Source: Asterionella formosa | Taxonomy: Eukaryota | DNA length: 43,093 nucleotides | Direction of reading: 5' to 3' | Assembly: GCA_002256025.1 (NCBI GenBank) | Contig: NKIB01014467.1 | Coordinates: forward strand, 1 to 43,093 | Part shown: in pieces, positions 1 to 43,093 of the stretch | Layout of the letters: the number at the start of each line of letters is the position of its first letter | Position numbering within the stretch: the first letter of the stretch is position 1 | Made by a program: the position numbers and the translations under genes | The notes under the pieces: model-generated | Told to the model about the DNA's origin: nothing | Databases searched by the model: none | Seen by the model: only the letters and a program-made list of their open reading frames with translations

Positions 1-126
1 GTTTTGATTTTGTCGACGAGCGAGGCAGAACGACTATTAACGGCGGGCGGAATCCCTGGTTTTGAATTATATTCTCGTTGTAATCAACAAGAAAATAATT
101 TGATCAAACGATTATCTTTTTTCTGA
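1..126 (+). CDS. Possible 3' end of an upstream gene
   Basis: Frame 1 is open from the window start: VLILSTSEAERLLTAGGIPGFELYSRCNQQENNLIKRLSFF*. It is protein-like but no family was recognised. Confidence 0.25.
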   Translation, partial: VLILSTSEAERLLTAGGIPGFELYSRCNQQENNLIKRLSFF

Positions 127-457
127 TTATGGCTGTGCGCAAACGCGGTGATGATTCATGCTGTTTTACCTACAGCCGGGTACTCGTTGGAATTTAAGTA
201 GCTATGATACCATCTTCTCGGTTGATGGCAACAGAATTTTACCGGTATGGTAGTAATAAATGTACCGGTACTGGGGAACGGTATCAGATACCGGAGGTAC
301 CTGGTCAAGAAAAGAGTCGAAGAGGTCCAAAACGCATTCTCCGGTGTCGACAAATTCTTCTTAACGTACCCGGTATGATGATTCGGCCGGCCAGCCCCCA
401 GATCTTCTCAGAAGTCAGTTCTTGCGTGTATCTACTGTACCGATAGTGATAGTGCCA

Positions 458-478
458 GGTACCTGGTACCTGGTACCA
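458..478. repeat. GGTACCW heptamer tandem repeat (3 units)
   Basis: GGTACCT GGTACCT GGTACCA read directly from the sequence. Confidence 0.9.
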
Positions 479-920
479 GTCTAATTGTTTTAAATTTATA
501 CTGTGCGTACTTACCACTTACCACACTTGTATGCATGCATCAAGAATTACTGTACATTTAACCCAACGTAAAATTCTAATAGGTATTCCATATTAGCAAT
601 ACAGGATACATACCGTAATGATTACGTTGCCCCCGGTACTTTGTGCTCGTCAACTGGAGGGGTGATATGGCTATGCGGCTGTATATACGGTATTGCTCTT
701 GATATGACTGTGAATACAGATGCACATTTACCGTATATTACTAGATTACCCGGTAGAAGAAGGTTCATTGCTTCGATTTCCAGCAAATCATCATACCGGT
801 ACCCATTGATTGTCCTCCCCCCTAGATCCACTCATTGCCGTTGGGATCCCTGCAAGTTGTCACTTGCAACAAGCCCTTACTTTATTATCGCGAAGATATT
901 ACATTGAACTACATTCTGTC

Positions 921-934
921 GTGTGTGTGTGTGT
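921..934. repeat. (GT)7 microsatellite
   Basis: gtgtgtgtgtgtgt read directly from the sequence. Confidence 0.8.
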
Positions 935-1148
935 GGCCGAACGATTGATCTTGCCGCCACGCATAAATACGCATCCGCCCGCCAGTACTCGGTCCTTCTT
1001 TCGTGGAAGCCCGGGTTCCTTGCAAGGGCTGGAACAATAACACTGGTACAACTCTAATTGTACAAGCAACTCAGCGAACCAAAATTTCATCAGAATCTGT
1101 GAGCGGATCATCAATCAGATCGACCAATCGTTTAGTGGCATATCAGGA

Positions 1149-4100
1149 ATGGCCATGAGTGACGACGCGGAGGAACGAAAGCGCAAGCGCCTCGAGGCTT
1201 GGAGGAAACGACAGCAGGGCAGTACTCCAGTTGTCAAAGTCACTCTATCCTTGGGAACAACAGCCAAAAAGGCAAAACCAAAGTCACGTGTTTCTGTCTG
1301 TTCCAATCCATTCGGAGAAGGCGACGAAGATGAAGAGCTCCCGAACCGAAAATCCATGGGATTTCATTTGGACGATGACAAGGAGGACGGAGGCGACGAT
1401 AGCTGGGAGCAACAAGTGCCGGTAAAGAAGCGCCGGCGATGGGACAGCCAGCCTGAAATCAGCAATATTGGTGACGCACTTGACAAGTTCATGGAAAAAC
1501 TTGAAGCAGACGACACAGTGACTACGCAAGAAACAAGTTTGAGCATTGATATCAGCGGATCGATGATGCGACCAATCACTTCAAAGATTCGCACGCCGCT
1601 GAGTGGAGGTGTCATTACCCCAGAGCAATTACAACAGTTGAGTAGCGGTGCCGCCTACAAAACTTCAAAAGATCCGGATGCCCTCTATTCAGCTAGTGAT
1701 TGGGAAAGCGATGCTCAAGGGAATTCAAGTGAACCCGAAACGGACGATGACGAAGAACAGCAACGACGAAAACTCATTGAAGCTCTCAAGTCTGCCCCGG
1801 GACCAACTGATGAAGGGGAAGATGTTGAGGTCTCAAATCGACCAGCTCAACTGGCGGCGGAAGTCAAGACGGAGAAACAGCGACGAGAAGAACGGTTTAG
1901 AGAACTTGAACGAGAAGCCGAAGCTGCCAAACGTTCAGCTGCATCAGAGTCAGACTTTGGGAGGCTATACAACGATGGTGAAGGAGGCGTTATGGAAGAA
2001 GCCGAGCGCAACCTAGATGCCGCTATGGGAGCACCAGATGCTTTGGAGGTCTTGGCAGAACTTAACAAGAAGAAGGAACTGAAGGCAGTGGATCACAGCA
2101 AGGTGGACTACATTCCCTTCAACAAGAATTTGTATATTGTTCCAAGGTCACTTGCTGCGTTAACACCAGATGAGGTCGCAGATCGCCGTGCAAAGCTCAA
2201 GGTCAAAGTACGCGGACAAGGAGCCCCAGCTCCAGTCTCAAGTTTTGAAGAATGTGGGTTATCAGAACGTCTCATTGGAATTTTAGAGAAACAAGACATC
2301 AAAATGCCATTTCCAGTGCAGGCGCAGTGTATCCCTTGCATTATGGCTGGCCGTGACGTGATTGGTATTGCCAAGACTGGTTCGGGAAAGACACTTGCAT
2401 ATCTGTTACCATTGCTTCGGCACATTTCCGACCAGCCTCCGCTAGGGCCACAAGAATCTGGCCCTATTGGTTTAATATTGGCACCTGCTCGAGAACTTGC
2501 GTCTCAAATTCATTCAGTGTGCAAATTTTTTTCCAAGCACCTGAATTTAAAGTGAGTTATTTTGGTTCTGCCAATTTTTGAGAAGTACCACAATTTCTCT
2601 AACCATGCTTTATTACTAACAAGGCACAAAATGGCCATATCACGTGGTTGCTAACACGGGCGACAGAATGATGTTGTCGACTATTGCTTGAACTTTTTTG
2701 TTGTTATTTGATTCTTTTCTCATTCATTTTTCCTTGTTTCCTTCTTGCAGGTCAACGGCTGTATATGGTGGAGCTGCAGTGGCGGAACAAATTGGAGAGC
2801 TAAAACGAGGAGTTCACATTGCAGTTGCTACTCCTGGCCGTCTCATTGACATTCTTACCATGCAATCAGGAAAGCTTTTATCACTTCAGCGAGTTTCTTT
2901 CATTGTTTTAGATGAAGCCGACCGTATGTTCGACATGGGATTTGCTCCTCAAATTTCAGCTATTATCTCGGCTGTCAGACCAGATAGGCAGACAGTGTTG
3001 TTTTCAGCTACATTCCCCAAAACGGTGGAACAACTGGCAAGAAAGTCACTCCTATTCCCCATCGAAGTTTTAGTCGGCGGTCGGTCAGTCGCATCTGATA
3101 ATGTCACGCAGTTCGGCGAGGTCGTGGAGGAGGAGGATAAATTCCTTCGGCTGCTGCAATTGTTGGGTGAACACGTCGACGAGGGCAAGAAAGTGATCGT
3201 CTTTGTGGATACTCAAGTCAAGGCTGACAATGTTTTCGAGCAGTTGCTTCGATGTGGATATGTCTCGCTTTCGCTTCACGGTGGAAAAGAACAGGAAGAT
3301 CGCGATTCCACTATTTCTGACTTCAAAAGAAAGGATGGTCCCTTAGTACTCGTAGCCACTGGAGTGGCTGGACGCGGTTTAGATGTGCCTTCGTGTGGTT
3401 GCGTCATCAATTTTTCGCCACCGAATCACCTCGAAGCCTACGTACATCAGGTGGGTCGCACAGGTCGAGCGGCAGCTAAGGGATTTGCGTTCACCTTTGT
3501 CAATTCAACTGACGAAGCCAAGTATGCCCCAATCATTGTACGAGCACTGAGCGAAGCTGGACAATCCGAGAATATTCAGGCCGCCCTGAAGGAGCTCTCC
3601 ACTGACTTCAAAGAGAAGGTCAATCGCGGTGAAGCTAAATATGCAGGTTCAGGGTTCAAGGGCAAGGGATATTCATATGATTCTAATGAGCTAAGCGACG
3701 CGCAAAAACTAGCACGAGCTGAGAGGCGGCAAGCATTAATCGAAGCTGGGCTTTTGGATGCTGACGACGACGACCCGTGTATCGAAGCCGACAAGGAAAA
3801 ACCAAATGCCGAAGCGGACAAGCCTTCAACTGCAGAAAGCAGAGAAAAAGAAGCTAATATTGCCACTGCCATGAATGCTGCCGAGATGCAAAAGTTGACA
3901 CCTGAGCTGATGTTATTGCCGGGTATGAGAGAAGCAATCCTTCGTAAGGCAGGAATTTTGAAGGATGATGACGATGAGTTGTTGGATCCAGGAAGCAAGC
4001 CAGTGCAAATGGGTCCGAGTCATTACTTACAAGAAGTGGAGATCAATGATTATCCTCGTGAAGCTCGCTGGAAGGTAACTCAGAAGGAGACTACCAGCCG

Positions 4101-4341
4101 ACTACAATTTGAATTTCAGACTGCCGTGACACTCAAGGGTAGCTTCTTTGGTCCAGGCCGCACAGTTGGCGATGGTGAGCGTAAGTTGTATCTTCATTTG
4201 GAAGCCAAAACAGAGCAGATTTTGAAGAATTGTGTCCTCGAAATACGAAGGCTCCTGAACGAAGAAACACTCCGGGTGAGCGCTAGACAAGCAGGTGGTG
4301 GGGTAGGTGTGTCGTCCCACAAGTATAGTGTTTTAAGTTAG
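1149..4341 (+). CDS. PRP5: DEAD-box RNA helicase Prp5/DDX46 (U2 snRNP / branch-point recognition); 2 exons: 1149-2551 and 2751-4341
   Basis: Q motif (PFPVQAQCIP), AKTGSGKT, PARELA, TPGR, DEAD, SAT, GRGLD and HQVGRTGR. N-terminal RLEAW, DALDKFM, and C-terminal EINDYPREARWKVT are typical of Prp5/DDX46. Intron 2552-2750 (GTGAGT...TTGCAG) joins the two ORFs in frame (HLNLK|STAVYGG). Confidence 0.93.
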
Positions 4342-4439
4342 ATATAGTATAGTGCTTATACAAATGACTTCAATGTACAACCACTCAGAACGAACAATCT
4401 TCCTTATCAAAAAATATCTATTCGATGTCTAACAATACT

Positions 4440-5387
4440 TTATACATTATTTTCGCTAGTTTGTTGGGCCCTTCGTTCTGCCGCTTCCAGCATGGCTGCC
4501 TTGGCATCCGTCTTTCCTCTGGAGGTGCTACCCAGTGTTCGACCTGATCCTGCAAATGCAGGTGTACTAACAGTTGGTGGTGATGTGTTGGTAGAAACAC
4601 CACTACCCGAAGGCACAGCGGTCATTCCAGTGCTACTACCGGTACTGGATACCCCATGATCTCCTGTCGCAGCATGTCCGACCACCCATCCTTCGCGTTG
4701 CGTAAAGTTGACTAGAATTGACTCTTCCCATTGACGAAACCTTGAGGGATTGACTTTGAGTCTGTCCAAGTATCCGTAACCATAGGCATATCCAACACCA
4801 ATAGAAATCAAGTATCCAGCAAGATTCCCCCCTCCAACCAGCATAAACAATAGCCAGATTGCCAATGGATAGTACAGTGTGGGTACTTGGAAAAAGAATA
4901 ATTTCCGTTGTTCATTTGCAGGTGCTTTGGAGCATTCGGAGGCGATGATGCCAAAAAGGACGGTCCATATGCCTGAGCTCTGCCACCAAAGATAGCCTTG
5001 GTCGTTGGAAGCAAACGATAGTAGTAGACATAGGCAGCAAAAGATCAAATTGGAGATGAATGCAATGGTGAGCAGGAGCCAAGCAAAGGCGGTCGATCCC
5101 AATGAATGCTCCAATCGTTTTCCACTATCCAAAAAGCTTAGATACGCAAAGATCAGACTCAAAGTGCTCTGACAAACAAGTGGACTCAAGAGAAGACGGT
5201 ATATTTCGAACCTGTAGATTGCAAAGTGGGGTATAGTGTCGAGGGCGTATGATGCGTCAAGAAAGAAAGAAAGGAACCAAGAGCAAAGGAGAGTTGTTAG
5301 GGTGTATCTAGTCACTAACGGTGTATCTCGCACGAAGGATTCATAAGCAGACAGAATAGGGTTGGGAGGTGGGGGACCAGATGACAT
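4440..5387 (-). CDS. Rhomboid-superfamily (Derlin/rhomboid-like) membrane protein, probably catalytically inactive, with a C-terminal p97/Cdc48-binding tail
   Basis: TPLVTR start, EIYRLLLSP (WR-like loop), LEHSLGS and about six hydrophobic helices. Tail contains FAGSGRTLG (SHP-box-like) and KAAMLEAAERR (VIM-like). Confidence 0.8.
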   Translation of the reverse strand: MSSGPPPPNPILSAYESFVRDTPLVTRYTLTTLLCSWFLSFFLDASYALDTIPHFAIYRFEIYRLLLSPLVCQSTLSLIFAYLSFLDSGKRLEHSLGSTAFAWLLLTIAFISNLIFCCLCLLLSFASNDQGYLWWQSSGIWTVLFGIIASECSKAPANEQRKLFFFQVPTLYYPLAIWLLFMLVGGGNLAGYLISIGVGYAYGYGYLDRLKVNPSRFRQWEESILVNFTQREGWVVGHAATGDHGVSSTGSSTGMTAVPSGSGVSTNTSPPTVSTPAFAGSGRTLGSTSRGKTDAKAAMLEAAERRAQQTSENNV

Positions 5388-6306
5388 GGCTTATTAATTG
5401 GTAGGCGCCTTTCTCTTGCTTGTTGTCGTTGCAAGTGAGCACGTCTCAATCTCTGAATTAAGAAATCCTAATAGCTGTTGATCGCTTTTAGATTCGATTC
5501 CATCTCGTCACAATCACTGGAAGTAGCTACCTGGTACCGGTACATACCTTGTACAACAACCACAAAAGGCAACCGTCTTTATGATATGGGAGTCATGATC
5601 ATGCCGGTATACGCAGTATACAGTACTATCGAATCTCTTTATGTGAATATCTTCATACCGGAATATATATCATAATCCTATGTATTTTATTGGTTGTTAC
5701 ACCATATCTTTTGTTCATCACAACTGAGCATGTTTCTTATCATGATAAAAACCATGTTATGTCGTCATTGCGTTCCTCCAATTCAAGTTTTGATCATAGG
5801 AGCGAGGGCTTGCAACAGCTGGCGTCAATACACAAATGTCGCATACTGGTATAGTATGTTGTACATATGTGCCCACCACCAGGCGAAGTGGTGCAACATC
5901 AGCTGCATCCAACTGGCTGTCTCGCATCATCATCACAATAATCATCGCACCATCTTTTCAATAAATACACTAGACCTCCGGTATGCACGTACACTACATG
6001 ATAAGCAAATCATAAAATTGAAAGGTCCGCTACGATCATTGCATTGCCATGATGACAAATGGTTATAGCCATCCTTCCATTCGAATTGCTTGCTAGGTCA
6101 CGATATAATTTGATGCTACTTTCTTGCCATGCATGCTTCGAACCAGACACCATTGAGAGTTCTCGATCATAGGAATACTACGATATATATATATATTGAT
6201 GAATTGAAATAGGTCTGAATCCGAGTCCAATAACTGATTGTTGTTTGTTGTTCCAACGACCGTAGACTTAGCTCAAACAACCCGATTCTGTTAGCTTGGC
6301 TGCAAG

Positions 6307-9036
6307 ATGGAAGGTAACGGTTCGCACCAGAAAGACCAAGCCAAGAGTAACGATGTATCCAAGAAACGAAAGCTAAAACCGAGCCCTTTTAGAATCAAGA
6401 CTGGTGTCATTGCAGCTCTTCGCTACCGATCTGACGGCAATCGGCTGGTTCGAATTAACAAGGAAGAACCGTCACAATCCAATTCCTATACTGAGGTTTG
6501 GGCAGATCCACAACCTGGTCGAGAAGAAGGTATGGCCTTGATTGGGAGACGAATACGAGGGGCCTTTCCAAAGTCTATTTTGGAGGGAGGAGTCGTTGCG
6601 ACAACTCGGGTGATTGAGGGAGAAATCATTTCCTTGATCAATTACGATTCTCAATGGGAAGAAATTAGGCAACGGAGGCGTCAAAGGCAGCCGATTGGAA
6701 CAACCGTGGAACTCTTGGTGGACAGAAGCGTGTTGTCAGCGATCCCCATGCTTCAGCGAACGGATTGTGATTTGGACAAGAATCAGATGAATGAGATTGA
6801 AAAGACAAGATATGGATACGAAGAAAAAATCAGAGGAAAAGATAAAGTTGTTGTAAAGGTATGCTTGTCTGACATTAGCAAGATTGCCAGCAAGGATGGG
6901 ACTCCTGCGCACAACGATTTCATGGTGGCGCAATGGAAAATTAGAAAGAGAATTCCAGTTGGGACCGTCGAAGAAACAACGGAAATTTTTAATGGGGAAG
7001 TTGGTAAGAAGAGGATTAAGCGAAAAAAGATCTCGCAGACCCAGTTCATTGGAGATTGGAATGATCCACCCAAAACGCAAGAACGAAATTGGCGATGGAT
7101 GGCTAGTCGAACTACCGAATTGGGTGTGCTGGGACGACCTGACGAAGAGGTATTTGTTGGGGAAGTACTGAATGTAGAGCCACAAATTAGTGGCGAAACA
7201 ATTGCCTTTGTCACCCTGCGTCGATTGGCCTTTCCAGAACATACTCGCACTGGACGGAAACCCTACCATGGAAAGAACGATGTTTATGATCTTGATGGAG
7301 ATTCTGCGGGTCCCTTTAGAGTTCCAATTGAAGAATTAGTTATTGTTCACAGAAAATTTGAACGGGAAAACTACGAGTCGAGGAAACGGGACCACTCTGC
7401 CTTCCCAGTGGTTCGCTACAAGTACATGGAGAAAGAAAATGTTTTTAGGCCAATAATTGTCCACAAAGGCGAAGTTGGTGGATCTACTTGTCATCGGTGT
7501 AGGATGAATTCATTGTCAAATGAGAAATCAATGTGCTCTGATTGCACCAAAATTATTAGACCATATCGAAAAGCCTTTGCAACGACACTCGCTGACGCTT
7601 GCGACTGCAGAATCTGCACAAGAAAAATTGCACATCGAATGGAAGAAATGTTGAAAACAAATCTTCATATGGCAGAAGATATACTTGAGGGGGAAGAAAT
7701 TAAAAATGAGGAGTGTGATCGAGAAAAGTCGGCGATTTGTTGTGTTTGTTGTTTGTCTTGTACGTCGGGTGTACAATGCGATATGTGTCCTGTTGTGATG
7801 CACCAGCGATGTTTTGTGTGGGGTGGACGTGTCGATGGGAAAGATCCCGAGGAAACTCTCTGTCGATCTTGTTCATTTGAAGTTCACGCAGATGATATCA
7901 ACCGCGAGGACGCACTTGCGAAAGCTACGTCATTGGCGAGAGCCATGTGTCCCATTGATTTCGATTTACCGCCTAATTTCTTCGATCCCGGCATGTTGCC
8001 CGTTCCGTCGCCGAAGGCAGTAACTTCAGCCAAGGATAAAATGACTGTGCTTACATTAACTCCGAATGGGAAAAGGAGAGGGCGACCCCCAAAGTCTGCT
8101 AAATCGGAAATTATCGAAGTTACGGCACAATCGCAAACCCCAATTGCAAAGAAAAGAGGACGACCACCAAAGTCTACCAAAAAAGAAAAGGAACCCCAAG
8201 ATAATCAGTCCGTTCCTTCTCTTATATTTCCTAATGAAGAAAATGACAAAGAATTCCGACCAGCTTGCAGCCGGACGCATCAATATGACCCAATTACGAG
8301 GCGTTTCAGTGGAATTCCAAAGCATCAAAGTTCCCACGTAATTTTTGGGAGGCCTGATACTCGCCGGAATCATCGGAAACAAGGTGAAGATGAGTACGAT
8401 GATGACAAGCGAGCGACTGGTCGAGCAGCTCGAGCCAGTCAGCGTCGCGTGATGAAGGACATTGCCAAGTTTGGCTCATCGAGCATGGAACTAGATGCAC
8501 TGGCAAGTCGTGAATCTCAGCTTCGTTTCGATCGAAGTGGAATTCATGCATGGGGAGTGTTTGCTGATGCAGATATCAATACTGGAGAGATGGTGGTTGA
8601 GTATCGTGGTGTCCTTATTGGTAACGCCATGGCTGAGAAACGGGAGAATGAATATGAGCAGGCCAAAATTGGAAGCGACTACATGTTTCGAATCGACGGT
8701 TTCAATGTTTGTGATGCAACCAAGCATGGAAATGTTGCCCGCTTCATTAACGCTAGTTGTGACCCGAACTGCTACACAAAAATCATTACCATTGATGGGA
8801 CAAAGCGTATTGTAATCTACGCCAAGAAAGATATCAATACTGGGGAAGAACTCACTTATGATTACAAATTTCCTCTCGAATACAACCAGGAAAAGCGAAT
8901 TCCGTGTCACTGCGGAACCAAGGAATGTCGGGGTTTCATGAATTGGGATAAGCGTTATGTTGTAGTACCGTTGAAACCGCCAGAGGAGAAAGATTCAGTG
9001 CGAGCTGTTTCCAATAAGCATCCTAGTGATCCATAA
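6307..9036 (+). CDS. Set1/COMPASS-type SET-domain histone (H3K4) methyltransferase with BAH-like region, PHD-like finger, two AT-hooks and post-SET
   Basis: SGIHAWGVFA, VEYRG, YMFRID, DAT.HGNVARFINASCDPNC, GEELTYDYKF and post-SET CHCGTKECRG. n-SET RxxxRR motif (RASQRR). AT-hooks KRRGRPPK and KKRGRPPK. Cys-rich CCVC...CDMC..VMH..C...CRSC. Single long ORF. Confidence 0.9.
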   Translation: MEGNGSHQKDQAKSNDVSKKRKLKPSPFRIKTGVIAALRYRSDGNRLVRINKEEPSQSNSYTEVWADPQPGREEGMALIGRRIRGAFPKSILEGGVVATTRVIEGEIISLINYDSQWEEIRQRRRQRQPIGTTVELLVDRSVLSAIPMLQRTDCDLDKNQMNEIEKTRYGYEEKIRGKDKVVVKVCLSDISKIASKDGTPAHNDFMVAQWKIRKRIPVGTVEETTEIFNGEVGKKRIKRKKISQTQFIGDWNDPPKTQERNWRWMASRTTELGVLGRPDEEVFVGEVLNVEPQISGETIAFVTLRRLAFPEHTRTGRKPYHGKNDVYDLDGDSAGPFRVPIEELVIVHRKFERENYESRKRDHSAFPVVRYKYMEKENVFRPIIVHKGEVGGSTCHRCRMNSLSNEKSMCSDCTKIIRPYRKAFATTLADACDCRICTRKIAHRMEEMLKTNLHMAEDILEGEEIKNEECDREKSAICCVCCLSCTSGVQCDMCPVVMHQRCFVWGGRVDGKDPEETLCRSCSFEVHADDINREDALAKATSLARAMCPIDFDLPPNFFDPGMLPVPSPKAVTSAKDKMTVLTLTPNGKRRGRPPKSAKSEIIEVTAQSQTPIAKKRGRPPKSTKKEKEPQDNQSVPSLIFPNEENDKEFRPACSRTHQYDPITRRFSGIPKHQSSHVIFGRPDTRRNHRKQGEDEYDDDKRATGRAARASQRRVMKDIAKFGSSSMELDALASRESQLRFDRSGIHAWGVFADADINTGEMVVEYRGVLIGNAMAEKRENEYEQAKIGSDYMFRIDGFNVCDATKHGNVARFINASCDPNCYTKIITIDGTKRIVIYAKKDINTGEELTYDYKFPLEYNQEKRIPCHCGTKECRGFMNWDKRYVVVPLKPPEEKDSVRAVSNKHPSDP

Positions 9037-9628
9037 TGCATACAACTTGAGTAGCCAAGGGAACATCAAGTTGTTAAAAATCTGTGATAAAATAGTAACC
9101 ATTTGAGTAATCTTATTTCCATAAGCAACCAAATACATTATGTGCAAGTGGACACAAAAAAGACATCGCCTCATCCAGATGAGATGAGATAATTGATTTC
9201 CATGGTTGTCAATTACATTCATAGAACAGAATCCCGTTATGATAGCTATAATAACTAATACATGTTTTGGAAATAGCACAGTTTCGTGGTCATGTCAAGA
9301 GTTCGATCCTGAGGAATTTTTCACGGGCATTGCTGGCAGTACCAGGTACCATGTACCGTATTCTACCGGTACGTTGAAGTCTACCGGTATTTATGTATTA
9401 TATTTGTATGTACCCCTATTCATAATTTTATATTCCAGGTAAACCGTAGGCAGTTTCATCCATTTCGACACAGCCGAGTTCCCGTTCCAACTGAATTGGA
9501 TTTGTTATCGTCAGTGCGGCAGGATGATGGCTGATATTTTCCAAAGGAGAGTACCAGGTACTGTATATCGGTAAAGGTATATTTTCCTTGGACTTGTCGA
9601 GGTAATACATTCCCATTTGCCAACAACC

Positions 9629-12307
9629 ATGACCATCAGCAGCAGCGGAGACGAAGCCCAAAGTCACGATTGGTCAGCGTATTACGACGACAGCGGACAG
9701 CTTTATTATTACAATGCTGTTACGGAGGAATCAAGCTGGACTGCACCGGCAGAGGGCTTCCACCCGGCACCTCCACCGGAAGGCACAGATCCTGTTGTCG
9801 ATTATACATCGTCACAATCACAACAAGCAGTTGTAGTAGATGCTCAGGATGAAACGCAAGAAGGAGGCTCGACACCGACTCCGATGAGTCCGGTTGGTGG
9901 TGGTTCGGAACCGGAATCTGACGACACGGTATCGTCAGACGAGGATTCGTCTCAAGGAGGGGCAGACGACGCAGCCTCTAGTAGTAATGCTGGACAAGGC
10001 GACCATGATGCTGCAGTTGATGAACTACCTGTCGCTGCCACAGTTACATATTCCTCCGGTTGGGTGGCTTATCATGACGATGAAGGCAGAGAATACTATT
10101 ATAATGCAGAAACTGGGGCTACACAATGGGAAAAGCCTGACGATGAAGTACTCGACCAAGCACATACTGCGGAAAAAGACAGTGACGAAGCGATAGAGTA
10201 TGAGCTGACTCGAGTAGAAACTACTCCTCCACAATCACCGTTCATTGAGGAAGAACCTGAACGCGTACCAACTCCAGAGCCGGAGATTGATCCGAAGGTC
10301 AAGCGCTTGCAGGATGCAGAAGCAGCACTCAATTCGCCAGACAGTATCCTCGAATTGGGCTGTATCGATAACGTCAATATTCTACTCCAAGAGTTGGGAG
10401 GGTCAGAAGGAGGTCAGAAGGCCATGCAATCGTTGGTGAATAACTTTCAAGGCCAAACTGCGATCTGCGGATTGCTCTGTCAATGGCTGACAGAAATGAA
10501 GGTTCCGGACGAATCAGAGGATGCACTTGAGGAGGCTGCTGACGATATTCGAGAGAGTGTGCAGGAAGTCATCAACAAAATTGCAAAGGAAAGATTCAAT
10601 AAAGCGGTAGGGGACAGTATTTTCAGGTTGAAAAAGGCAGAAGCTGTCTTTCTGGATGAAATGATGGAATCGGAGCGATGGCGAAAGTTGCTGATTGACT
10701 TGTCGGCGTCTAACAAAGACAGCACACTATTAAAGTTCTGTTTGAAATCCATCTCCAATCGAGGGCACCACCGAGAAATTATTAAGCGAATTAACCCGTC
10801 CGATCATTTCGCGGTATTCAATGCCATGTTAGCGTCGGAATTTGCCGTAGTAGGGAAAATTGCTTTTGGCTCAACAAGTGATCTCGATACAGCCCTGGGG
10901 ATGAGCGAATTGGTGGAAGACTTGAGGCGAACGTGCACCTCTACCGCTTATACCTATATTTATGCTATTGAAGTCCTTAGGTACCTGATAGAGGAGGCTA
11001 GTCATTTATCTGATCAAGGACAAATGCGAGAAGCTATTCGCAAATGGGAACGCATTCAAGAAGAACTCGAAAACGCAATGATGGACCCATCCGTATCTTC
11101 AACTACTGCAGGATCATCCAGCTTGTTTAGAAAGAGGAGACTAGATATTGCATTGACAATCAGTGAGCTTCAGCAGCAGCAACGTAGACGACTTGATCCA
11201 ACGGTTTCAAATGTTGACCGTCATGACAACGAGCGCCACCATAATTCTTTGGAGACCGCGGTACTAGGACTCTTGAGGAAGAGTGCGATGGGCACTCAGT
11301 TGGATGACAATAATTTGGATCAGCTGCTACCAAAGAATGGTAGTGATGGGGGTGAGGTTGGAAAATTATTGATTTCACATCCCTTAGCCATCAAGGCTCT
11401 ATTGGGACACCTGTTTAAGCCTGGATCGACAAGAGTGCTTTCGTTGTTGACAAGAGCGAAGTGTGCACACCTTATAGCCCTTGCTGTTATGGCTGCCGAG
11501 AAGGTCTCAAATGAATATTCGGGGAAAGGAAGCCTAGTAGGAATTACTGACAAGAAGGCCCATGAGGAGGAAATTAAGGGCATGCTATTGACGGGAAGTC
11601 AAATGTGTGAGCTCGTTGAAAACATGGTTTCCTTTACTGTGTCGTCAAAAATTGAGGAGAATAATGCAAGCGCGGGCATGAAATTATGTGCCTTGGCTTT
11701 AAAAAGTGCTCCAGTAGCACAAGGCGTTATAAGTTGGTCCCTCGAAGTCGTCCGCGGGTCTGATTTTGTAACTTCTGCGTCATACCCAACTCTTTCCCCT
11801 TGTATTCTCGGTTTGGTTCGGATTATCGCGTCAAAACATCCATTTACGAGACGCACAGCTATGGATGTTGCACTTACTTTCTTGGGCCATACCAACTCTG
11901 AGATTTCTTCGCAAAAAATGAACAGCCTGAAGGAACAATCCTTACGCCTATTGATAATTTTACTCTGCAAGGGAGAAGCAACGTCGGTTTTTGGCAGCAT
12001 TGCGGCCTTATTGAACGCGCAGGGGACTTCTGTTATTGATAGCTCCCTTCTTCGGTATTTTGTCAGCGGGCTTCTCGACGTTGTAATGCCACCTTTTTCG
12101 CTGGTCATGATCCGGTCAATGGGTGCCATGTTATCAACGAAACCATGCATTGAAGCCGTTCGATCAACCTTCTTCGGCGATGTGAACCAGGCTAGACTAA
12201 ATAGTATTGTTGATAGATTCAGGGAATCGGTTCAAAATGACGAGGCTCTGAAGGCCAACGCAAACGATAAGAAGCTTGTATCTCTTCTCGTCGCATCGTA
12301 CTGCTAA
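9629..12307 (+). CDS. Negative elongation factor C/D (TH1-like) homolog with two N-terminal WW domains
   Basis: First ATG at 9629 (the ORF track starts at a TTG). WW1 is DWSAYYDDSGQLYYYNAVTEESSWTAP and WW2 is GWVAYHDDEGREYYYNAETGATQWEKP. The body has TH1/NELF-C/D-like blocks in order: DSILE, GLLCQWL, RFNKAVGDSIF, FLDEMMESERWRKLLIDLS, LLKFCLKSISNRGH, TYIYA, IDSSLLRYFV..LLDVVMPPFS. Confidence 0.8.
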   Translation: MTISSSGDEAQSHDWSAYYDDSGQLYYYNAVTEESSWTAPAEGFHPAPPPEGTDPVVDYTSSQSQQAVVVDAQDETQEGGSTPTPMSPVGGGSEPESDDTVSSDEDSSQGGADDAASSSNAGQGDHDAAVDELPVAATVTYSSGWVAYHDDEGREYYYNAETGATQWEKPDDEVLDQAHTAEKDSDEAIEYELTRVETTPPQSPFIEEEPERVPTPEPEIDPKVKRLQDAEAALNSPDSILELGCIDNVNILLQELGGSEGGQKAMQSLVNNFQGQTAICGLLCQWLTEMKVPDESEDALEEAADDIRESVQEVINKIAKERFNKAVGDSIFRLKKAEAVFLDEMMESERWRKLLIDLSASNKDSTLLKFCLKSISNRGHHREIIKRINPSDHFAVFNAMLASEFAVVGKIAFGSTSDLDTALGMSELVEDLRRTCTSTAYTYIYAIEVLRYLIEEASHLSDQGQMREAIRKWERIQEELENAMMDPSVSSTTAGSSSLFRKRRLDIALTISELQQQQRRRLDPTVSNVDRHDNERHHNSLETAVLGLLRKSAMGTQLDDNNLDQLLPKNGSDGGEVGKLLISHPLAIKALLGHLFKPGSTRVLSLLTRAKCAHLIALAVMAAEKVSNEYSGKGSLVGITDKKAHEEEIKGMLLTGSQMCELVENMVSFTVSSKIEENNASAGMKLCALALKSAPVAQGVISWSLEVVRGSDFVTSASYPTLSPCILGLVRIIASKHPFTRRTAMDVALTFLGHTNSEISSQKMNSLKEQSLRLLIILLCKGEATSVFGSIAALLNAQGTSVIDSSLLRYFVSGLLDVVMPPFSLVMIRSMGAMLSTKPCIEAVRSTFFGDVNQARLNSIVDRFRESVQNDEALKANANDKKLVSLLVASYC

Positions 12308-12410
12308 GCTATGTGAGCGTGGTGATAGGGACCCCAACGAACAACGGAGTTGAAGCCACACGTAGTGAAGGTTTAATGGTTTTTAATCATAAAATTTCGC
12401 AGCCAATCTA

Positions 12411-15400
12411 TTACTCGTCGTGACCTTCCTTTCCAGCGGCTTTGACGAGATCCGCAAACATTCCACCTCTGTCCAAAAGCACTTGTGGTGTATCAAACTC
12501 CGCGGCCTGGCCATCGTCCATCACTAAAATGAAGTCGGAATCCATGATTGTATTGATTCTATGTGCAACAGTTATGGTGGTTGCGTTGGCAAACTCACTT
12601 CGCATCACAGCTTGGATGCGTGCATCTGTATCTGCGTCGACGGCCGCTGTGGCTTCGTCCATGATCACAATGGTGGCCCCACATAAAAGTGCACGAGCAA
12701 TTACAAGCAATTGGCGTTGTCCAACTGAAAAGTTGCTGCCCCCATCATGGACCTCGTCCTCAAGATTCCGGATTTGGGCATTGGCCATACTCGAGAGAGA
12801 CATGCTCGACGATGATGGTTGCAACGTCGTGTACAAGCCAACGCGTGTGAGCACTTGGTAGAGCCTCGTGTCATCGAATTCTGAAAAGGGGTCCAAATTA
12901 GTCCTAACCGAGCCCGAAAACAAGACAGGATCCTGTGGGATTACTGCAATCTTTGAGCGAAGCTTTGTCAAGCCCAGAATTCTATGATCCACTCCATCAA
13001 TGATGATTTTTCCGTCGTCAAGCTCAACAATCCGAAGAAGGGCCACCATCAATGTTGATTTTCCTGTAATTTGGTTTTGGCGATACTATTAGCCAGAAGC
13101 ATTCAACAAAATGATGATACATTCACAGAATGACATGTGTACGAACTTACCAGCGCCGGTTCGTCCAACCACGCCGACTTTGCTTCCTGCGGGAATATTT
13201 ATGTTGAGACCCTTAAGTATCAATGGTAGCCCCGGCCTGTACCTCAACTTTGACCCAACAAATTTGATTTCGCCACCTGTCGGCCAAGTAGATTCAACCA
13301 GGTCATCCGACGGGGTATGCCTAGGAGCCTCACTCTTGATTTGACAATACTGTTCGATGCGTTCAACGGCAACCATGGATGCTTCGAGGTCACTTCCCAT
13401 TCTTACAATCCAATTCAACGACTGTGTCACTGAAAGGGCATATGAAATCGACAGGCCAGCGAGAGCAGCAAATCGCTCGTTCCCCCCTTGTTTCTTGTGT
13501 TGCAAAACGGAGCACAAACATGCAAAAGTGATGATAAGAGTACCCACAAGTTCTAATCGTACGGCCAGCCAACATTGTGCAGTCGCTGTAAGGAAATAAG
13601 CATGTTGCTGACGGTTAAGCATAGCATTCAAACGATCTGAGAGAGTGAGTTGTGCTGAGTAAGCTCTGATCGTTGATACTCCATCGAGCGTCTCTCCAAG
13701 AAGAGCGTAAATCGGTGACCGCCAAACCGAGTCAAGACGCTTCAGCTCCCTGTAGGTAATGGTAAAGTAAGCCTGTTGCATTAAGTAATAAACGATAATA
13801 GGGATCAAGCACGCGGTGAAGACCGGCGTTACACCAGATATCACAGCAATAGTGCAAATCACAGAAAACAAAGTTGCAAGATAGCTTCGAAGCGAAGACG
13901 CAATATTTTCGTCAACTGTATACATATCTGTTTGTGGGGTAGAGACAAGCAGAGAAGATTGAGAGAAAATGATCAAAATGGCAACCAACTAGAACGATTG
14001 AGTTGCACTCACCTTTGCTGAATCGATTAACAATACGACCAATAGGCGTCGTGTCGAAGAAGGACATAGGAGCTTTCAGAATTACAGATAGCAGGCGATT
14101 GAAGATTTGGCGTGATGCTCTCAACCCACATGCCATTACCAAAATAAGTCTGAAAAGAGTCGAGATGATGGATGCAAGATTGATTAGAGCATAAATCATG
14201 AGGAACTTCGCTTGGCTCTCACTGCCAGCGTGTTCTGACCAGTATGTCAACCACCACTTCGATACGACATTAATAAATTCCACAAACGCATATGATGCAA
14301 TAATCGCAAAAGGAGCCCAAATACCTCCTGCTGCCCTGCCCCACGCTATGTAGATTTTCAAATCAACATGGCCCGATTCTCGTTCCAGTATTTCGTCAGT
14401 CATGAGGACTCCAGACGGTTTTGGTGTGTCGTTCGCGACGGGCTTTTCTTCAATTACTACACTTGATGCAGTATCCGAAAGATCAGTCTCATCGTCTGCG
14501 GGCAACATTACCTCTATTGACGTATCATCGGAAAGAGTTAGGTCTTGAATGGATTCAACATTCAAGCCTTCTGTAGTAGTTGGTGAAACACCAGTTTCAG
14601 CCATTACGGCAAGAAATCTAGAAAAAAGTGTGTCATTCTTACTGAGCTCAGCGTATGATCCCTGTTCAACCACTCGACCCTCGCGAATCACCATGATACG
14701 GTTAACGAGTGGATGTCTCAAGTATTGAAGCGCATTTGTAACGAGAATAACTGTCTTTTTTCTGTGAGTCTCTCCATCCTGCATTTCCCTCTTGGCAAGA
14801 AGGAGCTCGTCAATTATGCATTTTTGGAACAGGTGTTTCCCGACGTGCGCATCAACTGCCGCAAGGGGATCGTCAAGAAGAGCAATATCTGCAGAATGGT
14901 ACACCGCACGCGCAAGAGCCACACGGGCTTTTTGTCCACCACTCAGGGTGATGCCTTTCTCGCCGATTTCTGTCTGGTCACCGGCTGCAAGTAACTCGAG
15001 GTCATGGAGAAGTGCGCATGAACGCAAGGCACGCTGGTACTTCTCCTCATCGACAGGCTCATCACTGTGCCCAAAGAGGATATTTGCTTTCACCGTGTCA
15101 TTCATTATAAATGGGGTCTGTGCAAAGTACGAAAGGCATCCATTGACGGAAGTGCTCCCAGAAAGCTCTCTTATTTCTCCCAAAATAGCATTAATAAAGG
15201 ACGATTTGCCGCAACCGACCCCACCTATGACTGCAACGAGCTCGCCTTCCTTGCAATCAAAGTTAATACGCTTCAAGCACATGAGGCTTGAAGATTGTAC
15301 TTCTTCTTCGCTCATTTTCACATCATTGAATGAGCTGCCTTTTTTCACCAGTTCCTTGATACAATGTTCGGCATCTTGTAATTGCGACCTGAGGAGTGTT

Positions 15401-16966
15401 ATCTCCCATTGCTTGTCAGCTAAGGCTTTTGTTTTGGGATCAATATCGACACCATACAGTTTCGGTTTCTTGCTTTCGTACGCATAGGAGGCATTTATGA
15501 TGCGAATGCCTTTTCCGTCAAGATCACCTTTTTGAATAGGAGAATGTTCGTCACAGAGCAAAAATGATCGAATGCGCTCCATTGATACACCAGCTTCGAC
15601 AATGTTGTTTATCACTTGGGGCAGCATGAATAGTGGGAAACGAAGGATATCAAACAACGCAAGCGATGTAAGGGCAGATGCGACTTCCAGCTGGTGCCCC
15701 GACCAAATGTATGCGGCAAAGGTGGCCAAGGCAACAGCAAGTGGTGTGGCACTCCACAACATGATGCTCAACGAGTTAAAAATAATATAGCGCCAAAGTT
15801 GTTTCAACTCAATTTCACGCAGGGCAAGAACACGATTCTCAAATGATTCTTCCCAAGCCTGCAGCTTAATGATCTTCATGCTTCCCAAGACTTCGCTATT
15901 GACTTCGACTCGCTTGTCCTTGGCCGCCATTAGTTCTCGCTGCATTTGTCCCATCCATTTTGCAACAGATTTTGTAATTGGCATCATGATAATAATGACT
16001 ATGAAATGCGTTATTTGGTGAGATTTTTAGGCGACAAAAAATGGATGCAAATACCAAACATTTTCTTACCTACTACGCCACCGAGACAACTGGCACCAAG
16101 TTGTTGAAAGAGAAAGTATAGGGCAAGCGCGATTTGAACAAATGAGTACCAAACCGCATGGAGATCTGATGACAAAGGTAAGAAAGTAAGCCTAAAATAT
16201 GCCACAAAACTCTAAGTCGAACCATCAAAAACTCACATGTCGTCAAATCTTGCATACGCTGGGCATCAATGGACATGAGATTGGTAATTTCGCCGAGCGT
16301 CCTTATCTGTCGTTCTGCCGAGTTCAAAACAAGGGCCTTCCTGTATACAGCAACTACTACAGCGCTTCTAATTCTCAACCCAGTCAAGTAGCAATTGAAA
16401 AAGTAGTGTCGAAGGCAAAAGCTCATCAAGAGCTGTGACACCGTGACAGCAGCAGTCAGCCACAGCCCTTCAGTGAGTGGTGCGTTGGCGTCCCGCAAAA
16501 AGTGAATGAGCCCATTCAATACTTGTGGCCCAACAAAGATAGCGCAGTCGTGTATTAGCTTAAGAAGTCCAGCTCGCATGAAATCCGCCCCAAATGCATA
16601 GAACAGAGCCCGAACAATGGATGGCGGTGCTATTACTGACGCCGCGCTTGGGTCCTTGGCCTTTTCTGCTTCCCAGTACGTATTGAATTTTTCCAGCACA
16701 TCCTCAGTGCTGCAGTCCTTGGGAAATTTTATACAATTAAGATCCTCGGGGTCTAACTTCTGCTTCACGTTCCCAATCTCCAGAACGGGCGAAAACCAAT
16801 CGAAAATGAGCTTGGACCAGATGGAAGCATTGGCGGGTCCACTGGGAATCTCCGCAGGCGCATCGGTCTTGCTCGATATGAGAGGTGCCGTCTCGGTCAC
16901 GCATCCAGGAGGGTCCGTGTTGCACTCGCCATTCTCGGGCTCAATACTGCCGTAGGTGGAGGCCAT
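12411..16966 (-). CDS. ABC transporter subfamily C (MRP-like, short form without TMD0); 5 exons: 16966-16237, 16165-16070, 15998-14013, 13927-13151, 13063-12411
   Basis: NBD1 GGVGCGKSS, EIGEKGITLSGGQKAR, LLDDPLAAVD. TMD2 APMSFFDTTPIGRIVNRFSKD, RELKRLDS. NBD2 GRTGAGKST, IPQDPVLF, NFSVGQRQL, MDEATA, AHR. GT-AG introns 16166-16236, 15999-16069, 13928-14012 and 13064-13150 each restore the frame. Confidence 0.95.
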
Positions 16967-17503
16967 GGCTCCCTGTTGAAATCGGAATAGAAACGAATAC
17001 TGCACTGCTATGAATTGTTTAGATTTCCAACAAGAAATTAGCTACCGGTAAAGCACTTTGATCTCAACCATGTGGACTATGAAAATATGATAGCTAAAAC
17101 AATACATGTCGTCTGCTACATAAGGTAGTACAGGGACTCTACATAGCACTCCGAGCAATACACCTGGCACTGGTACCAAGGAATTTTGGGTAGACCACCT
17201 TTTTACTTAGGAAAATATTTAGCTAAATAAATCGATGGCCAGACCTTCCAACAGGTCCCTGACATACCTGCAGCAGAGGTCGTAACAATATATACCGTAT
17301 CGGTATGTACAGATGAGTGTAAGCAAAATGCATCAGTAAATCCCACGACAATTTACTCCATTTAATTAATCTACAGATGAGGATTGCATTTATCATCATT
17401 GCGCTCACTATTATCTACGTGTCATCCTCATTGCTCGGTGTTGACATCAATTAGCTAATTGGTCACCCTGTTCATATTACGACTTGACTGATCCACCATC
17501 ACC

Positions 17504-18651
17504 ATGTACAGAACAGCCACGTTGATGCTGTCAGCCAATAAGCGACGCTCTCTCGCTCTGAGTGTGCACTTCAAACAGCCTTCGTTTGGAATGACAGACT
17601 ATGAAATTCTCTCCAGAGCGTCGGCATTTTTGGTGTGGATCGATCCGCCGGATCCAGGGAAGGACAAGAAAGGAAAATATTCGGACTTGGAACAGGCTAT
17701 TAAAGAACGAGAGAAAGTGCATCGGATGCAAGAGCGCGGGAGTGAGCCGGCTGGGGGGCCTCGGCGAAATGCTCCAGAGTTGTCGTGGTTGGAGTTTTGT
17801 CCAAGCATATTTCGACCCAGAGTGCACTGCTTTGCTAGTTCGCATGTACTGTCGCCTTGGTTATGGCCCAAATACTATAACCATGAATGGTTGAAGGAAG
17901 TCAAACAAGAGCACTGCATTTACTCCTTGGAAGTGTATGACGACGAGGAGAACTCGTTGGCCAAGGTGGCCCTTTCTCCGTATGTCATTCATCATCCGAA
18001 CGAACTCGATCTCGGCATGATTCACTTGAAAAATGAACAAGAGACACTCAATCTGCTAGAAAAACTTGATGTTCAAATATTTCACATGCGAGACGACGAG
18101 ATTCTCTTTCAAAAGGATGAGGTGGTGCACTTTGATGGCTTTTGGATTACTGAAACGGACGAAACGAAAACCGAAAAAGAGAGCGATCAGGATACTCGAA
18201 TCTTTCACCATTTTGAGGAGGCAGGGAACCTCATATTTGCATCCACAGAAAGAATCCTTGCCTCGACACAACGCCCTCTGCCGGAAGGAATGTGTGGAGG
18301 CCCGGCGATCGACAAGTCTGGAACCATTGCTGGTATTGTGGAAGGAATTGTTCCTGTCAATCACACAGACAAAAAAATGGCTGGAGCAGCCAGCATGATA
18401 CCGTCGCCGCGTATCAAAGAGTTCATTGACTATGCGGAGCGCATCATGCTACAGCAAATTGTACCATCTGATGTGTTCGAACAAGTGGTTACGATAAAAT
18501 CAGGCAAGGACATTGGGCACGACAAGAATGAGTTAAATGTTGAGGAATTTGATATACAAGACAATATCAATGATGTTATGGAACAGATGAAAAAAAAGTA
18601 CTCCACAGAGGAAGTTGAAGCAATTAAAAAAACCGTTGAACGAGAAAAGGA
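17504..18651 (+). CDS. Trypsin/chymotrypsin-fold peptidase-like protein with Cys at the nucleophile site; 3' end lost in an N gap
   Basis: ASAFLV (GSGF-like strand), FASSHV (His), ELDLGMI (Asp) and PEGMCGGPAIDKSGTIAGIV (GxSGGP equivalent). Basic, hydroxyl-rich N-terminus. The ORF runs into the gap at 18652. Confidence 0.7.
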
Positions 18652-19168
18652 NNNNNNNNNNNNNNNNNNNNNNNNNNNNNNNNNNNNNNNNNNNNNNNNN
18701 NNNNNNNNNNNNNNNNNNNNNNNNNNNNNNNNNNNNNNNNNNNNNNNNNNNNNNNNNNNNNNNNNNNNNNNNNNNNNNNNNNNNNNNNNNNNNNNNNNNN
18801 NNNNNNNNNNNNNNNNNNNNNNNNNNNNNNNNNNNNNNNNNNNNNNNNNNNNNNNNNNNNNNNNNNNNNNNNNNNNNNNNNNNNNNNNNNNNNNNNNNNN
18901 NNNNNNNNNNNNNNNNNNNNNNNNNNNNNNNNNNNNNNNNNNNNNNNNNNNNNNNNNNNNNNNNNNNNNNNNNNNNNNNNNNNNNNNNNNNNNNNNNNNN
19001 NNNNNNNNNNNNNNNNNNNNNNNNNNNNNNNNNNNNNNNNNNNNNNNNNNNNNNNNNNNNNNNNNNNNNNNNNNNNNNNNNNNNNNNNNNNNNNNNNNNG
19101 ACTTTAAATGAGTTCCACCAGACATGACTACTACAAGTCTCCTTGCCAAGTATACGACTTTCTCGGTA

Positions 19169-20152
19169 TTACCGCATGGTTGGGATACTTTCAATGATTT
19201 GCGGAAAGTTCCAAATTTTTGCTGCATCTGGTGCAAGATCCAACAGGATCTTCCAAAGCTTATCCCTTTCGATCTGATCATAGGCAGATCCTGATGCGTT
19301 GCGGGGTGACCTCCACGTGAAATATTTGCCAGTTATGTCTTTCACTCCATCATCCGAGCACAACCACGTCTCATCAAGAGCATCTTCAACAGCAATGCCA
19401 ATGGGACCCCATCCAGCCAACAACATTTTGGTATTGACTGTCCCAGGATCTAGGCAATTGCAAGTGATGCGTTCTGTTTTGATTCCTGCGCTGATCAGTC
19501 TATCGGCAATCTCAAATGTTAGCATAGCATCCATCAACTTGGATTCAGCATAGGCACCATGCGCACTGTAGGGGCGCCGCGAATAATGAATATCTTCCCA
19601 ATCATTGATTCTTCGACATTGAGATACAGAGGATGCAATAACTATCCGAGATCGTTGTTGGAGAAGTGAAGGTAGCAACATTGATGATATGATAAACGGT
19701 GCCAGGACGTTGACTGCAAAGGTCTGCTCAGTTCCATCTGATGTTAGCGTCAACTCTTCCACGTACACTCCGGCGTTATTCATAAGGACGGAAAGTTTCA
19801 GGTCCTTCTCCTGGCAGACACGTTGGACTTGGCTCACGAGACCTTCGCAGCCATTGACGGTTTGGATATCCGCTTTAATTGGGAGCACCAACACGCTTGG
19901 ATCGTTGGAGTGTTCTTCGACAAATGCATGGATGACTGCACACGCTTTTTCAATACGGCCCGAGTCCTTGCCATGAAGCAGAACATTGTATCCCTTAGCT
20001 GCTAGGTTCTTGGCTGTAGTTAGGCCAATGCCATCGGTGGAGCCAGTAACAAGGGCAGTCGGTCGCTGAGAGGCGTCAGAAATAGACAAACCCTTGACTC
20101 CGCTGTCAAATAACATGCAAAGAGCGGCCGTAAAGGCTAACGCTTGCCTCAT
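19169..20152 (-). CDS. Short-chain dehydrogenase/reductase (retinol dehydrogenase-like) with an N-terminal signal peptide
   Basis: TGSTDGIG, NNAG, YAESK (YxxxK) and DPGTVNTKML. Hydrophobic N-terminus MRQALAFTAALCMLFDSGVKG. Confidence 0.9.
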   Translation of the reverse strand: MRQALAFTAALCMLFDSGVKGLSISDASQRPTALVTGSTDGIGLTTAKNLAAKGYNVLLHGKDSGRIEKACAVIHAFVEEHSNDPSVLVLPIKADIQTVNGCEGLVSQVQRVCQEKDLKLSVLMNNAGVYVEELTLTSDGTEQTFAVNVLAPFIISSMLLPSLLQQRSRIVIASSVSQCRRINDWEDIHYSRRPYSAHGAYAESKLMDAMLTFEIADRLISAGIKTERITCNCLDPGTVNTKMLLAGWGPIGIAVEDALDETWLCSDDGVKDITGKYFTWRSPRNASGSAYDQIERDKLWKILLDLAPDAAKIWNFPQIIESIPTMR

Positions 20153-20409
20153 ATCGCATCTGTGAGCGAGTGTATCGAAGTTTCAATGAAGAAATAAATT
20201 TTGCCTGGAGAATATTCCAAAATCAGCTGAAGAATGATAGCCTTATCGAAAGCATCTTTTTTAAGGTTACCGAAACCAAAACACTGTTTGGTTTGCGTTT
20301 TGGTCCACCGTTAGCAACTCTTGTTTCGATTTATTCATGTTGCGCTCGTGGTCAACAGCAATTTCCTTCTTTGTGTCCATGTTCCTACACTACCAGTACA
20401 TCGTACTGC

Positions 20410-21540
20410 ACTGGGTAGCTGGTACTCTTTTGTCACCCATTCCACTTCCAAACTTATTGGGGAATGCCTTGTTGCATTATGATTGTCAACAGCATGCCAA
20501 AACTTATAGTGGTTGTAGAAAACCACTGTAAATGCCATCTTTTTCTGTTATTCATGATCTGTGCACACTATCCCCTCCACCATTCTCATTCCACCATTTT
20601 TCAATCCATCTGGTGAGTGGTTACAGGTTTGCCCTCAACCTTTTGATCAATGATAAACATAATTGAATCATTCCAGAGCTCCAAAGGAAAGATTAAATCA
20701 AATAACTGGAAGGCAGTTGACTTCAAATGAATTGGAAATGATGAAAATATTGGATGCTCTGCCTTTGATCCATTCAACTGGCTCCTCTCACAAATTCCTG
20801 ATGTATCCCACTCATTGTCAAACAAATTGTTTGCAACTTCATTGTGAAAAAACCTTTTCAGGTGCTGGGGCATGGTCAACACCAATATCAACAAATCCAG
20901 CTGGGATGGCAATATCGTGGGTGTCAAGAACTGCACCAGGACACATTTTACAAGTTTGAGAAGCTCTGAAGGCATCACTTCACCTTCTGCTGCCTCCTCA
21001 AGTAAACAATCACCTTCATCATAGTAAAAGGTGTCTGGATCACAATCAGAAATGATCTACAAGTGATTTTCAAGGGTATACAGCTCAGTTGTATCAACAT
21101 CATCTACACCAGTCCTGGGAGCAGTGACCACAATCATGGCAATCACATCCCTACCTCTGATTTTCTTGAGCTCCCTCTGCTGAACTGTCATTCTTTCAAG
21201 TTGATGGTCTTTTTGCGATTTTCACATGATGATTTCGGACCCACAGAAATGGTTGAATTTAGGCATGAAACAACAGCACCTTTGCCCATTGTCAAATTTT
21301 GTTTTTGTGCCATCCCGCACAGATATTTTTGAGATTTTTTGGCAGGCAGACTACTCGTGTATCTATAATTTTTAATCATATAAAAGCTTATTGCCATTCA
21401 CACCTCCAGAAAGATACAGTTCTGTAGATTTAGATTAACTTTTCAGAAATGAAATATCAATTGAATTGAGCTAGGGGCAAGGGATTGAAAACCCAGACTG
21501 AATCCAGTCTATTAGACTGAAATCAGTCTAATCCCATAAC
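20410..21540 (-). mobile_element. Degenerate, internally deleted piggyBac-like DNA transposon relic
   Basis: Minus-strand fragments in colinear order with stops and frameshifts: MGKGAVVSCL; HQLERMTVQQRELKKIRGRDVIAMIV...ELYTLENHL*IISDCDPDTF; QLFDLIFPLELWNDSIMFIIDQKVEGKPVT; VFYNHYKFWHAVDNHNATRHSPISLEVEWVTK. The last block resembles the third-catalytic-Asp region of piggyBac/PGBD transposases. The region is strongly CpG-depleted. Boundaries are approximate. Confidence 0.72.
21481..21535. repeat. Tandem palindromes, probably subterminal repeats of the piggyBac relic
   Basis: AGACTG-AATC-CAGTCT (21495-21510) abuts ATTAGACTGA-AA-TCAGTCTAAT (21511-21532). The pair is bracketed by GGGATT (21481) and AATCCC (21530-21535). 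Confidence 0.7.
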
Positions 21541-21602
21541 GGTATGTAGTCCCGGCAATGTTGGCTTGGCGCAGCCATGTGTATGGGTGTGCTATCATAC
21601 AA

Positions 21603-21637
21603 GGTACCTGGCACCAGGTACCAGGTACCAGGTACCA
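21603..21637. repeat. GGTACCW heptamer tandem repeat (5 units)
   Basis: GGTACCT GGCACCA GGTACCA GGTACCA GGTACCA read directly from the sequence. Confidence 0.9.
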
Positions 21638-22178
21638 ATGGAACACACGTACGACAAGCCTTTTGACAAACTACCGGTAAGTGAGACGTGGTTTAAATAT
21701 TTCGGAACAAGGACACTTGTTTTATTTTCGAACGATTGACTTTGCTCAAAAGCAAGGGGGTCGGACGCTTTACCGGTAAATGCACTCCCTTGTGCATGCA
21801 TTCCAGCATACAATAGACTACCGTATATACCGGTAGACTACCGGTACCGGTATGTTGGTTTATCAGTCGTGAAGTTTTGATCCCAATCGTTCATTAGTGT
21901 TCTTAATCTGGTGTACCAGGTACCTGGCAACAACCAGAACGTAGTGTACATACCGGTACGTATTATTGATTGAAACGTGATAATGCAGTGTCAAAGCCGA
22001 GCTACAGTTTACATACACAGTACCGGTAAACACTGTTATACTCTTCCAACATTTTATCACAGATTAAGTATAAGTACATGTACAAGAAAGTGAATCATAG
22101 TTTATCCGTCCTCATAAACGGTTCGCATCAAGCGCAACGACAAATAAATCCTATCCTCATTCATTCACATCAACATTC

Positions 22179-22967
22179 ATGACTGCCGCCGTATTTTCCA
22201 TGAATCCTTCATCTCGGATATTCAGCAATGACTGGAATCAACATTACAGAAGCGAGAAGCCGTTGCCTCCTATTAACGATGACGACTCCGTATTTGACGA
22301 CGCCGAAGAAGACAATAGTCCAGTGACAATTTCCAGCTCAGATGCTGCACTACGCTTCTCATCTACCGAAAGTACCTCGGCAGATTTGCCAGAAAGAAAC
22401 GGATCTGCTGGCTTGAATTCCACAAGCTCAAGTGAGTGGCTCCTTCATCAGCTCCACCCTCCACTAAGGCAGCAGCAATGGAGCTTTCAAGATGTGTCGA
22501 ACTCTTATGGACTGCTTTCTCGAGCGGGAACTGCTGAAGAATTACTTAGATCTCGTTTGCATTTTGCGTCTCCTGTTGCCGCGGTCACCACTATTGCTGA
22601 ATCTATGGCACCACGTCAATTACCAAGTCCACAACCACAGGTCGTGGTGGAATCAGACATTAGGGATTCGGATGTTTTGTGTGGACGTGGTGGAAAGTCC
22701 AATCATCACCCGGGAAATAAGCGGTATCGTCAGGTCATTGGAGATCTCCGTCGAAAGTATCGTGGTACATCAGCAAAGGTTGCCAAGACAAATTTGAGTC
22801 GAGCCATTGTTGACTATGTAAATGCGTATGGGGGACGATTCTTAAAAATGGACAAGGCAGGATGGGTGGTCCTCACAAAAGGTGAGGCTCGTAAGAAGAC
22901 AGCCCAGGCATTAAGAGAAACCAAAGAGCTCAAATGGACAGAACAGAAAACAAACGTTAACATGTAG
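22179..22967 (+). CDS. DUF6824-domain protein (diatom-expanded family) with a low-complexity N-terminus
   Basis: DVLCGRGGKSNHHPGNKRYR...KY...K..LSRAIVDYV...GGRFLK...W.......ARKKTAQALRE is the DUF6824 pattern. Confidence 0.85.
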   Translation: MTAAVFSMNPSSRIFSNDWNQHYRSEKPLPPINDDDSVFDDAEEDNSPVTISSSDAALRFSSTESTSADLPERNGSAGLNSTSSSEWLLHQLHPPLRQQQWSFQDVSNSYGLLSRAGTAEELLRSRLHFASPVAAVTTIAESMAPRQLPSPQPQVVVESDIRDSDVLCGRGGKSNHHPGNKRYRQVIGDLRRKYRGTSAKVAKTNLSRAIVDYVNAYGGRFLKMDKAGWVVLTKGEARKKTAQALRETKELKWTEQKTNVNM

Positions 22968-23326
22968 TTTCTATGCTTAATATGATCATTATCTCCTCCT
23001 CAGTTCTAAGCATATCAACACACCAAATGTAGGCATAAATCTTGTGTACATCAAATACTGAACTAGATAAAAATTGGGGTACCAGGTAATCAATCAAAGG
23101 AATTGTAATCATGCCTATGTCCATAATGCAGGATTGTATGAATAGTTTCAACTTCTGTATTTCCTTATGTATCTGCTGGTTGTTGAAGGGTGGTAAAATT
23201 GGAGGTCCTCATGGTAGACCCATACAACACTGCATACCATGCTTGTATTTGTGTGTTTATAAACTTGTATTTGGAAATGAGCAGAACTTGTTTGTTATTT
23301 CACTTATTGTCTTGCCTTTTGTTCTT

Positions 23327-23387
23327 GGGAATGGTTTAGTGGTTAGCACACCTTCTGCGGTGGCGGGTTCAATTCCTGCACTTTCCA
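23327..23387 (+). pseudogene. tRNA-derived element (tRNA pseudogene or SINE head) with Pol III A and B boxes
   Basis: A box TGGTTTAGTGG (23332-23342) and B box GGTTCAATTCC (23366-23376). T-stem GCGGG/CCTGC surrounds TTCAATT. Partial acceptor GGGAA/TTTCC. The anticodon/variable region is too short for a functional tRNA. Confidence 0.55.
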
Positions 23388-26291
23388 CCTGTCTTTTTCA
23401 TGTAGTTCCTAGGGTTCCAGGGGGTGAAGCTGACGAAAAGACAGGACCTGTTGTACTGTACAGACAAATAAAACAGGTATTAATTGTTTACATATAAAAT
23501 ATGGGCACAATTGTGATTATTGGATAGCTTTGATGTCGTACTAGTACTATAAGATTTAATTTCAATTTGTCTTGCCTTTTGTTCATCATGAATACTAACA
23601 CAAGTAAACTAGATTTTTCTTCAGAAGCTAAAATTCTTTGTGACAGCTCAGAGCTAAAATAAGGTACTAAGAACTAAGATGATTGATCTCTGTACTTTGC
23701 AATTCTTATCAATTAAGCATCTCTAACATAGGTATGTCTCTCCTATTTGCAGGAATAATTGCTTTTCTCAGCATCCTACAATCAGACTTGGAAATGGGTT
23801 TTGCTGTGATTGGAGTGAAGGTGGTGGAATAATGGTTGTTACTGGAAAGAATAAGAGAATGATGCCATCACAAGCAGGCAGGGAAGTGCTTTTTCATCAA
23901 CAACCTGTTGTTCAGCCATTTTTTCAACTACTAATAGTACTGCTAGCTAGTAGTCCTACAACATATTTTCCTGAACTAAAATTTTTGTTCCATGGAATTC
24001 CTCATGACTGTGCATTCATTGCAGTACTGCTACTACTGTCTGGTGGTAACAGTAGTCGCTTATCCTCAACAAATGTTATCGGTCAGCAGCCTGAATTCCT
24101 AATCATGCATCAGTATAACCCTACTAGCTTGTGGAACAATCAAGTCCAGTAACAAGGTCGTAGTAAGTGACCCAAACTTCATTTACTTATTTATTAAGGT
24201 GCCCGAGGTACTGTTTGGGCCCCAACAGCAAACCAGTCACAATGAAGAGCTTGTTGACTGCAGGAATATAGGACCAGTTGTCAATACTGACTTCTGTTAC
24301 AAAATTCTTTAAGGTATGCACGGGGGAATGGCTTACTAGCTAGTTAGCATACCTTCCGATCGAGGTGGTGAGTATATCACTTCCTACCTTGTACTGGTAT
24401 CAGGTATAAATATGATATTGTTACGAAAATATGATTTACACAGCATGTACACTGCTTCATTACTCCCGACAATTGACTTGCATATAAATATTGATACCAA
24501 TTGGTTATGACTGCCACCAATTGAAGGGTCTAAATAATTAAATACAACTGATGTATAAAATATTGATACAAAAAGATTCAGAAACAGTACTGGTACACGA
24601 AGTTGTGGAAAACAATGATGGATGTCTTATGCATTGAATATTTTCGAATTATGTATATGCGAATATGATCATGGGTAATAGCAGATGTGCCATATTTAGA
24701 GTGCCTTTGAATTTTAAAAATGTAGTTAAAATACATGGCAAATATATTTGAAATCGTTCTGACATGTTAACAATCCATGCCTGCTTCGTGAAAAAGAAAT
24801 ATCGTAGCGTATGACAAGCAAAAGCTTACGCATCAACGCAACACATTGCGGCTTCGACAAATTGCGCCTTCGAAGAATGGAGTATGTTTAAGCTAAAGAA
24901 TCTATCAATGTGGTACGTGGATGAGAATTGTTGGGATGACAGGCAGCAACAAAGAGTAAACTAAACGATTTATTTTATCTCATTTGATTCAATAGCTCAT
25001 TTCGTTTGTCGGGGAGCACCAATGTAAAACAATAGAAAATTGGTAAGTGCTCTTGTCGTTGTGGACCTATTCACTACTGTTGGCAAATAACTGACGCACG
25101 CGTTTTCCTTCTTTCAACGTAAAGCCAAGCAAAATGAGTTGCTTGGTCAGTTTTATTCGAAAACATTGGATACCTGATATTAACTTATTCAAGAATTGAC
25201 TGCTAATTTACTTCTACAGACATGTGAATTGATTTGTGGTAAGCGAAGCAAGAGGATACAATGGAATTGCGTTGTGTTGTGTCAGTGTAACATGACTAGC
25301 TAACAAAGCATTCCTTCCCATTGTTACTGTAAATGCATAGGACAATAAACCCTTTCAAACAACAGAAGAGTGCATGAGTTCAGAGTGACACTAACAGCAG
25401 GGAAAGAGACGAGACATTAAGCACTGCCTGACACAAGATTCAAAATAGAGGAAGGGCGAGACAGGAATATACATTGAGACCAGTGGAGAGAGAAACATTG
25501 GGNNNNNNNNNNNNNNNNNNNNNNNNNNNNNNNNNNNNNNNNNNNNNNNNNNNNNNNNNNNNNNNNNNNNNNNNNNNNNNNNNNNNNNNNNNNNNNNNNN
25601 NNNNNNNNNNNNNNNNNNNNNNNNNNNNNNNNNNNNNNNNNNNNNNNNNNNNNNNNNNNNNNNNNNNNNNNNNNNNNNNNNNNNNNNNNNNNNNNNNNNN
25701 NNNNNNNNNNNNNNNNNNNNNNNNNNNNNNNNNNNNNNNNNNNNNNNNNNNNNNNNNNNNNNNNNNNNNNNNNNNNNNNNNNNNNNNNNNNNNNNNNNNN
25801 NNNNNNNNNNNNNNNNNNNNNNNNNNNNNNNNNNNNNNNNNNNNNNNNNNNNNNNNNNNNNNNNNNNNNNNNNNNNNNNNNNNNNNNNNNNNNNNNNNNN
25901 NNNNNNNNNNNNNNNNNNNNNNNNNNNNNNNNNNNNNNNNNNNNNNNNNNNNNNNNNNNNNNACCATAATTATACTAGGATACATTGATCATAGTTTTGA
26001 TCCAAAAACTATCATATGTGTGAAAATCCTGTGCCACTTAGCATACGATACATTTGATCCTTTATACATGATACTTTTTATTTGCAGACGGTACTCATTC
26101 CCAAAACCGACAAATATTCCCTGACTTTGGCAGCCGTTAAGAAATCAAAGTATGAAACTTCTAATGGCTTGCACCCACAGGCCGTATAAAGACGACTGGA
26201 CAAAATTCGATAAATTCAGATAATTAGGGACAAAACAGGTTCTGACGAATTGATATTTTGGGTAGTTAAAGTATTTAGGGACTATGTTAGT

Positions 26292-26350
26292 TTAAGCAAA
26301 TTGACTCTACCTTAAGCAAAACTGCTTTAAGCAAATCTACTTTTAGCAAA
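26292..26350. repeat. Cluster of four TTAAGCAAA-like direct repeats
   Basis: TTAAGCAAA three times plus TTTAGCAAA, at about 15-20 nt spacing; TCTAC precedes two of them. Confidence 0.6.
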
Positions 26351-27781
26351 AAAATTCAAACTAAACAAACATTATAACCGGTGGTTCTTAATTCATTTGC
26401 ACATGCTGTCTAAGTCATTACAGAAGGAAATTGAGTGACCACTGGTACCCCCGTACCAGGACACTCCTGTCGGCACATGGATGGCTTGCCAAGTAGAATC
26501 TACCCGGTTTCATATGTAGCGGTACATAGGAATGGGTTGCTCCATATTACTACGACTACAGGGCATTTCCGGCAGTTTTGACGATATCATACACTGGAGC
26601 AAATGCTTCATATTTGCCGGCTTCCACAAGGACTATACACAAATTGCCCATTCGCAATAAATCAATTCTAGTAGTAGATAATAGACTTATTTCACATCTT
26701 TTGCTTGGATTATTCATGTTAATACTGTAGTCCTAGTCTCATCTGTTTTGTAGTTACTGTAAAAGTGCGCATCACAGGAGTAGGAAGTGAGCAATCTTGC
26801 GTATCAATACAGATGCATATAGGGTTAGCGTTATAGCCTATAAATCAGAATTCAATATTGAGAGAACTCGACTAACAGCCACCTATTGTACACTTTGGTG
26901 TCAGTTAAGAGAACGAGTTGTACATCAAGATTAACTAATAAGCTCATATATTCAACAAATACTACTACCGGTACTCCTAGTTAGATACTTCAGGGAGCAC
27001 TCAGTTTGATAAAGTACCCGGGTACATTAAACTATGCATTGTACTATTCCGCTACTGGTACCAGGTACTTAAATTATTCAAACGTACGACATTTCAATAT
27101 GGGTACCGGTATTTCTTTTCAGGCTTTTTTACACAAAAAGCCTACCATATATGTCTTGTGAAAATCGAGCTGAGTGAACAGAAGGAAAAGAACAGAAGTG
27201 ACGCTGAATTATACATATTTATATAGGCGATGTGCCACAGATGCGAACACAAACTAGGAGGGGGTCACGTCTCAACTGGAATGGCTGGTGCTGGGCACGA
27301 TTGTTTTCTACCTGGTGAGTTCACTGTCAGCAATTGTACCAGGTACCTGATGGTACCCACCCGGTACAGATGTAGAGCTATAAAATAAATAAATGGTTCA
27401 CAAAATCGATCAGCTATTCTATAGTGTCGGTACTGCTTGATTGGCAGTTGACAACCAAATTCTGTGTAAAATCCATCATGCGATTGCTTCATGGAAATTA
27501 TACATAAAATCAATAACAAATCACACTTATCAACGAACGAAATTGAAAGGAAAGCTATATATTGATCTTGACGAAAGGTATCGAAAGGAATACCTTTGGA
27601 AGATTATTTCTCGTCTGTCCCACATCAACTCTGTCAAAGGATTGGATCCCGAAAGTCAAGGTACGTCGAGTTGATTGGTGGTGAAAGGCATGATGGTGAT
27701 GAACGTGACGCTCGTTCCATTTTCATGCTCACGTACTGAAATAACAATCATTTTCGTCACAGATTGTTGCAAGACATTGTC

Positions 27782-29023
27782 ATGTCAGATAATCAGAACA
27801 GTAACAGCGATTCCGTGTTTGCTGATGGCATACTAGGGAGCGTTTATTTTGGTCCTATTTTCTTGGTTGTCGCGCTTTTCCTGTTAGTCTGCATTTGTTT
27901 CACTCAGGAGTTTATCTATCATCGATACGGTATTGAAATGTTTCCGGGCTATTTGGGACCACGTGTGGCGCAACAACGGCGACGCCAACAAGAAATGTTG
28001 GATCATGAGCTACTCGCACAAGCACAACGTCACAGGCGTTTGCCAAGTAACCAGTTGGTCCGAGAAAGGGAAGAAGAAAGAAAGAGAACATATCAAGAAT
28101 TCTTGAAACCTTACACAATGGTTGTGGCAGATAACGATTTGAGTCTGGGAGAAGTTGGTCTCAATGACGATGCTTGGGTACAGAAAAAGTTCGAAATCAT
28201 GGAAAAGGGGGAATCAAGCTGGTGGAGCAAAGAATGTAACAGGGAGCTTGGGGCGCAAGGGGAGACAGCTGATTTTCCTCAACAGACCAAATCGGATCGC
28301 AAAAACGACGAGAAGGAAATCTGGAAAGAGCCAAAACTTCAAAATAAAGTTGATATTTGCGCACCAGTAATGGTGGACTCGCCGAGCAACCCGAATTTAT
28401 TTTTAATTGATGCTTGTGAAGGTACTACTATCACCGAACAGATGGAATTATATTCTGAATCTGAGGTCGCGTCAATCCCATTCAACATGAAGGAACTCAT
28501 CATTTCTGCAGATCATGATAACATGGATACAAAAACGATAAATGCCAATGACGATAGTCGTCCAAATGAATGTCCAGTTAACGACCTAGGAAGTTGGAGA
28601 ATGTCGGTATACCCGCCACCAGAGCGGATGTTATGTCTACCGGTCACAGATGAGTATGGGCGTTCTCGTAAAGTTATTGCTGAATGCGTCATTTGCATCA
28701 TGGAGTATGAAATAGGAGACCAGGTTGTTTGGTCAACTCGTCAATCATGCCAGCATGCCTTTCATAACGACTGCATTCTTGCCTGGCTAAGCAAAGGCAA
28801 GAAACGATGTCCGATTTGTCGCAACTTTTTTGTCCCTGCCCAAAGCGTGGAAAATAGAGAGGTTATCACTCACGACGAAAACAATTTAGATGCGTCAATC
28901 GGGCTGGTTAGCAGTTCTGAGGAAGGAAACCGTGAGCAAGGTGATTCGACTGCTGATGGTACTCAAAGCCGCGAGGAAGCTGGTGTTGACGTAGCAGATG
29001 AAATGGTGATGAGTTCTTTTTAG
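27782..29023 (+). CDS. Single-pass membrane RING-H2 E3 ubiquitin ligase (ATL-like architecture)
   Basis: First ATG at 27782. TM segment YFGPIFLVVALFLLVCICF. RING-H2 CVIC...CQHAFHNDCILAW...CPICR. Confidence 0.88.
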   Translation: MSDNQNSNSDSVFADGILGSVYFGPIFLVVALFLLVCICFTQEFIYHRYGIEMFPGYLGPRVAQQRRRQQEMLDHELLAQAQRHRRLPSNQLVREREEERKRTYQEFLKPYTMVVADNDLSLGEVGLNDDAWVQKKFEIMEKGESSWWSKECNRELGAQGETADFPQQTKSDRKNDEKEIWKEPKLQNKVDICAPVMVDSPSNPNLFLIDACEGTTITEQMELYSESEVASIPFNMKELIISADHDNMDTKTINANDDSRPNECPVNDLGSWRMSVYPPPERMLCLPVTDEYGRSRKVIAECVICIMEYEIGDQVVWSTRQSCQHAFHNDCILAWLSKGKKRCPICRNFFVPAQSVENREVITHDENNLDASIGLVSSSEEGNREQGDSTADGTQSREEAGVDVADEMVMSSF

Positions 29024-31888
29024 CATGATGGAAGGTCTTCACTCAATTCCATAGCCACATCGAGTTTCTTGGAAGTGGGTGTAGTCGCTCGGCTGGAGGA
29101 ACAATTCTGACAACTGACCAACTCAATCATTCACTCGCGTATGTATGCAAAGGCATTGGATTTTCGAGACGTTTAGAAGGCAGTCAATTTGCATTGCTCA
29201 CATAACGCCTTGGAATGGTGAAACACCAGTTTGATGGAAAAGAACTGCATGGATAAGTGCTTGCTTTCCTCTTGTTATTCAAGGTTGCTTGCATACAGGA
29301 TACTTAGCCTACAAATAGGTTCTTAGGTTGTTACATGTCAAATTCTCCATTTTTTCTCAATGTTTCTTGCTTACACATACCGAAATTCATTATTAGAGTA
29401 CCAGCAGTGTTCTATTCCAGTCTAGTTTTAAATAGTTTGAAGTTCTTGTTGGAATGCTATCAAGTATTGTAGGCGCTCTCTAAGTTGCTTGTAGTTGATT
29501 GTTCAATCAAGGGATAAGGAGGAAAAGGGAAAAAGTGTGCCAGCTGCCGAAAATATGGAGGGCAAGATCAGCAGCCGGCAAGAAAGCCAGCAATCAGCAT
29601 AGGGAGAGAACCTTGTAGCTACAGCATCACCTGAGCAGAGGAAGCCTCCCTGTATGATTTCTACTCTCAATATACTGATTGATGCAGCAGGACTGCAGAA
29701 TGAGGTTATGCGTAGTAGCAGCAAATTGGAGAAAATAGCAACTCCAGGATATTGTGTTGGCTTATCTATTTCACTGAACCTTGATCAGTTCGCCCACGTC
29801 ATAAAATTCGAAGTGTACATTGACATCAGAGTGATGCTCAGCGCCAATAGCAACAGTTAAATCTACAAAACTGGAGTAAAGACGACTTGGAGCACACTTG
29901 GCTATATATTTAGCATATACTTCAACCATGCAAATTTTTTAACTATTAAAATTTTACCAAACTTCTATTTGTTTTATTTACCATGCTGGAACCCATTTGG
30001 CATTTAGTATGTGGCGCGCCTTTCTGGGATAAGTCGAGATATCCGGTTTCTGAGAATGTTCAAAATCGACAAATTTCTGGAGAATTGCAAAAACTTTTAA
30101 TGTATTCCTTTTACGCATGTTTTCCATGTATGCCTCTGAAATTAGATCTTGGCAGCAAGTTTAGGTGCTCATTTGTTAGCTTTCTCTGCTGTTCTACAAT
30201 GGGAACTCAATGCTACTGCAGACTTACTATCACGCCATGATACAACTCCCTAAGTTTATAAACCCACTCTTTGCTTTATTGGAGTTGGCCTCAGCTCTCT
30301 CTACAGCTTGCAATACGGAAATAGTCGAACTTCTCTCTAAGATCAGACAATTTGATCACATTGATTTCACTGCATTAGATTCTGCTTTGATTACTAGAGT
30401 TCCCATGAAGGTTCTTACCGACCCATCCCATCTAGATTCTGCCATCTCACCAGAAAGGTGCATCACACAACTGCCACTCTACACCCGCCCAACTCCTGGC
30501 CTCCAGCCATACTAGTCTAGATTGTCACACCCTGAAAGCCGCTACAGTACTAGCTAAATACTTACTACTGGACACAGCATCACAAATCCATGATGCACAC
30601 NNNNNNNNNNNNNNNNNNNNNNNNNNNNNNNNNNNNNNNNNNNNNNNNNNNNNNNNNNNNNNNNNNNNNNNNNNNNNNNNNNNNNNNNNNNNNNNNNNNN
30701 NNNNNNNNNNNNNNNNNNNNNNNNNNNNNNNNNNNNNNNNNNNNNNNNNNNNNNNNNNNNNNNNNNNNNNNNNNNNNNNNNNNNNNNNNNNNNNNNNNNN
30801 NNNNNNNNNNNNNNNNNNNNNNNNNNNNNNNNNNNNNNNNNNNNNNNNNNNNNNNNNNNNNNNNNNNNNNNNNNNNNNNNNNNNNNNNNNNNNNNNNNNN
30901 NNNNNNNNNNNNNNNNNNNNNNNNNNNNNNNNNNNNNNNNNNNNNNNNNNNNNNNNNNNNNNNNNNNNNNNNNNNNNNNNNNNNNNNNNNNNNNNNNNNN
31001 NNNNNNNNNNNNNNNNNNNNNNNNNNNNNNNNNNNNNNNNNNNNNNNNNNNNNNNNNNNNNNNNNNNNNNNNNNNNNNNNNNNNNNNNNNNNNNNNNNNN
31101 NNNNNNNNNNNNNNNNNNNNNNNNNNNNNNNNNNNNNNNNNNNNNNNNNNNNNNNNNNNNNNNNNNNNNNNNNNNNNNNNNNNNNNNNNNNNNNNNNNNN
31201 NNNNNNNNNNNNNNNNNNNNNNNNNNNNNNNNNNNNNNNNNNNNNNNNNNNNNNNNNNNNNNNNNNNNNNNNNNNNNNNNNNNNNNNNNNNNNNNNNNNN
31301 NNNNNNNNNNNNNNNNNNNNNNNNNNNNNNNNNNNNNNNNNNNNNNNNNNNNNNNNNNNNNNNNNNNNNNNNNTGCAGAGGAATCCGAAAAATGGTGGTA
31401 TCGCTGTCTTCTTCCTAGACTCTCTCTGCTCTGCCTATGAAGTAGACCCAATGGGGCTGACTGGCAAGCTGGCTTGCAATGGCGAGCATTGCATCATACT
31501 GCCCCGGTAGTGTAGCCATCTGCAACATAGACATTGAGGCTCATCATGTATCTGTATACATCACCCGGATAGTAGGTGTTTGAGTTGAAGTTTATGTGTT
31601 TTTCTCCTCCCGCCAATTCCATCCTCATTTATAAAATTTAAAACTCTAAAAAGCATTATCTCACATGACAACTTATCACACTCACCCATTTTTCACGATG
31701 ATGTAAACCAATAGAACAACCATGCACAGATTAGTGACTTTACTAGTCAATCAAGAATTCCAAATATCTCAAAAATCCAAAGCATTCTTATCTAGTAAGT
31801 GATTTGTCATGACGAATGCAGTATTCTCACAATAGTGCACAGTTCAGGATTCAGAGGTTCTCGCATAGGCTGCACATGTCCACATTGT

Positions 31889-34800
31889 CTACCTGTAGTA
31901 TATTTTGACTTCTGGGAGAGTAACACTCCCTTGTTCGGACATCGCTTCGCCCAGCTCTTCATCCCTTTGCACTTCAAGATTCGGAGGTCCTCTAACCGGC
32001 TGCCCATGTCCGACCCGTTTAAGAATCGCTCCTGCTGCAAAGCAATATTTCTGATGACCGGTAATTATATCAGTGACATCAACATTTTCCACTCCTGGTA
32101 AATCTACGACACAAGTTCCACACACTTTCTTAAAGCTCATGCGTTTGTATTGGAACATGAGCGATAAAATCAAATCTTTTCTGGAATAGCAATTTACGAG
32201 GCGCCCAGCAACAATCTGCCGACAAGCTTTCCAGCTTCGTATGCTTAGGTGATTGGGCGTTCCCATCAAAATCACATCTTCCACTATGCTTGCAGGCTCT
32301 CGCATGTGCTCTAGTTCGGGGTTTGTTTTGTAGGGGGTCTTGGAACCTTCCGATTCAGACTTTCTCTCTCGTTCCTCCTCCCATTTCTCTTGGTACTTTG
32401 ATAGCTCCTTTAGGCAGCTATAGATAGTTCGAGCCCCCATAGAAAATCCAACCAGCGTTACAGGGCGATGTCCAGCTCGACTAAATAACAGACTTTTGGC
32501 CAATTCTTTCCCTGCCGTATCTGCACGCTCAGCAGCAAGGGTCCAAGTCCCATCAATCAAATCTGCCGCCTTGACAAGTGCAACAGGAAATGCCACTGCA
32601 GTTACCAAAGTAGCAAAAATAGTTGCCTTCAGGATATGCTGCGTTGCATTACTGACAATATCGATCGCTAAGTCCTCCACTGAGTTACAGAGCTCCAAGA
32701 GAAGATTACTCTCCCACTTGATTGTATATAACTCGCCTCCATACTGAGCTTGATAATCCCAGACAGTAGCAAGGTGAGGTGGCGATTCCCACTTATCTCC
32801 TGTTCCTTCACTTGTAGACGGATGCATCGACTGCGAAGATGCCGATGGGTTTGATTCCATACTCTCTAATTCAGGAGAGAAATCCCTTTCAATTGGAGCA
32901 TTATGGACTTCATCAATCATATCTGCAAAACTCAACCGTTGCAAGCCGTCGTTTACTTCTGCCTTGGGCTTCCGAAATCGCTCTCTCCACCCGTCTCTCA
33001 TCTTTTCGAAAGGAGAAGCTGAACCATATTTCTCATGTGGACCTACGGCATAACCAAGCTCGACAAACAAGTTGTGAATCGCCTCTTTCTGGTCAAGAGA
33101 TAACGACGCACGATACCTTGGGCCATCATCGAGAGGAAATAGGTGATCTGGATCACAACCATATTTTTCTCTCAAAAGTCGCCACAAATACTTTTCTTCG
33201 CCTCTCCACTTATACAAAATGTGATGACATTTGGGAGTGTGATCTGGCTTGTGAATGGAATAGAATCTTTCCAATAGCTCTAATCCATCGTCAATCCTTG
33301 GGTTTGTAGGCATCACACCCCATGGTCGTTGAAAGTCGCACGTGTCTCTGAGCCAGCCAGAAATGCAAATCGTAGTGAAAAGTTCTGCTTCGATTGGGGC
33401 AGCTATGGATCGGCCGTCAGCTCTACGAATGAGACCACTTTCTTTCTTGAATTCAAACTCTGTCAAGCCCTTGGTTCTACGCTGCATTTTATAAGCGACA
33501 AGACCAGCGCCCCCAACCCCAAATATGGATGTTACAGCCGCAGTGCTTGTCAATGCAACGATCGCTGCACTGGCTGTTCCACCTGCCAACGCAGCGCACC
33601 CTGCTGCAATACCGGGTGCCACTAGACCTCCCGTAAGGGCCATCAGACCACCAGCGACGATACCAGCTCCACCAATTTTGAGGCCTCTAATCACATGATC
33701 CCGCGACAATGTCACTGTAAAGCGGCCGTTCGCGGTTTTCGTTGACATCCCTTTGCGTTTTGCAAGGTCTTGTTCGGTAGTCGATAGCTCAAGAATTTTA
33801 GACGCCACCGCATGCTCTAAGGATTCGTATTTACGTGTTGCTCGCTCCAGCAAAATACGCCGATTCCACTCCTGATCCTCAGGACCAAGGTTCTCTGTAT
33901 CCCGTTCCATTTCATGAACGAAAATAATGACACCCAACTTCTTAAAGACATGTCGGATTCGGGCATCATATCCTTCTGCATTTCGTAGCAAATGCTGAAG
34001 TAAGATAAGCGATAAACAACGGAATCCAGATCCTGGAGATAATGACTCCAAGAATGGTCGAAGAACGTCATCTTCGTCGAGCTCCTTGATGATGTCCTGT
34101 TTGTCGTCAATAACAACTTTACTGTCGTCTGTGAACAATTTTCTTCGTTCAGATGCTTTCTTTTTATCGCTATCTTTAAGCGGAACCAATATTTTCGATA
34201 GCATAGGAAGGAATGCCCTAGATTGTGCTGGGTCTAAGAAGAGCAAGTCCGCTGACTTCACCAGAATATCAGTCAGAACTTCATATCGTCGTTGACGATG
34301 CCGCTGAAGCGCAAGTTTGTCTTTTCTCGCGTCACTTCGTGTCCAAAGCTCGTGCATTGAATTCTGGGAGAGGTTAGTTGAGGGAGGGGGTCTCCGAGAT
34401 GAGTCATCTTCTTCGGAGTAGTTGCTGTTGCTGGCCTGCCGAACAGATTTGTGATCCATCTGTTGCCGTGAACGATAATTAATCTTTGTCTCCGATGCAA
34501 TGGAGTGTCCATTTCTGCTCTCAGTATCCTCTTCTCCAAAATCATGATTACTGCTCCAACTGCTGGAAACGGCTATCTCATCGTTGTCTTCTTCGCCTTC
34601 ACGCCCATCGAGATAAGCCATGGATTCTGTTGAATTGTCGGTTTCCCCAGAAACGTCATAGTCATACGATGACGCAAGGACTGCAGCTAAACAACCTATG
34701 AATCGTTTTCTGTCGTCTTCTTCGGGAAAGGCAGGAATTTTTTTGGTTTGCAAAGAGCGAAGAGTAGGAGACAACAAAGTGGGTCGGGGGCGATCACTGT

Positions 34801-35035
34801 TGACTGAGTCATCGTCGTCTGATACCATCGAATTTGGGGCATCTAACACAGATTTCGCAGCCGATAGAAGCAACGATTCTGTATAGGATGCGGAATCTTC
34901 AATGGCATCCCCATTGACGCTGCTGCTTTCTGCCAAAGGATGATCAGATACTCCTCGCTGTTTCCTCAGAATCGCCTGCGTTTCTGTTGAAGAATTCATT
35001 TTGGGAACGTTGCGTTCGCTTCCGTTGCTGCTCAT
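31889..35035 (-). CDS. TMCO4/DUF726-family protein (transmembrane segment plus alpha/beta-hydrolase-like domain)
   Basis: GYDARIR, Gly/Ala-rich ALTGGLVAPGIAAG, RRTKGLTEFEF, ISGWL, IDGTW..A.ERA..AG..LA..L, RPVTLVGFSMGAR (GxSxG), VAGRLVNCYS..D.IL, VENVDVTDIITGH..Y. Confidence 0.9.
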   Translation of the reverse strand: MSSNGSERNVPKMNSSTETQAILRKQRGVSDHPLAESSSVNGDAIEDSASYTESLLLSAAKSVLDAPNSMVSDDDDSVNSDRPRPTLLSPTLRSLQTKKIPAFPEEDDRKRFIGCLAAVLASSYDYDVSGETDNSTESMAYLDGREGEEDNDEIAVSSSWSSNHDFGEEDTESRNGHSIASETKINYRSRQQMDHKSVRQASNSNYSEEDDSSRRPPPSTNLSQNSMHELWTRSDARKDKLALQRHRQRRYEVLTDILVKSADLLFLDPAQSRAFLPMLSKILVPLKDSDKKKASERRKLFTDDSKVVIDDKQDIIKELDEDDVLRPFLESLSPGSGFRCLSLILLQHLLRNAEGYDARIRHVFKKLGVIIFVHEMERDTENLGPEDQEWNRRILLERATRKYESLEHAVASKILELSTTEQDLAKRKGMSTKTANGRFTVTLSRDHVIRGLKIGGAGIVAGGLMALTGGLVAPGIAAGCAALAGGTASAAIVALTSTAAVTSIFGVGGAGLVAYKMQRRTKGLTEFEFKKESGLIRRADGRSIAAPIEAELFTTICISGWLRDTCDFQRPWGVMPTNPRIDDGLELLERFYSIHKPDHTPKCHHILYKWRGEEKYLWRLLREKYGCDPDHLFPLDDGPRYRASLSLDQKEAIHNLFVELGYAVGPHEKYGSASPFEKMRDGWRERFRKPKAEVNDGLQRLSFADMIDEVHNAPIERDFSPELESMESNPSASSQSMHPSTSEGTGDKWESPPHLATVWDYQAQYGGELYTIKWESNLLLELCNSVEDLAIDIVSNATQHILKATIFATLVTAVAFPVALVKAADLIDGTWTLAAERADTAGKELAKSLLFSRAGHRPVTLVGFSMGARTIYSCLKELSKYQEKWEEERERKSESEGSKTPYKTNPELEHMREPASIVEDVILMGTPNHLSIRSWKACRQIVAGRLVNCYSRKDLILSLMFQYKRMSFKKVCGTCVVDLPGVENVDVTDIITGHQKYCFAAGAILKRVGHGQPVRGPPNLEVQRDEELGEAMSEQGSVTLPEVKIYYR

Positions 35036-36698
35036 TCTTAAATGGAACGGTTCAGGAGCTCAGCACAACTGCTAATTAGGGACGTCAGATGGTCGGGAAG
35101 CAGAGAGCAGGCTACTTATTTGATATCTACTTGTACTCCGATATATTCTTGTTTACGGCAACGCGTTCAGTAATAATGGACTAGACTACCGTTACATCCT
35201 CGTGATATGGTAATGGTCAAATATTTGCCTGCGCTCGGCCCAATCTACCAGTATGTTCTATACAAAGGCCTACGTAGTCGTCGTGTGTGTACAATAAAAT
35301 GAGTTCGTTTATCTATATAAATATACACGGTATATGCATAAGAAACGTTTTCCCGGTACCAGTNNNNNNNNNNNNNNNNNNNNNNNNNNNNNNNNNNNNN
35401 NNNNNNNNNNNNNNNNNNNNNNNNNNNNNNNNNNNNNNNNNNNNNNNNNNNNNNNNNNNNNNNNNNNNNNNNNNNNNNNNNNNNNNNNNNNNNNNNNNNN
35501 NNNNNNNNNNNNNNNNNNNNNNNNNNNNNNNNNNNNNNNNNNNNNNNNNNNNNNNNNNNNNNNNNNNNNNNNNNNNNNNNNNNNNNNNNNNNNNNNNNNN
35601 NNNNNNNNNNNNNNNNNNNNNNNNNNNNNNNNNNNNNNNNNNNNNNNNNNNNNNNNNNNNNNNNNNNNNNNNNNNNNNNNNNNNNNNNNNNNNNNNNNNN
35701 NNNNNNNNNNNNNNNNNNNNNNNNNNNNNNNNNNNNNNNNNNNNNAATATGTATGGGGATGGTGCATTGTTTGCTTTGGCTGTGCGTTCTTTTTGTTATG
35801 ATATCATTCTTGCTTCGACTAGGTAGATCTAACGGTAGTTACCTTACATACTATATCTGTATGTATTGTAGAAAACCAAGTTGCTCCATTGGTACCTACC
35901 GTAGCTACGTACATATTACGTAGTTTCTGGCAGGCTCGTATGTAGTACTAAAAATGATCAAAGGAGAACGTTTTGGTTGTTTGTTGTCATTGAAAGCACG
36001 GTCATGCCGCTTTGCCTTTTTTTCTTCGTAGAGTTATGATATTTATGTACACTGGGCCTTACTATAAACCTAAACCATGAATTTCTCCCTTGGCGGTTGT
36101 TGGTAAAGAAATGCACGCAAGGCTCTCACATCAAGGGACGACCGACGATACACACCGAGGAAATATTTTGTAAACAGAACCTCGACAATTTTTGTGAGAA
36201 ATGTAATATACATTCAGCATCGAGCTGGATGTACCGGTATGATAAACCTGTGAAGGGTTTCGGAATACCTATTACAAGGCAAAGTGACTTCCCACGCAGC
36301 AGCCATTAAGTCCAGCAAGGACCACATGTGCACCCAATCAGATGTGAATGCATGAACTACCGGTATACATAGTTTTGACTGCCTACTGGTACCGTAAAAC
36401 AATCAAAATGGAGCAGTTGCAGCTAGACAAGAAGTCTACAATACCTACTGGGATACCGGTACTCTCGCTCTGTGGAGAGCTCGAGATGGCACAGCAACTC
36501 TGGAGTATAATGGGCTAGATTGTCAGTTTTCGGCGTACTGAGCCGCAGTAGAACTCCTTCATCGAATCTATAACCCTGCATTTTCCACTTGTGCTGTTCC
36601 ACTCAGTGCTGGGTACAATGCAATACTTTCCACCACGGGGAACTCCAAGGTTCAATCATAACACTCGATTCGACCTTGTCAAGATCCTCGCCATTACA

Positions 36699-37671
36699 TC
36701 ATATCAATTCTTGAACAAGTAGCAACCGAACTCCTCTCAACAACAGTCGACCTCCATTTGGGTCGTTATCGGATGCATAGACAGCTGATGCATCATCCGT
36801 GGCTTGCAAAGAGTCGTCAGACCCATCATCGTCGCCAGTGACAGCTGTTGCAACCTCATCGCTGTGACTTGAATTTTCGACGAAATAGTCATCGTCTCTA
36901 AGATTGCCACGAGAATTGCCGCCTGTACTGGAGCTTGCATGTTCATTGTTGATTCGAATTGACGTTGTGACAACAAGATAGACCAGTAAAAAAATTAACA
37001 TTCCGATCAATGTGACTTCAATGCCCCGACGAATGTGTTTAGGGAGGCATCCACAAACAGGACAAGCAGCTCCATATGCTGAATCATGGGGTGTCCACTC
37101 ATCTTCACTGAACGATTCCACTGTCATTTCATCTCCTTTGGTCGAGCCACCTTTAGATAAATTGGATACCTTGTTCCATATACCGTCGCCGCGTTTGGTT
37201 GATTTTGGAGCCGGCTGGGGCACTTCAGCCGCAATCGACTCGGCCTTTGGAACGTCGGCAGTTGCTGCTACATTGTTTGCGGAGTAAATATTCATGACGT
37301 CGCCATAGTACGGGTTCGTGTTGCTGTCAAAGCTAGGATGAGATTTGTTGCTTCTCAGCCAAGGTATTCTATTTTCCCAGGACATGCCTCCGGATTTAGC
37401 GGAACACTCGTCAATGTCCGGTTGTGACATGGTTGGAGACAATGATGCAGCCGGCGAGGTTCTCACAAAGGGTCCTCGTCGTCGGCGTCGCGTTGGTGGG
37501 GATGATGCCGGTGGTGGAGGAGGTTCCAGCTTCAACAGCGGCTTCTCATTGTAGTCGGAGCTTTGCTGTTGGCTAAGCAGTGTTTCTTGAAAGCTGATTG
37601 CGGGATGCACGGGTTTTTAGTCACTTGCTCAAGGAACTTACTAGCTGACTCGATTCGATACCCACAGACAT
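36699..37671 (-). CDS. Uncharacterised single-pass membrane protein; predicted exons 37671-37642 and 37565-36699
   Basis: The long ORF lacks an ATG at its 5' end. A 76-nt GTAAGT...CAG intron (37566-37641) joins an upstream 10-codon exon MSVGIESSQL in frame. One TM segment (IEVTLIGMLIFLLVYLVV) follows AYGAACPVCGCLP, and the C-terminus is Asp-rich. Confidence 0.65.
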
Positions 37672-38443
37672 TCTCACCTTGATTTCATCGTTAACACACT
37701 CAGAGGGTTTGTGGTTCTCTTGTTGACATGAGACAAAGTGCCATAGGTTTTGAACCAGAGAGCCTATAAATCCTCTTGAACTGAGTTTTTTTTTAAGTCT
37801 ACAACTGTAATATATATACCGGTTATGTGTTGTGGAACATTCAACTCTATGTCCAATGCTGCGCAGAAGTACAACCAACAAAGCAATGCAACAGGAACAA
37901 ATGAAATAATGATCATAGCAATATAAGACATACCGTGTACCCGGTATACCTTCAGCCGGTGGAACCTGGTACCAGTACCGTACGTACTGGTAGGATACCA
38001 GGTACCGCTCCCCGCTGTATGACGGCAGAACAATAAGGACGAAATCTCATCCTCAAGAAATCAGCCCGAGTCGTGTACCTGTTCTACCAGGGTACCTGGT
38101 ACCCTTCTACGGTAATGTACCACGTATGCATGTACCCGGTAGTCTACAAAGCTACCGCAAACACAGGTACTGGTAATGTAAGTGGTGCCTGGTGGAGTAC
38201 GACAAGACCTAAAATCCCTGCCTTGGCTGCAGTCTAACGGCCAATGTGACGGGCTGGTGTGTCGTGCGAATACTTTTGAATTCACTGGCCTTCCACCACC
38301 TTGTAACTGCGACATACCCGCTTTCCTTGAACGGTCCGTTCAAACGAGCCTGTCGGACTCGACGAGAGATCACGCCGGCCGACGAAGCCAAAACCCACCA
38401 AGCAGAATGATCATGTGTCAGCCACCAGGAACGGAGGAGTACT

Positions 38444-38461
38444 GGTACCTGGTACCTGGTA
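38444..38461. repeat. GGTACCW heptamer tandem repeat (about 2.5 units)
   Basis: GGTACCT GGTACCT GGTA read directly from the sequence. Confidence 0.85.
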
Positions 38462-38948
38462 ATACAACCGGTGAACTCGTCCTTACCGTACATACGACTA
38501 AAATAAACATACCGGAGGGAGATGTGGTATGTACAGGACTGATCCTGTGGTTAATGCTAGTCTACATACCTACCAGACGTGACCATTTTACTGGCGTGCA
38601 TAGAAATGACAGAACGGTACATGCATTCCGGAATTATGATAAATACCGTACATTGAAGTAGACGCTAGTATAAAGTACGGTATCGTTGAATGGCATTTAG
38701 TCATAAAAGTACCACAAAATACGTAGAAAACATCACTTTTATCGTATTCTTCGTATACTTAGAAAGGACATTTCGGTATAACATTTAAAAAAGCATCATA
38801 AAGTCACCGTTCATTTTCACCAGCAGCACATCCTCAGCACTGTCATCGTTGGAGTGGTGCCTGGTACTGTACCAGGCACTATGGGTAGCGGTAGCCACTG
38901 ACTCACAATCGCCTACCGGTATAGCAAAAGAAATTGTACCGTAGAACC

Positions 38949-40072
38949 ATGTTGTTCCAATCATCCAACCCAGGGTACTACGGCACAACCGCCTTCTTAC
39001 TCTTTAGCCCGCTGTCTGTCATTTACACAGCCTTGTCCCATGTTTGCTTTGCCTGCCTGGGGTCACTCAAGATTCAGGATGTGCCGACCGAGTCCATTGG
39101 GACTGAAACGCCACACGTCCTCAACAAGAAAGTAGCCATTGTGACTGGAAGCAACACTGGTATTGGGTTTGAAACGTCCAGGGCATTGGCTGATCGCGGG
39201 TATGAGGTTATTTTGGCGTGTCGATCTCGCGATAAGGCCATGCTTGCCGTTCGCCAAATCCCAAATGCTGTCTTCTTGCATCCTCTGGACCTGTCCTCCA
39301 AGGAAAGTATTGAAGAATTTGCTACTGTCGTCAAGGCAAAGTATTCCACCATTCATTTACTTGTAAATAATGCGGGTCTGAATACCTCGGGACGACTAGA
39401 AGGAGGTCTTGATCTATGTTTTCAAACCAACTTCCTCGGCCACTTTTTGTTGACGGGACTCTTGCGTCCAGTGCTATCGTCAACAGGACGTGTGGTCAAT
39501 CTGTCGTCTGTGATGCATCATTTTTCAGATGTTGAAGAGAAAGATGAAAGATATTGGCGACGTTGCACACTCTATAATGAAAAACAGAGCACGTATACAC
39601 CTTCTAAATTGGCAGCACTCTTGTTTACAATAGAATTGAACAAACGGGGCATCAAATCCTACGCAGTGAATCCAGGGGCTGTGTGAGTACCGGTATACCA
39701 ATACTCTGTGGCCAGACGTTCCTTTTGGTCTTTCACTAACTTTCTCACTATCTACCATACAGAAATTCGGACATTTGGAGAGGGTTTCCTCGCTGGATCA
39801 TTCCCATCTTTTCGTTACTTTACATCAACAACGCACAAGGCGCATTCACATCGATTGCTGCTTGTTTATGTGATTTCGATTCGAGTGTCATATACCTTCA
39901 ACCATACTGGCTGCCTTTTCCCAAACGCCCTGCCTTTCCTCCAATGGAAATGCTTGGACCCTTTGTGGGCTATGCCGCCACTGCACCAAGGTTGCCAGAC
40001 ATGGATGGTACGGCGGCTGCTGCCTTGTGGAAGGTGAGTGAAGAAGTAACAGGGTATTATACCAACAATTGA
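38949..40072 (+). CDS. Short-chain dehydrogenase/reductase (RDH12/WWOX-like); exons 38949-39682 and 39763-40072
   Basis: TGSNTGIG, LACRS, LDLSS, NNAG, TNFLGHF, NLSS, YTPSK. Intron 39683-39762 (GTGAGT...CTAAC...CAG) gives VNPGAV|NSDIWR, and exon 2 ends ALWKVSEEVTGYYTNN*. Confidence 0.9.
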
Positions 40073-42103
40073 TGAATCGTAATGCATACATGTCGGCAAC
40101 CTTTTGATTTGGCAAAGATCTGTGTTGGTTCCCTCTGAGAAGAAATAAAGTTGTATCATCTGCACTGTAGGGGGTTCAAAGCCACATTGGAAGAAATTAT
40201 CTGCTCTTGGTATTCACATGCACTTGGAAACGTTGGCAACCTACTACCGGTACAGTTGTTGTTCTGGTGCTAATTGAGAAAGTAGCTGCATTTGTCTCAA
40301 TGTCCCTGGTATCATTTGCCTTTTGAATATGCAGTGTGCTTCTTACAACATGTTGTGCAATTATGGCTCCAACATTGGCACTTTGATGCGGCCTCTGCTA
40401 TTGGCACTTGCTATCATATGATCTATGTATAGATAAACTAAAAATATTATAAGCATCAGGCAAATGATCTTCTACATACCATTATGCATTTTCGTAAGAA
40501 GTGCAATGACAGGCGCATGAACCAACTCCATGATGACCACTTTGCTTAACTGTTCCATTTCCATGACACAAAATACCAACATAGTATACCAGTAGTCAGT
40601 CTATGTATCAAAGTATGATGCATAATTAAATATTTCACTTAAAATAATTATTCTAATCTGGTACCTCAGGTAGCATGATGATTCTAGCTAAATGCAATAG
40701 ATACAAAGTCAAATANNNNNNNNNNNNNNNNNNNNNNNNNNNNNNNNNNNNNNNNNNNNNNNNNNNNNNNNNNNNNNNNNNNNNNNNNNNNNNNNNNNNN
40801 NNNNNNNNNNNNNNNNNNNNNNNNNNNNNNNNNNNNNNNNNNNNNNNNNNNNNNNNNNNNNNNNNNNNNNNNNNNNNNNNNNNNNNNNNNNNNNNNNNNN
40901 NNNNNNNNNNNNNNNNNNNNNNNNNNNNNNNNNNNNNNNNNNNNNNNNNNNNNNNNNNNNNNNNNNNNNNNNNNNNNNNNNNNNNNNNNNNNNNNNNNNN
41001 NNNNNNNNNNNNNNNNNNNNNNNNNNNNNNNNNNNNNNNNNNNNNNNNNNNNNNNNNNNNNNNNNNNNNNNNNNNNNNNNNNNNNNNNNNNNNNNNNNNN
41101 NNNNNNNNNNNNNNNNNNNNNNNNNNNNNNNNNNNNNNNNNNNNNNNNNNNNNNNNNNNNNNNNNNNNNNNNNNNNNNNNNNNNNNNNNNNNNNNNNNNN
41201 NNNNNNNNNNNNNNNNNNNNNNNNNNNNNNNNNNNNNNNNNNNNNNNNNNNNNNNNNNNNNNNNNNNNNNNNNNNNNNNNNNNNNNNNNNNNNNNNNNNN
41301 NNNNNNNNNNNNNNNNNNNNNNNNNNNNNNNNNNNNNNNNNNNNNNNNNNNNNNNNNNNNNNNNNNNNNNNNNNNNNNNNNNNNNNNNNNNNNNNNNNNN
41401 NNNNNNNNNNNNNNNNNNNNNNNNNNNNNNNNNNNNNNNNNNNNNNNNNNNNNNNNNNNNNNNNNNNNNNNNNNNNNNNNNNNNNNNNNNNNNNNNNNNN
41501 NNNNNNNNNNNNNNNNNNNNNNNNNNNNNNNNNNNNNNNNNNNNNNNNNNNNNNNNNNNNNNNNNNNNNNNNNNNNNNNNNNNNNNNNNNNNNCTGTTAG
41601 GGTACGTCAGGGACCAGATAGGCTGTAGATATAAACAACAATGTCACAGAGATTGATTGTAATCATTCCTAAAAGTTTTAATAGAATTATGGTTTTCCAG
41701 ATTGTTTTCGAATTCTGATCTTGATATTCTTTTGTTTCATTTGATTTAGCATATATATGCATGTATGTAGGTAGGTAATTTCATGTCATACCGTGACGTT
41801 TGTATTGAAATAATTTCTCGTCATTGTTCGCTCACATCATTCATGTAAGAAAAAAAGTAAATTCTGATTGTTTGATTCTTTGAACCATTCAGTAGGTAGA
41901 TCTCCTTCTTCCACAGACAAGCACGCAAGAGCACATGATCACCAGCAGAGCGAGTTGCTTCGAAGTAGAAGACACAACTTTTGTTCTTGTCATTCAATAA
42001 AGTCTACAGCAAGTCGTCAAAAAAATACTAGGACGGACGAAAATAGTTTTGTCAAAGCAGCAGCGCCGACTATTGGCAGCGATTCACTCACAACAAAATT
42101 GCG

Positions 42104-43093
42104 ATGAGTGATTCCCCCATCCTTCACAATGCCTTGGGATCCGCTGCGGCAGGAATTGTGGCGAGACTCCTGACACATCCCTTGGACACGGTACGTGTGT
42201 AAACGACGCCGTCCTCCATTACCTTGCCTTGTTCCTGTCTTGTCGTTTTTAATTCTTATCATTCGTCAGGCCAAGGCCCGACTCCAAGCACAATATGGAG
42301 GATCATCGGTGAACTACTATCGAGGACCCATGGATGTATTGAATCGGACCTTTCGAACGGAGGGGGTGATGGGACTATATAGAGGATTTGGTGCTATACT
42401 GGTGGGAGGCACACCTGGGACCATGATGTATTTATGCAGTTATGATATCATCAAAGGCCGCCTTTCGTCGTACAGCACACGTGAAGAAACCGATTTCATG
42501 GTACATTTTCTGTCTGGAATGTTGGCCGAGTCTATTGCTTGTATTATCTACGTTCCAGTTGATGTAATAAAGGAGAGACTGCAAGTACAGCACAGTGGCG
42601 TGGACGGATCCTCGAACAACTACCGAAATTCTATGGACGCCATGCGACAAATATCCAAAAAGGAAGGCCTAGCAGGAATATACAAAGGGTATGGGGCAAC
42701 ATTAGCTTCGTTTGGGCCCTTCTCAGCACTGTATTTTGTGTTCTATGAGCGTTTGAAAGCTATGTCACAACAGTCAAACAAGAACAATGAACTCCCGTTT
42801 GCATCCATTGTATTATGCAGTTGTAGTGCCGGGGCTTTGGCTTCGTGGTTGACCTCTCCTCTCGACATGGCCAAGCTGCGATTGCAAGTGCAACGTGGAA
42901 ACCTAGAAAATTCTGCAGAGGCCACTACTGTTGTGTACAGAGGCATGATGGACTGTCTGAGGTCAGCCTACAGACAAGGAGGTATACAAGCCCTGTTTCG
43001 AGGTGCCGGTGCTCGAGTCTTGCACTTCGCACCCGGTACTACTATTACTATGACATGTTACGAAACCTTTCGTTCTTATTTTGCCAAGTCACT
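42104..43093 (+). CDS. Mitochondrial carrier (SLC25 family); exons 42104-42190 and 42270 to window end, 3' truncated
   Basis: Three PxDxxKxRxQ signatures (PLDT|AKARLQ, PVDVIKERLQ, PLDMAKLRLQ) and EG..GLYRG / EG..GIYKG / GG..ALFRG repeats. Intron 42191-42269 is GTACGT...CAG. Not in the ORF track because there is no stop within the window. Confidence 0.93.

Follow-up and report, generated by a model that had tools for sequence, protein, structure and literature searches.

The question raised by this locus is why a single 8-bp palindrome, TACCGGTA, should be the commonest 8-mer of a stretch of diatom DNA. The window, by which we mean the whole stretch of 43,093 nt from Asterionella formosa that was analysed, contains 23 exact copies. 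All 23 starts listed in the earlier note check out, as does its estimate that chance would supply fewer than one copy: dinucleotide shuffles of the window held a mean of 0.25, and none of 100 reached 23. The spacer variants said to co-occur with the palindrome are likewise present in the window (TACCWGGTA 15, TACCSGGTA 4, TACCGTA 11, TACGGTA 4). The 68-Mb genome assembly holds 28,528 copies of TACCGGTA compared with 1,718 for the reversed word, used as a control, and 26,886 copies of TACCWGGTA; together the two types amount to ~55,000 exact copies, 0.5% of the assembly. The density of TACCGGTA is 417 per Mb overall and 515 per Mb in non-CDS DNA. A sample of non-CDS DNA totalling 435 kb contained 224 copies, where Markov models of orders 1 to 6 predict 2.1, 4.5, 17.7, 75, 166 and 212; the count lies above the prediction at each order, the fourth and fifth named in the earlier note included, and the high-order expectations are inflated because their sub-words are mostly the motif itself. 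No look-alike stretches were found in the other genomes compared, and among the literature matches listed, whose coverage leaves out most subscription papers, we found no report of TACCGGTA or of mass footprints in diatoms.

Within the window, 17 of the 23 copies lie within about 1 kb upstream of the first ATG of an ORF, and the copy at 4637 is the only one in a CDS, as had been noted; CDS and gene starts come from an ORF-based annotation in which gene starts are rough. The features are as follows, the word scar anticipating the origin argued for below.

240..801, no strand: scars clustered upstream of a gene resembling DEAD-box helicases (family from its motifs); exact TACCGGTA at 240, 263 and 794; TACCWGGTA chain 460-475, TACCSGGTA 367 and 747, TACCGTA/TACGGTA 611, 686 and 729.
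4637..4644, no strand: TACCGGTA inside the CDS of a minus-strand Rhomboid/DUF1751 gene, in frame in a low-complexity linker (...S-T-G-S...).
5528..5542, no strand: chain of mixed type, TA-CCTGG-TA-CCGG-TA, lying upstream of the Rhomboid gene at 145 bp from its start.
9340..9560, no strand: scars upstream of a WW/TH1 gene; TACCGGTA 9364 and 9382, TACCAGGTA 9340 and 9552, TACCGTA 9354.
17043..17050, no strand: TACCGGTA in the divergent gap adjoining an ABC-transporter gene.
21619..22028, no strand: most crowded of the clusters, with a DUF6824 gene 160-560 bp downstream; TACCGGTA 21672, 21771, 21828, 21839, 21845, 21951 and 22021, with 21839/21845 forming a tandem TA-CCGG-TA-CCGG-TA; TACCAGGTA chain 21619-21634, also 21914.
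26788..26992, + strand: solo LTR (TG...CA, 205 bp) of an abundant LTR-retrotransposon family, with a degenerate 5-bp duplication GGAAG/GGGAG.
26966..26973, no strand: TACCGGTA inside the solo LTR, the key site, at which paralogous LTR copies were compared.
27059..27345, no strand: upstream of a RING-finger gene; TACCAGGTA 27059 and 27337, TACCGGTA 27104.
36232..36461, no strand: TACCGGTA triple 36232, 36358 and 36454, 1.2-1.4 kb upstream of a minus-strand gene starting near 35035.
37938..38921, no strand: scar-paved divergent gap; TACCSGGTA 37938 and 38133; TACCWGGTA 37996, 38093, 38446 and 38453; TACCGGTA 38914, 35 bp before the SDR start.
39688..39695, no strand: TACCGGTA at intron position +6 of the SDR gene (GTGAGT..., about 39683-39762, read from sequence; SDR by Pfam).
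40245..40252, no strand: TACCGGTA downstream of the SDR (short-chain dehydrogenase) gene.

The assembly is fragmented (15,436 contigs), and a library or assembly artefact, or the break-up of a single dispersed TE family, therefore has to be considered; the earlier note had named both as possible undoings of its reading. We regard the chance of either as close to nil. The window copies of TACCGGTA have no flanking sequence in common, the motif avoids CDS and decays by graded mutation, and few differences separate the window from the contigs of four independent runs that span stretches with the motif, in an alignment dominated by repeats and with 324 indel rows beyond those considered here. A run X3 contig over 21501-23356 is 6 bases shorter, the gap lying somewhere in the stretch, and differs at just 3 further places. 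Runs X7 and X17 belong to two studies, and their contigs (40127-40700 and 39747-40479, respectively) both carry 6 gap letters somewhere in the aligned stretch. The copy at 40245 is possibly polymorphic, and a metagenome pattern scan for its empty allele gave 0 matches. When metagenomes were scanned for related diatoms, with the SDR protein as query, a single 3.4-kb contig was obtained, at 39% identity, and was set aside.

How the palindrome arises can be read from homologous copies, by which TACCGGTA enters DNA whole, as a clean 6-bp CCGGTA insertion at a TA, also inside LTRs. Only 42 of 304 distinct sample sites have a homologue and are testable; an empty two-letter homologue was found at 15 of the 42 (14 TA, 1 TG) compared with 14 of 319 control TA-N4-TA sites, and at 11 of 38 once the LTR position was merged. 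Same-length substituted homologues occur at 15 of the 42 and are mostly decayed copies, while one site, L116:149 (homologues TACAGATA), looks point-derived. Some copies lie within transposable elements and multiply along with them, family 1 (see below) having one. The in-frame copy at 4637, for which no empty allele was seen, is probably a 6-bp scar as well. Among the testable sites of TACCWGGTA just 1 of 11 had an empty homologue, and among those of TACCGTA 0 of 9; the assignment of these two classes therefore rests on flank matching.

At the TA homologous to window position 26966, 529 paralogous LTR copies are plain and empty. The filled pattern gave 7 matches, of which four are TA-CCGG-TA scars, two are unrelated and one, in LTR copy L159, is a CCG-ended pogo element whose first ~70 bases are identical to the family-2 end described below. 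One homologous TA thus exists empty, element-occupied and scarred, at this single site and with L159 a paralogue rather than an allele. The 6 letters are also absent at 26966 in the aligned contigs of all four runs. A tree of 37 LTR copies rejects the six scar copies as one clade (p-AU 6e-33); the nearest row of a scar-bearing copy is an empty copy in five of six cases, and in the sixth an empty copy ties with the element-bearing one. We also considered the TA at 26966 as a special hot spot and rejected this, 4 of 534 copies being close to the non-coding average of 7 per 1000 TA.

CCG-ended pogo elements that duplicate TA are resident in this genome and young. There are 93 DDE_1 matches, and a search of the genome for the DDE_3 (Tc1-type) family gave 0. 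Family 1 has 79 exact TIR ends. Of its 33 distinct flanks, 30 carry TA next to the end, and three of its copies are complete (TA-CCG...CGG-TA); the family 2 end reads TA-CCGTATAC. The transposases of both families are DD35D, so that DDE_1 with DD35D, TA duplication and short TIRs are all present in the source elements, DD35D being common also to Fot/Fot-like elements and so not Passer-specific. Family 1 has a second ORF without a Pfam match, and in the family-2 ORF scanned (open at the 5′ end) DDE_1 alone was found. The element ends that were counted are scarcer than the scars by two to three orders of magnitude, a point against a footprint origin. Scars reach 3.0 per kb in the 150-bp flanks of CCG elements versus 0.91 in non-CDS DNA, and the flank log-odds of scars and of CCG insertion sites agree with r=0.50 over 32 cells that are not independent. 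In human cells Passer also prefers TSS-proximal TA, and its excision leaves 0-4 bp (PMC9976928).

These comparisons lead us to conclude, with high confidence, that TACCGGTA would be the repaired donor site of cut-and-paste transposons of the pogo superfamily (Passer-like, DD35D) with ends starting CCG. In origin it is in all likelihood something other than a dedicated DNA signal, though a factor may putatively bind the scar secondarily. The last option of the earlier note, the footprint of a sequence-generating process, is the one borne out by whole 6-bp insertions at TA, and the process can be named as pogo-type excision. Excision would leave element-derived 3′ overhangs CCG on both flanks, a length taken from Tc1/mariner chemistry. 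The overhang-terminal CG dinucleotides could then anneal, and fill-in would give TA-CCGG-TA; a full 3-nt overlap would give TACCGTA/TACGGTA, and a 1-nt overlap TACCSGGTA. A second, CCAG-ended family would give TA-CCWGG-TA, and, with a preference for GG-TA-CC, each of its scars would rebuild two targets and so lead to (CCWGGTA)n chains. Scars would pile up upstream of genes, where elements insert and CpG decay is slower, and would afterwards decay about neutrally.

Footprints of this general kind are well known, Minos leaving one of 6 bp. Tc1/mariner excision produces 3′ overhangs that NHEJ converts to footprints in which the initial or final 2-4 nt are flanked by TAs, as in TACAGTA/TACTGTA of Sleeping Beauty (PMC6943129), and the Tc1 footprint is TACATGTA, as cited in PMC3520976. 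The footprint hallmark, a TA duplication around bases equal to element ends, is found here with the resident ends TA-CCG and TA-CCAG. Like the canonical footprints, ours consist of TA, terminal element bases and TA, inserted at a TA; unlike them, they have a core of 4 nt that is palindromic, as self-annealing of CG overhangs would produce. Nor is the scar a rare laboratory event here: it is the top over-represented word, with self-targeting chains and a promoter bias.

The CCAG-ended family, for which no transposase was identified, inserts at GG-TA at 13 of 20 distinct ends (flanks were read for 22 of 41 ends). Against a background of 7%, GG stands directly before TACCWGGTA in 54% of cases, whereas for TACCGGTA the figure is only 9% and for CCG-element ends 5 of 42. 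Because the GG-TA target matches the flanks of TACCWGGTA, the CCAG scars would rebuild their own target and grow into chains: an existing scar is abutted by 7 of 20 CCAG ends, the sample contains 4 tandem chains of period 6 and 22 of period 7, and the chain flanks match CCAG-element targets. The spacer variants, which had been read as inverted half-sites with flexible spacing, are real, but they do not form one half-site motif; two element families that differ in the targets they prefer account for them, and the scar types number two or more. In principle the tandem units of periods 6 and 7 could come from local template switching or slippage (fold-back synthesis, microsatellite growth) without any transposon, and slippage could extend existing chains such as 21839-21852. 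As an origin we give it very little credence, since CCGG is what is inserted regardless of the flanking sequence, since no template for it is present next to 26966 (flank TACTAC-TA-CTTC), where an element with matching ends occupies the same TA, and since the chains share their flanks with CCAG-element targets. The LTR family, for its part, adjoins NNWGGTAC in 19 of 25 host junctions; as the maker of CCWGG scars it was rejected, its 5-bp duplication being expected to yield CCWGG-CCWGG and not TA-CCWGG-TA.

The distribution of TACCGGTA is strongly regional. For every 1000 TA, short divergent gaps contain 15.2 copies, convergent gaps 3.1 and CDS 1.0 (p=3e-6); by length, the density is 0.05 per kb in CDS versus 0.5-1.2 upstream of genes; the intron class, 2.4 kb only, is too small to inform. 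The elements share this regional bias. Upstream of genes the profile is flat, at about 1 per kb over 0-900 bp, with no positional peak, and the pair-distance histogram shows clustering and no nucleosome-scale period. All 12 strand-merged one-mismatch classes exceed expectation. The commonest neighbour, TACTGGTA/TACCAGTA (150 versus 11.6 expected), is the one that has lost the CpG, and paralogous pairs TACCGGTA/TACCAGTA exist. The view that the motif keeps its CpG thus fails as stated, although CpGs are lost less often close to gene starts (50:107) than in the remaining non-coding DNA (100:117). Expressed as a multiple of the exact count, the excess of non-CpG one-mismatch words is 0.99 near gene starts and 0.63 elsewhere. 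Judged by these counts, the scars are promoter-biased yet appear to decay like neutral DNA, CpG included.

The promoter bias could also be that of a site to which an abundant general regulatory factor, dimeric or of MYB type, binds, and which point mutation has created and selection preserved. In Phytophthora the identical word is a promoter motif whose sister palindrome is bound by a MYB protein (see below), and the LTR insertions by NNWGGTAC could reflect a tethering protein. We nevertheless consider such an origin quite improbable: the copies arrive as whole 6-bp insertions, LTR interiors included, the elements have the same bias, and the purifying selection and positional preference expected of a transcription-factor site are not seen, the profile being flat, the one-mismatch excess about equal to the exact count and decay near gene starts no lower than elsewhere. 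The whole insertions, the abundant one-mismatch neighbours and the missing nucleosome period likewise speak against the dimeric-factor, nucleosome and methylation-boundary origins put forward in the earlier note.

Its comparison with cyanobacterial HIP1 suggests a further mechanism. CCGG and CCWGG are methyltransferase targets in bacteria, and a methyltransferase together with methyl-directed repair might turn near-matches around them into the palindrome by substitution. HIP1 is, however, abundant in coding DNA too. Elhai 2015 (PMC4390886) ties HIP1 to cognate methyltransferases, proposes a substitution-based repair process and gives HIP densities of 500-2500 per Mb. The diatom motif resembles it as a single hyper-abundant 8-bp palindrome that occurs hundreds of times per Mb; its 417 per Mb overall and 515 per Mb in non-CDS DNA fall on either side of the lower limit of that range. 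In contrast to HIP1 it is TA-bounded, almost only non-coding and tied to transposon ends, and it is gained by insertion, as the empty TA homologues show; its CpG decays and is not restored, and its core length varies (3, 4 or 5 nt) in step with the element ends. A HIP1-like origin is accordingly very hard to credit.

Single-locus footprints are textbook knowledge; here footprints would be the dominant word of non-coding DNA, and therefore transposon traffic, not only point mutation, would write promoter sequence. Exact scars cover ~0.36 Mb, and more with decayed scars included. They would form a dated record of past transposition that outlives the elements, and they carry the caution that the top result of a promoter-motif search can be a scar. 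Taking a mutation rate of 5e-10, no more than some 1-2e-4 new scars per genome and generation would be required to keep 28,500 copies at steady state, or ~1e-6 per element if 200 elements are assumed. For the oomycete motif TACATGTA, Seidl et al. considered a footprint origin and dismissed it because of the motif's abundance and conservation (PMC3520976); since so low a rate suffices, the argument from abundance is answered.

The oomycete parallel is close. M94 of Phytophthora promoters is TACCGGTA (Roy 2013, PMC3597505), motif-9 and motif-1 TACATGTA were described by Seidl 2012 (PMC3520976), streme-5 is another oomycete promoter motif (PMC10031896), and PsMyb37 binds the sister palindrome TACATGTA (PMC11134190). 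The word is thus identical, palindromic and plentiful upstream of genes in another stramenopile group; the oomycete motifs are described there as transcription-factor sites, whereas the diatom word, by its homologues, originates by insertion. Oomycetes also carry PasserA-SAR pogo elements with DDE_1, DD35D, TA duplication and short TIRs (Gao et al. 2020, PMC7386202). In the part of Table S1 of that study that was compared, which comprises 15 of 47 Phytophthora places, CCG begins 9 of the 14 Passer rows from Phytophthora (CCGTA, CCGTC, CCGCA), and four diatom genera looked up in that table were absent from it. The diatom families share all of these features, CCG starts included, and are Passer-like in these respects; unlike PasserA-SAR, family 1 has its second ORF. 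We suggest, tentatively and with some doubt, that transposon excision could be a general writer of stramenopile promoter motifs, and that TACCGGTA (M94/motif-9) and TACATGTA in Phytophthora may be scars exapted as cis-elements. A transposon would then wire a regulon by the scar it leaves behind and not by carried sequence. The origin of M94 and TACATGTA becomes directly testable in existing Phytophthora genomes. Seen as exaptation, pogo scars would feed themselves upstream of genes, an LTR retrotransposon would land in CCWGG scars, and host factors would read the scars.

All 23 TACCGGTA starts that the earlier note had listed in the window proved to be exact copies, where shuffled windows gave a mean of 0.25 and a maximum of 3. 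In the 68-Mb assembly the palindrome, TA-CCGG-TA, occurs 28,528 times against 1,718 for its reversed-word control, and the sister class TACCWGGTA 26,886 times against 902. The non-CDS part of a 724-kb contig sample, non-random in that contigs were picked partly for a transposase or TIR match, holds 224 copies, where a second-order Markov model expects 4.5 and a fourth-order one 75; 224 of the sample's 781 CCGG sites are flanked by TA on both sides. The palindrome is a real, genome-wide feature. The contig itself is eukaryotic, gene-dense and intron-containing; its DUF6824 gene, of a diatom-typical kind, and its presence in lake-water runs would suit a freshwater diatom.

A well-supported explanation is that TACCGGTA originates by a known mechanism as the excision footprint, or scar, of Tc1/mariner/pogo transposons. 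This hypothesis was tested through its predictions of matching element ends, empty sites, target preference and neutral decay, and the palindrome matches such footprints in every feature tested; the likeness to cyanobacterial HIP1 proposed in the earlier note extends to abundance only. In Tc1/mariner excision the transposase is described as cutting the non-transferred strand slightly within the element, by a few bases; NHEJ then converts the resulting 3′ overhangs to 2-4-nt footprints flanked by TAs (PMC6943129). The assembly contains 93 DDE_1 matches and no DDE_3 match. Families 1 and 2, which start CCGTAAAACC and CCGTATAC, encode DD35D transposases; the young family 1 has 79 exact ends, with TA preceding in 30 of 33 distinct flanks, and three complete copies. 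A third family starts CAGTG, and a fourth, non-coding in its examined copy, starts CCAG and has 41 exact ends. Because the final two overhang bases of a CCG end are self-complementary, annealing and fill-in would yield TA-CCGG-TA, and mismatched overlaps of 3 nt and 1 nt would yield TACCGTA and TACCSGGTA, which are in lower excess than TACCGGTA in the sample (85 vs 36 and 17 vs 1.6). A CCAG end with a four-base overhang would give TA-CCWGG-TA through a Sleeping Beauty-type overlap. CCGG could alternatively arise from filled 2-nt overhangs joined blunt, and the data fit both routes. Besides its transposase, the family-1 pogo element encodes a convergent ORF (sampled stretch L031, 1346-1783, minus strand); its product of about 145 aa contains Cys/His residues and has no Pfam match.

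The most informative site lies in an LTR:

26788-26992: solo LTR, 205 bp, containing TACCGGTA at 26966

Six letters are left out at 26966 in four runs. The LTR family is abundant, with TG...CA ends, a purine tract 5′ of 3′ LTRs and LTRs of 195-205 bp; of the 24 copies whose two ends were located, 3 show 5-bp duplications and most of the remainder are LTRs within longer elements. Among aligned copies TA-CCGG-TA is present in 5 of 39 and plain TA in most, in a search biased toward filled copies. Genome-wide there are 529 exact matches to the empty pattern; the filled pattern has seven matches, namely four scars, two unrelated sequences and one copy (L159) in which a family-2 element begins exactly at the homologous TA. 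A single clade for the six available scar-bearing copies was rejected (p-AU 6e-33), so the scar has arisen more than once at this site. In a separate LTR copy (L001, reverse strand, near 566) a different TA bears a CCGGTA insertion.

Any homologue was available for 42 of 304 distinct TACCGGTA sites in the sample. A two-letter empty homologue was found at 15 of these (11 of 38 with the LTR position merged) vs 14 of 319 control sites; homologues were filled at 20 and substituted at the same length at 15, the last being mostly decay, with one site apparently point-derived. Of the 11 TACCWGGTA sites that could be tested, only 1 showed an empty homologue. Run contigs spanning 21501-23356, 39747-40479 and 40127-40700 have six gap letters apiece somewhere along their length, a sign that the scars at 21839-21852 and 40245 may be polymorphic. 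Window 30198-37424 is nearly uncovered by sequencing run X3, with deep coverage on both sides, and this may be sampling (about 63% of X3 was read).

Target preference separates the two scar classes: GG precedes 54% of TACCWGGTA (340 half-sites), 9% of TACCGGTA (447) and 7% of any TA. The element ends differ likewise: once two duplicates are removed from the CCAG ends read (22 of 41), GG stands before 13 of the remaining 20, vs 5 of 42 CCG ends (p=4e-5). Old scars adjoin 7 of the 20 CCAG ends. Since GG-TA-CCWGG-TA-CC contains two fresh GGTACC targets, insertion/excision cycles would extend (CCWGGTA)n chains, three of which lie in the window:

460-475: (CCWGGTA)n chain
21619-21634: (CCWGGTA)n chain
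38446-38461: (CCWGGTA)n chain

In sampled stretches L168 and L173, a CCAG-ended element is joined via a common TA to the apparent end of a related element.

All one-mismatch neighbours of TACCGGTA exceed expectation in the sample. The ratio of non-CpG one-mismatch excess to exact count is about 1.0 near gene starts and 0.63 elsewhere, on a background uncertain several-fold. Exact TACCGGTA shows no sign of conservation, as its per-position decay of 9-13% is close to the 9-14% predicted for a neutral steady state. The excess of TACTGGTA is five- to tenfold above other transitions; GG precedes 22% of its copies, and by this share about 30% look CCAG-derived and the remainder products of CpG decay. 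Close to gene starts CpG decay is reduced (50:107, vs 100:117 elsewhere; p=0.007). This agrees with the CpG retention that the earlier note had seen, but it points to local methylation and not to a protected motif.

Seventeen of the 23 window copies lie within 1 kb 5′ of an ATG. When every ORF of 150 codons or more is taken as a gene, gaps contain 15.2 copies of TACCGGTA per 1000 TA if short and divergent, 9.1 if tandem and 3.1 if convergent, compared with 1.0 for CDS, and density 5′ of the ATG is about 1 per kb, even across 0-900 bp. This promoter bias could stem from insertion bias of the elements, since CCG-element sites resemble TACCGGTA in their flank log-odds (correlation r=0.50) and scar density in element flanks is 3.3 times the non-CDS average; a comparable insertion bias is reported for fish Passer, a pogo-superfamily transposon, in human cells (PMC9976928). 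ORFs of at least 300 codons in the sample contain 7 copies vs about 1 expected (about sevenfold), mostly Thr-Gly in translation, which suggests that proteins tolerate two-codon in-frame scars. A probable in-frame example is at window 4637. At 39683-39695 a scar begins at intron +6 and takes in the T of the GTGAGT donor.

The same word is known from oomycetes, as Phytophthora infestans promoter motif M94 (PMC3597505) and as motif-9 (PMC3520976) or streme-5 (PMC10031896). For the sister palindrome TACATGTA, bound by PsMyb37 (PMC11134190), Seidl et al. recognised a Tc1 footprint and dismissed that origin over abundance and conservation (PMC3520976). Abundance is no objection, because under an assumed mutation rate about 1-2e-4 events per genome in each generation are enough to keep 28,500 scars at steady state. 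In Table S1 of Gao et al. 2020, 9 of 14 Phytophthora Passer rows examined (PasserA-SAR, rows 60-73) combine a CCG start, in the form CCGTA, CCGTC or CCGCA, with TA duplications (PMC7386202), so oomycete M94 may be the same type of scar as diatom TACCGGTA. Among the papers listed by literature searches, none reports TACCGGTA or mass footprints in diatoms. The scale is unusual for footprints, and the self-amplifying and cross-element features turned up in none of those papers.

The cross-element feature concerns the LTR retrotransposon, for which the copies bearing on junction preference are:

Window 26788-26992: the solo LTR
L107-L135, L018, L062, L005, L071: LTR copies in sampled stretches

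Host-side 3′ junctions read NNWGGTAC in 19 of 25 cases, including CCWGGTAC in 12 (two loci are probably related copies), and the 5 bp that solo LTRs duplicate are the scar core itself (CCAGG, CCTGG or CAAGG). The retrotransposon thus shows an insertion preference for TA-CCWGG-TA scars of a DNA transposon, and this targeting is the best hint that something recognises scars. The candidate routes are an integrase reading the scar sequence and tethering by a scar-bound protein.

Follow-up and report, generated by a model that had tools for sequence, protein, structure and literature searches.

In the freshwater diatom Asterionella formosa, the main assembled transcript of the gene for the spliceosome factor Prp5/DDX46 cannot encode the helicase, and a like isoform appears in several other diatom lineages. 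This transcript was spliced at a proximal acceptor inside the intron, and the proximal-acceptor isoform was the major assembled form in this species. Prp5/DDX46 is essential and dosage-sensitive, and it acts as the gatekeeper of branch-site choice. Most known self-limiting splicing loops concern SR/hnRNP proteins of animals and plants, and no paper on self-limiting splicing of Prp5/DDX46 or of any diatom spliceosome gene was found in our literature search. The gene offers a testable entry point to the homeostasis of diatom splicing, to an unusually long intron in short-intron genomes and to branch-site strength as a regulatory sensor.

The DDX46/Prp5 gene and its intron

All positions refer to the window, i.e. 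the whole stretch of 43,093 nt that was analysed, and all features described lie on its forward strand. Exon 1 (1149..2551; 467 codons plus two bases) encodes the N-terminal region with the DALD sequence, the Q motif, motif I (GSGKT) and motif Ia, and exon 2 (2751..4341, stop codon at 4339-4341) encodes the remaining DEAD domain, the Helicase_C domain and KH_12. Joining exon 1, from the ATG at 1149, to 2751 gives a full-length and collinear ORF of 997 aa, which needs the 2551>2751 junction. RNA contig coverage of exon 1 starts at 675, 800 and 1219 in runs X3, X5 and X6, respectively. The best PDB matches, DDX46 at 399 bits vs DDX42 at 215 bits, identify the gene as a DDX46/Prp5 ortholog; with the exon 2 product, human DDX46 scored 399 bits, yeast Prp5 224, DDX17 221 and DDX42 215. 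Human DDX46 is collinear across 2551|2751, with residues 305-467 of exon 1 corresponding to 312-474 and residues 3-355 of the exon 2 product to 478-822. In Pfam, the products of both exons match the DEAD domain (PF00270; E 1.3e-19 and 4.7e-26); Helicase_C (PF00271, E 5.7e-27) was also found, as was, at residues 427-505 of the exon 2 product, the C-terminal KH-like domain of DDX46 (PF23469 KH_12, E 2.5e-10).

The gene has one intron only (2552-2750); to our knowledge, yeast PRP5 has none. The length of 199 nt (GTGAGT...TTGCAG) given in the first-pass annotation was confirmed, and its statement that the seven other predicted introns measure 71-87 nt holds for the four neighbours confirmed by RNA contigs (87, 85, 71 and 71 nt). 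The AG dinucleotides of the intron are at 2622-2623, 2665-2666 and 2749-2750. The three CTAAC motifs listed in that annotation are present, starting at 2599, 2616 (in a perfect TACTAAC at 2614-2620) and 2651 (in GCTAAC at 2650-2655). The in-frame stops it had predicted were also correct: exon 1 joined to 2624 reads ...K-HKMAISRGC*, and exon 1 joined to 2667, after the second internal AG (a CAG, 2665..2666), reads ...K-MMLSTIA*.

The clustering of CTAAC in the intron is above chance. On both strands of the window the motif was observed 39 times vs 56.8 expected from shuffles, and about 0.09 would be expected per 195 positions. Three copies lie within 57 nt of the intron, which is the sole place in the window with at least three per 199 nt, and when the intron was shuffled 100000 times, three copies were reached in 32 cases. 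TACTAAC itself occurs three times in the whole window, including the copy at 2614-2620. CTAAC was present in none of the four RNA-confirmed neighbour introns.

The branch-like motif CTCTAAC (2597..2603) has its A (2602) 21 nt before the AG at 2623, and it aligns with a TACTAAA-type motif of a related locus, L001, described below. The perfect TACTAAC (2614..2620) overlaps the proximal 3' splice site region, with its A (2619) only 4 nt before the same AG. The minimum distance between branch point and AG is about 10 nt. Since TACTAAC is so close, CTCTAAC, 21 nt upstream, is the likelier branch point of the observed junction, and judged from its position it is likely to be the branch point of the 72-nt intron.

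The distal site, required for the full-length protein, consists of a pyrimidine-rich tract and the acceptor CAG at 2748-2750 (together 2692..2750). It had been described as a weak productive site with no CTAAC nearby. There is indeed no CTAAC near 2750, but this is normal for this organism, because none of the four confirmed neighbour introns holds one. By local standards the site is not weak: its acceptor is a CAG, its pyrimidine tract is the longest, and candidate branch points of the YTNAY type lie at -39, -28 and -24. The AG-free zone 2667-2748 might have pointed to a distant branch point, but this idea was dropped because the zone is ordinary: the ten longest stretches of the window free of AG measure 94-145 nt. 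The predicted fold of the intron is no better than that of shuffled sequences (MFE -43.1 vs -42.8, z -0.08), and Rfam gave no match in the intron at E up to 1; three sub-threshold matches within 1-6000 fall elsewhere.

Assembled RNA across the intron

The RNA evidence was taken from public assembled contigs of four runs from four studies; such contigs give no isoform ratios and drop minor variants. In this assembled RNA the proximal 72-nt intron (2552..2623, GTGAGT..ACAAG, GT..AG) was removed. The joint 2551>2624, at the proximal acceptor AAG (2621..2623), was found in three of the four runs and in three studies (X3 at depth 354, X6 at 98 and X7 at 25), where it was the sole assembled path. 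Use of the acceptor at 2623, claimed earlier as a decoy, was thus observed, and a premature stop results. The stop TAA (2652..2654) falls nine codons past the junction, inside the third CTAAC, and closes a 477-aa ORF ending in ...KHKMAISRGC*. The 127-nt segment 2624..2750 (1 mod 3) was kept in contigs running unbroken into exon 2, which span 2624-4367 (X3), 2624-4295 (X6), 2624-3305 (X7) and 2631-4089 (X5). In the poly(A) run X5, 2631-2750 was contiguous with exon 2; its contigs end at 2552 and resume at 2631, so the junction itself was uncaptured.

In X3 and X6 the bin depths equal those of one contig minus 72 nt, which indicates that there was no second assembled path there. The same runs spliced four neighbour introns of 71-87 nt cleanly, and the contigs are at least 99% identical to the window. 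The second poison acceptor proposed earlier, at 2666, found no support, as none of the contigs of the four runs, which omit minor variants, is joined to 2667. The joint 2551>2751 was also absent from the contigs of the four runs, which is no proof of absence since contigs drop minor variants. Frame-shifted or read-through translation over 2624-2750 was considered and rejected: the exon 1 frame stops at 2652, the exon 2 frame opens no earlier than 2692, and the length of the segment is 1 mod 3.

The label of NMD isoform given in the first-pass annotation is doubtful. The gene has a single intron, and its exon junction precedes the stop. With no further junction behind the stop, decay by EJC-type NMD would not be expected, and the isoform was abundant in both poly(A) and total RNA assemblies. 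Its 3' UTR would be about 1.7 kb long.

Recurrence in other diatoms

The best 120 N-half ORFs of relatives comprise 9 productive ones, 91 that end within the intron as '..K*' in the same phase, and 20 with different tails. Of the 20 other tails, 16 cannot come from a retained GT intron and need an internal acceptor (15 if GC donors are allowed), and the tails of P0027, P0100 and P0117 enter exon 2 out of frame. All seven mmetsp-labelled N-half clusters with a premature end have tails other than '..K*'. P0027 and P0318 correspond to g.3775 and g.3776, i.e. both halves of the protein as two ORFs on one MMETSP transcript. The mmetsp-labelled C-half ORFs, one of which is named Ditylum brightwellii, start in the 3' end of the intron in five cases out of five, and '..R|STAVYGG' (AG|G) is read in 75 of 120 C-half ORFs of relatives. 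By best BLAST match to named proteins, the internal-acceptor or split clusters are nearest to Pseudo-nitzschia, Chaetoceros-like, Eucampia and Epithemia/Amphora proteins. Many 'lgn/ena/jgi' ORFs could stem from either DNA or RNA. As read from these ORFs, internal-acceptor or partly retained isoforms recur across several diatom lineages. Full-length productive proteins are found in MMETSP too (P0139, P0159 and P0166), so the unproductive form is neither universal nor exclusive. For annotation, this is a warning that transcript-based Prp5/DDX46 gene models will often be split or shortened.

A metagenome scan with generic helicase patterns (AKTGSGKTL and MAGRD[VT]IG) gave 80 loci, among which L001, a Chaetoceros-like DNA locus, was the only close DNA relative to carry the intron; the conservation of intron length and of CTAAC was judged from this one locus. 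Its intron of 222 nt contains CTCTAAA and TTACTAAAC, then AAAG|CAATCA at 119 nt, and a TACTAA-type branch motif lies 22 nt upstream of the internal AAG. The start of the tail predicted for L001, NNQ..., is shared by the RNA-like P0072, which is 83% identical and has the tail NNQPFP*. The internal AAG and the branch motif about 21-22 nt upstream align between the window and L001, a pairwise result that is suggestive only, as AT-rich pairs can align so by chance.

At the Thalassiosirales-like locus L030, on a 35-kb contig, there is no intron at the site, while L013 has an intron at another place and L038 (AT-rich, 62% identical) has one a base later. Contigs of 6-137 kb that come from Thalassiosirales-, Cylindrotheca- and Amphora-like species carry about 17 full-length ORFs. 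As these ORFs and the intron-less L030 show, some diatoms can do without the device. The peptide tails of the stop-containing isoforms are not conserved among relatives.

Explanations for the unproductive splicing

We favour the explanation that the sole intron holds two competing 3' splice sites and that default use of the proximal one throttles Prp5, so that the proximal/distal ratio sets the output of helicase; this is probably correct, with considerable room for the alternatives below. The proximal AAG at 2623, 21 nt past CTCTAAC, would define an intron of the usual size, 72 nt, and would be the default choice. Its use keeps 127 nt and shifts the frame, and translation would stop within RecA domain 1, at codon 478; such RNA could yield no helicase. 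Prp5 would be encoded only by transcripts in which the distal CAG at 2750 is chosen instead. The explanation presumes that Asterionella formosa does form the distal junction, that the proximal/distal ratio is regulated and that selection maintains the arrangement, which would act as a homeostat for a spliceosome factor sensitive to dosage. Two features typical of unproductive splicing were found: the premature-stop isoform is present in RNA, and the event is conserved in relatives and absent together with the intron (L030).

The same RNA could have arisen as tolerated mis-splicing, where a long intron in a short-intron genome holds a cryptic proximal acceptor by chance and the waste RNA is harmless as long as enough productive mRNA is made. 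Absence of the intron from L030, the non-conserved tails and the lack of a fold or known RNA element within the intron fit this reading, as does the intron retention that the available part of PMC5859163 reports to be common in a diatom. However, the unproductive form was the only assembled path in three independent studies of an essential gene, a like isoform recurs in distant diatom lineages, the internal AAG and its branch motif line up between the window and L001, and the CTAAC cluster is statistically odd; chance alone seems to us a possible but unlikely cause. Equally doubtful is the circuit suggested in the first-pass annotation, by which high Prp5 would bring stringent proofreading and direct splicing to the CTAAC branch points and the poison acceptor, while low Prp5 would allow the weaker distal branch points and productive mRNA, giving negative feedback. 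It would account for three CTAAC, one of them within a perfect TACTAAC, inside the gene for the very factor that proofreads U2-branch pairing, for a cluster unique in 43 kb while the four confirmed introns use no CTAAC, for the real use of the poison acceptor in RNA contigs and for the TACTAA-type motif before the internal AAG of L001. In yeast, mutations in the prp5 ATPase and DPLD favour suboptimal branch regions, as described in the available part of PMC5238730, but these data come from mutant alleles, not from dosage. TACTAAC, 4 nt from the AG at 2623, is too close to serve this acceptor and may instead block the proximal site, and the third CTAAC may matter only as a stop codon. The CTAAC/TACTAAC type of motif is also bound by SF1/BBP or STAR-type proteins, and one of these could be the sensor instead. 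In an extended form, the CTAAC cluster might make the Prp5 pre-mRNA a gauge of branch-site proofreading, with the amount or activity of Prp5 (together with U2/SF3b or SF1) picking the acceptor and with the stop-containing RNA perhaps also giving an N-terminal U2-binding competitor; we regard this as speculative and hold it to be improbable to the same degree. If it were true, a fidelity helicase would measure its own activity on its own intron, in a loop kept in many diatom lineages.

It is less probable still that the 477-aa product is itself functional, as an N-terminal Prp5 fragment with the U2/SF3b-binding motif and without the helicase core, acting as competitor or modulator. The position of the stop past the only exon junction would spare its RNA from EJC-type NMD, the isoform abounds in poly(A) RNA (X5; 'complete' ORFs of MMETSP), and 45 diatom sequences show little or no variation in the N-terminal DALD..FM block at residues 109-115, with DALD at 109-112 (D109, L111, F114 and M115 invariant, D112 at least 90% conserved). 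The likeness of DALD to the yeast DPLD, which according to the available part of PMC5238730 mediates the SF3B interaction, is a resemblance only. Against such a role, the so far predicted protein breaks off midway through RecA1 and is possibly unstable, the 1.7-kb 3' UTR may still trigger decay, and intron-less lineages manage without the fragment. Two-step (recursive) removal, where the 72-nt splice would be an intermediate and 2624-2750 would later be excised as a GC-AG intron, is very unlikely. Positions 2624-2625 are GC, and excising 2624-2750 would restore the productive junction exactly, but AAA|GCACAA fits the 5' consensus of five local introns (GTGAGT/GTAAGT/GTAAGA) only at +1 and +3. 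In L001, CAA|CAATCA has a C after the internal acceptor, and the tails of seven relatives start with N (AAY), from which no G is regenerable. This scheme was rejected, as the 5' splice site is not regenerated at the first junction in the window, in L001 or in the seven N-starting tails. The least probable reading is that the 72-nt gap is a deletion polymorphism or assembly error; contigs are the only RNA data, but the gap has exact GT..AG ends and a typical intron size, and the RNA libraries of three studies, with contigs at least 99% identical, also splice the four neighbour introns.

The throttling explanation can be set beside known systems, as the available parts of the cited papers describe them. 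In regulated unproductive splicing (AS-NMD/poison exons; SR proteins, RBM39, SMNDC1; PMC11357089, PMC10477243, PMC6547761, PMC2831310), a splicing-factor gene likewise makes a conserved premature-stop isoform that lowers productive output. Here, in contrast, the alternative is a proximal 3' splice site in the sole intron rather than a cassette exon, no junction follows the stop, the isoform is abundant, the feedback is hypothetical and the gene encodes a core helicase of the U2 stage in a protist. For the yeast ortholog of the encoded protein, Prp5 proofreads the U2-branch-site duplex and its mutants alter the use of suboptimal branch regions, the cis element being branch-site motifs (PMC5238730); no self-regulation of Prp5 is described in the available part of that paper or was found by literature searches. 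Decoy exons, e.g. in SF3B1 intron 4 (PMC6097662, PMC7373989), also lie in the gene of a U2 snRNP-associated factor, where internal signals divert the spliceosome, but they engage the terminal sites while staying unspliced, in introns of more than 1 kb, whereas here the internal acceptor is ligated in an intron of 199 nt. Decoy-exon intron retention was rejected for this gene, since the first 72 nt are removed and the whole intron is not retained. The plant DRH1/RH46 DEAD element (bioRxiv 10.64898/2026.01.23.701338) is also found in DEAD-box helicase genes, where splice-site choice gives non-coding variants as part of a loop by which the activity of the helicase itself is sensed. Its sensor is a conserved RNA secondary structure in DDX5-like genes, whereas the diatom intron has no such fold (z -0.08) or Rfam match, and the candidate sensor in this DDX46/Prp5 gene would be the branch-site motifs.

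The Prp5 gene and its intron

The DDX46/Prp5 gene extends on the forward strand from the ATG at 1149 to the stop at 4339-4341, with a single interruption after base 2551. The exon 2 product scored 399 bits to human DDX46, 224 to yeast Prp5, 221 to DDX17 and 215 to DDX42; the Pfam domain DEAD was found in both exon products, and Helicase_C and KH_12 were also found. Exon 1 residues 305-467 match DDX46 312-474 and exon 2 residues 3-355 match 478-822, so the 2551|2751 junction is collinear without a missing residue, and this joining was translated into a 997-aa protein. An N-terminal DALD..FM block, invariant or nearly so across 45 diatom sequences, resembles the DPLD motif of yeast Prp5, described in one study as its contact to SF3B (PMC5238730). 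RNA contigs of the gene begin at 675 (X3, a lake metatranscriptome) and 800 (X5, a poly(A) library), and the first ORF ATG is at 1149; the leader is thus at least about 470 nt long. A (GT)n run lies near 916-934 within this leader (675-1148).

The intron (2552-2750, forward strand, 199 nt, GTGAGT...TTGCAG) contains CTAAC motifs at 2599, 2616 and 2651, the second inside a perfect TACTAAC (2614-2620), and AG dinucleotides at 2622-23, 2665-66 and 2749-50. On translation, joining 2551 to 2624 gives ...K-HKMAISRGC-stop (477 aa), joining 2551 to 2667 gives ...K-MMLSTIA-stop, and keeping the whole intron places a stop directly after K; the 2624 isoform ends prematurely at TAA 2652-2654, which lies within the third CTAAC. 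These re-derived coordinates and translations agreed with the first-pass annotation, which had described the intron, its motifs, AGs and predicted tails accurately. The window contains fewer CTAAC than expected (39 counting both strands, versus 56.8). About 0.09 copies are expected in 195 positions. Nowhere else in the 43 kb do three copies fall within 199 nt, and three were reached by 32 of 100,000 shuffles of the intron. None of four RNA-confirmed neighbour introns contains CTAAC, their branch candidates being of the loose CTNAY kind. The productive acceptor at 2750 had been called weak, which was not borne out: it is an ordinary CAG with the longest pyrimidine tract and TTGAT, CTCAT and TTCAT at -39, -28 and -24. 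Since the CTAAC cluster lies upstream of an ordinary distal acceptor, the unusual part of the interval is its upstream half.

CTAAC-type branch motifs are also SF1/BBP sites. The branch A of TACTAAC (2619) is 4 nt before AG 2623, too near because the minimum spacing from branch point to AG is roughly 10 nt. The A of CTCTAAC (2602) is 21 nt upstream, and the 72-nt intron probably uses this motif as its branch point. TACTAAC overlaps with the region of the proximal 3' splice site and may therefore help or hinder that site.

Splicing in Asterionella formosa RNA and fate of the product

The gene was found in 20 public runs, 19 recorded as RNA, all as assembled contigs. Four runs from four studies were aligned to window positions 1-18600: X3, X5, X7 (a freshwater metatranscriptome) and X6 (an organism-labelled run whose library kind was guessed). 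One contig each of X3, X6 and X7 (depths 354, 98 and 25) joins 2551 to 2624, skipping 72 nt with GT..AG ends, and continues unbroken via 2624-2750 into exon 2 (2624-4367, 2624-4295 and 2624-3305, respectively). Over 2481-3100, the bin depth in X3 and X6 equals that one contig minus the 72 nt, and no second assembled path was found there in these two runs. Contigs of X5 stop at 2552 and resume at 2631 without a junction, with 2631-2750 contiguous with exon 2. These runs also show clean splicing of four introns (87, 85, 71 and 71 nt) in the minus-strand neighbour gene. The upstream acceptor at 2623, proposed earlier as a decoy, is thus real and used in three of four runs, and its product is the major assembled RNA, made via an intron of normal size for this genome. 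Joints to 2667, the other proposed upstream choice, or to 2751 were not seen among the contigs of the four runs, which drop minor variants, so that absence is not implied.

In this single-intron gene, the premature stop comes 28 nt after the 2551>2624 junction. By the rule from animals and plants, EJC-type NMD needs an exon junction downstream of the stop; because there is none here, the isoform is not expected to be subject to it. The earlier label of NMD isoform is therefore doubtful. Sensing of the 3' UTR, about 1.7 kb in length, may still occur. The isoform is abundant in assemblies from both poly(A) and total RNA, consistent with weak decay; in that case the splice choice itself would lower output.

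Recurrence among relatives

Exon 1 residues 300-467 were searched against proteins of 256-818 aa, and the best 120 of 2141 matches were analysed. Among these, 91 end in '...LGL-K-stop' (intron start GT[AG]A, same codon phase), 9 carry the productive K-STAVYGG and 20 have other tails. Seven of the 20 begin with N (AAY) and nine have K followed by a codon unable to start with T; these codons mean that 16 of 20 (15 allowing GC donors) are not a retained GT-intron and must be internal-acceptor junctions. The tails of protein clusters P0027, P0100 and P0117 enter exon 2 out of frame with the intron 3' part kept, as in the window. By best named-protein match, internal-acceptor clusters are nearest to Pseudo-nitzschia, a Chaetoceros-like MMETSP protein, Eucampia and Epithemia/Amphora. 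The eight mmetsp-labelled clusters among the best 120 comprise seven other tails, one productive fragment and no '..K-stop'. P0027 (Transcript_2111/g.3775) and P0318 (Transcript_2111/g.3776) belong to one assembled poly(A) transcript with both halves, separated by about 104 nt of intron sequence. The intron-derived tails of Pseudo-nitzschia-like P0024, P0028, P0036 and P0063 can be aligned with one another (..LLVEGF.RL.SDR..), a hint that the kept stretch of the intron is conserved in sequence in this clade.

With the same query against proteins of at least 819 aa, all 120 matches listed were productive at the junction, including mmetsp-labelled P0139, P0159 and P0166 and annotated genomes of several diatoms. 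For exon 2 residues 1-200, the best 120 of 6416 matches included 75 ORFs starting in the intron 3' end ('..R|STAVYGG', AG|G), 41 binned as starting within exon 2 and uninformative (among them P0105, productive at the junction), 3 with exon 1 homology and 1 other; all five mmetsp-labelled ORFs start in the intron, one named Ditylum brightwellii.

A metagenome scan with very general patterns yielded 80 loci, among which only L001 is a close DNA relative with the intron. This Chaetoceros-like locus (exon 2 94% identical to an MMETSP0200 protein) has a 222-nt intron, GTAAGT..ACAG, holding CTCTAAA and TTACTAAAC and, 22 nt further, AAAG|CAATCA at intron length 119. Splicing to its internal AAG is predicted to retain 103 nt and shift the frame, with the tail NNQRTF...; P0072, 83% identical to L001, has the tail NNQPFP-stop. 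In pairwise alignment, the internal AAG acceptors and upstream branch motifs of the window and L001 are in register, which is suggestive only. Counting against universality, L030, a contig of 35 kb with 92% identity to a Thalassiosira protein, is without an intron at the diatom site, and about 17 full-length ORFs lie on 6-137 kb contigs (Thalassiosirales-, Cylindrotheca- and Amphora-like), whose gene calls may or may not allow introns. Judged from these comparisons, the arrangement recurs in many diatoms, not all. In L038, an AT-rich relative (62% identical), the intron (1237-1330) follows LNLR in phase 0, a single base downstream of the diatom site, and could reflect intron sliding or independent gain. 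L013, a more distant relative (exon 1 identity about 53%), lacks an intron at the diatom site; its own (4047-4150) comes after GPIGLIM, about 24 codons further upstream.

Interpretation and other features of the window

The best-supported reading is competition between proximal and distal 3' splice sites, the default choice being a normal-sized intron that is unproductive; the proximal splice would throttle output of an essential helicase. Recursive splicing, a structured sensor, a decoy exon and artefact each failed specific tests. The earlier proposal that Prp5 activity feeds back on its own intron would be coherent with yeast genetics on mutant alleles (not dosage), where prp5 mutations in the ATPase and in DPLD favour suboptimal branch regions (PMC5238730). 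Neither self-regulation of Prp5/DDX46 nor a diatom spliceosome gene was the subject of any paper that the literature searches turned up. The nearest analogues among the matches are poison exons of splicing factors; others are the plant DRH1 DEAD element and, for SF3B1, the decoy-exon model.

Elsewhere, five masked N runs (18652-19099, 25503-25962, 30601-31373, 35364-35745 and 40716-41593; 2941 bases) account for low GC values in the window composition. The convergent genes at 9575-12307 (+) and 12283-17041 (-) are spanned over 9551-15998 by an X6 contig (7204 nt) and an X5 contig (9652-13064), so their 3' ends overlap or abut in RNA assemblies. The palindrome TACCGGTA occurs at 23 sites between 240 and 40252 (e.g. 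240, 263, 794, 5535, 9364, 9382, 17043, 21672-22028 and 36232-36454) versus 0.25 expected, a count reached in 0 of 100 shuffles. Its copies lie almost all between ORFs, often clustered upstream of genes, and it is a candidate promoter or transcription-factor motif of Asterionella formosa.

Follow-up and report, generated by a model that had tools for sequence, protein, structure and literature searches.

The closest known counterpart of the protein described here is human and Drosophila NELF-C/D (TH1L; Pfam TH1, PF04858), and structures of the human protein have been solved both in Pol II-DSIF-NELF (PDB 6GML, 7PKS, 8RBX, 8W8E, and 9J0N) and in NELF-AC (5L3X). NELF-B and NELF-C/D are reported to have a wide eukaryotic distribution and a probable ancestral origin, the HDAg-like domain to be confined to animals plus Capsaspora, and NELF-E to be restricted to metazoans; the same preprint describes a two-subunit "core NELF," consisting of NELF-B and NELF-C/D, for non-animal eukaryotes (Chivu et al., bioRxiv 10.1101/2023.02.19.529146). 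Core NELF such as that of Dictyostelium likewise has a non-animal ortholog of NELF-C/D and presumably lacks both the HDAg-like part of NELF-A and NELF-E. The view of NELF as a metazoan system, which the first-pass annotation of the present locus had adopted, is therefore outdated, and because NELF-B and NELF-C/D are widespread and probably ancestral (Chivu et al.), a non-metazoan NELF-C/D is unsurprising in itself. Neither WW domains nor stramenopiles are mentioned in the accessible main texts on core NELF (Chivu et al.; Chang et al. 2012, PMC3371697), and no stramenopile was sampled experimentally in the work that these texts describe. In the searchable literature we found no discussion of a WW-TH1 fusion and no relevant paper on NELF or COBRA1 in stramenopiles (diatoms, oomycetes, Phytophthora).

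The locus described here lies in a window of 43,093 nt, the whole stretch of DNA analysed, from the freshwater diatom Asterionella formosa (GCA_002256025.1, contig NKIB01014467.1). The coding sequence (9629..12307, plus strand) is a single intronless ORF of 892 aa plus stop, and its ATG at 9629 is the first ATG downstream of an in-frame TAA at 9572-9574. Judged by its sequence, the product is a WW-WW-TH1 protein and the diatom ortholog of NELF-C/D (Table 1).

Table 1. Features of the WW-WW-TH1 protein and their positions in the window
Feature	Residues (aa)	Coordinates	Strand	Sequence or property	Evidence
WW domain 1	15-40	9671..9748	+	WSAYYDDSGQLYYYNAVTEESSWTAP; net charge -4	Pfam WW, our WW HMM, PRPF40A/Prp40 alignment
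Acidic linker 1	41-144	9749..10060	+	Ser/Thr/Pro-rich, without basic residue	Composition
WW domain 2	145-170	10061..10138	+	WVAYHDDEGREYYYNAETGATQWEKP; net charge -4	Pfam, PRPF40A WW1/WBP4 alignments, our WW HMM
Acidic linker 2	171-218	10139..10282	+		Composition, diatom-tier consensus and conservation
TH1 / NELF-C/D body	219-846	10283..12166	+		Pfam TH1, human NELF-C/D match, diatom-only profile
Most conserved family block	331-390	10619..10798	+	...RWRKLLIDLS...ISNRGHHREI...	Column identity, alignments
Basic motif	499-521	11123..11191	+	FRKRRLDIALTISELQQQQRRRL	Within segment unaligned to human NELF-C/D

The TH1 identity of the body, which the first-pass annotation had left to a profile search, held up: Pfam TH1 matched significantly (E = 1.6e-39, 136.5 bits against a cut-off of 24), with aa 219-846 aligned to positions 29-560 of the 579-position profile. 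When solved structures were searched with phmmer, human NELF-C/D was recovered far beyond chance (E = 1.5e-14) in two blocks (aa 235-461 to human 45-249 and aa 689-829 to human 409-544), and the middle segment between them (aa 462-688, approximately 230 residues) received no alignment. A profile built from 70 diatom-tier proteins alone matched human NELF-C/D (E = 2.5e-40) over human residues 21-249 and 321-562, the two regions in which we consider the diatom and animal proteins homologous; it also matched chain B of 5L3X (E = 1.4e-19). Both the N-terminal part of human NELF-C/D and its C-terminal, NELF-A-binding part (183-590) were thus covered. For P0005, an ortholog with 68% identity, the atlas has a poor, low-confidence model (pLDDT 0.56); its nearest neighbor is the NELF-C/D cluster, but at a TM of only 0.32/0.46.

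Conservation within the body is uneven. The NELF-AC crystal spans NELF-C 183-590, and NELF-C K125 crosslinks to NELF-B (Vos 2016). The most conserved block of the family (Table 1) aligns with human residues of about 125-185 and falls in the part of NELF-C outside that crystal; its column identity is 0.80 in the diatom tier, and its sharing with non-diatoms is the highest observed (0.30-0.35). Shared with human and Drosophila NELF-C/D are the pattern RWR..L...L / IS..G...EI of this block and, apparently, the basic residues of one of the RNA-binding surface patches carried by human NELF-C (Vos 2016), patch 4 (R419 -> K692, R506 -> K781). Patches 2 (K371, K372, and K374; here S627, N628, and Y630) and 3 (K384 and K388; here E647 and G651) appear not to be kept; all three were mapped by hand in loop regions, where the alignment is unsure, and patch 1 lies within the unaligned region. 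The middle segment, with its basic KRR...RRR motif, has no counterpart aligned in human NELF-C/D. R501, K502, R503, and R504 are invariant or nearly so in the 70 diatom-tier rows, and many of the oomycete and animal rows have gaps across the motif region; the motif is possibly a nuclear localization signal. Diatoms form the most divergent TH1 tier, scoring 136 bits versus 299 for Phytophthora, with an identity of only about 22-24% to human/Drosophila-type NELF-C/D and only about 22% to the oomycete TH1.

The first-pass annotation had also held that WW domains and TH1 body occupy one uninterrupted ORF and that their fusion is no gene-model artefact, and both statements were confirmed. The ORF is stop-free and its TH1 near-full-length. 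Poly-A RNA libraries from two studies yielded contigs colinear with the ORF (X3 record 5, 9652-12500; X4 record 6, 9595-12500), and these pass from WW to TH1 without a joint or indel. In two further RNA runs (X1 and X7) the gene was covered only piecewise, and region 9300-9406 was uncovered in each of the four runs, an absence that carries no evidential weight; such contigs cannot reveal transcript ends or establish one single transcript. The same WW+TH1 architecture is seen in two relatives represented by complete MMETSP transcripts, P0017 and P0173, and in 67/67 close relatives that are 780 aa or longer, which have 1 to 8 WW copies each by our WW HMM. Were the fusion instead a neighboring WW gene and TH1 gene joined by chance read-through or misassembly, the 9 of 78 database relatives without WW and the annotated variants of Aphanomyces invadans, which occur both with and without WW, would be accounted for. 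However, the ORF, the RNA contigs, the MMETSP transcripts, and the relatives together refute this explanation, whose probability we consider negligible. In some cases, short "WW-less" forms can be the apparent result of introns that were missed: upstream of L001 and L002 lie 7-8 WW units, connected via a 92-nt candidate intron (GTAAGT...AG), and a single exon of L001 holds both the WW array and the TH1 start motif.

The diatom protein differs from human and Drosophila NELF-C/D in its acidic, low-complexity N-terminal arm of approximately 215 aa bearing two canonical WW domains. Pfam WW (PF00397) matched two stretches (E = 4.5e-20, 71.8 bits against a cut-off of 26.9; best stretch 143-170), each with the WW signature of two Trp spaced 20-22 residues apart and followed by x-x-Pro (W15...W37..P40 and W145...W167..P170). 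W37, P40, W145, N159, W167, and P170 are invariant in the 70 diatom-tier rows. Across 200 WW units of 26 aa from 70 proteins, conservation was 1.00 for W1, W23, and P26, 0.98 for N15, 0.87 for T18, and 0.92, 0.90, and 0.83 for Y12, Y13, and Y14, respectively; the function of these WW domains is under constraint. The arm is strongly acidic: Lys and Arg are absent from aa 1-140, and the summed net charge is about -45 over aa 1-230. Linker 1 (21 acidic and 0 basic residues in aa 42-140) is poorly conserved in the diatom tier (conservation 0.13-0.23, gaps 43-54%) and variable in length among relatives. The C-terminal end of linker 2 is a conserved E-P-E-I-D-P lead-in to TH1 (consensus ExEIDPAVxRLQxAExAL).

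Among solved WW domains, the nearest were those of PRPF40A (E = 4.9e-11), WBP4 (E = 9.8e-10), and Prp40 (E = 1.9e-9), all readers of proline motifs; TCERG1 was matched at E = 2e-6, and Ess1 (E = 7.5e-4), YAP1 (E = 4.4e-3), and Pin1 matched far more weakly than PRPF40A and WBP4. By these matches, the diatom WW domains are of the Prp40/FBP11/FBP21 type. Prp40/PRPF40A (FBP11) and WBP4 (FBP21) are spliceosomal tandem-WW proteins and have the triple-aromatic YYY-N strand in common with the diatom domains. Unlike in these proteins, the diatom WW domains precede a TH1 body and are accompanied by no Pfam zinc finger. Nor did Pfam detect, at E values up to 1, the FF domain expected of a Prp40/PRPF40 family member; the similarity to that family is confined to the WW part. 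TCERG1 (CA150), a Pol II elongation regulator with WW and FF domains, is likewise distinct: the WW_TCERG1 Pfam match is weak (15.6 bits against a cut-off of 70), the diatom protein is without FF, and the C-terminal bodies are unrelated.

Domains of the Prp40/TCERG1/SETD2 kind are found in transcription-coupled proteins, and the WW/FF regions of yeast Prp40 reportedly bind the phospho-CTD. The first-pass annotation had proposed recruitment through the CTD, the Spt5 CTR, or splicing factors. On such a mechanism, the WW domains might recognize phospho-Ser-Pro motifs of the Pol II CTD or Spt5 CTR and so bring a NELF-like pausing complex directly to phosphorylated polymerase; an array of as many as 8 WW units would match the repetitiveness of a ligand such as the CTD heptads, and in oomycetes the basic WW domains (net charge +2.5 and +2.2) are compatible with a phosphate-bearing ligand. 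In Pin1-type (group IV) WW domains, however, phosphate is contacted by a basic, Ser/Arg-rich loop 1. The diatom domains lack a loop of this kind: loop 1 reads DDSGQ in WW1 and DDEGR in WW2, with a consensus of D(0.95)-D/E-E-G-R over the 200 units. In addition, the diatom WW units have mean net charges of -4.4 and -4.0, the arm carries -0.21 charge per residue, and the matches to solved Pin1 and Ess1 are much weaker than those to PRPF40A and WBP4. Given the strong acidity of both WW domains and arm, and the D-D/E-E-G-R form of loop 1, a phospho-Ser-Pro ligand looks unlikely in diatoms, and we regard recruitment by this route as rather improbable. Since oomycete WW domains are basic (+2) and diatom ones acidic (-4), the ligand, which is wholly inferred, may differ between the two lineages. 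A built-in ligand, the Pro-rich tail (FHPAPPP) after WW1, was considered but dropped as a conserved feature: even a loose Pro pattern occurred in only 29/82 diatom-tier and 0/11 oomycete proteins.

The fusion extends well beyond this gene. Oomycete homologs, some already labelled "negative elongation factor, putative" or "WW domain-containing protein" (for example, Phytophthora infestans T30-4 P0222 and P. kernoviae P0185), come like the diatom protein from stramenopiles and share its WW-WW-TH1 order and the YYYN motif in WW. Their basic WW domains lie close together (aa 5-30 and 55-81), and the Phytophthora tandem can be aligned as a single unit with that of PRPF40A, whereas the acidic WW domains of the diatom protein are approximately 100 aa apart and vary from 1 to 8 copies in diatoms. 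A 177-nt tandem DNA period accompanies this variable copy number, and the two observations together fit a multivalent reader. Precomputed Pfam assignments listed WW+TH1 for 69/78 close matches, and WW was listed in 35/37 matches to a Phytophthora query. Among the tree rows, WW was present in 43/47 non-animal and 0/9 animal-type sequences: WW+TH1 occurs in oomycetes and several further protist clades, and the animal-type clade alone is without WW, as the first-pass annotation had said of metazoan NELF-C/D. Its main proposal, a WW-fused NELF-C/D in a non-metazoan, stands insofar as the protein is a homolog with two true WW domains, but a NELF-C/D outside animals is not in itself surprising, and the fusion is not specific to this gene; in diatoms and oomycetes, it is the standard architecture. 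Profile searching from 17 distant proteins yielded only 4 matches, and a protein-atlas search with P0174 returned solely animal clusters (scores of at most 0.86).

From this distribution, the WW+TH1 architecture appears to be inherited and not peculiar to 9629..12307. An exclusive diatom-plus-oomycete TH1 clade was rejected (AU test, p = 0.00036), so the gene tree does not demonstrate simple vertical inheritance; given the long diatom branches and interleaved clades, however, the AU result is uninformative about inheritance. A one-to-one orthology across the two lineages, WW1 with WW1 and WW2 with WW2, was likewise unsupported: both diatom domains are nearer to oomycete WW1 (scores of 76.5 and 77.2) than to oomycete WW2 (50.2 and 53.7).

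On balance, we lean modestly toward a role for the protein as a core-NELF subunit. The TH1 body would pair with NELF-B to form a two-subunit core NELF on early-elongating Pol II, and the WW arm would act as a flexible, often multivalent tether to a proline-rich partner. Such a partner would more probably offer neutral or basic-flanked PPLP/PR-type motifs than phospho-Ser-Pro; candidates are splicing or early RNA-processing factors and unphosphorylated CTD or Spt5 repeats. By tethering the complex to this partner, the arm would replace the anchoring that flexible NELF-A and NELF-E regions give in animals. The protein could alternatively be a TH1-family scaffold outside NELF-like pausing, that is, a stand-alone splicing or RNA-processing adaptor or a component of cytoplasmic signalling, with partners set by the WW arm. 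The WW module is most like that of spliceosomal Prp40/WBP4, the diatom TH1 is very divergent and appears not to have kept RNA patches 2 and 3 of human NELF-C, and COBRA1 (NELF-B; PF06209) was not among the 15 further ORFs scanned in the window, out of 54 open frames that reach 150 aa. Outside NELF, moreover, human TH1 has reported binding partners in A-Raf, PAK1, and c-Src (PMC3253115). Against such a scaffold, the protein retains both halves of NELF-C/D, conservation peaks in a block of the N-terminal part that is linked to NELF-B in human, and NELF-B and NELF-C/D are reported to be both widespread, forming one core (Chivu et al.). A scaffold role seems unlikely, and we retain the core-NELF reading.

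A broader evolutionary scenario is speculative, and we would give it little weight. WW-bearing NELF-C/D might be ancestral to core NELF across much of eukaryotes, its founding job being to link Pol II in early elongation with partners that bear Prp40-type proline motifs and belong to the early spliceosome or to RNA processing. Animals would then have shed the WW domains as NELF-A and NELF-E arose, focal pausing would be a later animal elaboration, and diatoms would have re-tuned the arm to acidic arrays of up to 8 WW.

The gain in knowledge is moderate: neither the TH1 family, nor its occurrence in non-animals, nor the WW fold is new, and public annotation already shows both domains. The WW-TH1 protein is nonetheless a real, conserved variant of the known NELF-C/D family. 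Promoter-proximal pausing has NELF as its defining factor, and core NELF must reach Pol II without NELF-A and NELF-E. The conserved, selectively maintained WW arm offers a concrete candidate handle for recruitment in diatoms, oomycetes, and other protists, as well as a marker for tracing how the NELF complex changed on the way to animals. Old in protists and missing in animals, the WW design may illustrate the anchoring of a simpler pausing complex.

The WW-TH1 protein of Asterionella formosa (892 aa) is encoded by one open reading frame (ORF), whose ATG is the next downstream of an in-frame TAA at positions 9572 to 9574. Pfam detected two WW stretches (PF00397, E = 4.5e-20, 71.8 bits against a cutoff of 26.9), with the signatures W15...W37..P40 in WW1 and W145...W167..P170 in WW2, and a TH1 body at aa 219 to 846 (PF04858, profile positions 29 to 560 of 579, E = 1.6e-39, 136.5 bits against a cutoff of 24). 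The first 140 residues contain no Lys or Arg, and the summed net charge of aa 1 to 230 is about −45. The first-pass annotation, which had placed two WW domains, an acidic arm, and a TH1 body in a single ORF, was therefore accurate throughout.

The stretch or part of it was present in 11 public sequencing runs, 10 of them recorded as RNA, and four runs (three studies) were aligned to the DNA. Two contigs, X3 (9652 to 12500; poly-A transcriptome) and X4 (9595 to 12500; lake metatranscriptome, a different study), were colinear with the DNA through WW1, WW2, TH1, and the stop codon, with no joints or indels. Both also extend into the convergent ABC transporter gene; such contigs are no proof of a single transcript, and DNA can occur in RNA libraries. 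WW and TH1 also occur together in complete MMETSP transcripts of two relatives (P0017 and P0173). A gene-model artefact as the source of the fusion is excluded, as had been argued from the uninterrupted ORF.

Features of the window
Feature	Position	Strand	Remarks
DEAD-box helicase, C-terminal KH domain	1041-4338	+	open frames 1041-2552 and 2692-4338
SET-domain protein, 909 aa	6307-9036	+	Pfam SET, E = 3.1e-25; upstream neighbor
WW-WW-TH1 protein	9629-12307	+	
Pro-rich tail	9749-9790	+	aa 41-54
Basic motif	11123-11191	+	aa 499-521
ABC transporter (ABC_membrane and ABC_tran)	12411-17041	-	convergent with the WW-TH1 gene
DUF6824 gene	22101-22964	+	E = 1.9e-25
DUF726 protein, 1056 aa	31892-35059	-	E = 1.3e-82
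Five N runs (assembly gaps, 382-878 bases)	18652-19099, 25503-25962, 30601-31373, 35364-35745, 40716-41593		

The SET protein carries two KRRGRPPKS AT-hook-like repeats and a Cys-rich region in addition to its SET domain, so a chromatin gene adjoins the NELF-C/D gene. Because the ABC transporter is divided among four or more open frames, its gene contains introns; the two helicase frames are presumably separated by an intron as well. The N runs account for the low-GC bins and for the blocks open in all six frames. Of the 54 open frames in the window that reach 150 aa or more, 15 besides the WW-TH1 gene were scanned, and none is COBRA1 (NELF-B).

The significant TH1 profile match is joined by direct similarity to human NELF-C/D, the top match of a phmmer search of all PDB chain sequences (8rbx_w, E = 1.5e-14), which aligned in two blocks (query 235 to 461 with chain 45 to 249 and query 689 to 829 with chain 409 to 544). 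A 117-member family profile matched NELF-C/D in a single stretch (E = 4.8e-124), a result that is not independent because its alignment includes animal-type sequences. As a clean test of homology, a profile built from 70 diatom-tier proteins (close relatives with 40% identity or more) matched human residues 21 to 249 and 321 to 562 with E = 2.5e-40. The best-conserved block of the family, aa 331 to 390 (diatom-tier column identity, 0.80), is also the one most shared with nondiatoms and aligns with human NELF-C at about residues 125 to 185. According to Vos et al. 2016 (PMC4940160), K125 of human NELF-C crosslinks to NELF-B, and the NELF-A(6-188)/NELF-C(183-590) crystal lacks the N-terminal part of NELF-C, the region to which the diatom block aligns. 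When the RNA-binding residues described there were mapped by hand on the phmmer and diatom-profile alignments, in loop regions where the mapping is unsure, basic patch 4 was retained (R419 as K692, R506 as K781), patches 2 and 3 were not, and patch 1 was unaligned. The atlas model of a 68%-identical ortholog, a poor model, was closest to the NELF-C/D cluster, with TM values of 0.32/0.46, below the level at which a fold is named. The basic motif FRKRRLDIALTISELQQQQRRRL, near-invariant across the 70 diatom-tier proteins, sits in a segment unaligned to human NELF-C/D and may serve as a nuclear localization signal or a nucleic acid contact.

The survey of WW-TH1 fusions proposed in the first-pass annotation found them in diatoms, oomycetes, and further protist clades. 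A word-indexed search returned 78 close relatives, all with E values of 1.8e-102 or better; those named are pennate diatoms (Fragilaria crotonensis, Seminavis robusta, Nitzschia inconspicua, Cylindrotheca closterium, and a Bacillariaceae MAG). Both Pfam families are listed for 69 of the 78, and a custom WW HMM detected WW domains in 70, including 67/67 of those of at least 780 aa, in copy numbers of 1 (12 proteins), 2 (38), 3 (1), 4 (7), 5 (4), 7 (5), and 8 (3), with 0 in the other 8. An exhaustive search with the TH1 body alone gave 425 representatives at E values up to 1e-3. In the next tier, at 26 to 35% identity, 29 proteins were scanned with Pfam: 13 had WW, among them that of Phytophthora kernoviae, and 16 had TH1 alone. 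The P. kernoviae protein in turn retrieved 37 proteins, 35 with WW listed, from the oomycete genera Phytophthora, Peronospora, Plasmopara, Bremia, Hyaloperonospora, Pythium, Albugo, Aphanomyces, Saprolegnia, and Achlya.

None of the eight close relatives that lack WW exceeds 725 aa. For one of these, P0067, the DNA surrounding its relatives was examined. At two loci from marine-type relatives (L001 and L002; 70% identical), the same strand carries seven to eight WW units farther upstream in a different frame (L001, nt 40 to 1248; L002, nt 1885 to 3297). A candidate 92-nt intron (GTAAGT...AG), missed by the database gene models, connects them with TH1; its position is a little way into TH1, whose start motif is encoded by the preceding exon. 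This arrangement indicates that the WW-less short forms are, at least partly, products of missed introns. Three loci of about 40% identity (L003 to L005) encode two WW units and TH1 within one ORF. In Aphanomyces invadans, a single contig is annotated with a "variant 1" without WW (715 aa) and a "variant 2" with two (662 aa) (P0186 and P0210), which may therefore be regulated isoforms with and without the WW arm.

A quick maximum-likelihood tree (LG+G4, 644 columns) was computed from 56 TH1 bodies (23 diatom-tier, 10 oomycete, and 23 others) chosen from the 117 alignment rows, the remainder being left out for speed. Nine high-scoring TH1-only proteins were split off by a branch with 99.9 support. 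One of them, P0207, matches human NELF-C/D end to end (1047.7 bits), and the group is therefore the animal-type clade; that all nine are TH1-only agrees with the earlier statement that animal NELF-C/D has no WW domain. On the other side of the branch, WW was present in 43 of 47 rows, and WW presence and absence require at least four changes on the tree. An exclusive clade of diatom and oomycete TH1 bodies was rejected (AU test, P = 0.00036); because of long diatom branches and interleaved clades, this result has no bearing on whether there was one ancient fusion. Taken together, these results establish WW-NELF-C/D as a genuine, conserved architecture kept by selection, one that is typical of diatoms and oomycetes, occurs in further protist clades, and is absent from the animal-type clade.

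Fold and groove positions were near-invariant across 200 26-residue WW units taken from 70 diatom-tier proteins (both Trp and Pro, 1.00; Y12, Y13, and Y14, 0.92, 0.90, and 0.83; N15, 0.98; T18, 0.87), with a loop 1 consensus of D-D/E-E-G-R. The linkers between the domains had column identities of 0.13 to 0.23 and were about half gaps. Judged by these patterns, the WW domains are under purifying selection, whereas the linkers are not. The Pro-rich tail directly following WW1 reads EGFHPAPPPEG, and GF(N/H)PPPP-like stretches occur in 29/82 diatom-tier proteins and 0/11 oomycetes.

Against solved WW domains, the N-terminal 192 aa alone matched PRPF40A (4.9e-11), WBP4 (9.8e-10), and yeast Prp40 (1.9e-9) best, followed by TCERG1 (2e-6), SETD2 (5.9e-5), NEDD4L (9e-5), Ess1 (7.5e-4), and YAP1 (4.4e-3). 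Pfam found no FF domain in the 892-aa protein, and membership in the Prp40 family was therefore rejected. The Phytophthora WW pair (aa 3 to 85) aligns with the PRPF40A tandem in one stretch. Diatom WW1 and WW2 scored means of 76.5 and 77.2 against oomycete WW1, 50.2 and 53.7 against oomycete WW2, and 85.5 against each other. The charge of the module is inverted between the lineages: in diatoms the WW domains have mean charges of −4.4 and −4.0 and the arm −0.215 per residue, whereas in oomycetes the means are +2.5 and +2.2 and the arm is neutral. Part of the eight-unit array of L002 is a 177-nt tandem DNA repeat (75% match). On this basis, the diatom WW domains seem to descend from a single WW that was duplicated within the lineage and turned acidic. 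The first option of the first-pass annotation, that the WW module reads the phosphorylated CTD of Pol II, fits an acidic diatom module poorly but is possible for the basic oomycete module; the fusion and the NELF-C/D identity both stand, and the interpretation as a whole is supported in part.

NELF has been reported outside animals in Dictyostelium (Chang et al. 2012, PMC3371697), and ciliates are said to be without it (PMC12716044). In the main text of Chivu et al. (bioRxiv 10.1101/2023.02.19.529146), NELF-B and -C/D are described as widespread among eukaryotes and as the structural core, with higher pausing indices where they are present than without NELF; the sampling given there includes no stramenopile, and "WW domain," "stramenopil," and "diatom" do not occur, although the supplementary ortholog table may list stramenopile orthologs. 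The WW-TH1 architecture is already visible in public annotation: five close relatives are labeled "TH1 protein/WW domain" by JGI, and several oomycete relatives "negative elongation factor, putative" or "WW domain-containing protein." The searchable literature yielded no discussion of the fusion or of stramenopile NELF.

The protein is thus an ortholog of NELF-C/D whose flexible arm bears conserved WW modules. FBP11/FBP21-type and Pin1-type WW domains have distinct ligand classes. From WW similarity and charge, the arm would tether the NELF core to PPLP- or Pro-Arg-type proline-rich partners or to unphosphorylated repeats. The TH1 body would pair with NELF-B on early-elongating Pol II, as suggested by the findings of Chivu et al., and the WW arm may take the role played in animals by the flexible regions of NELF-A and NELF-E.
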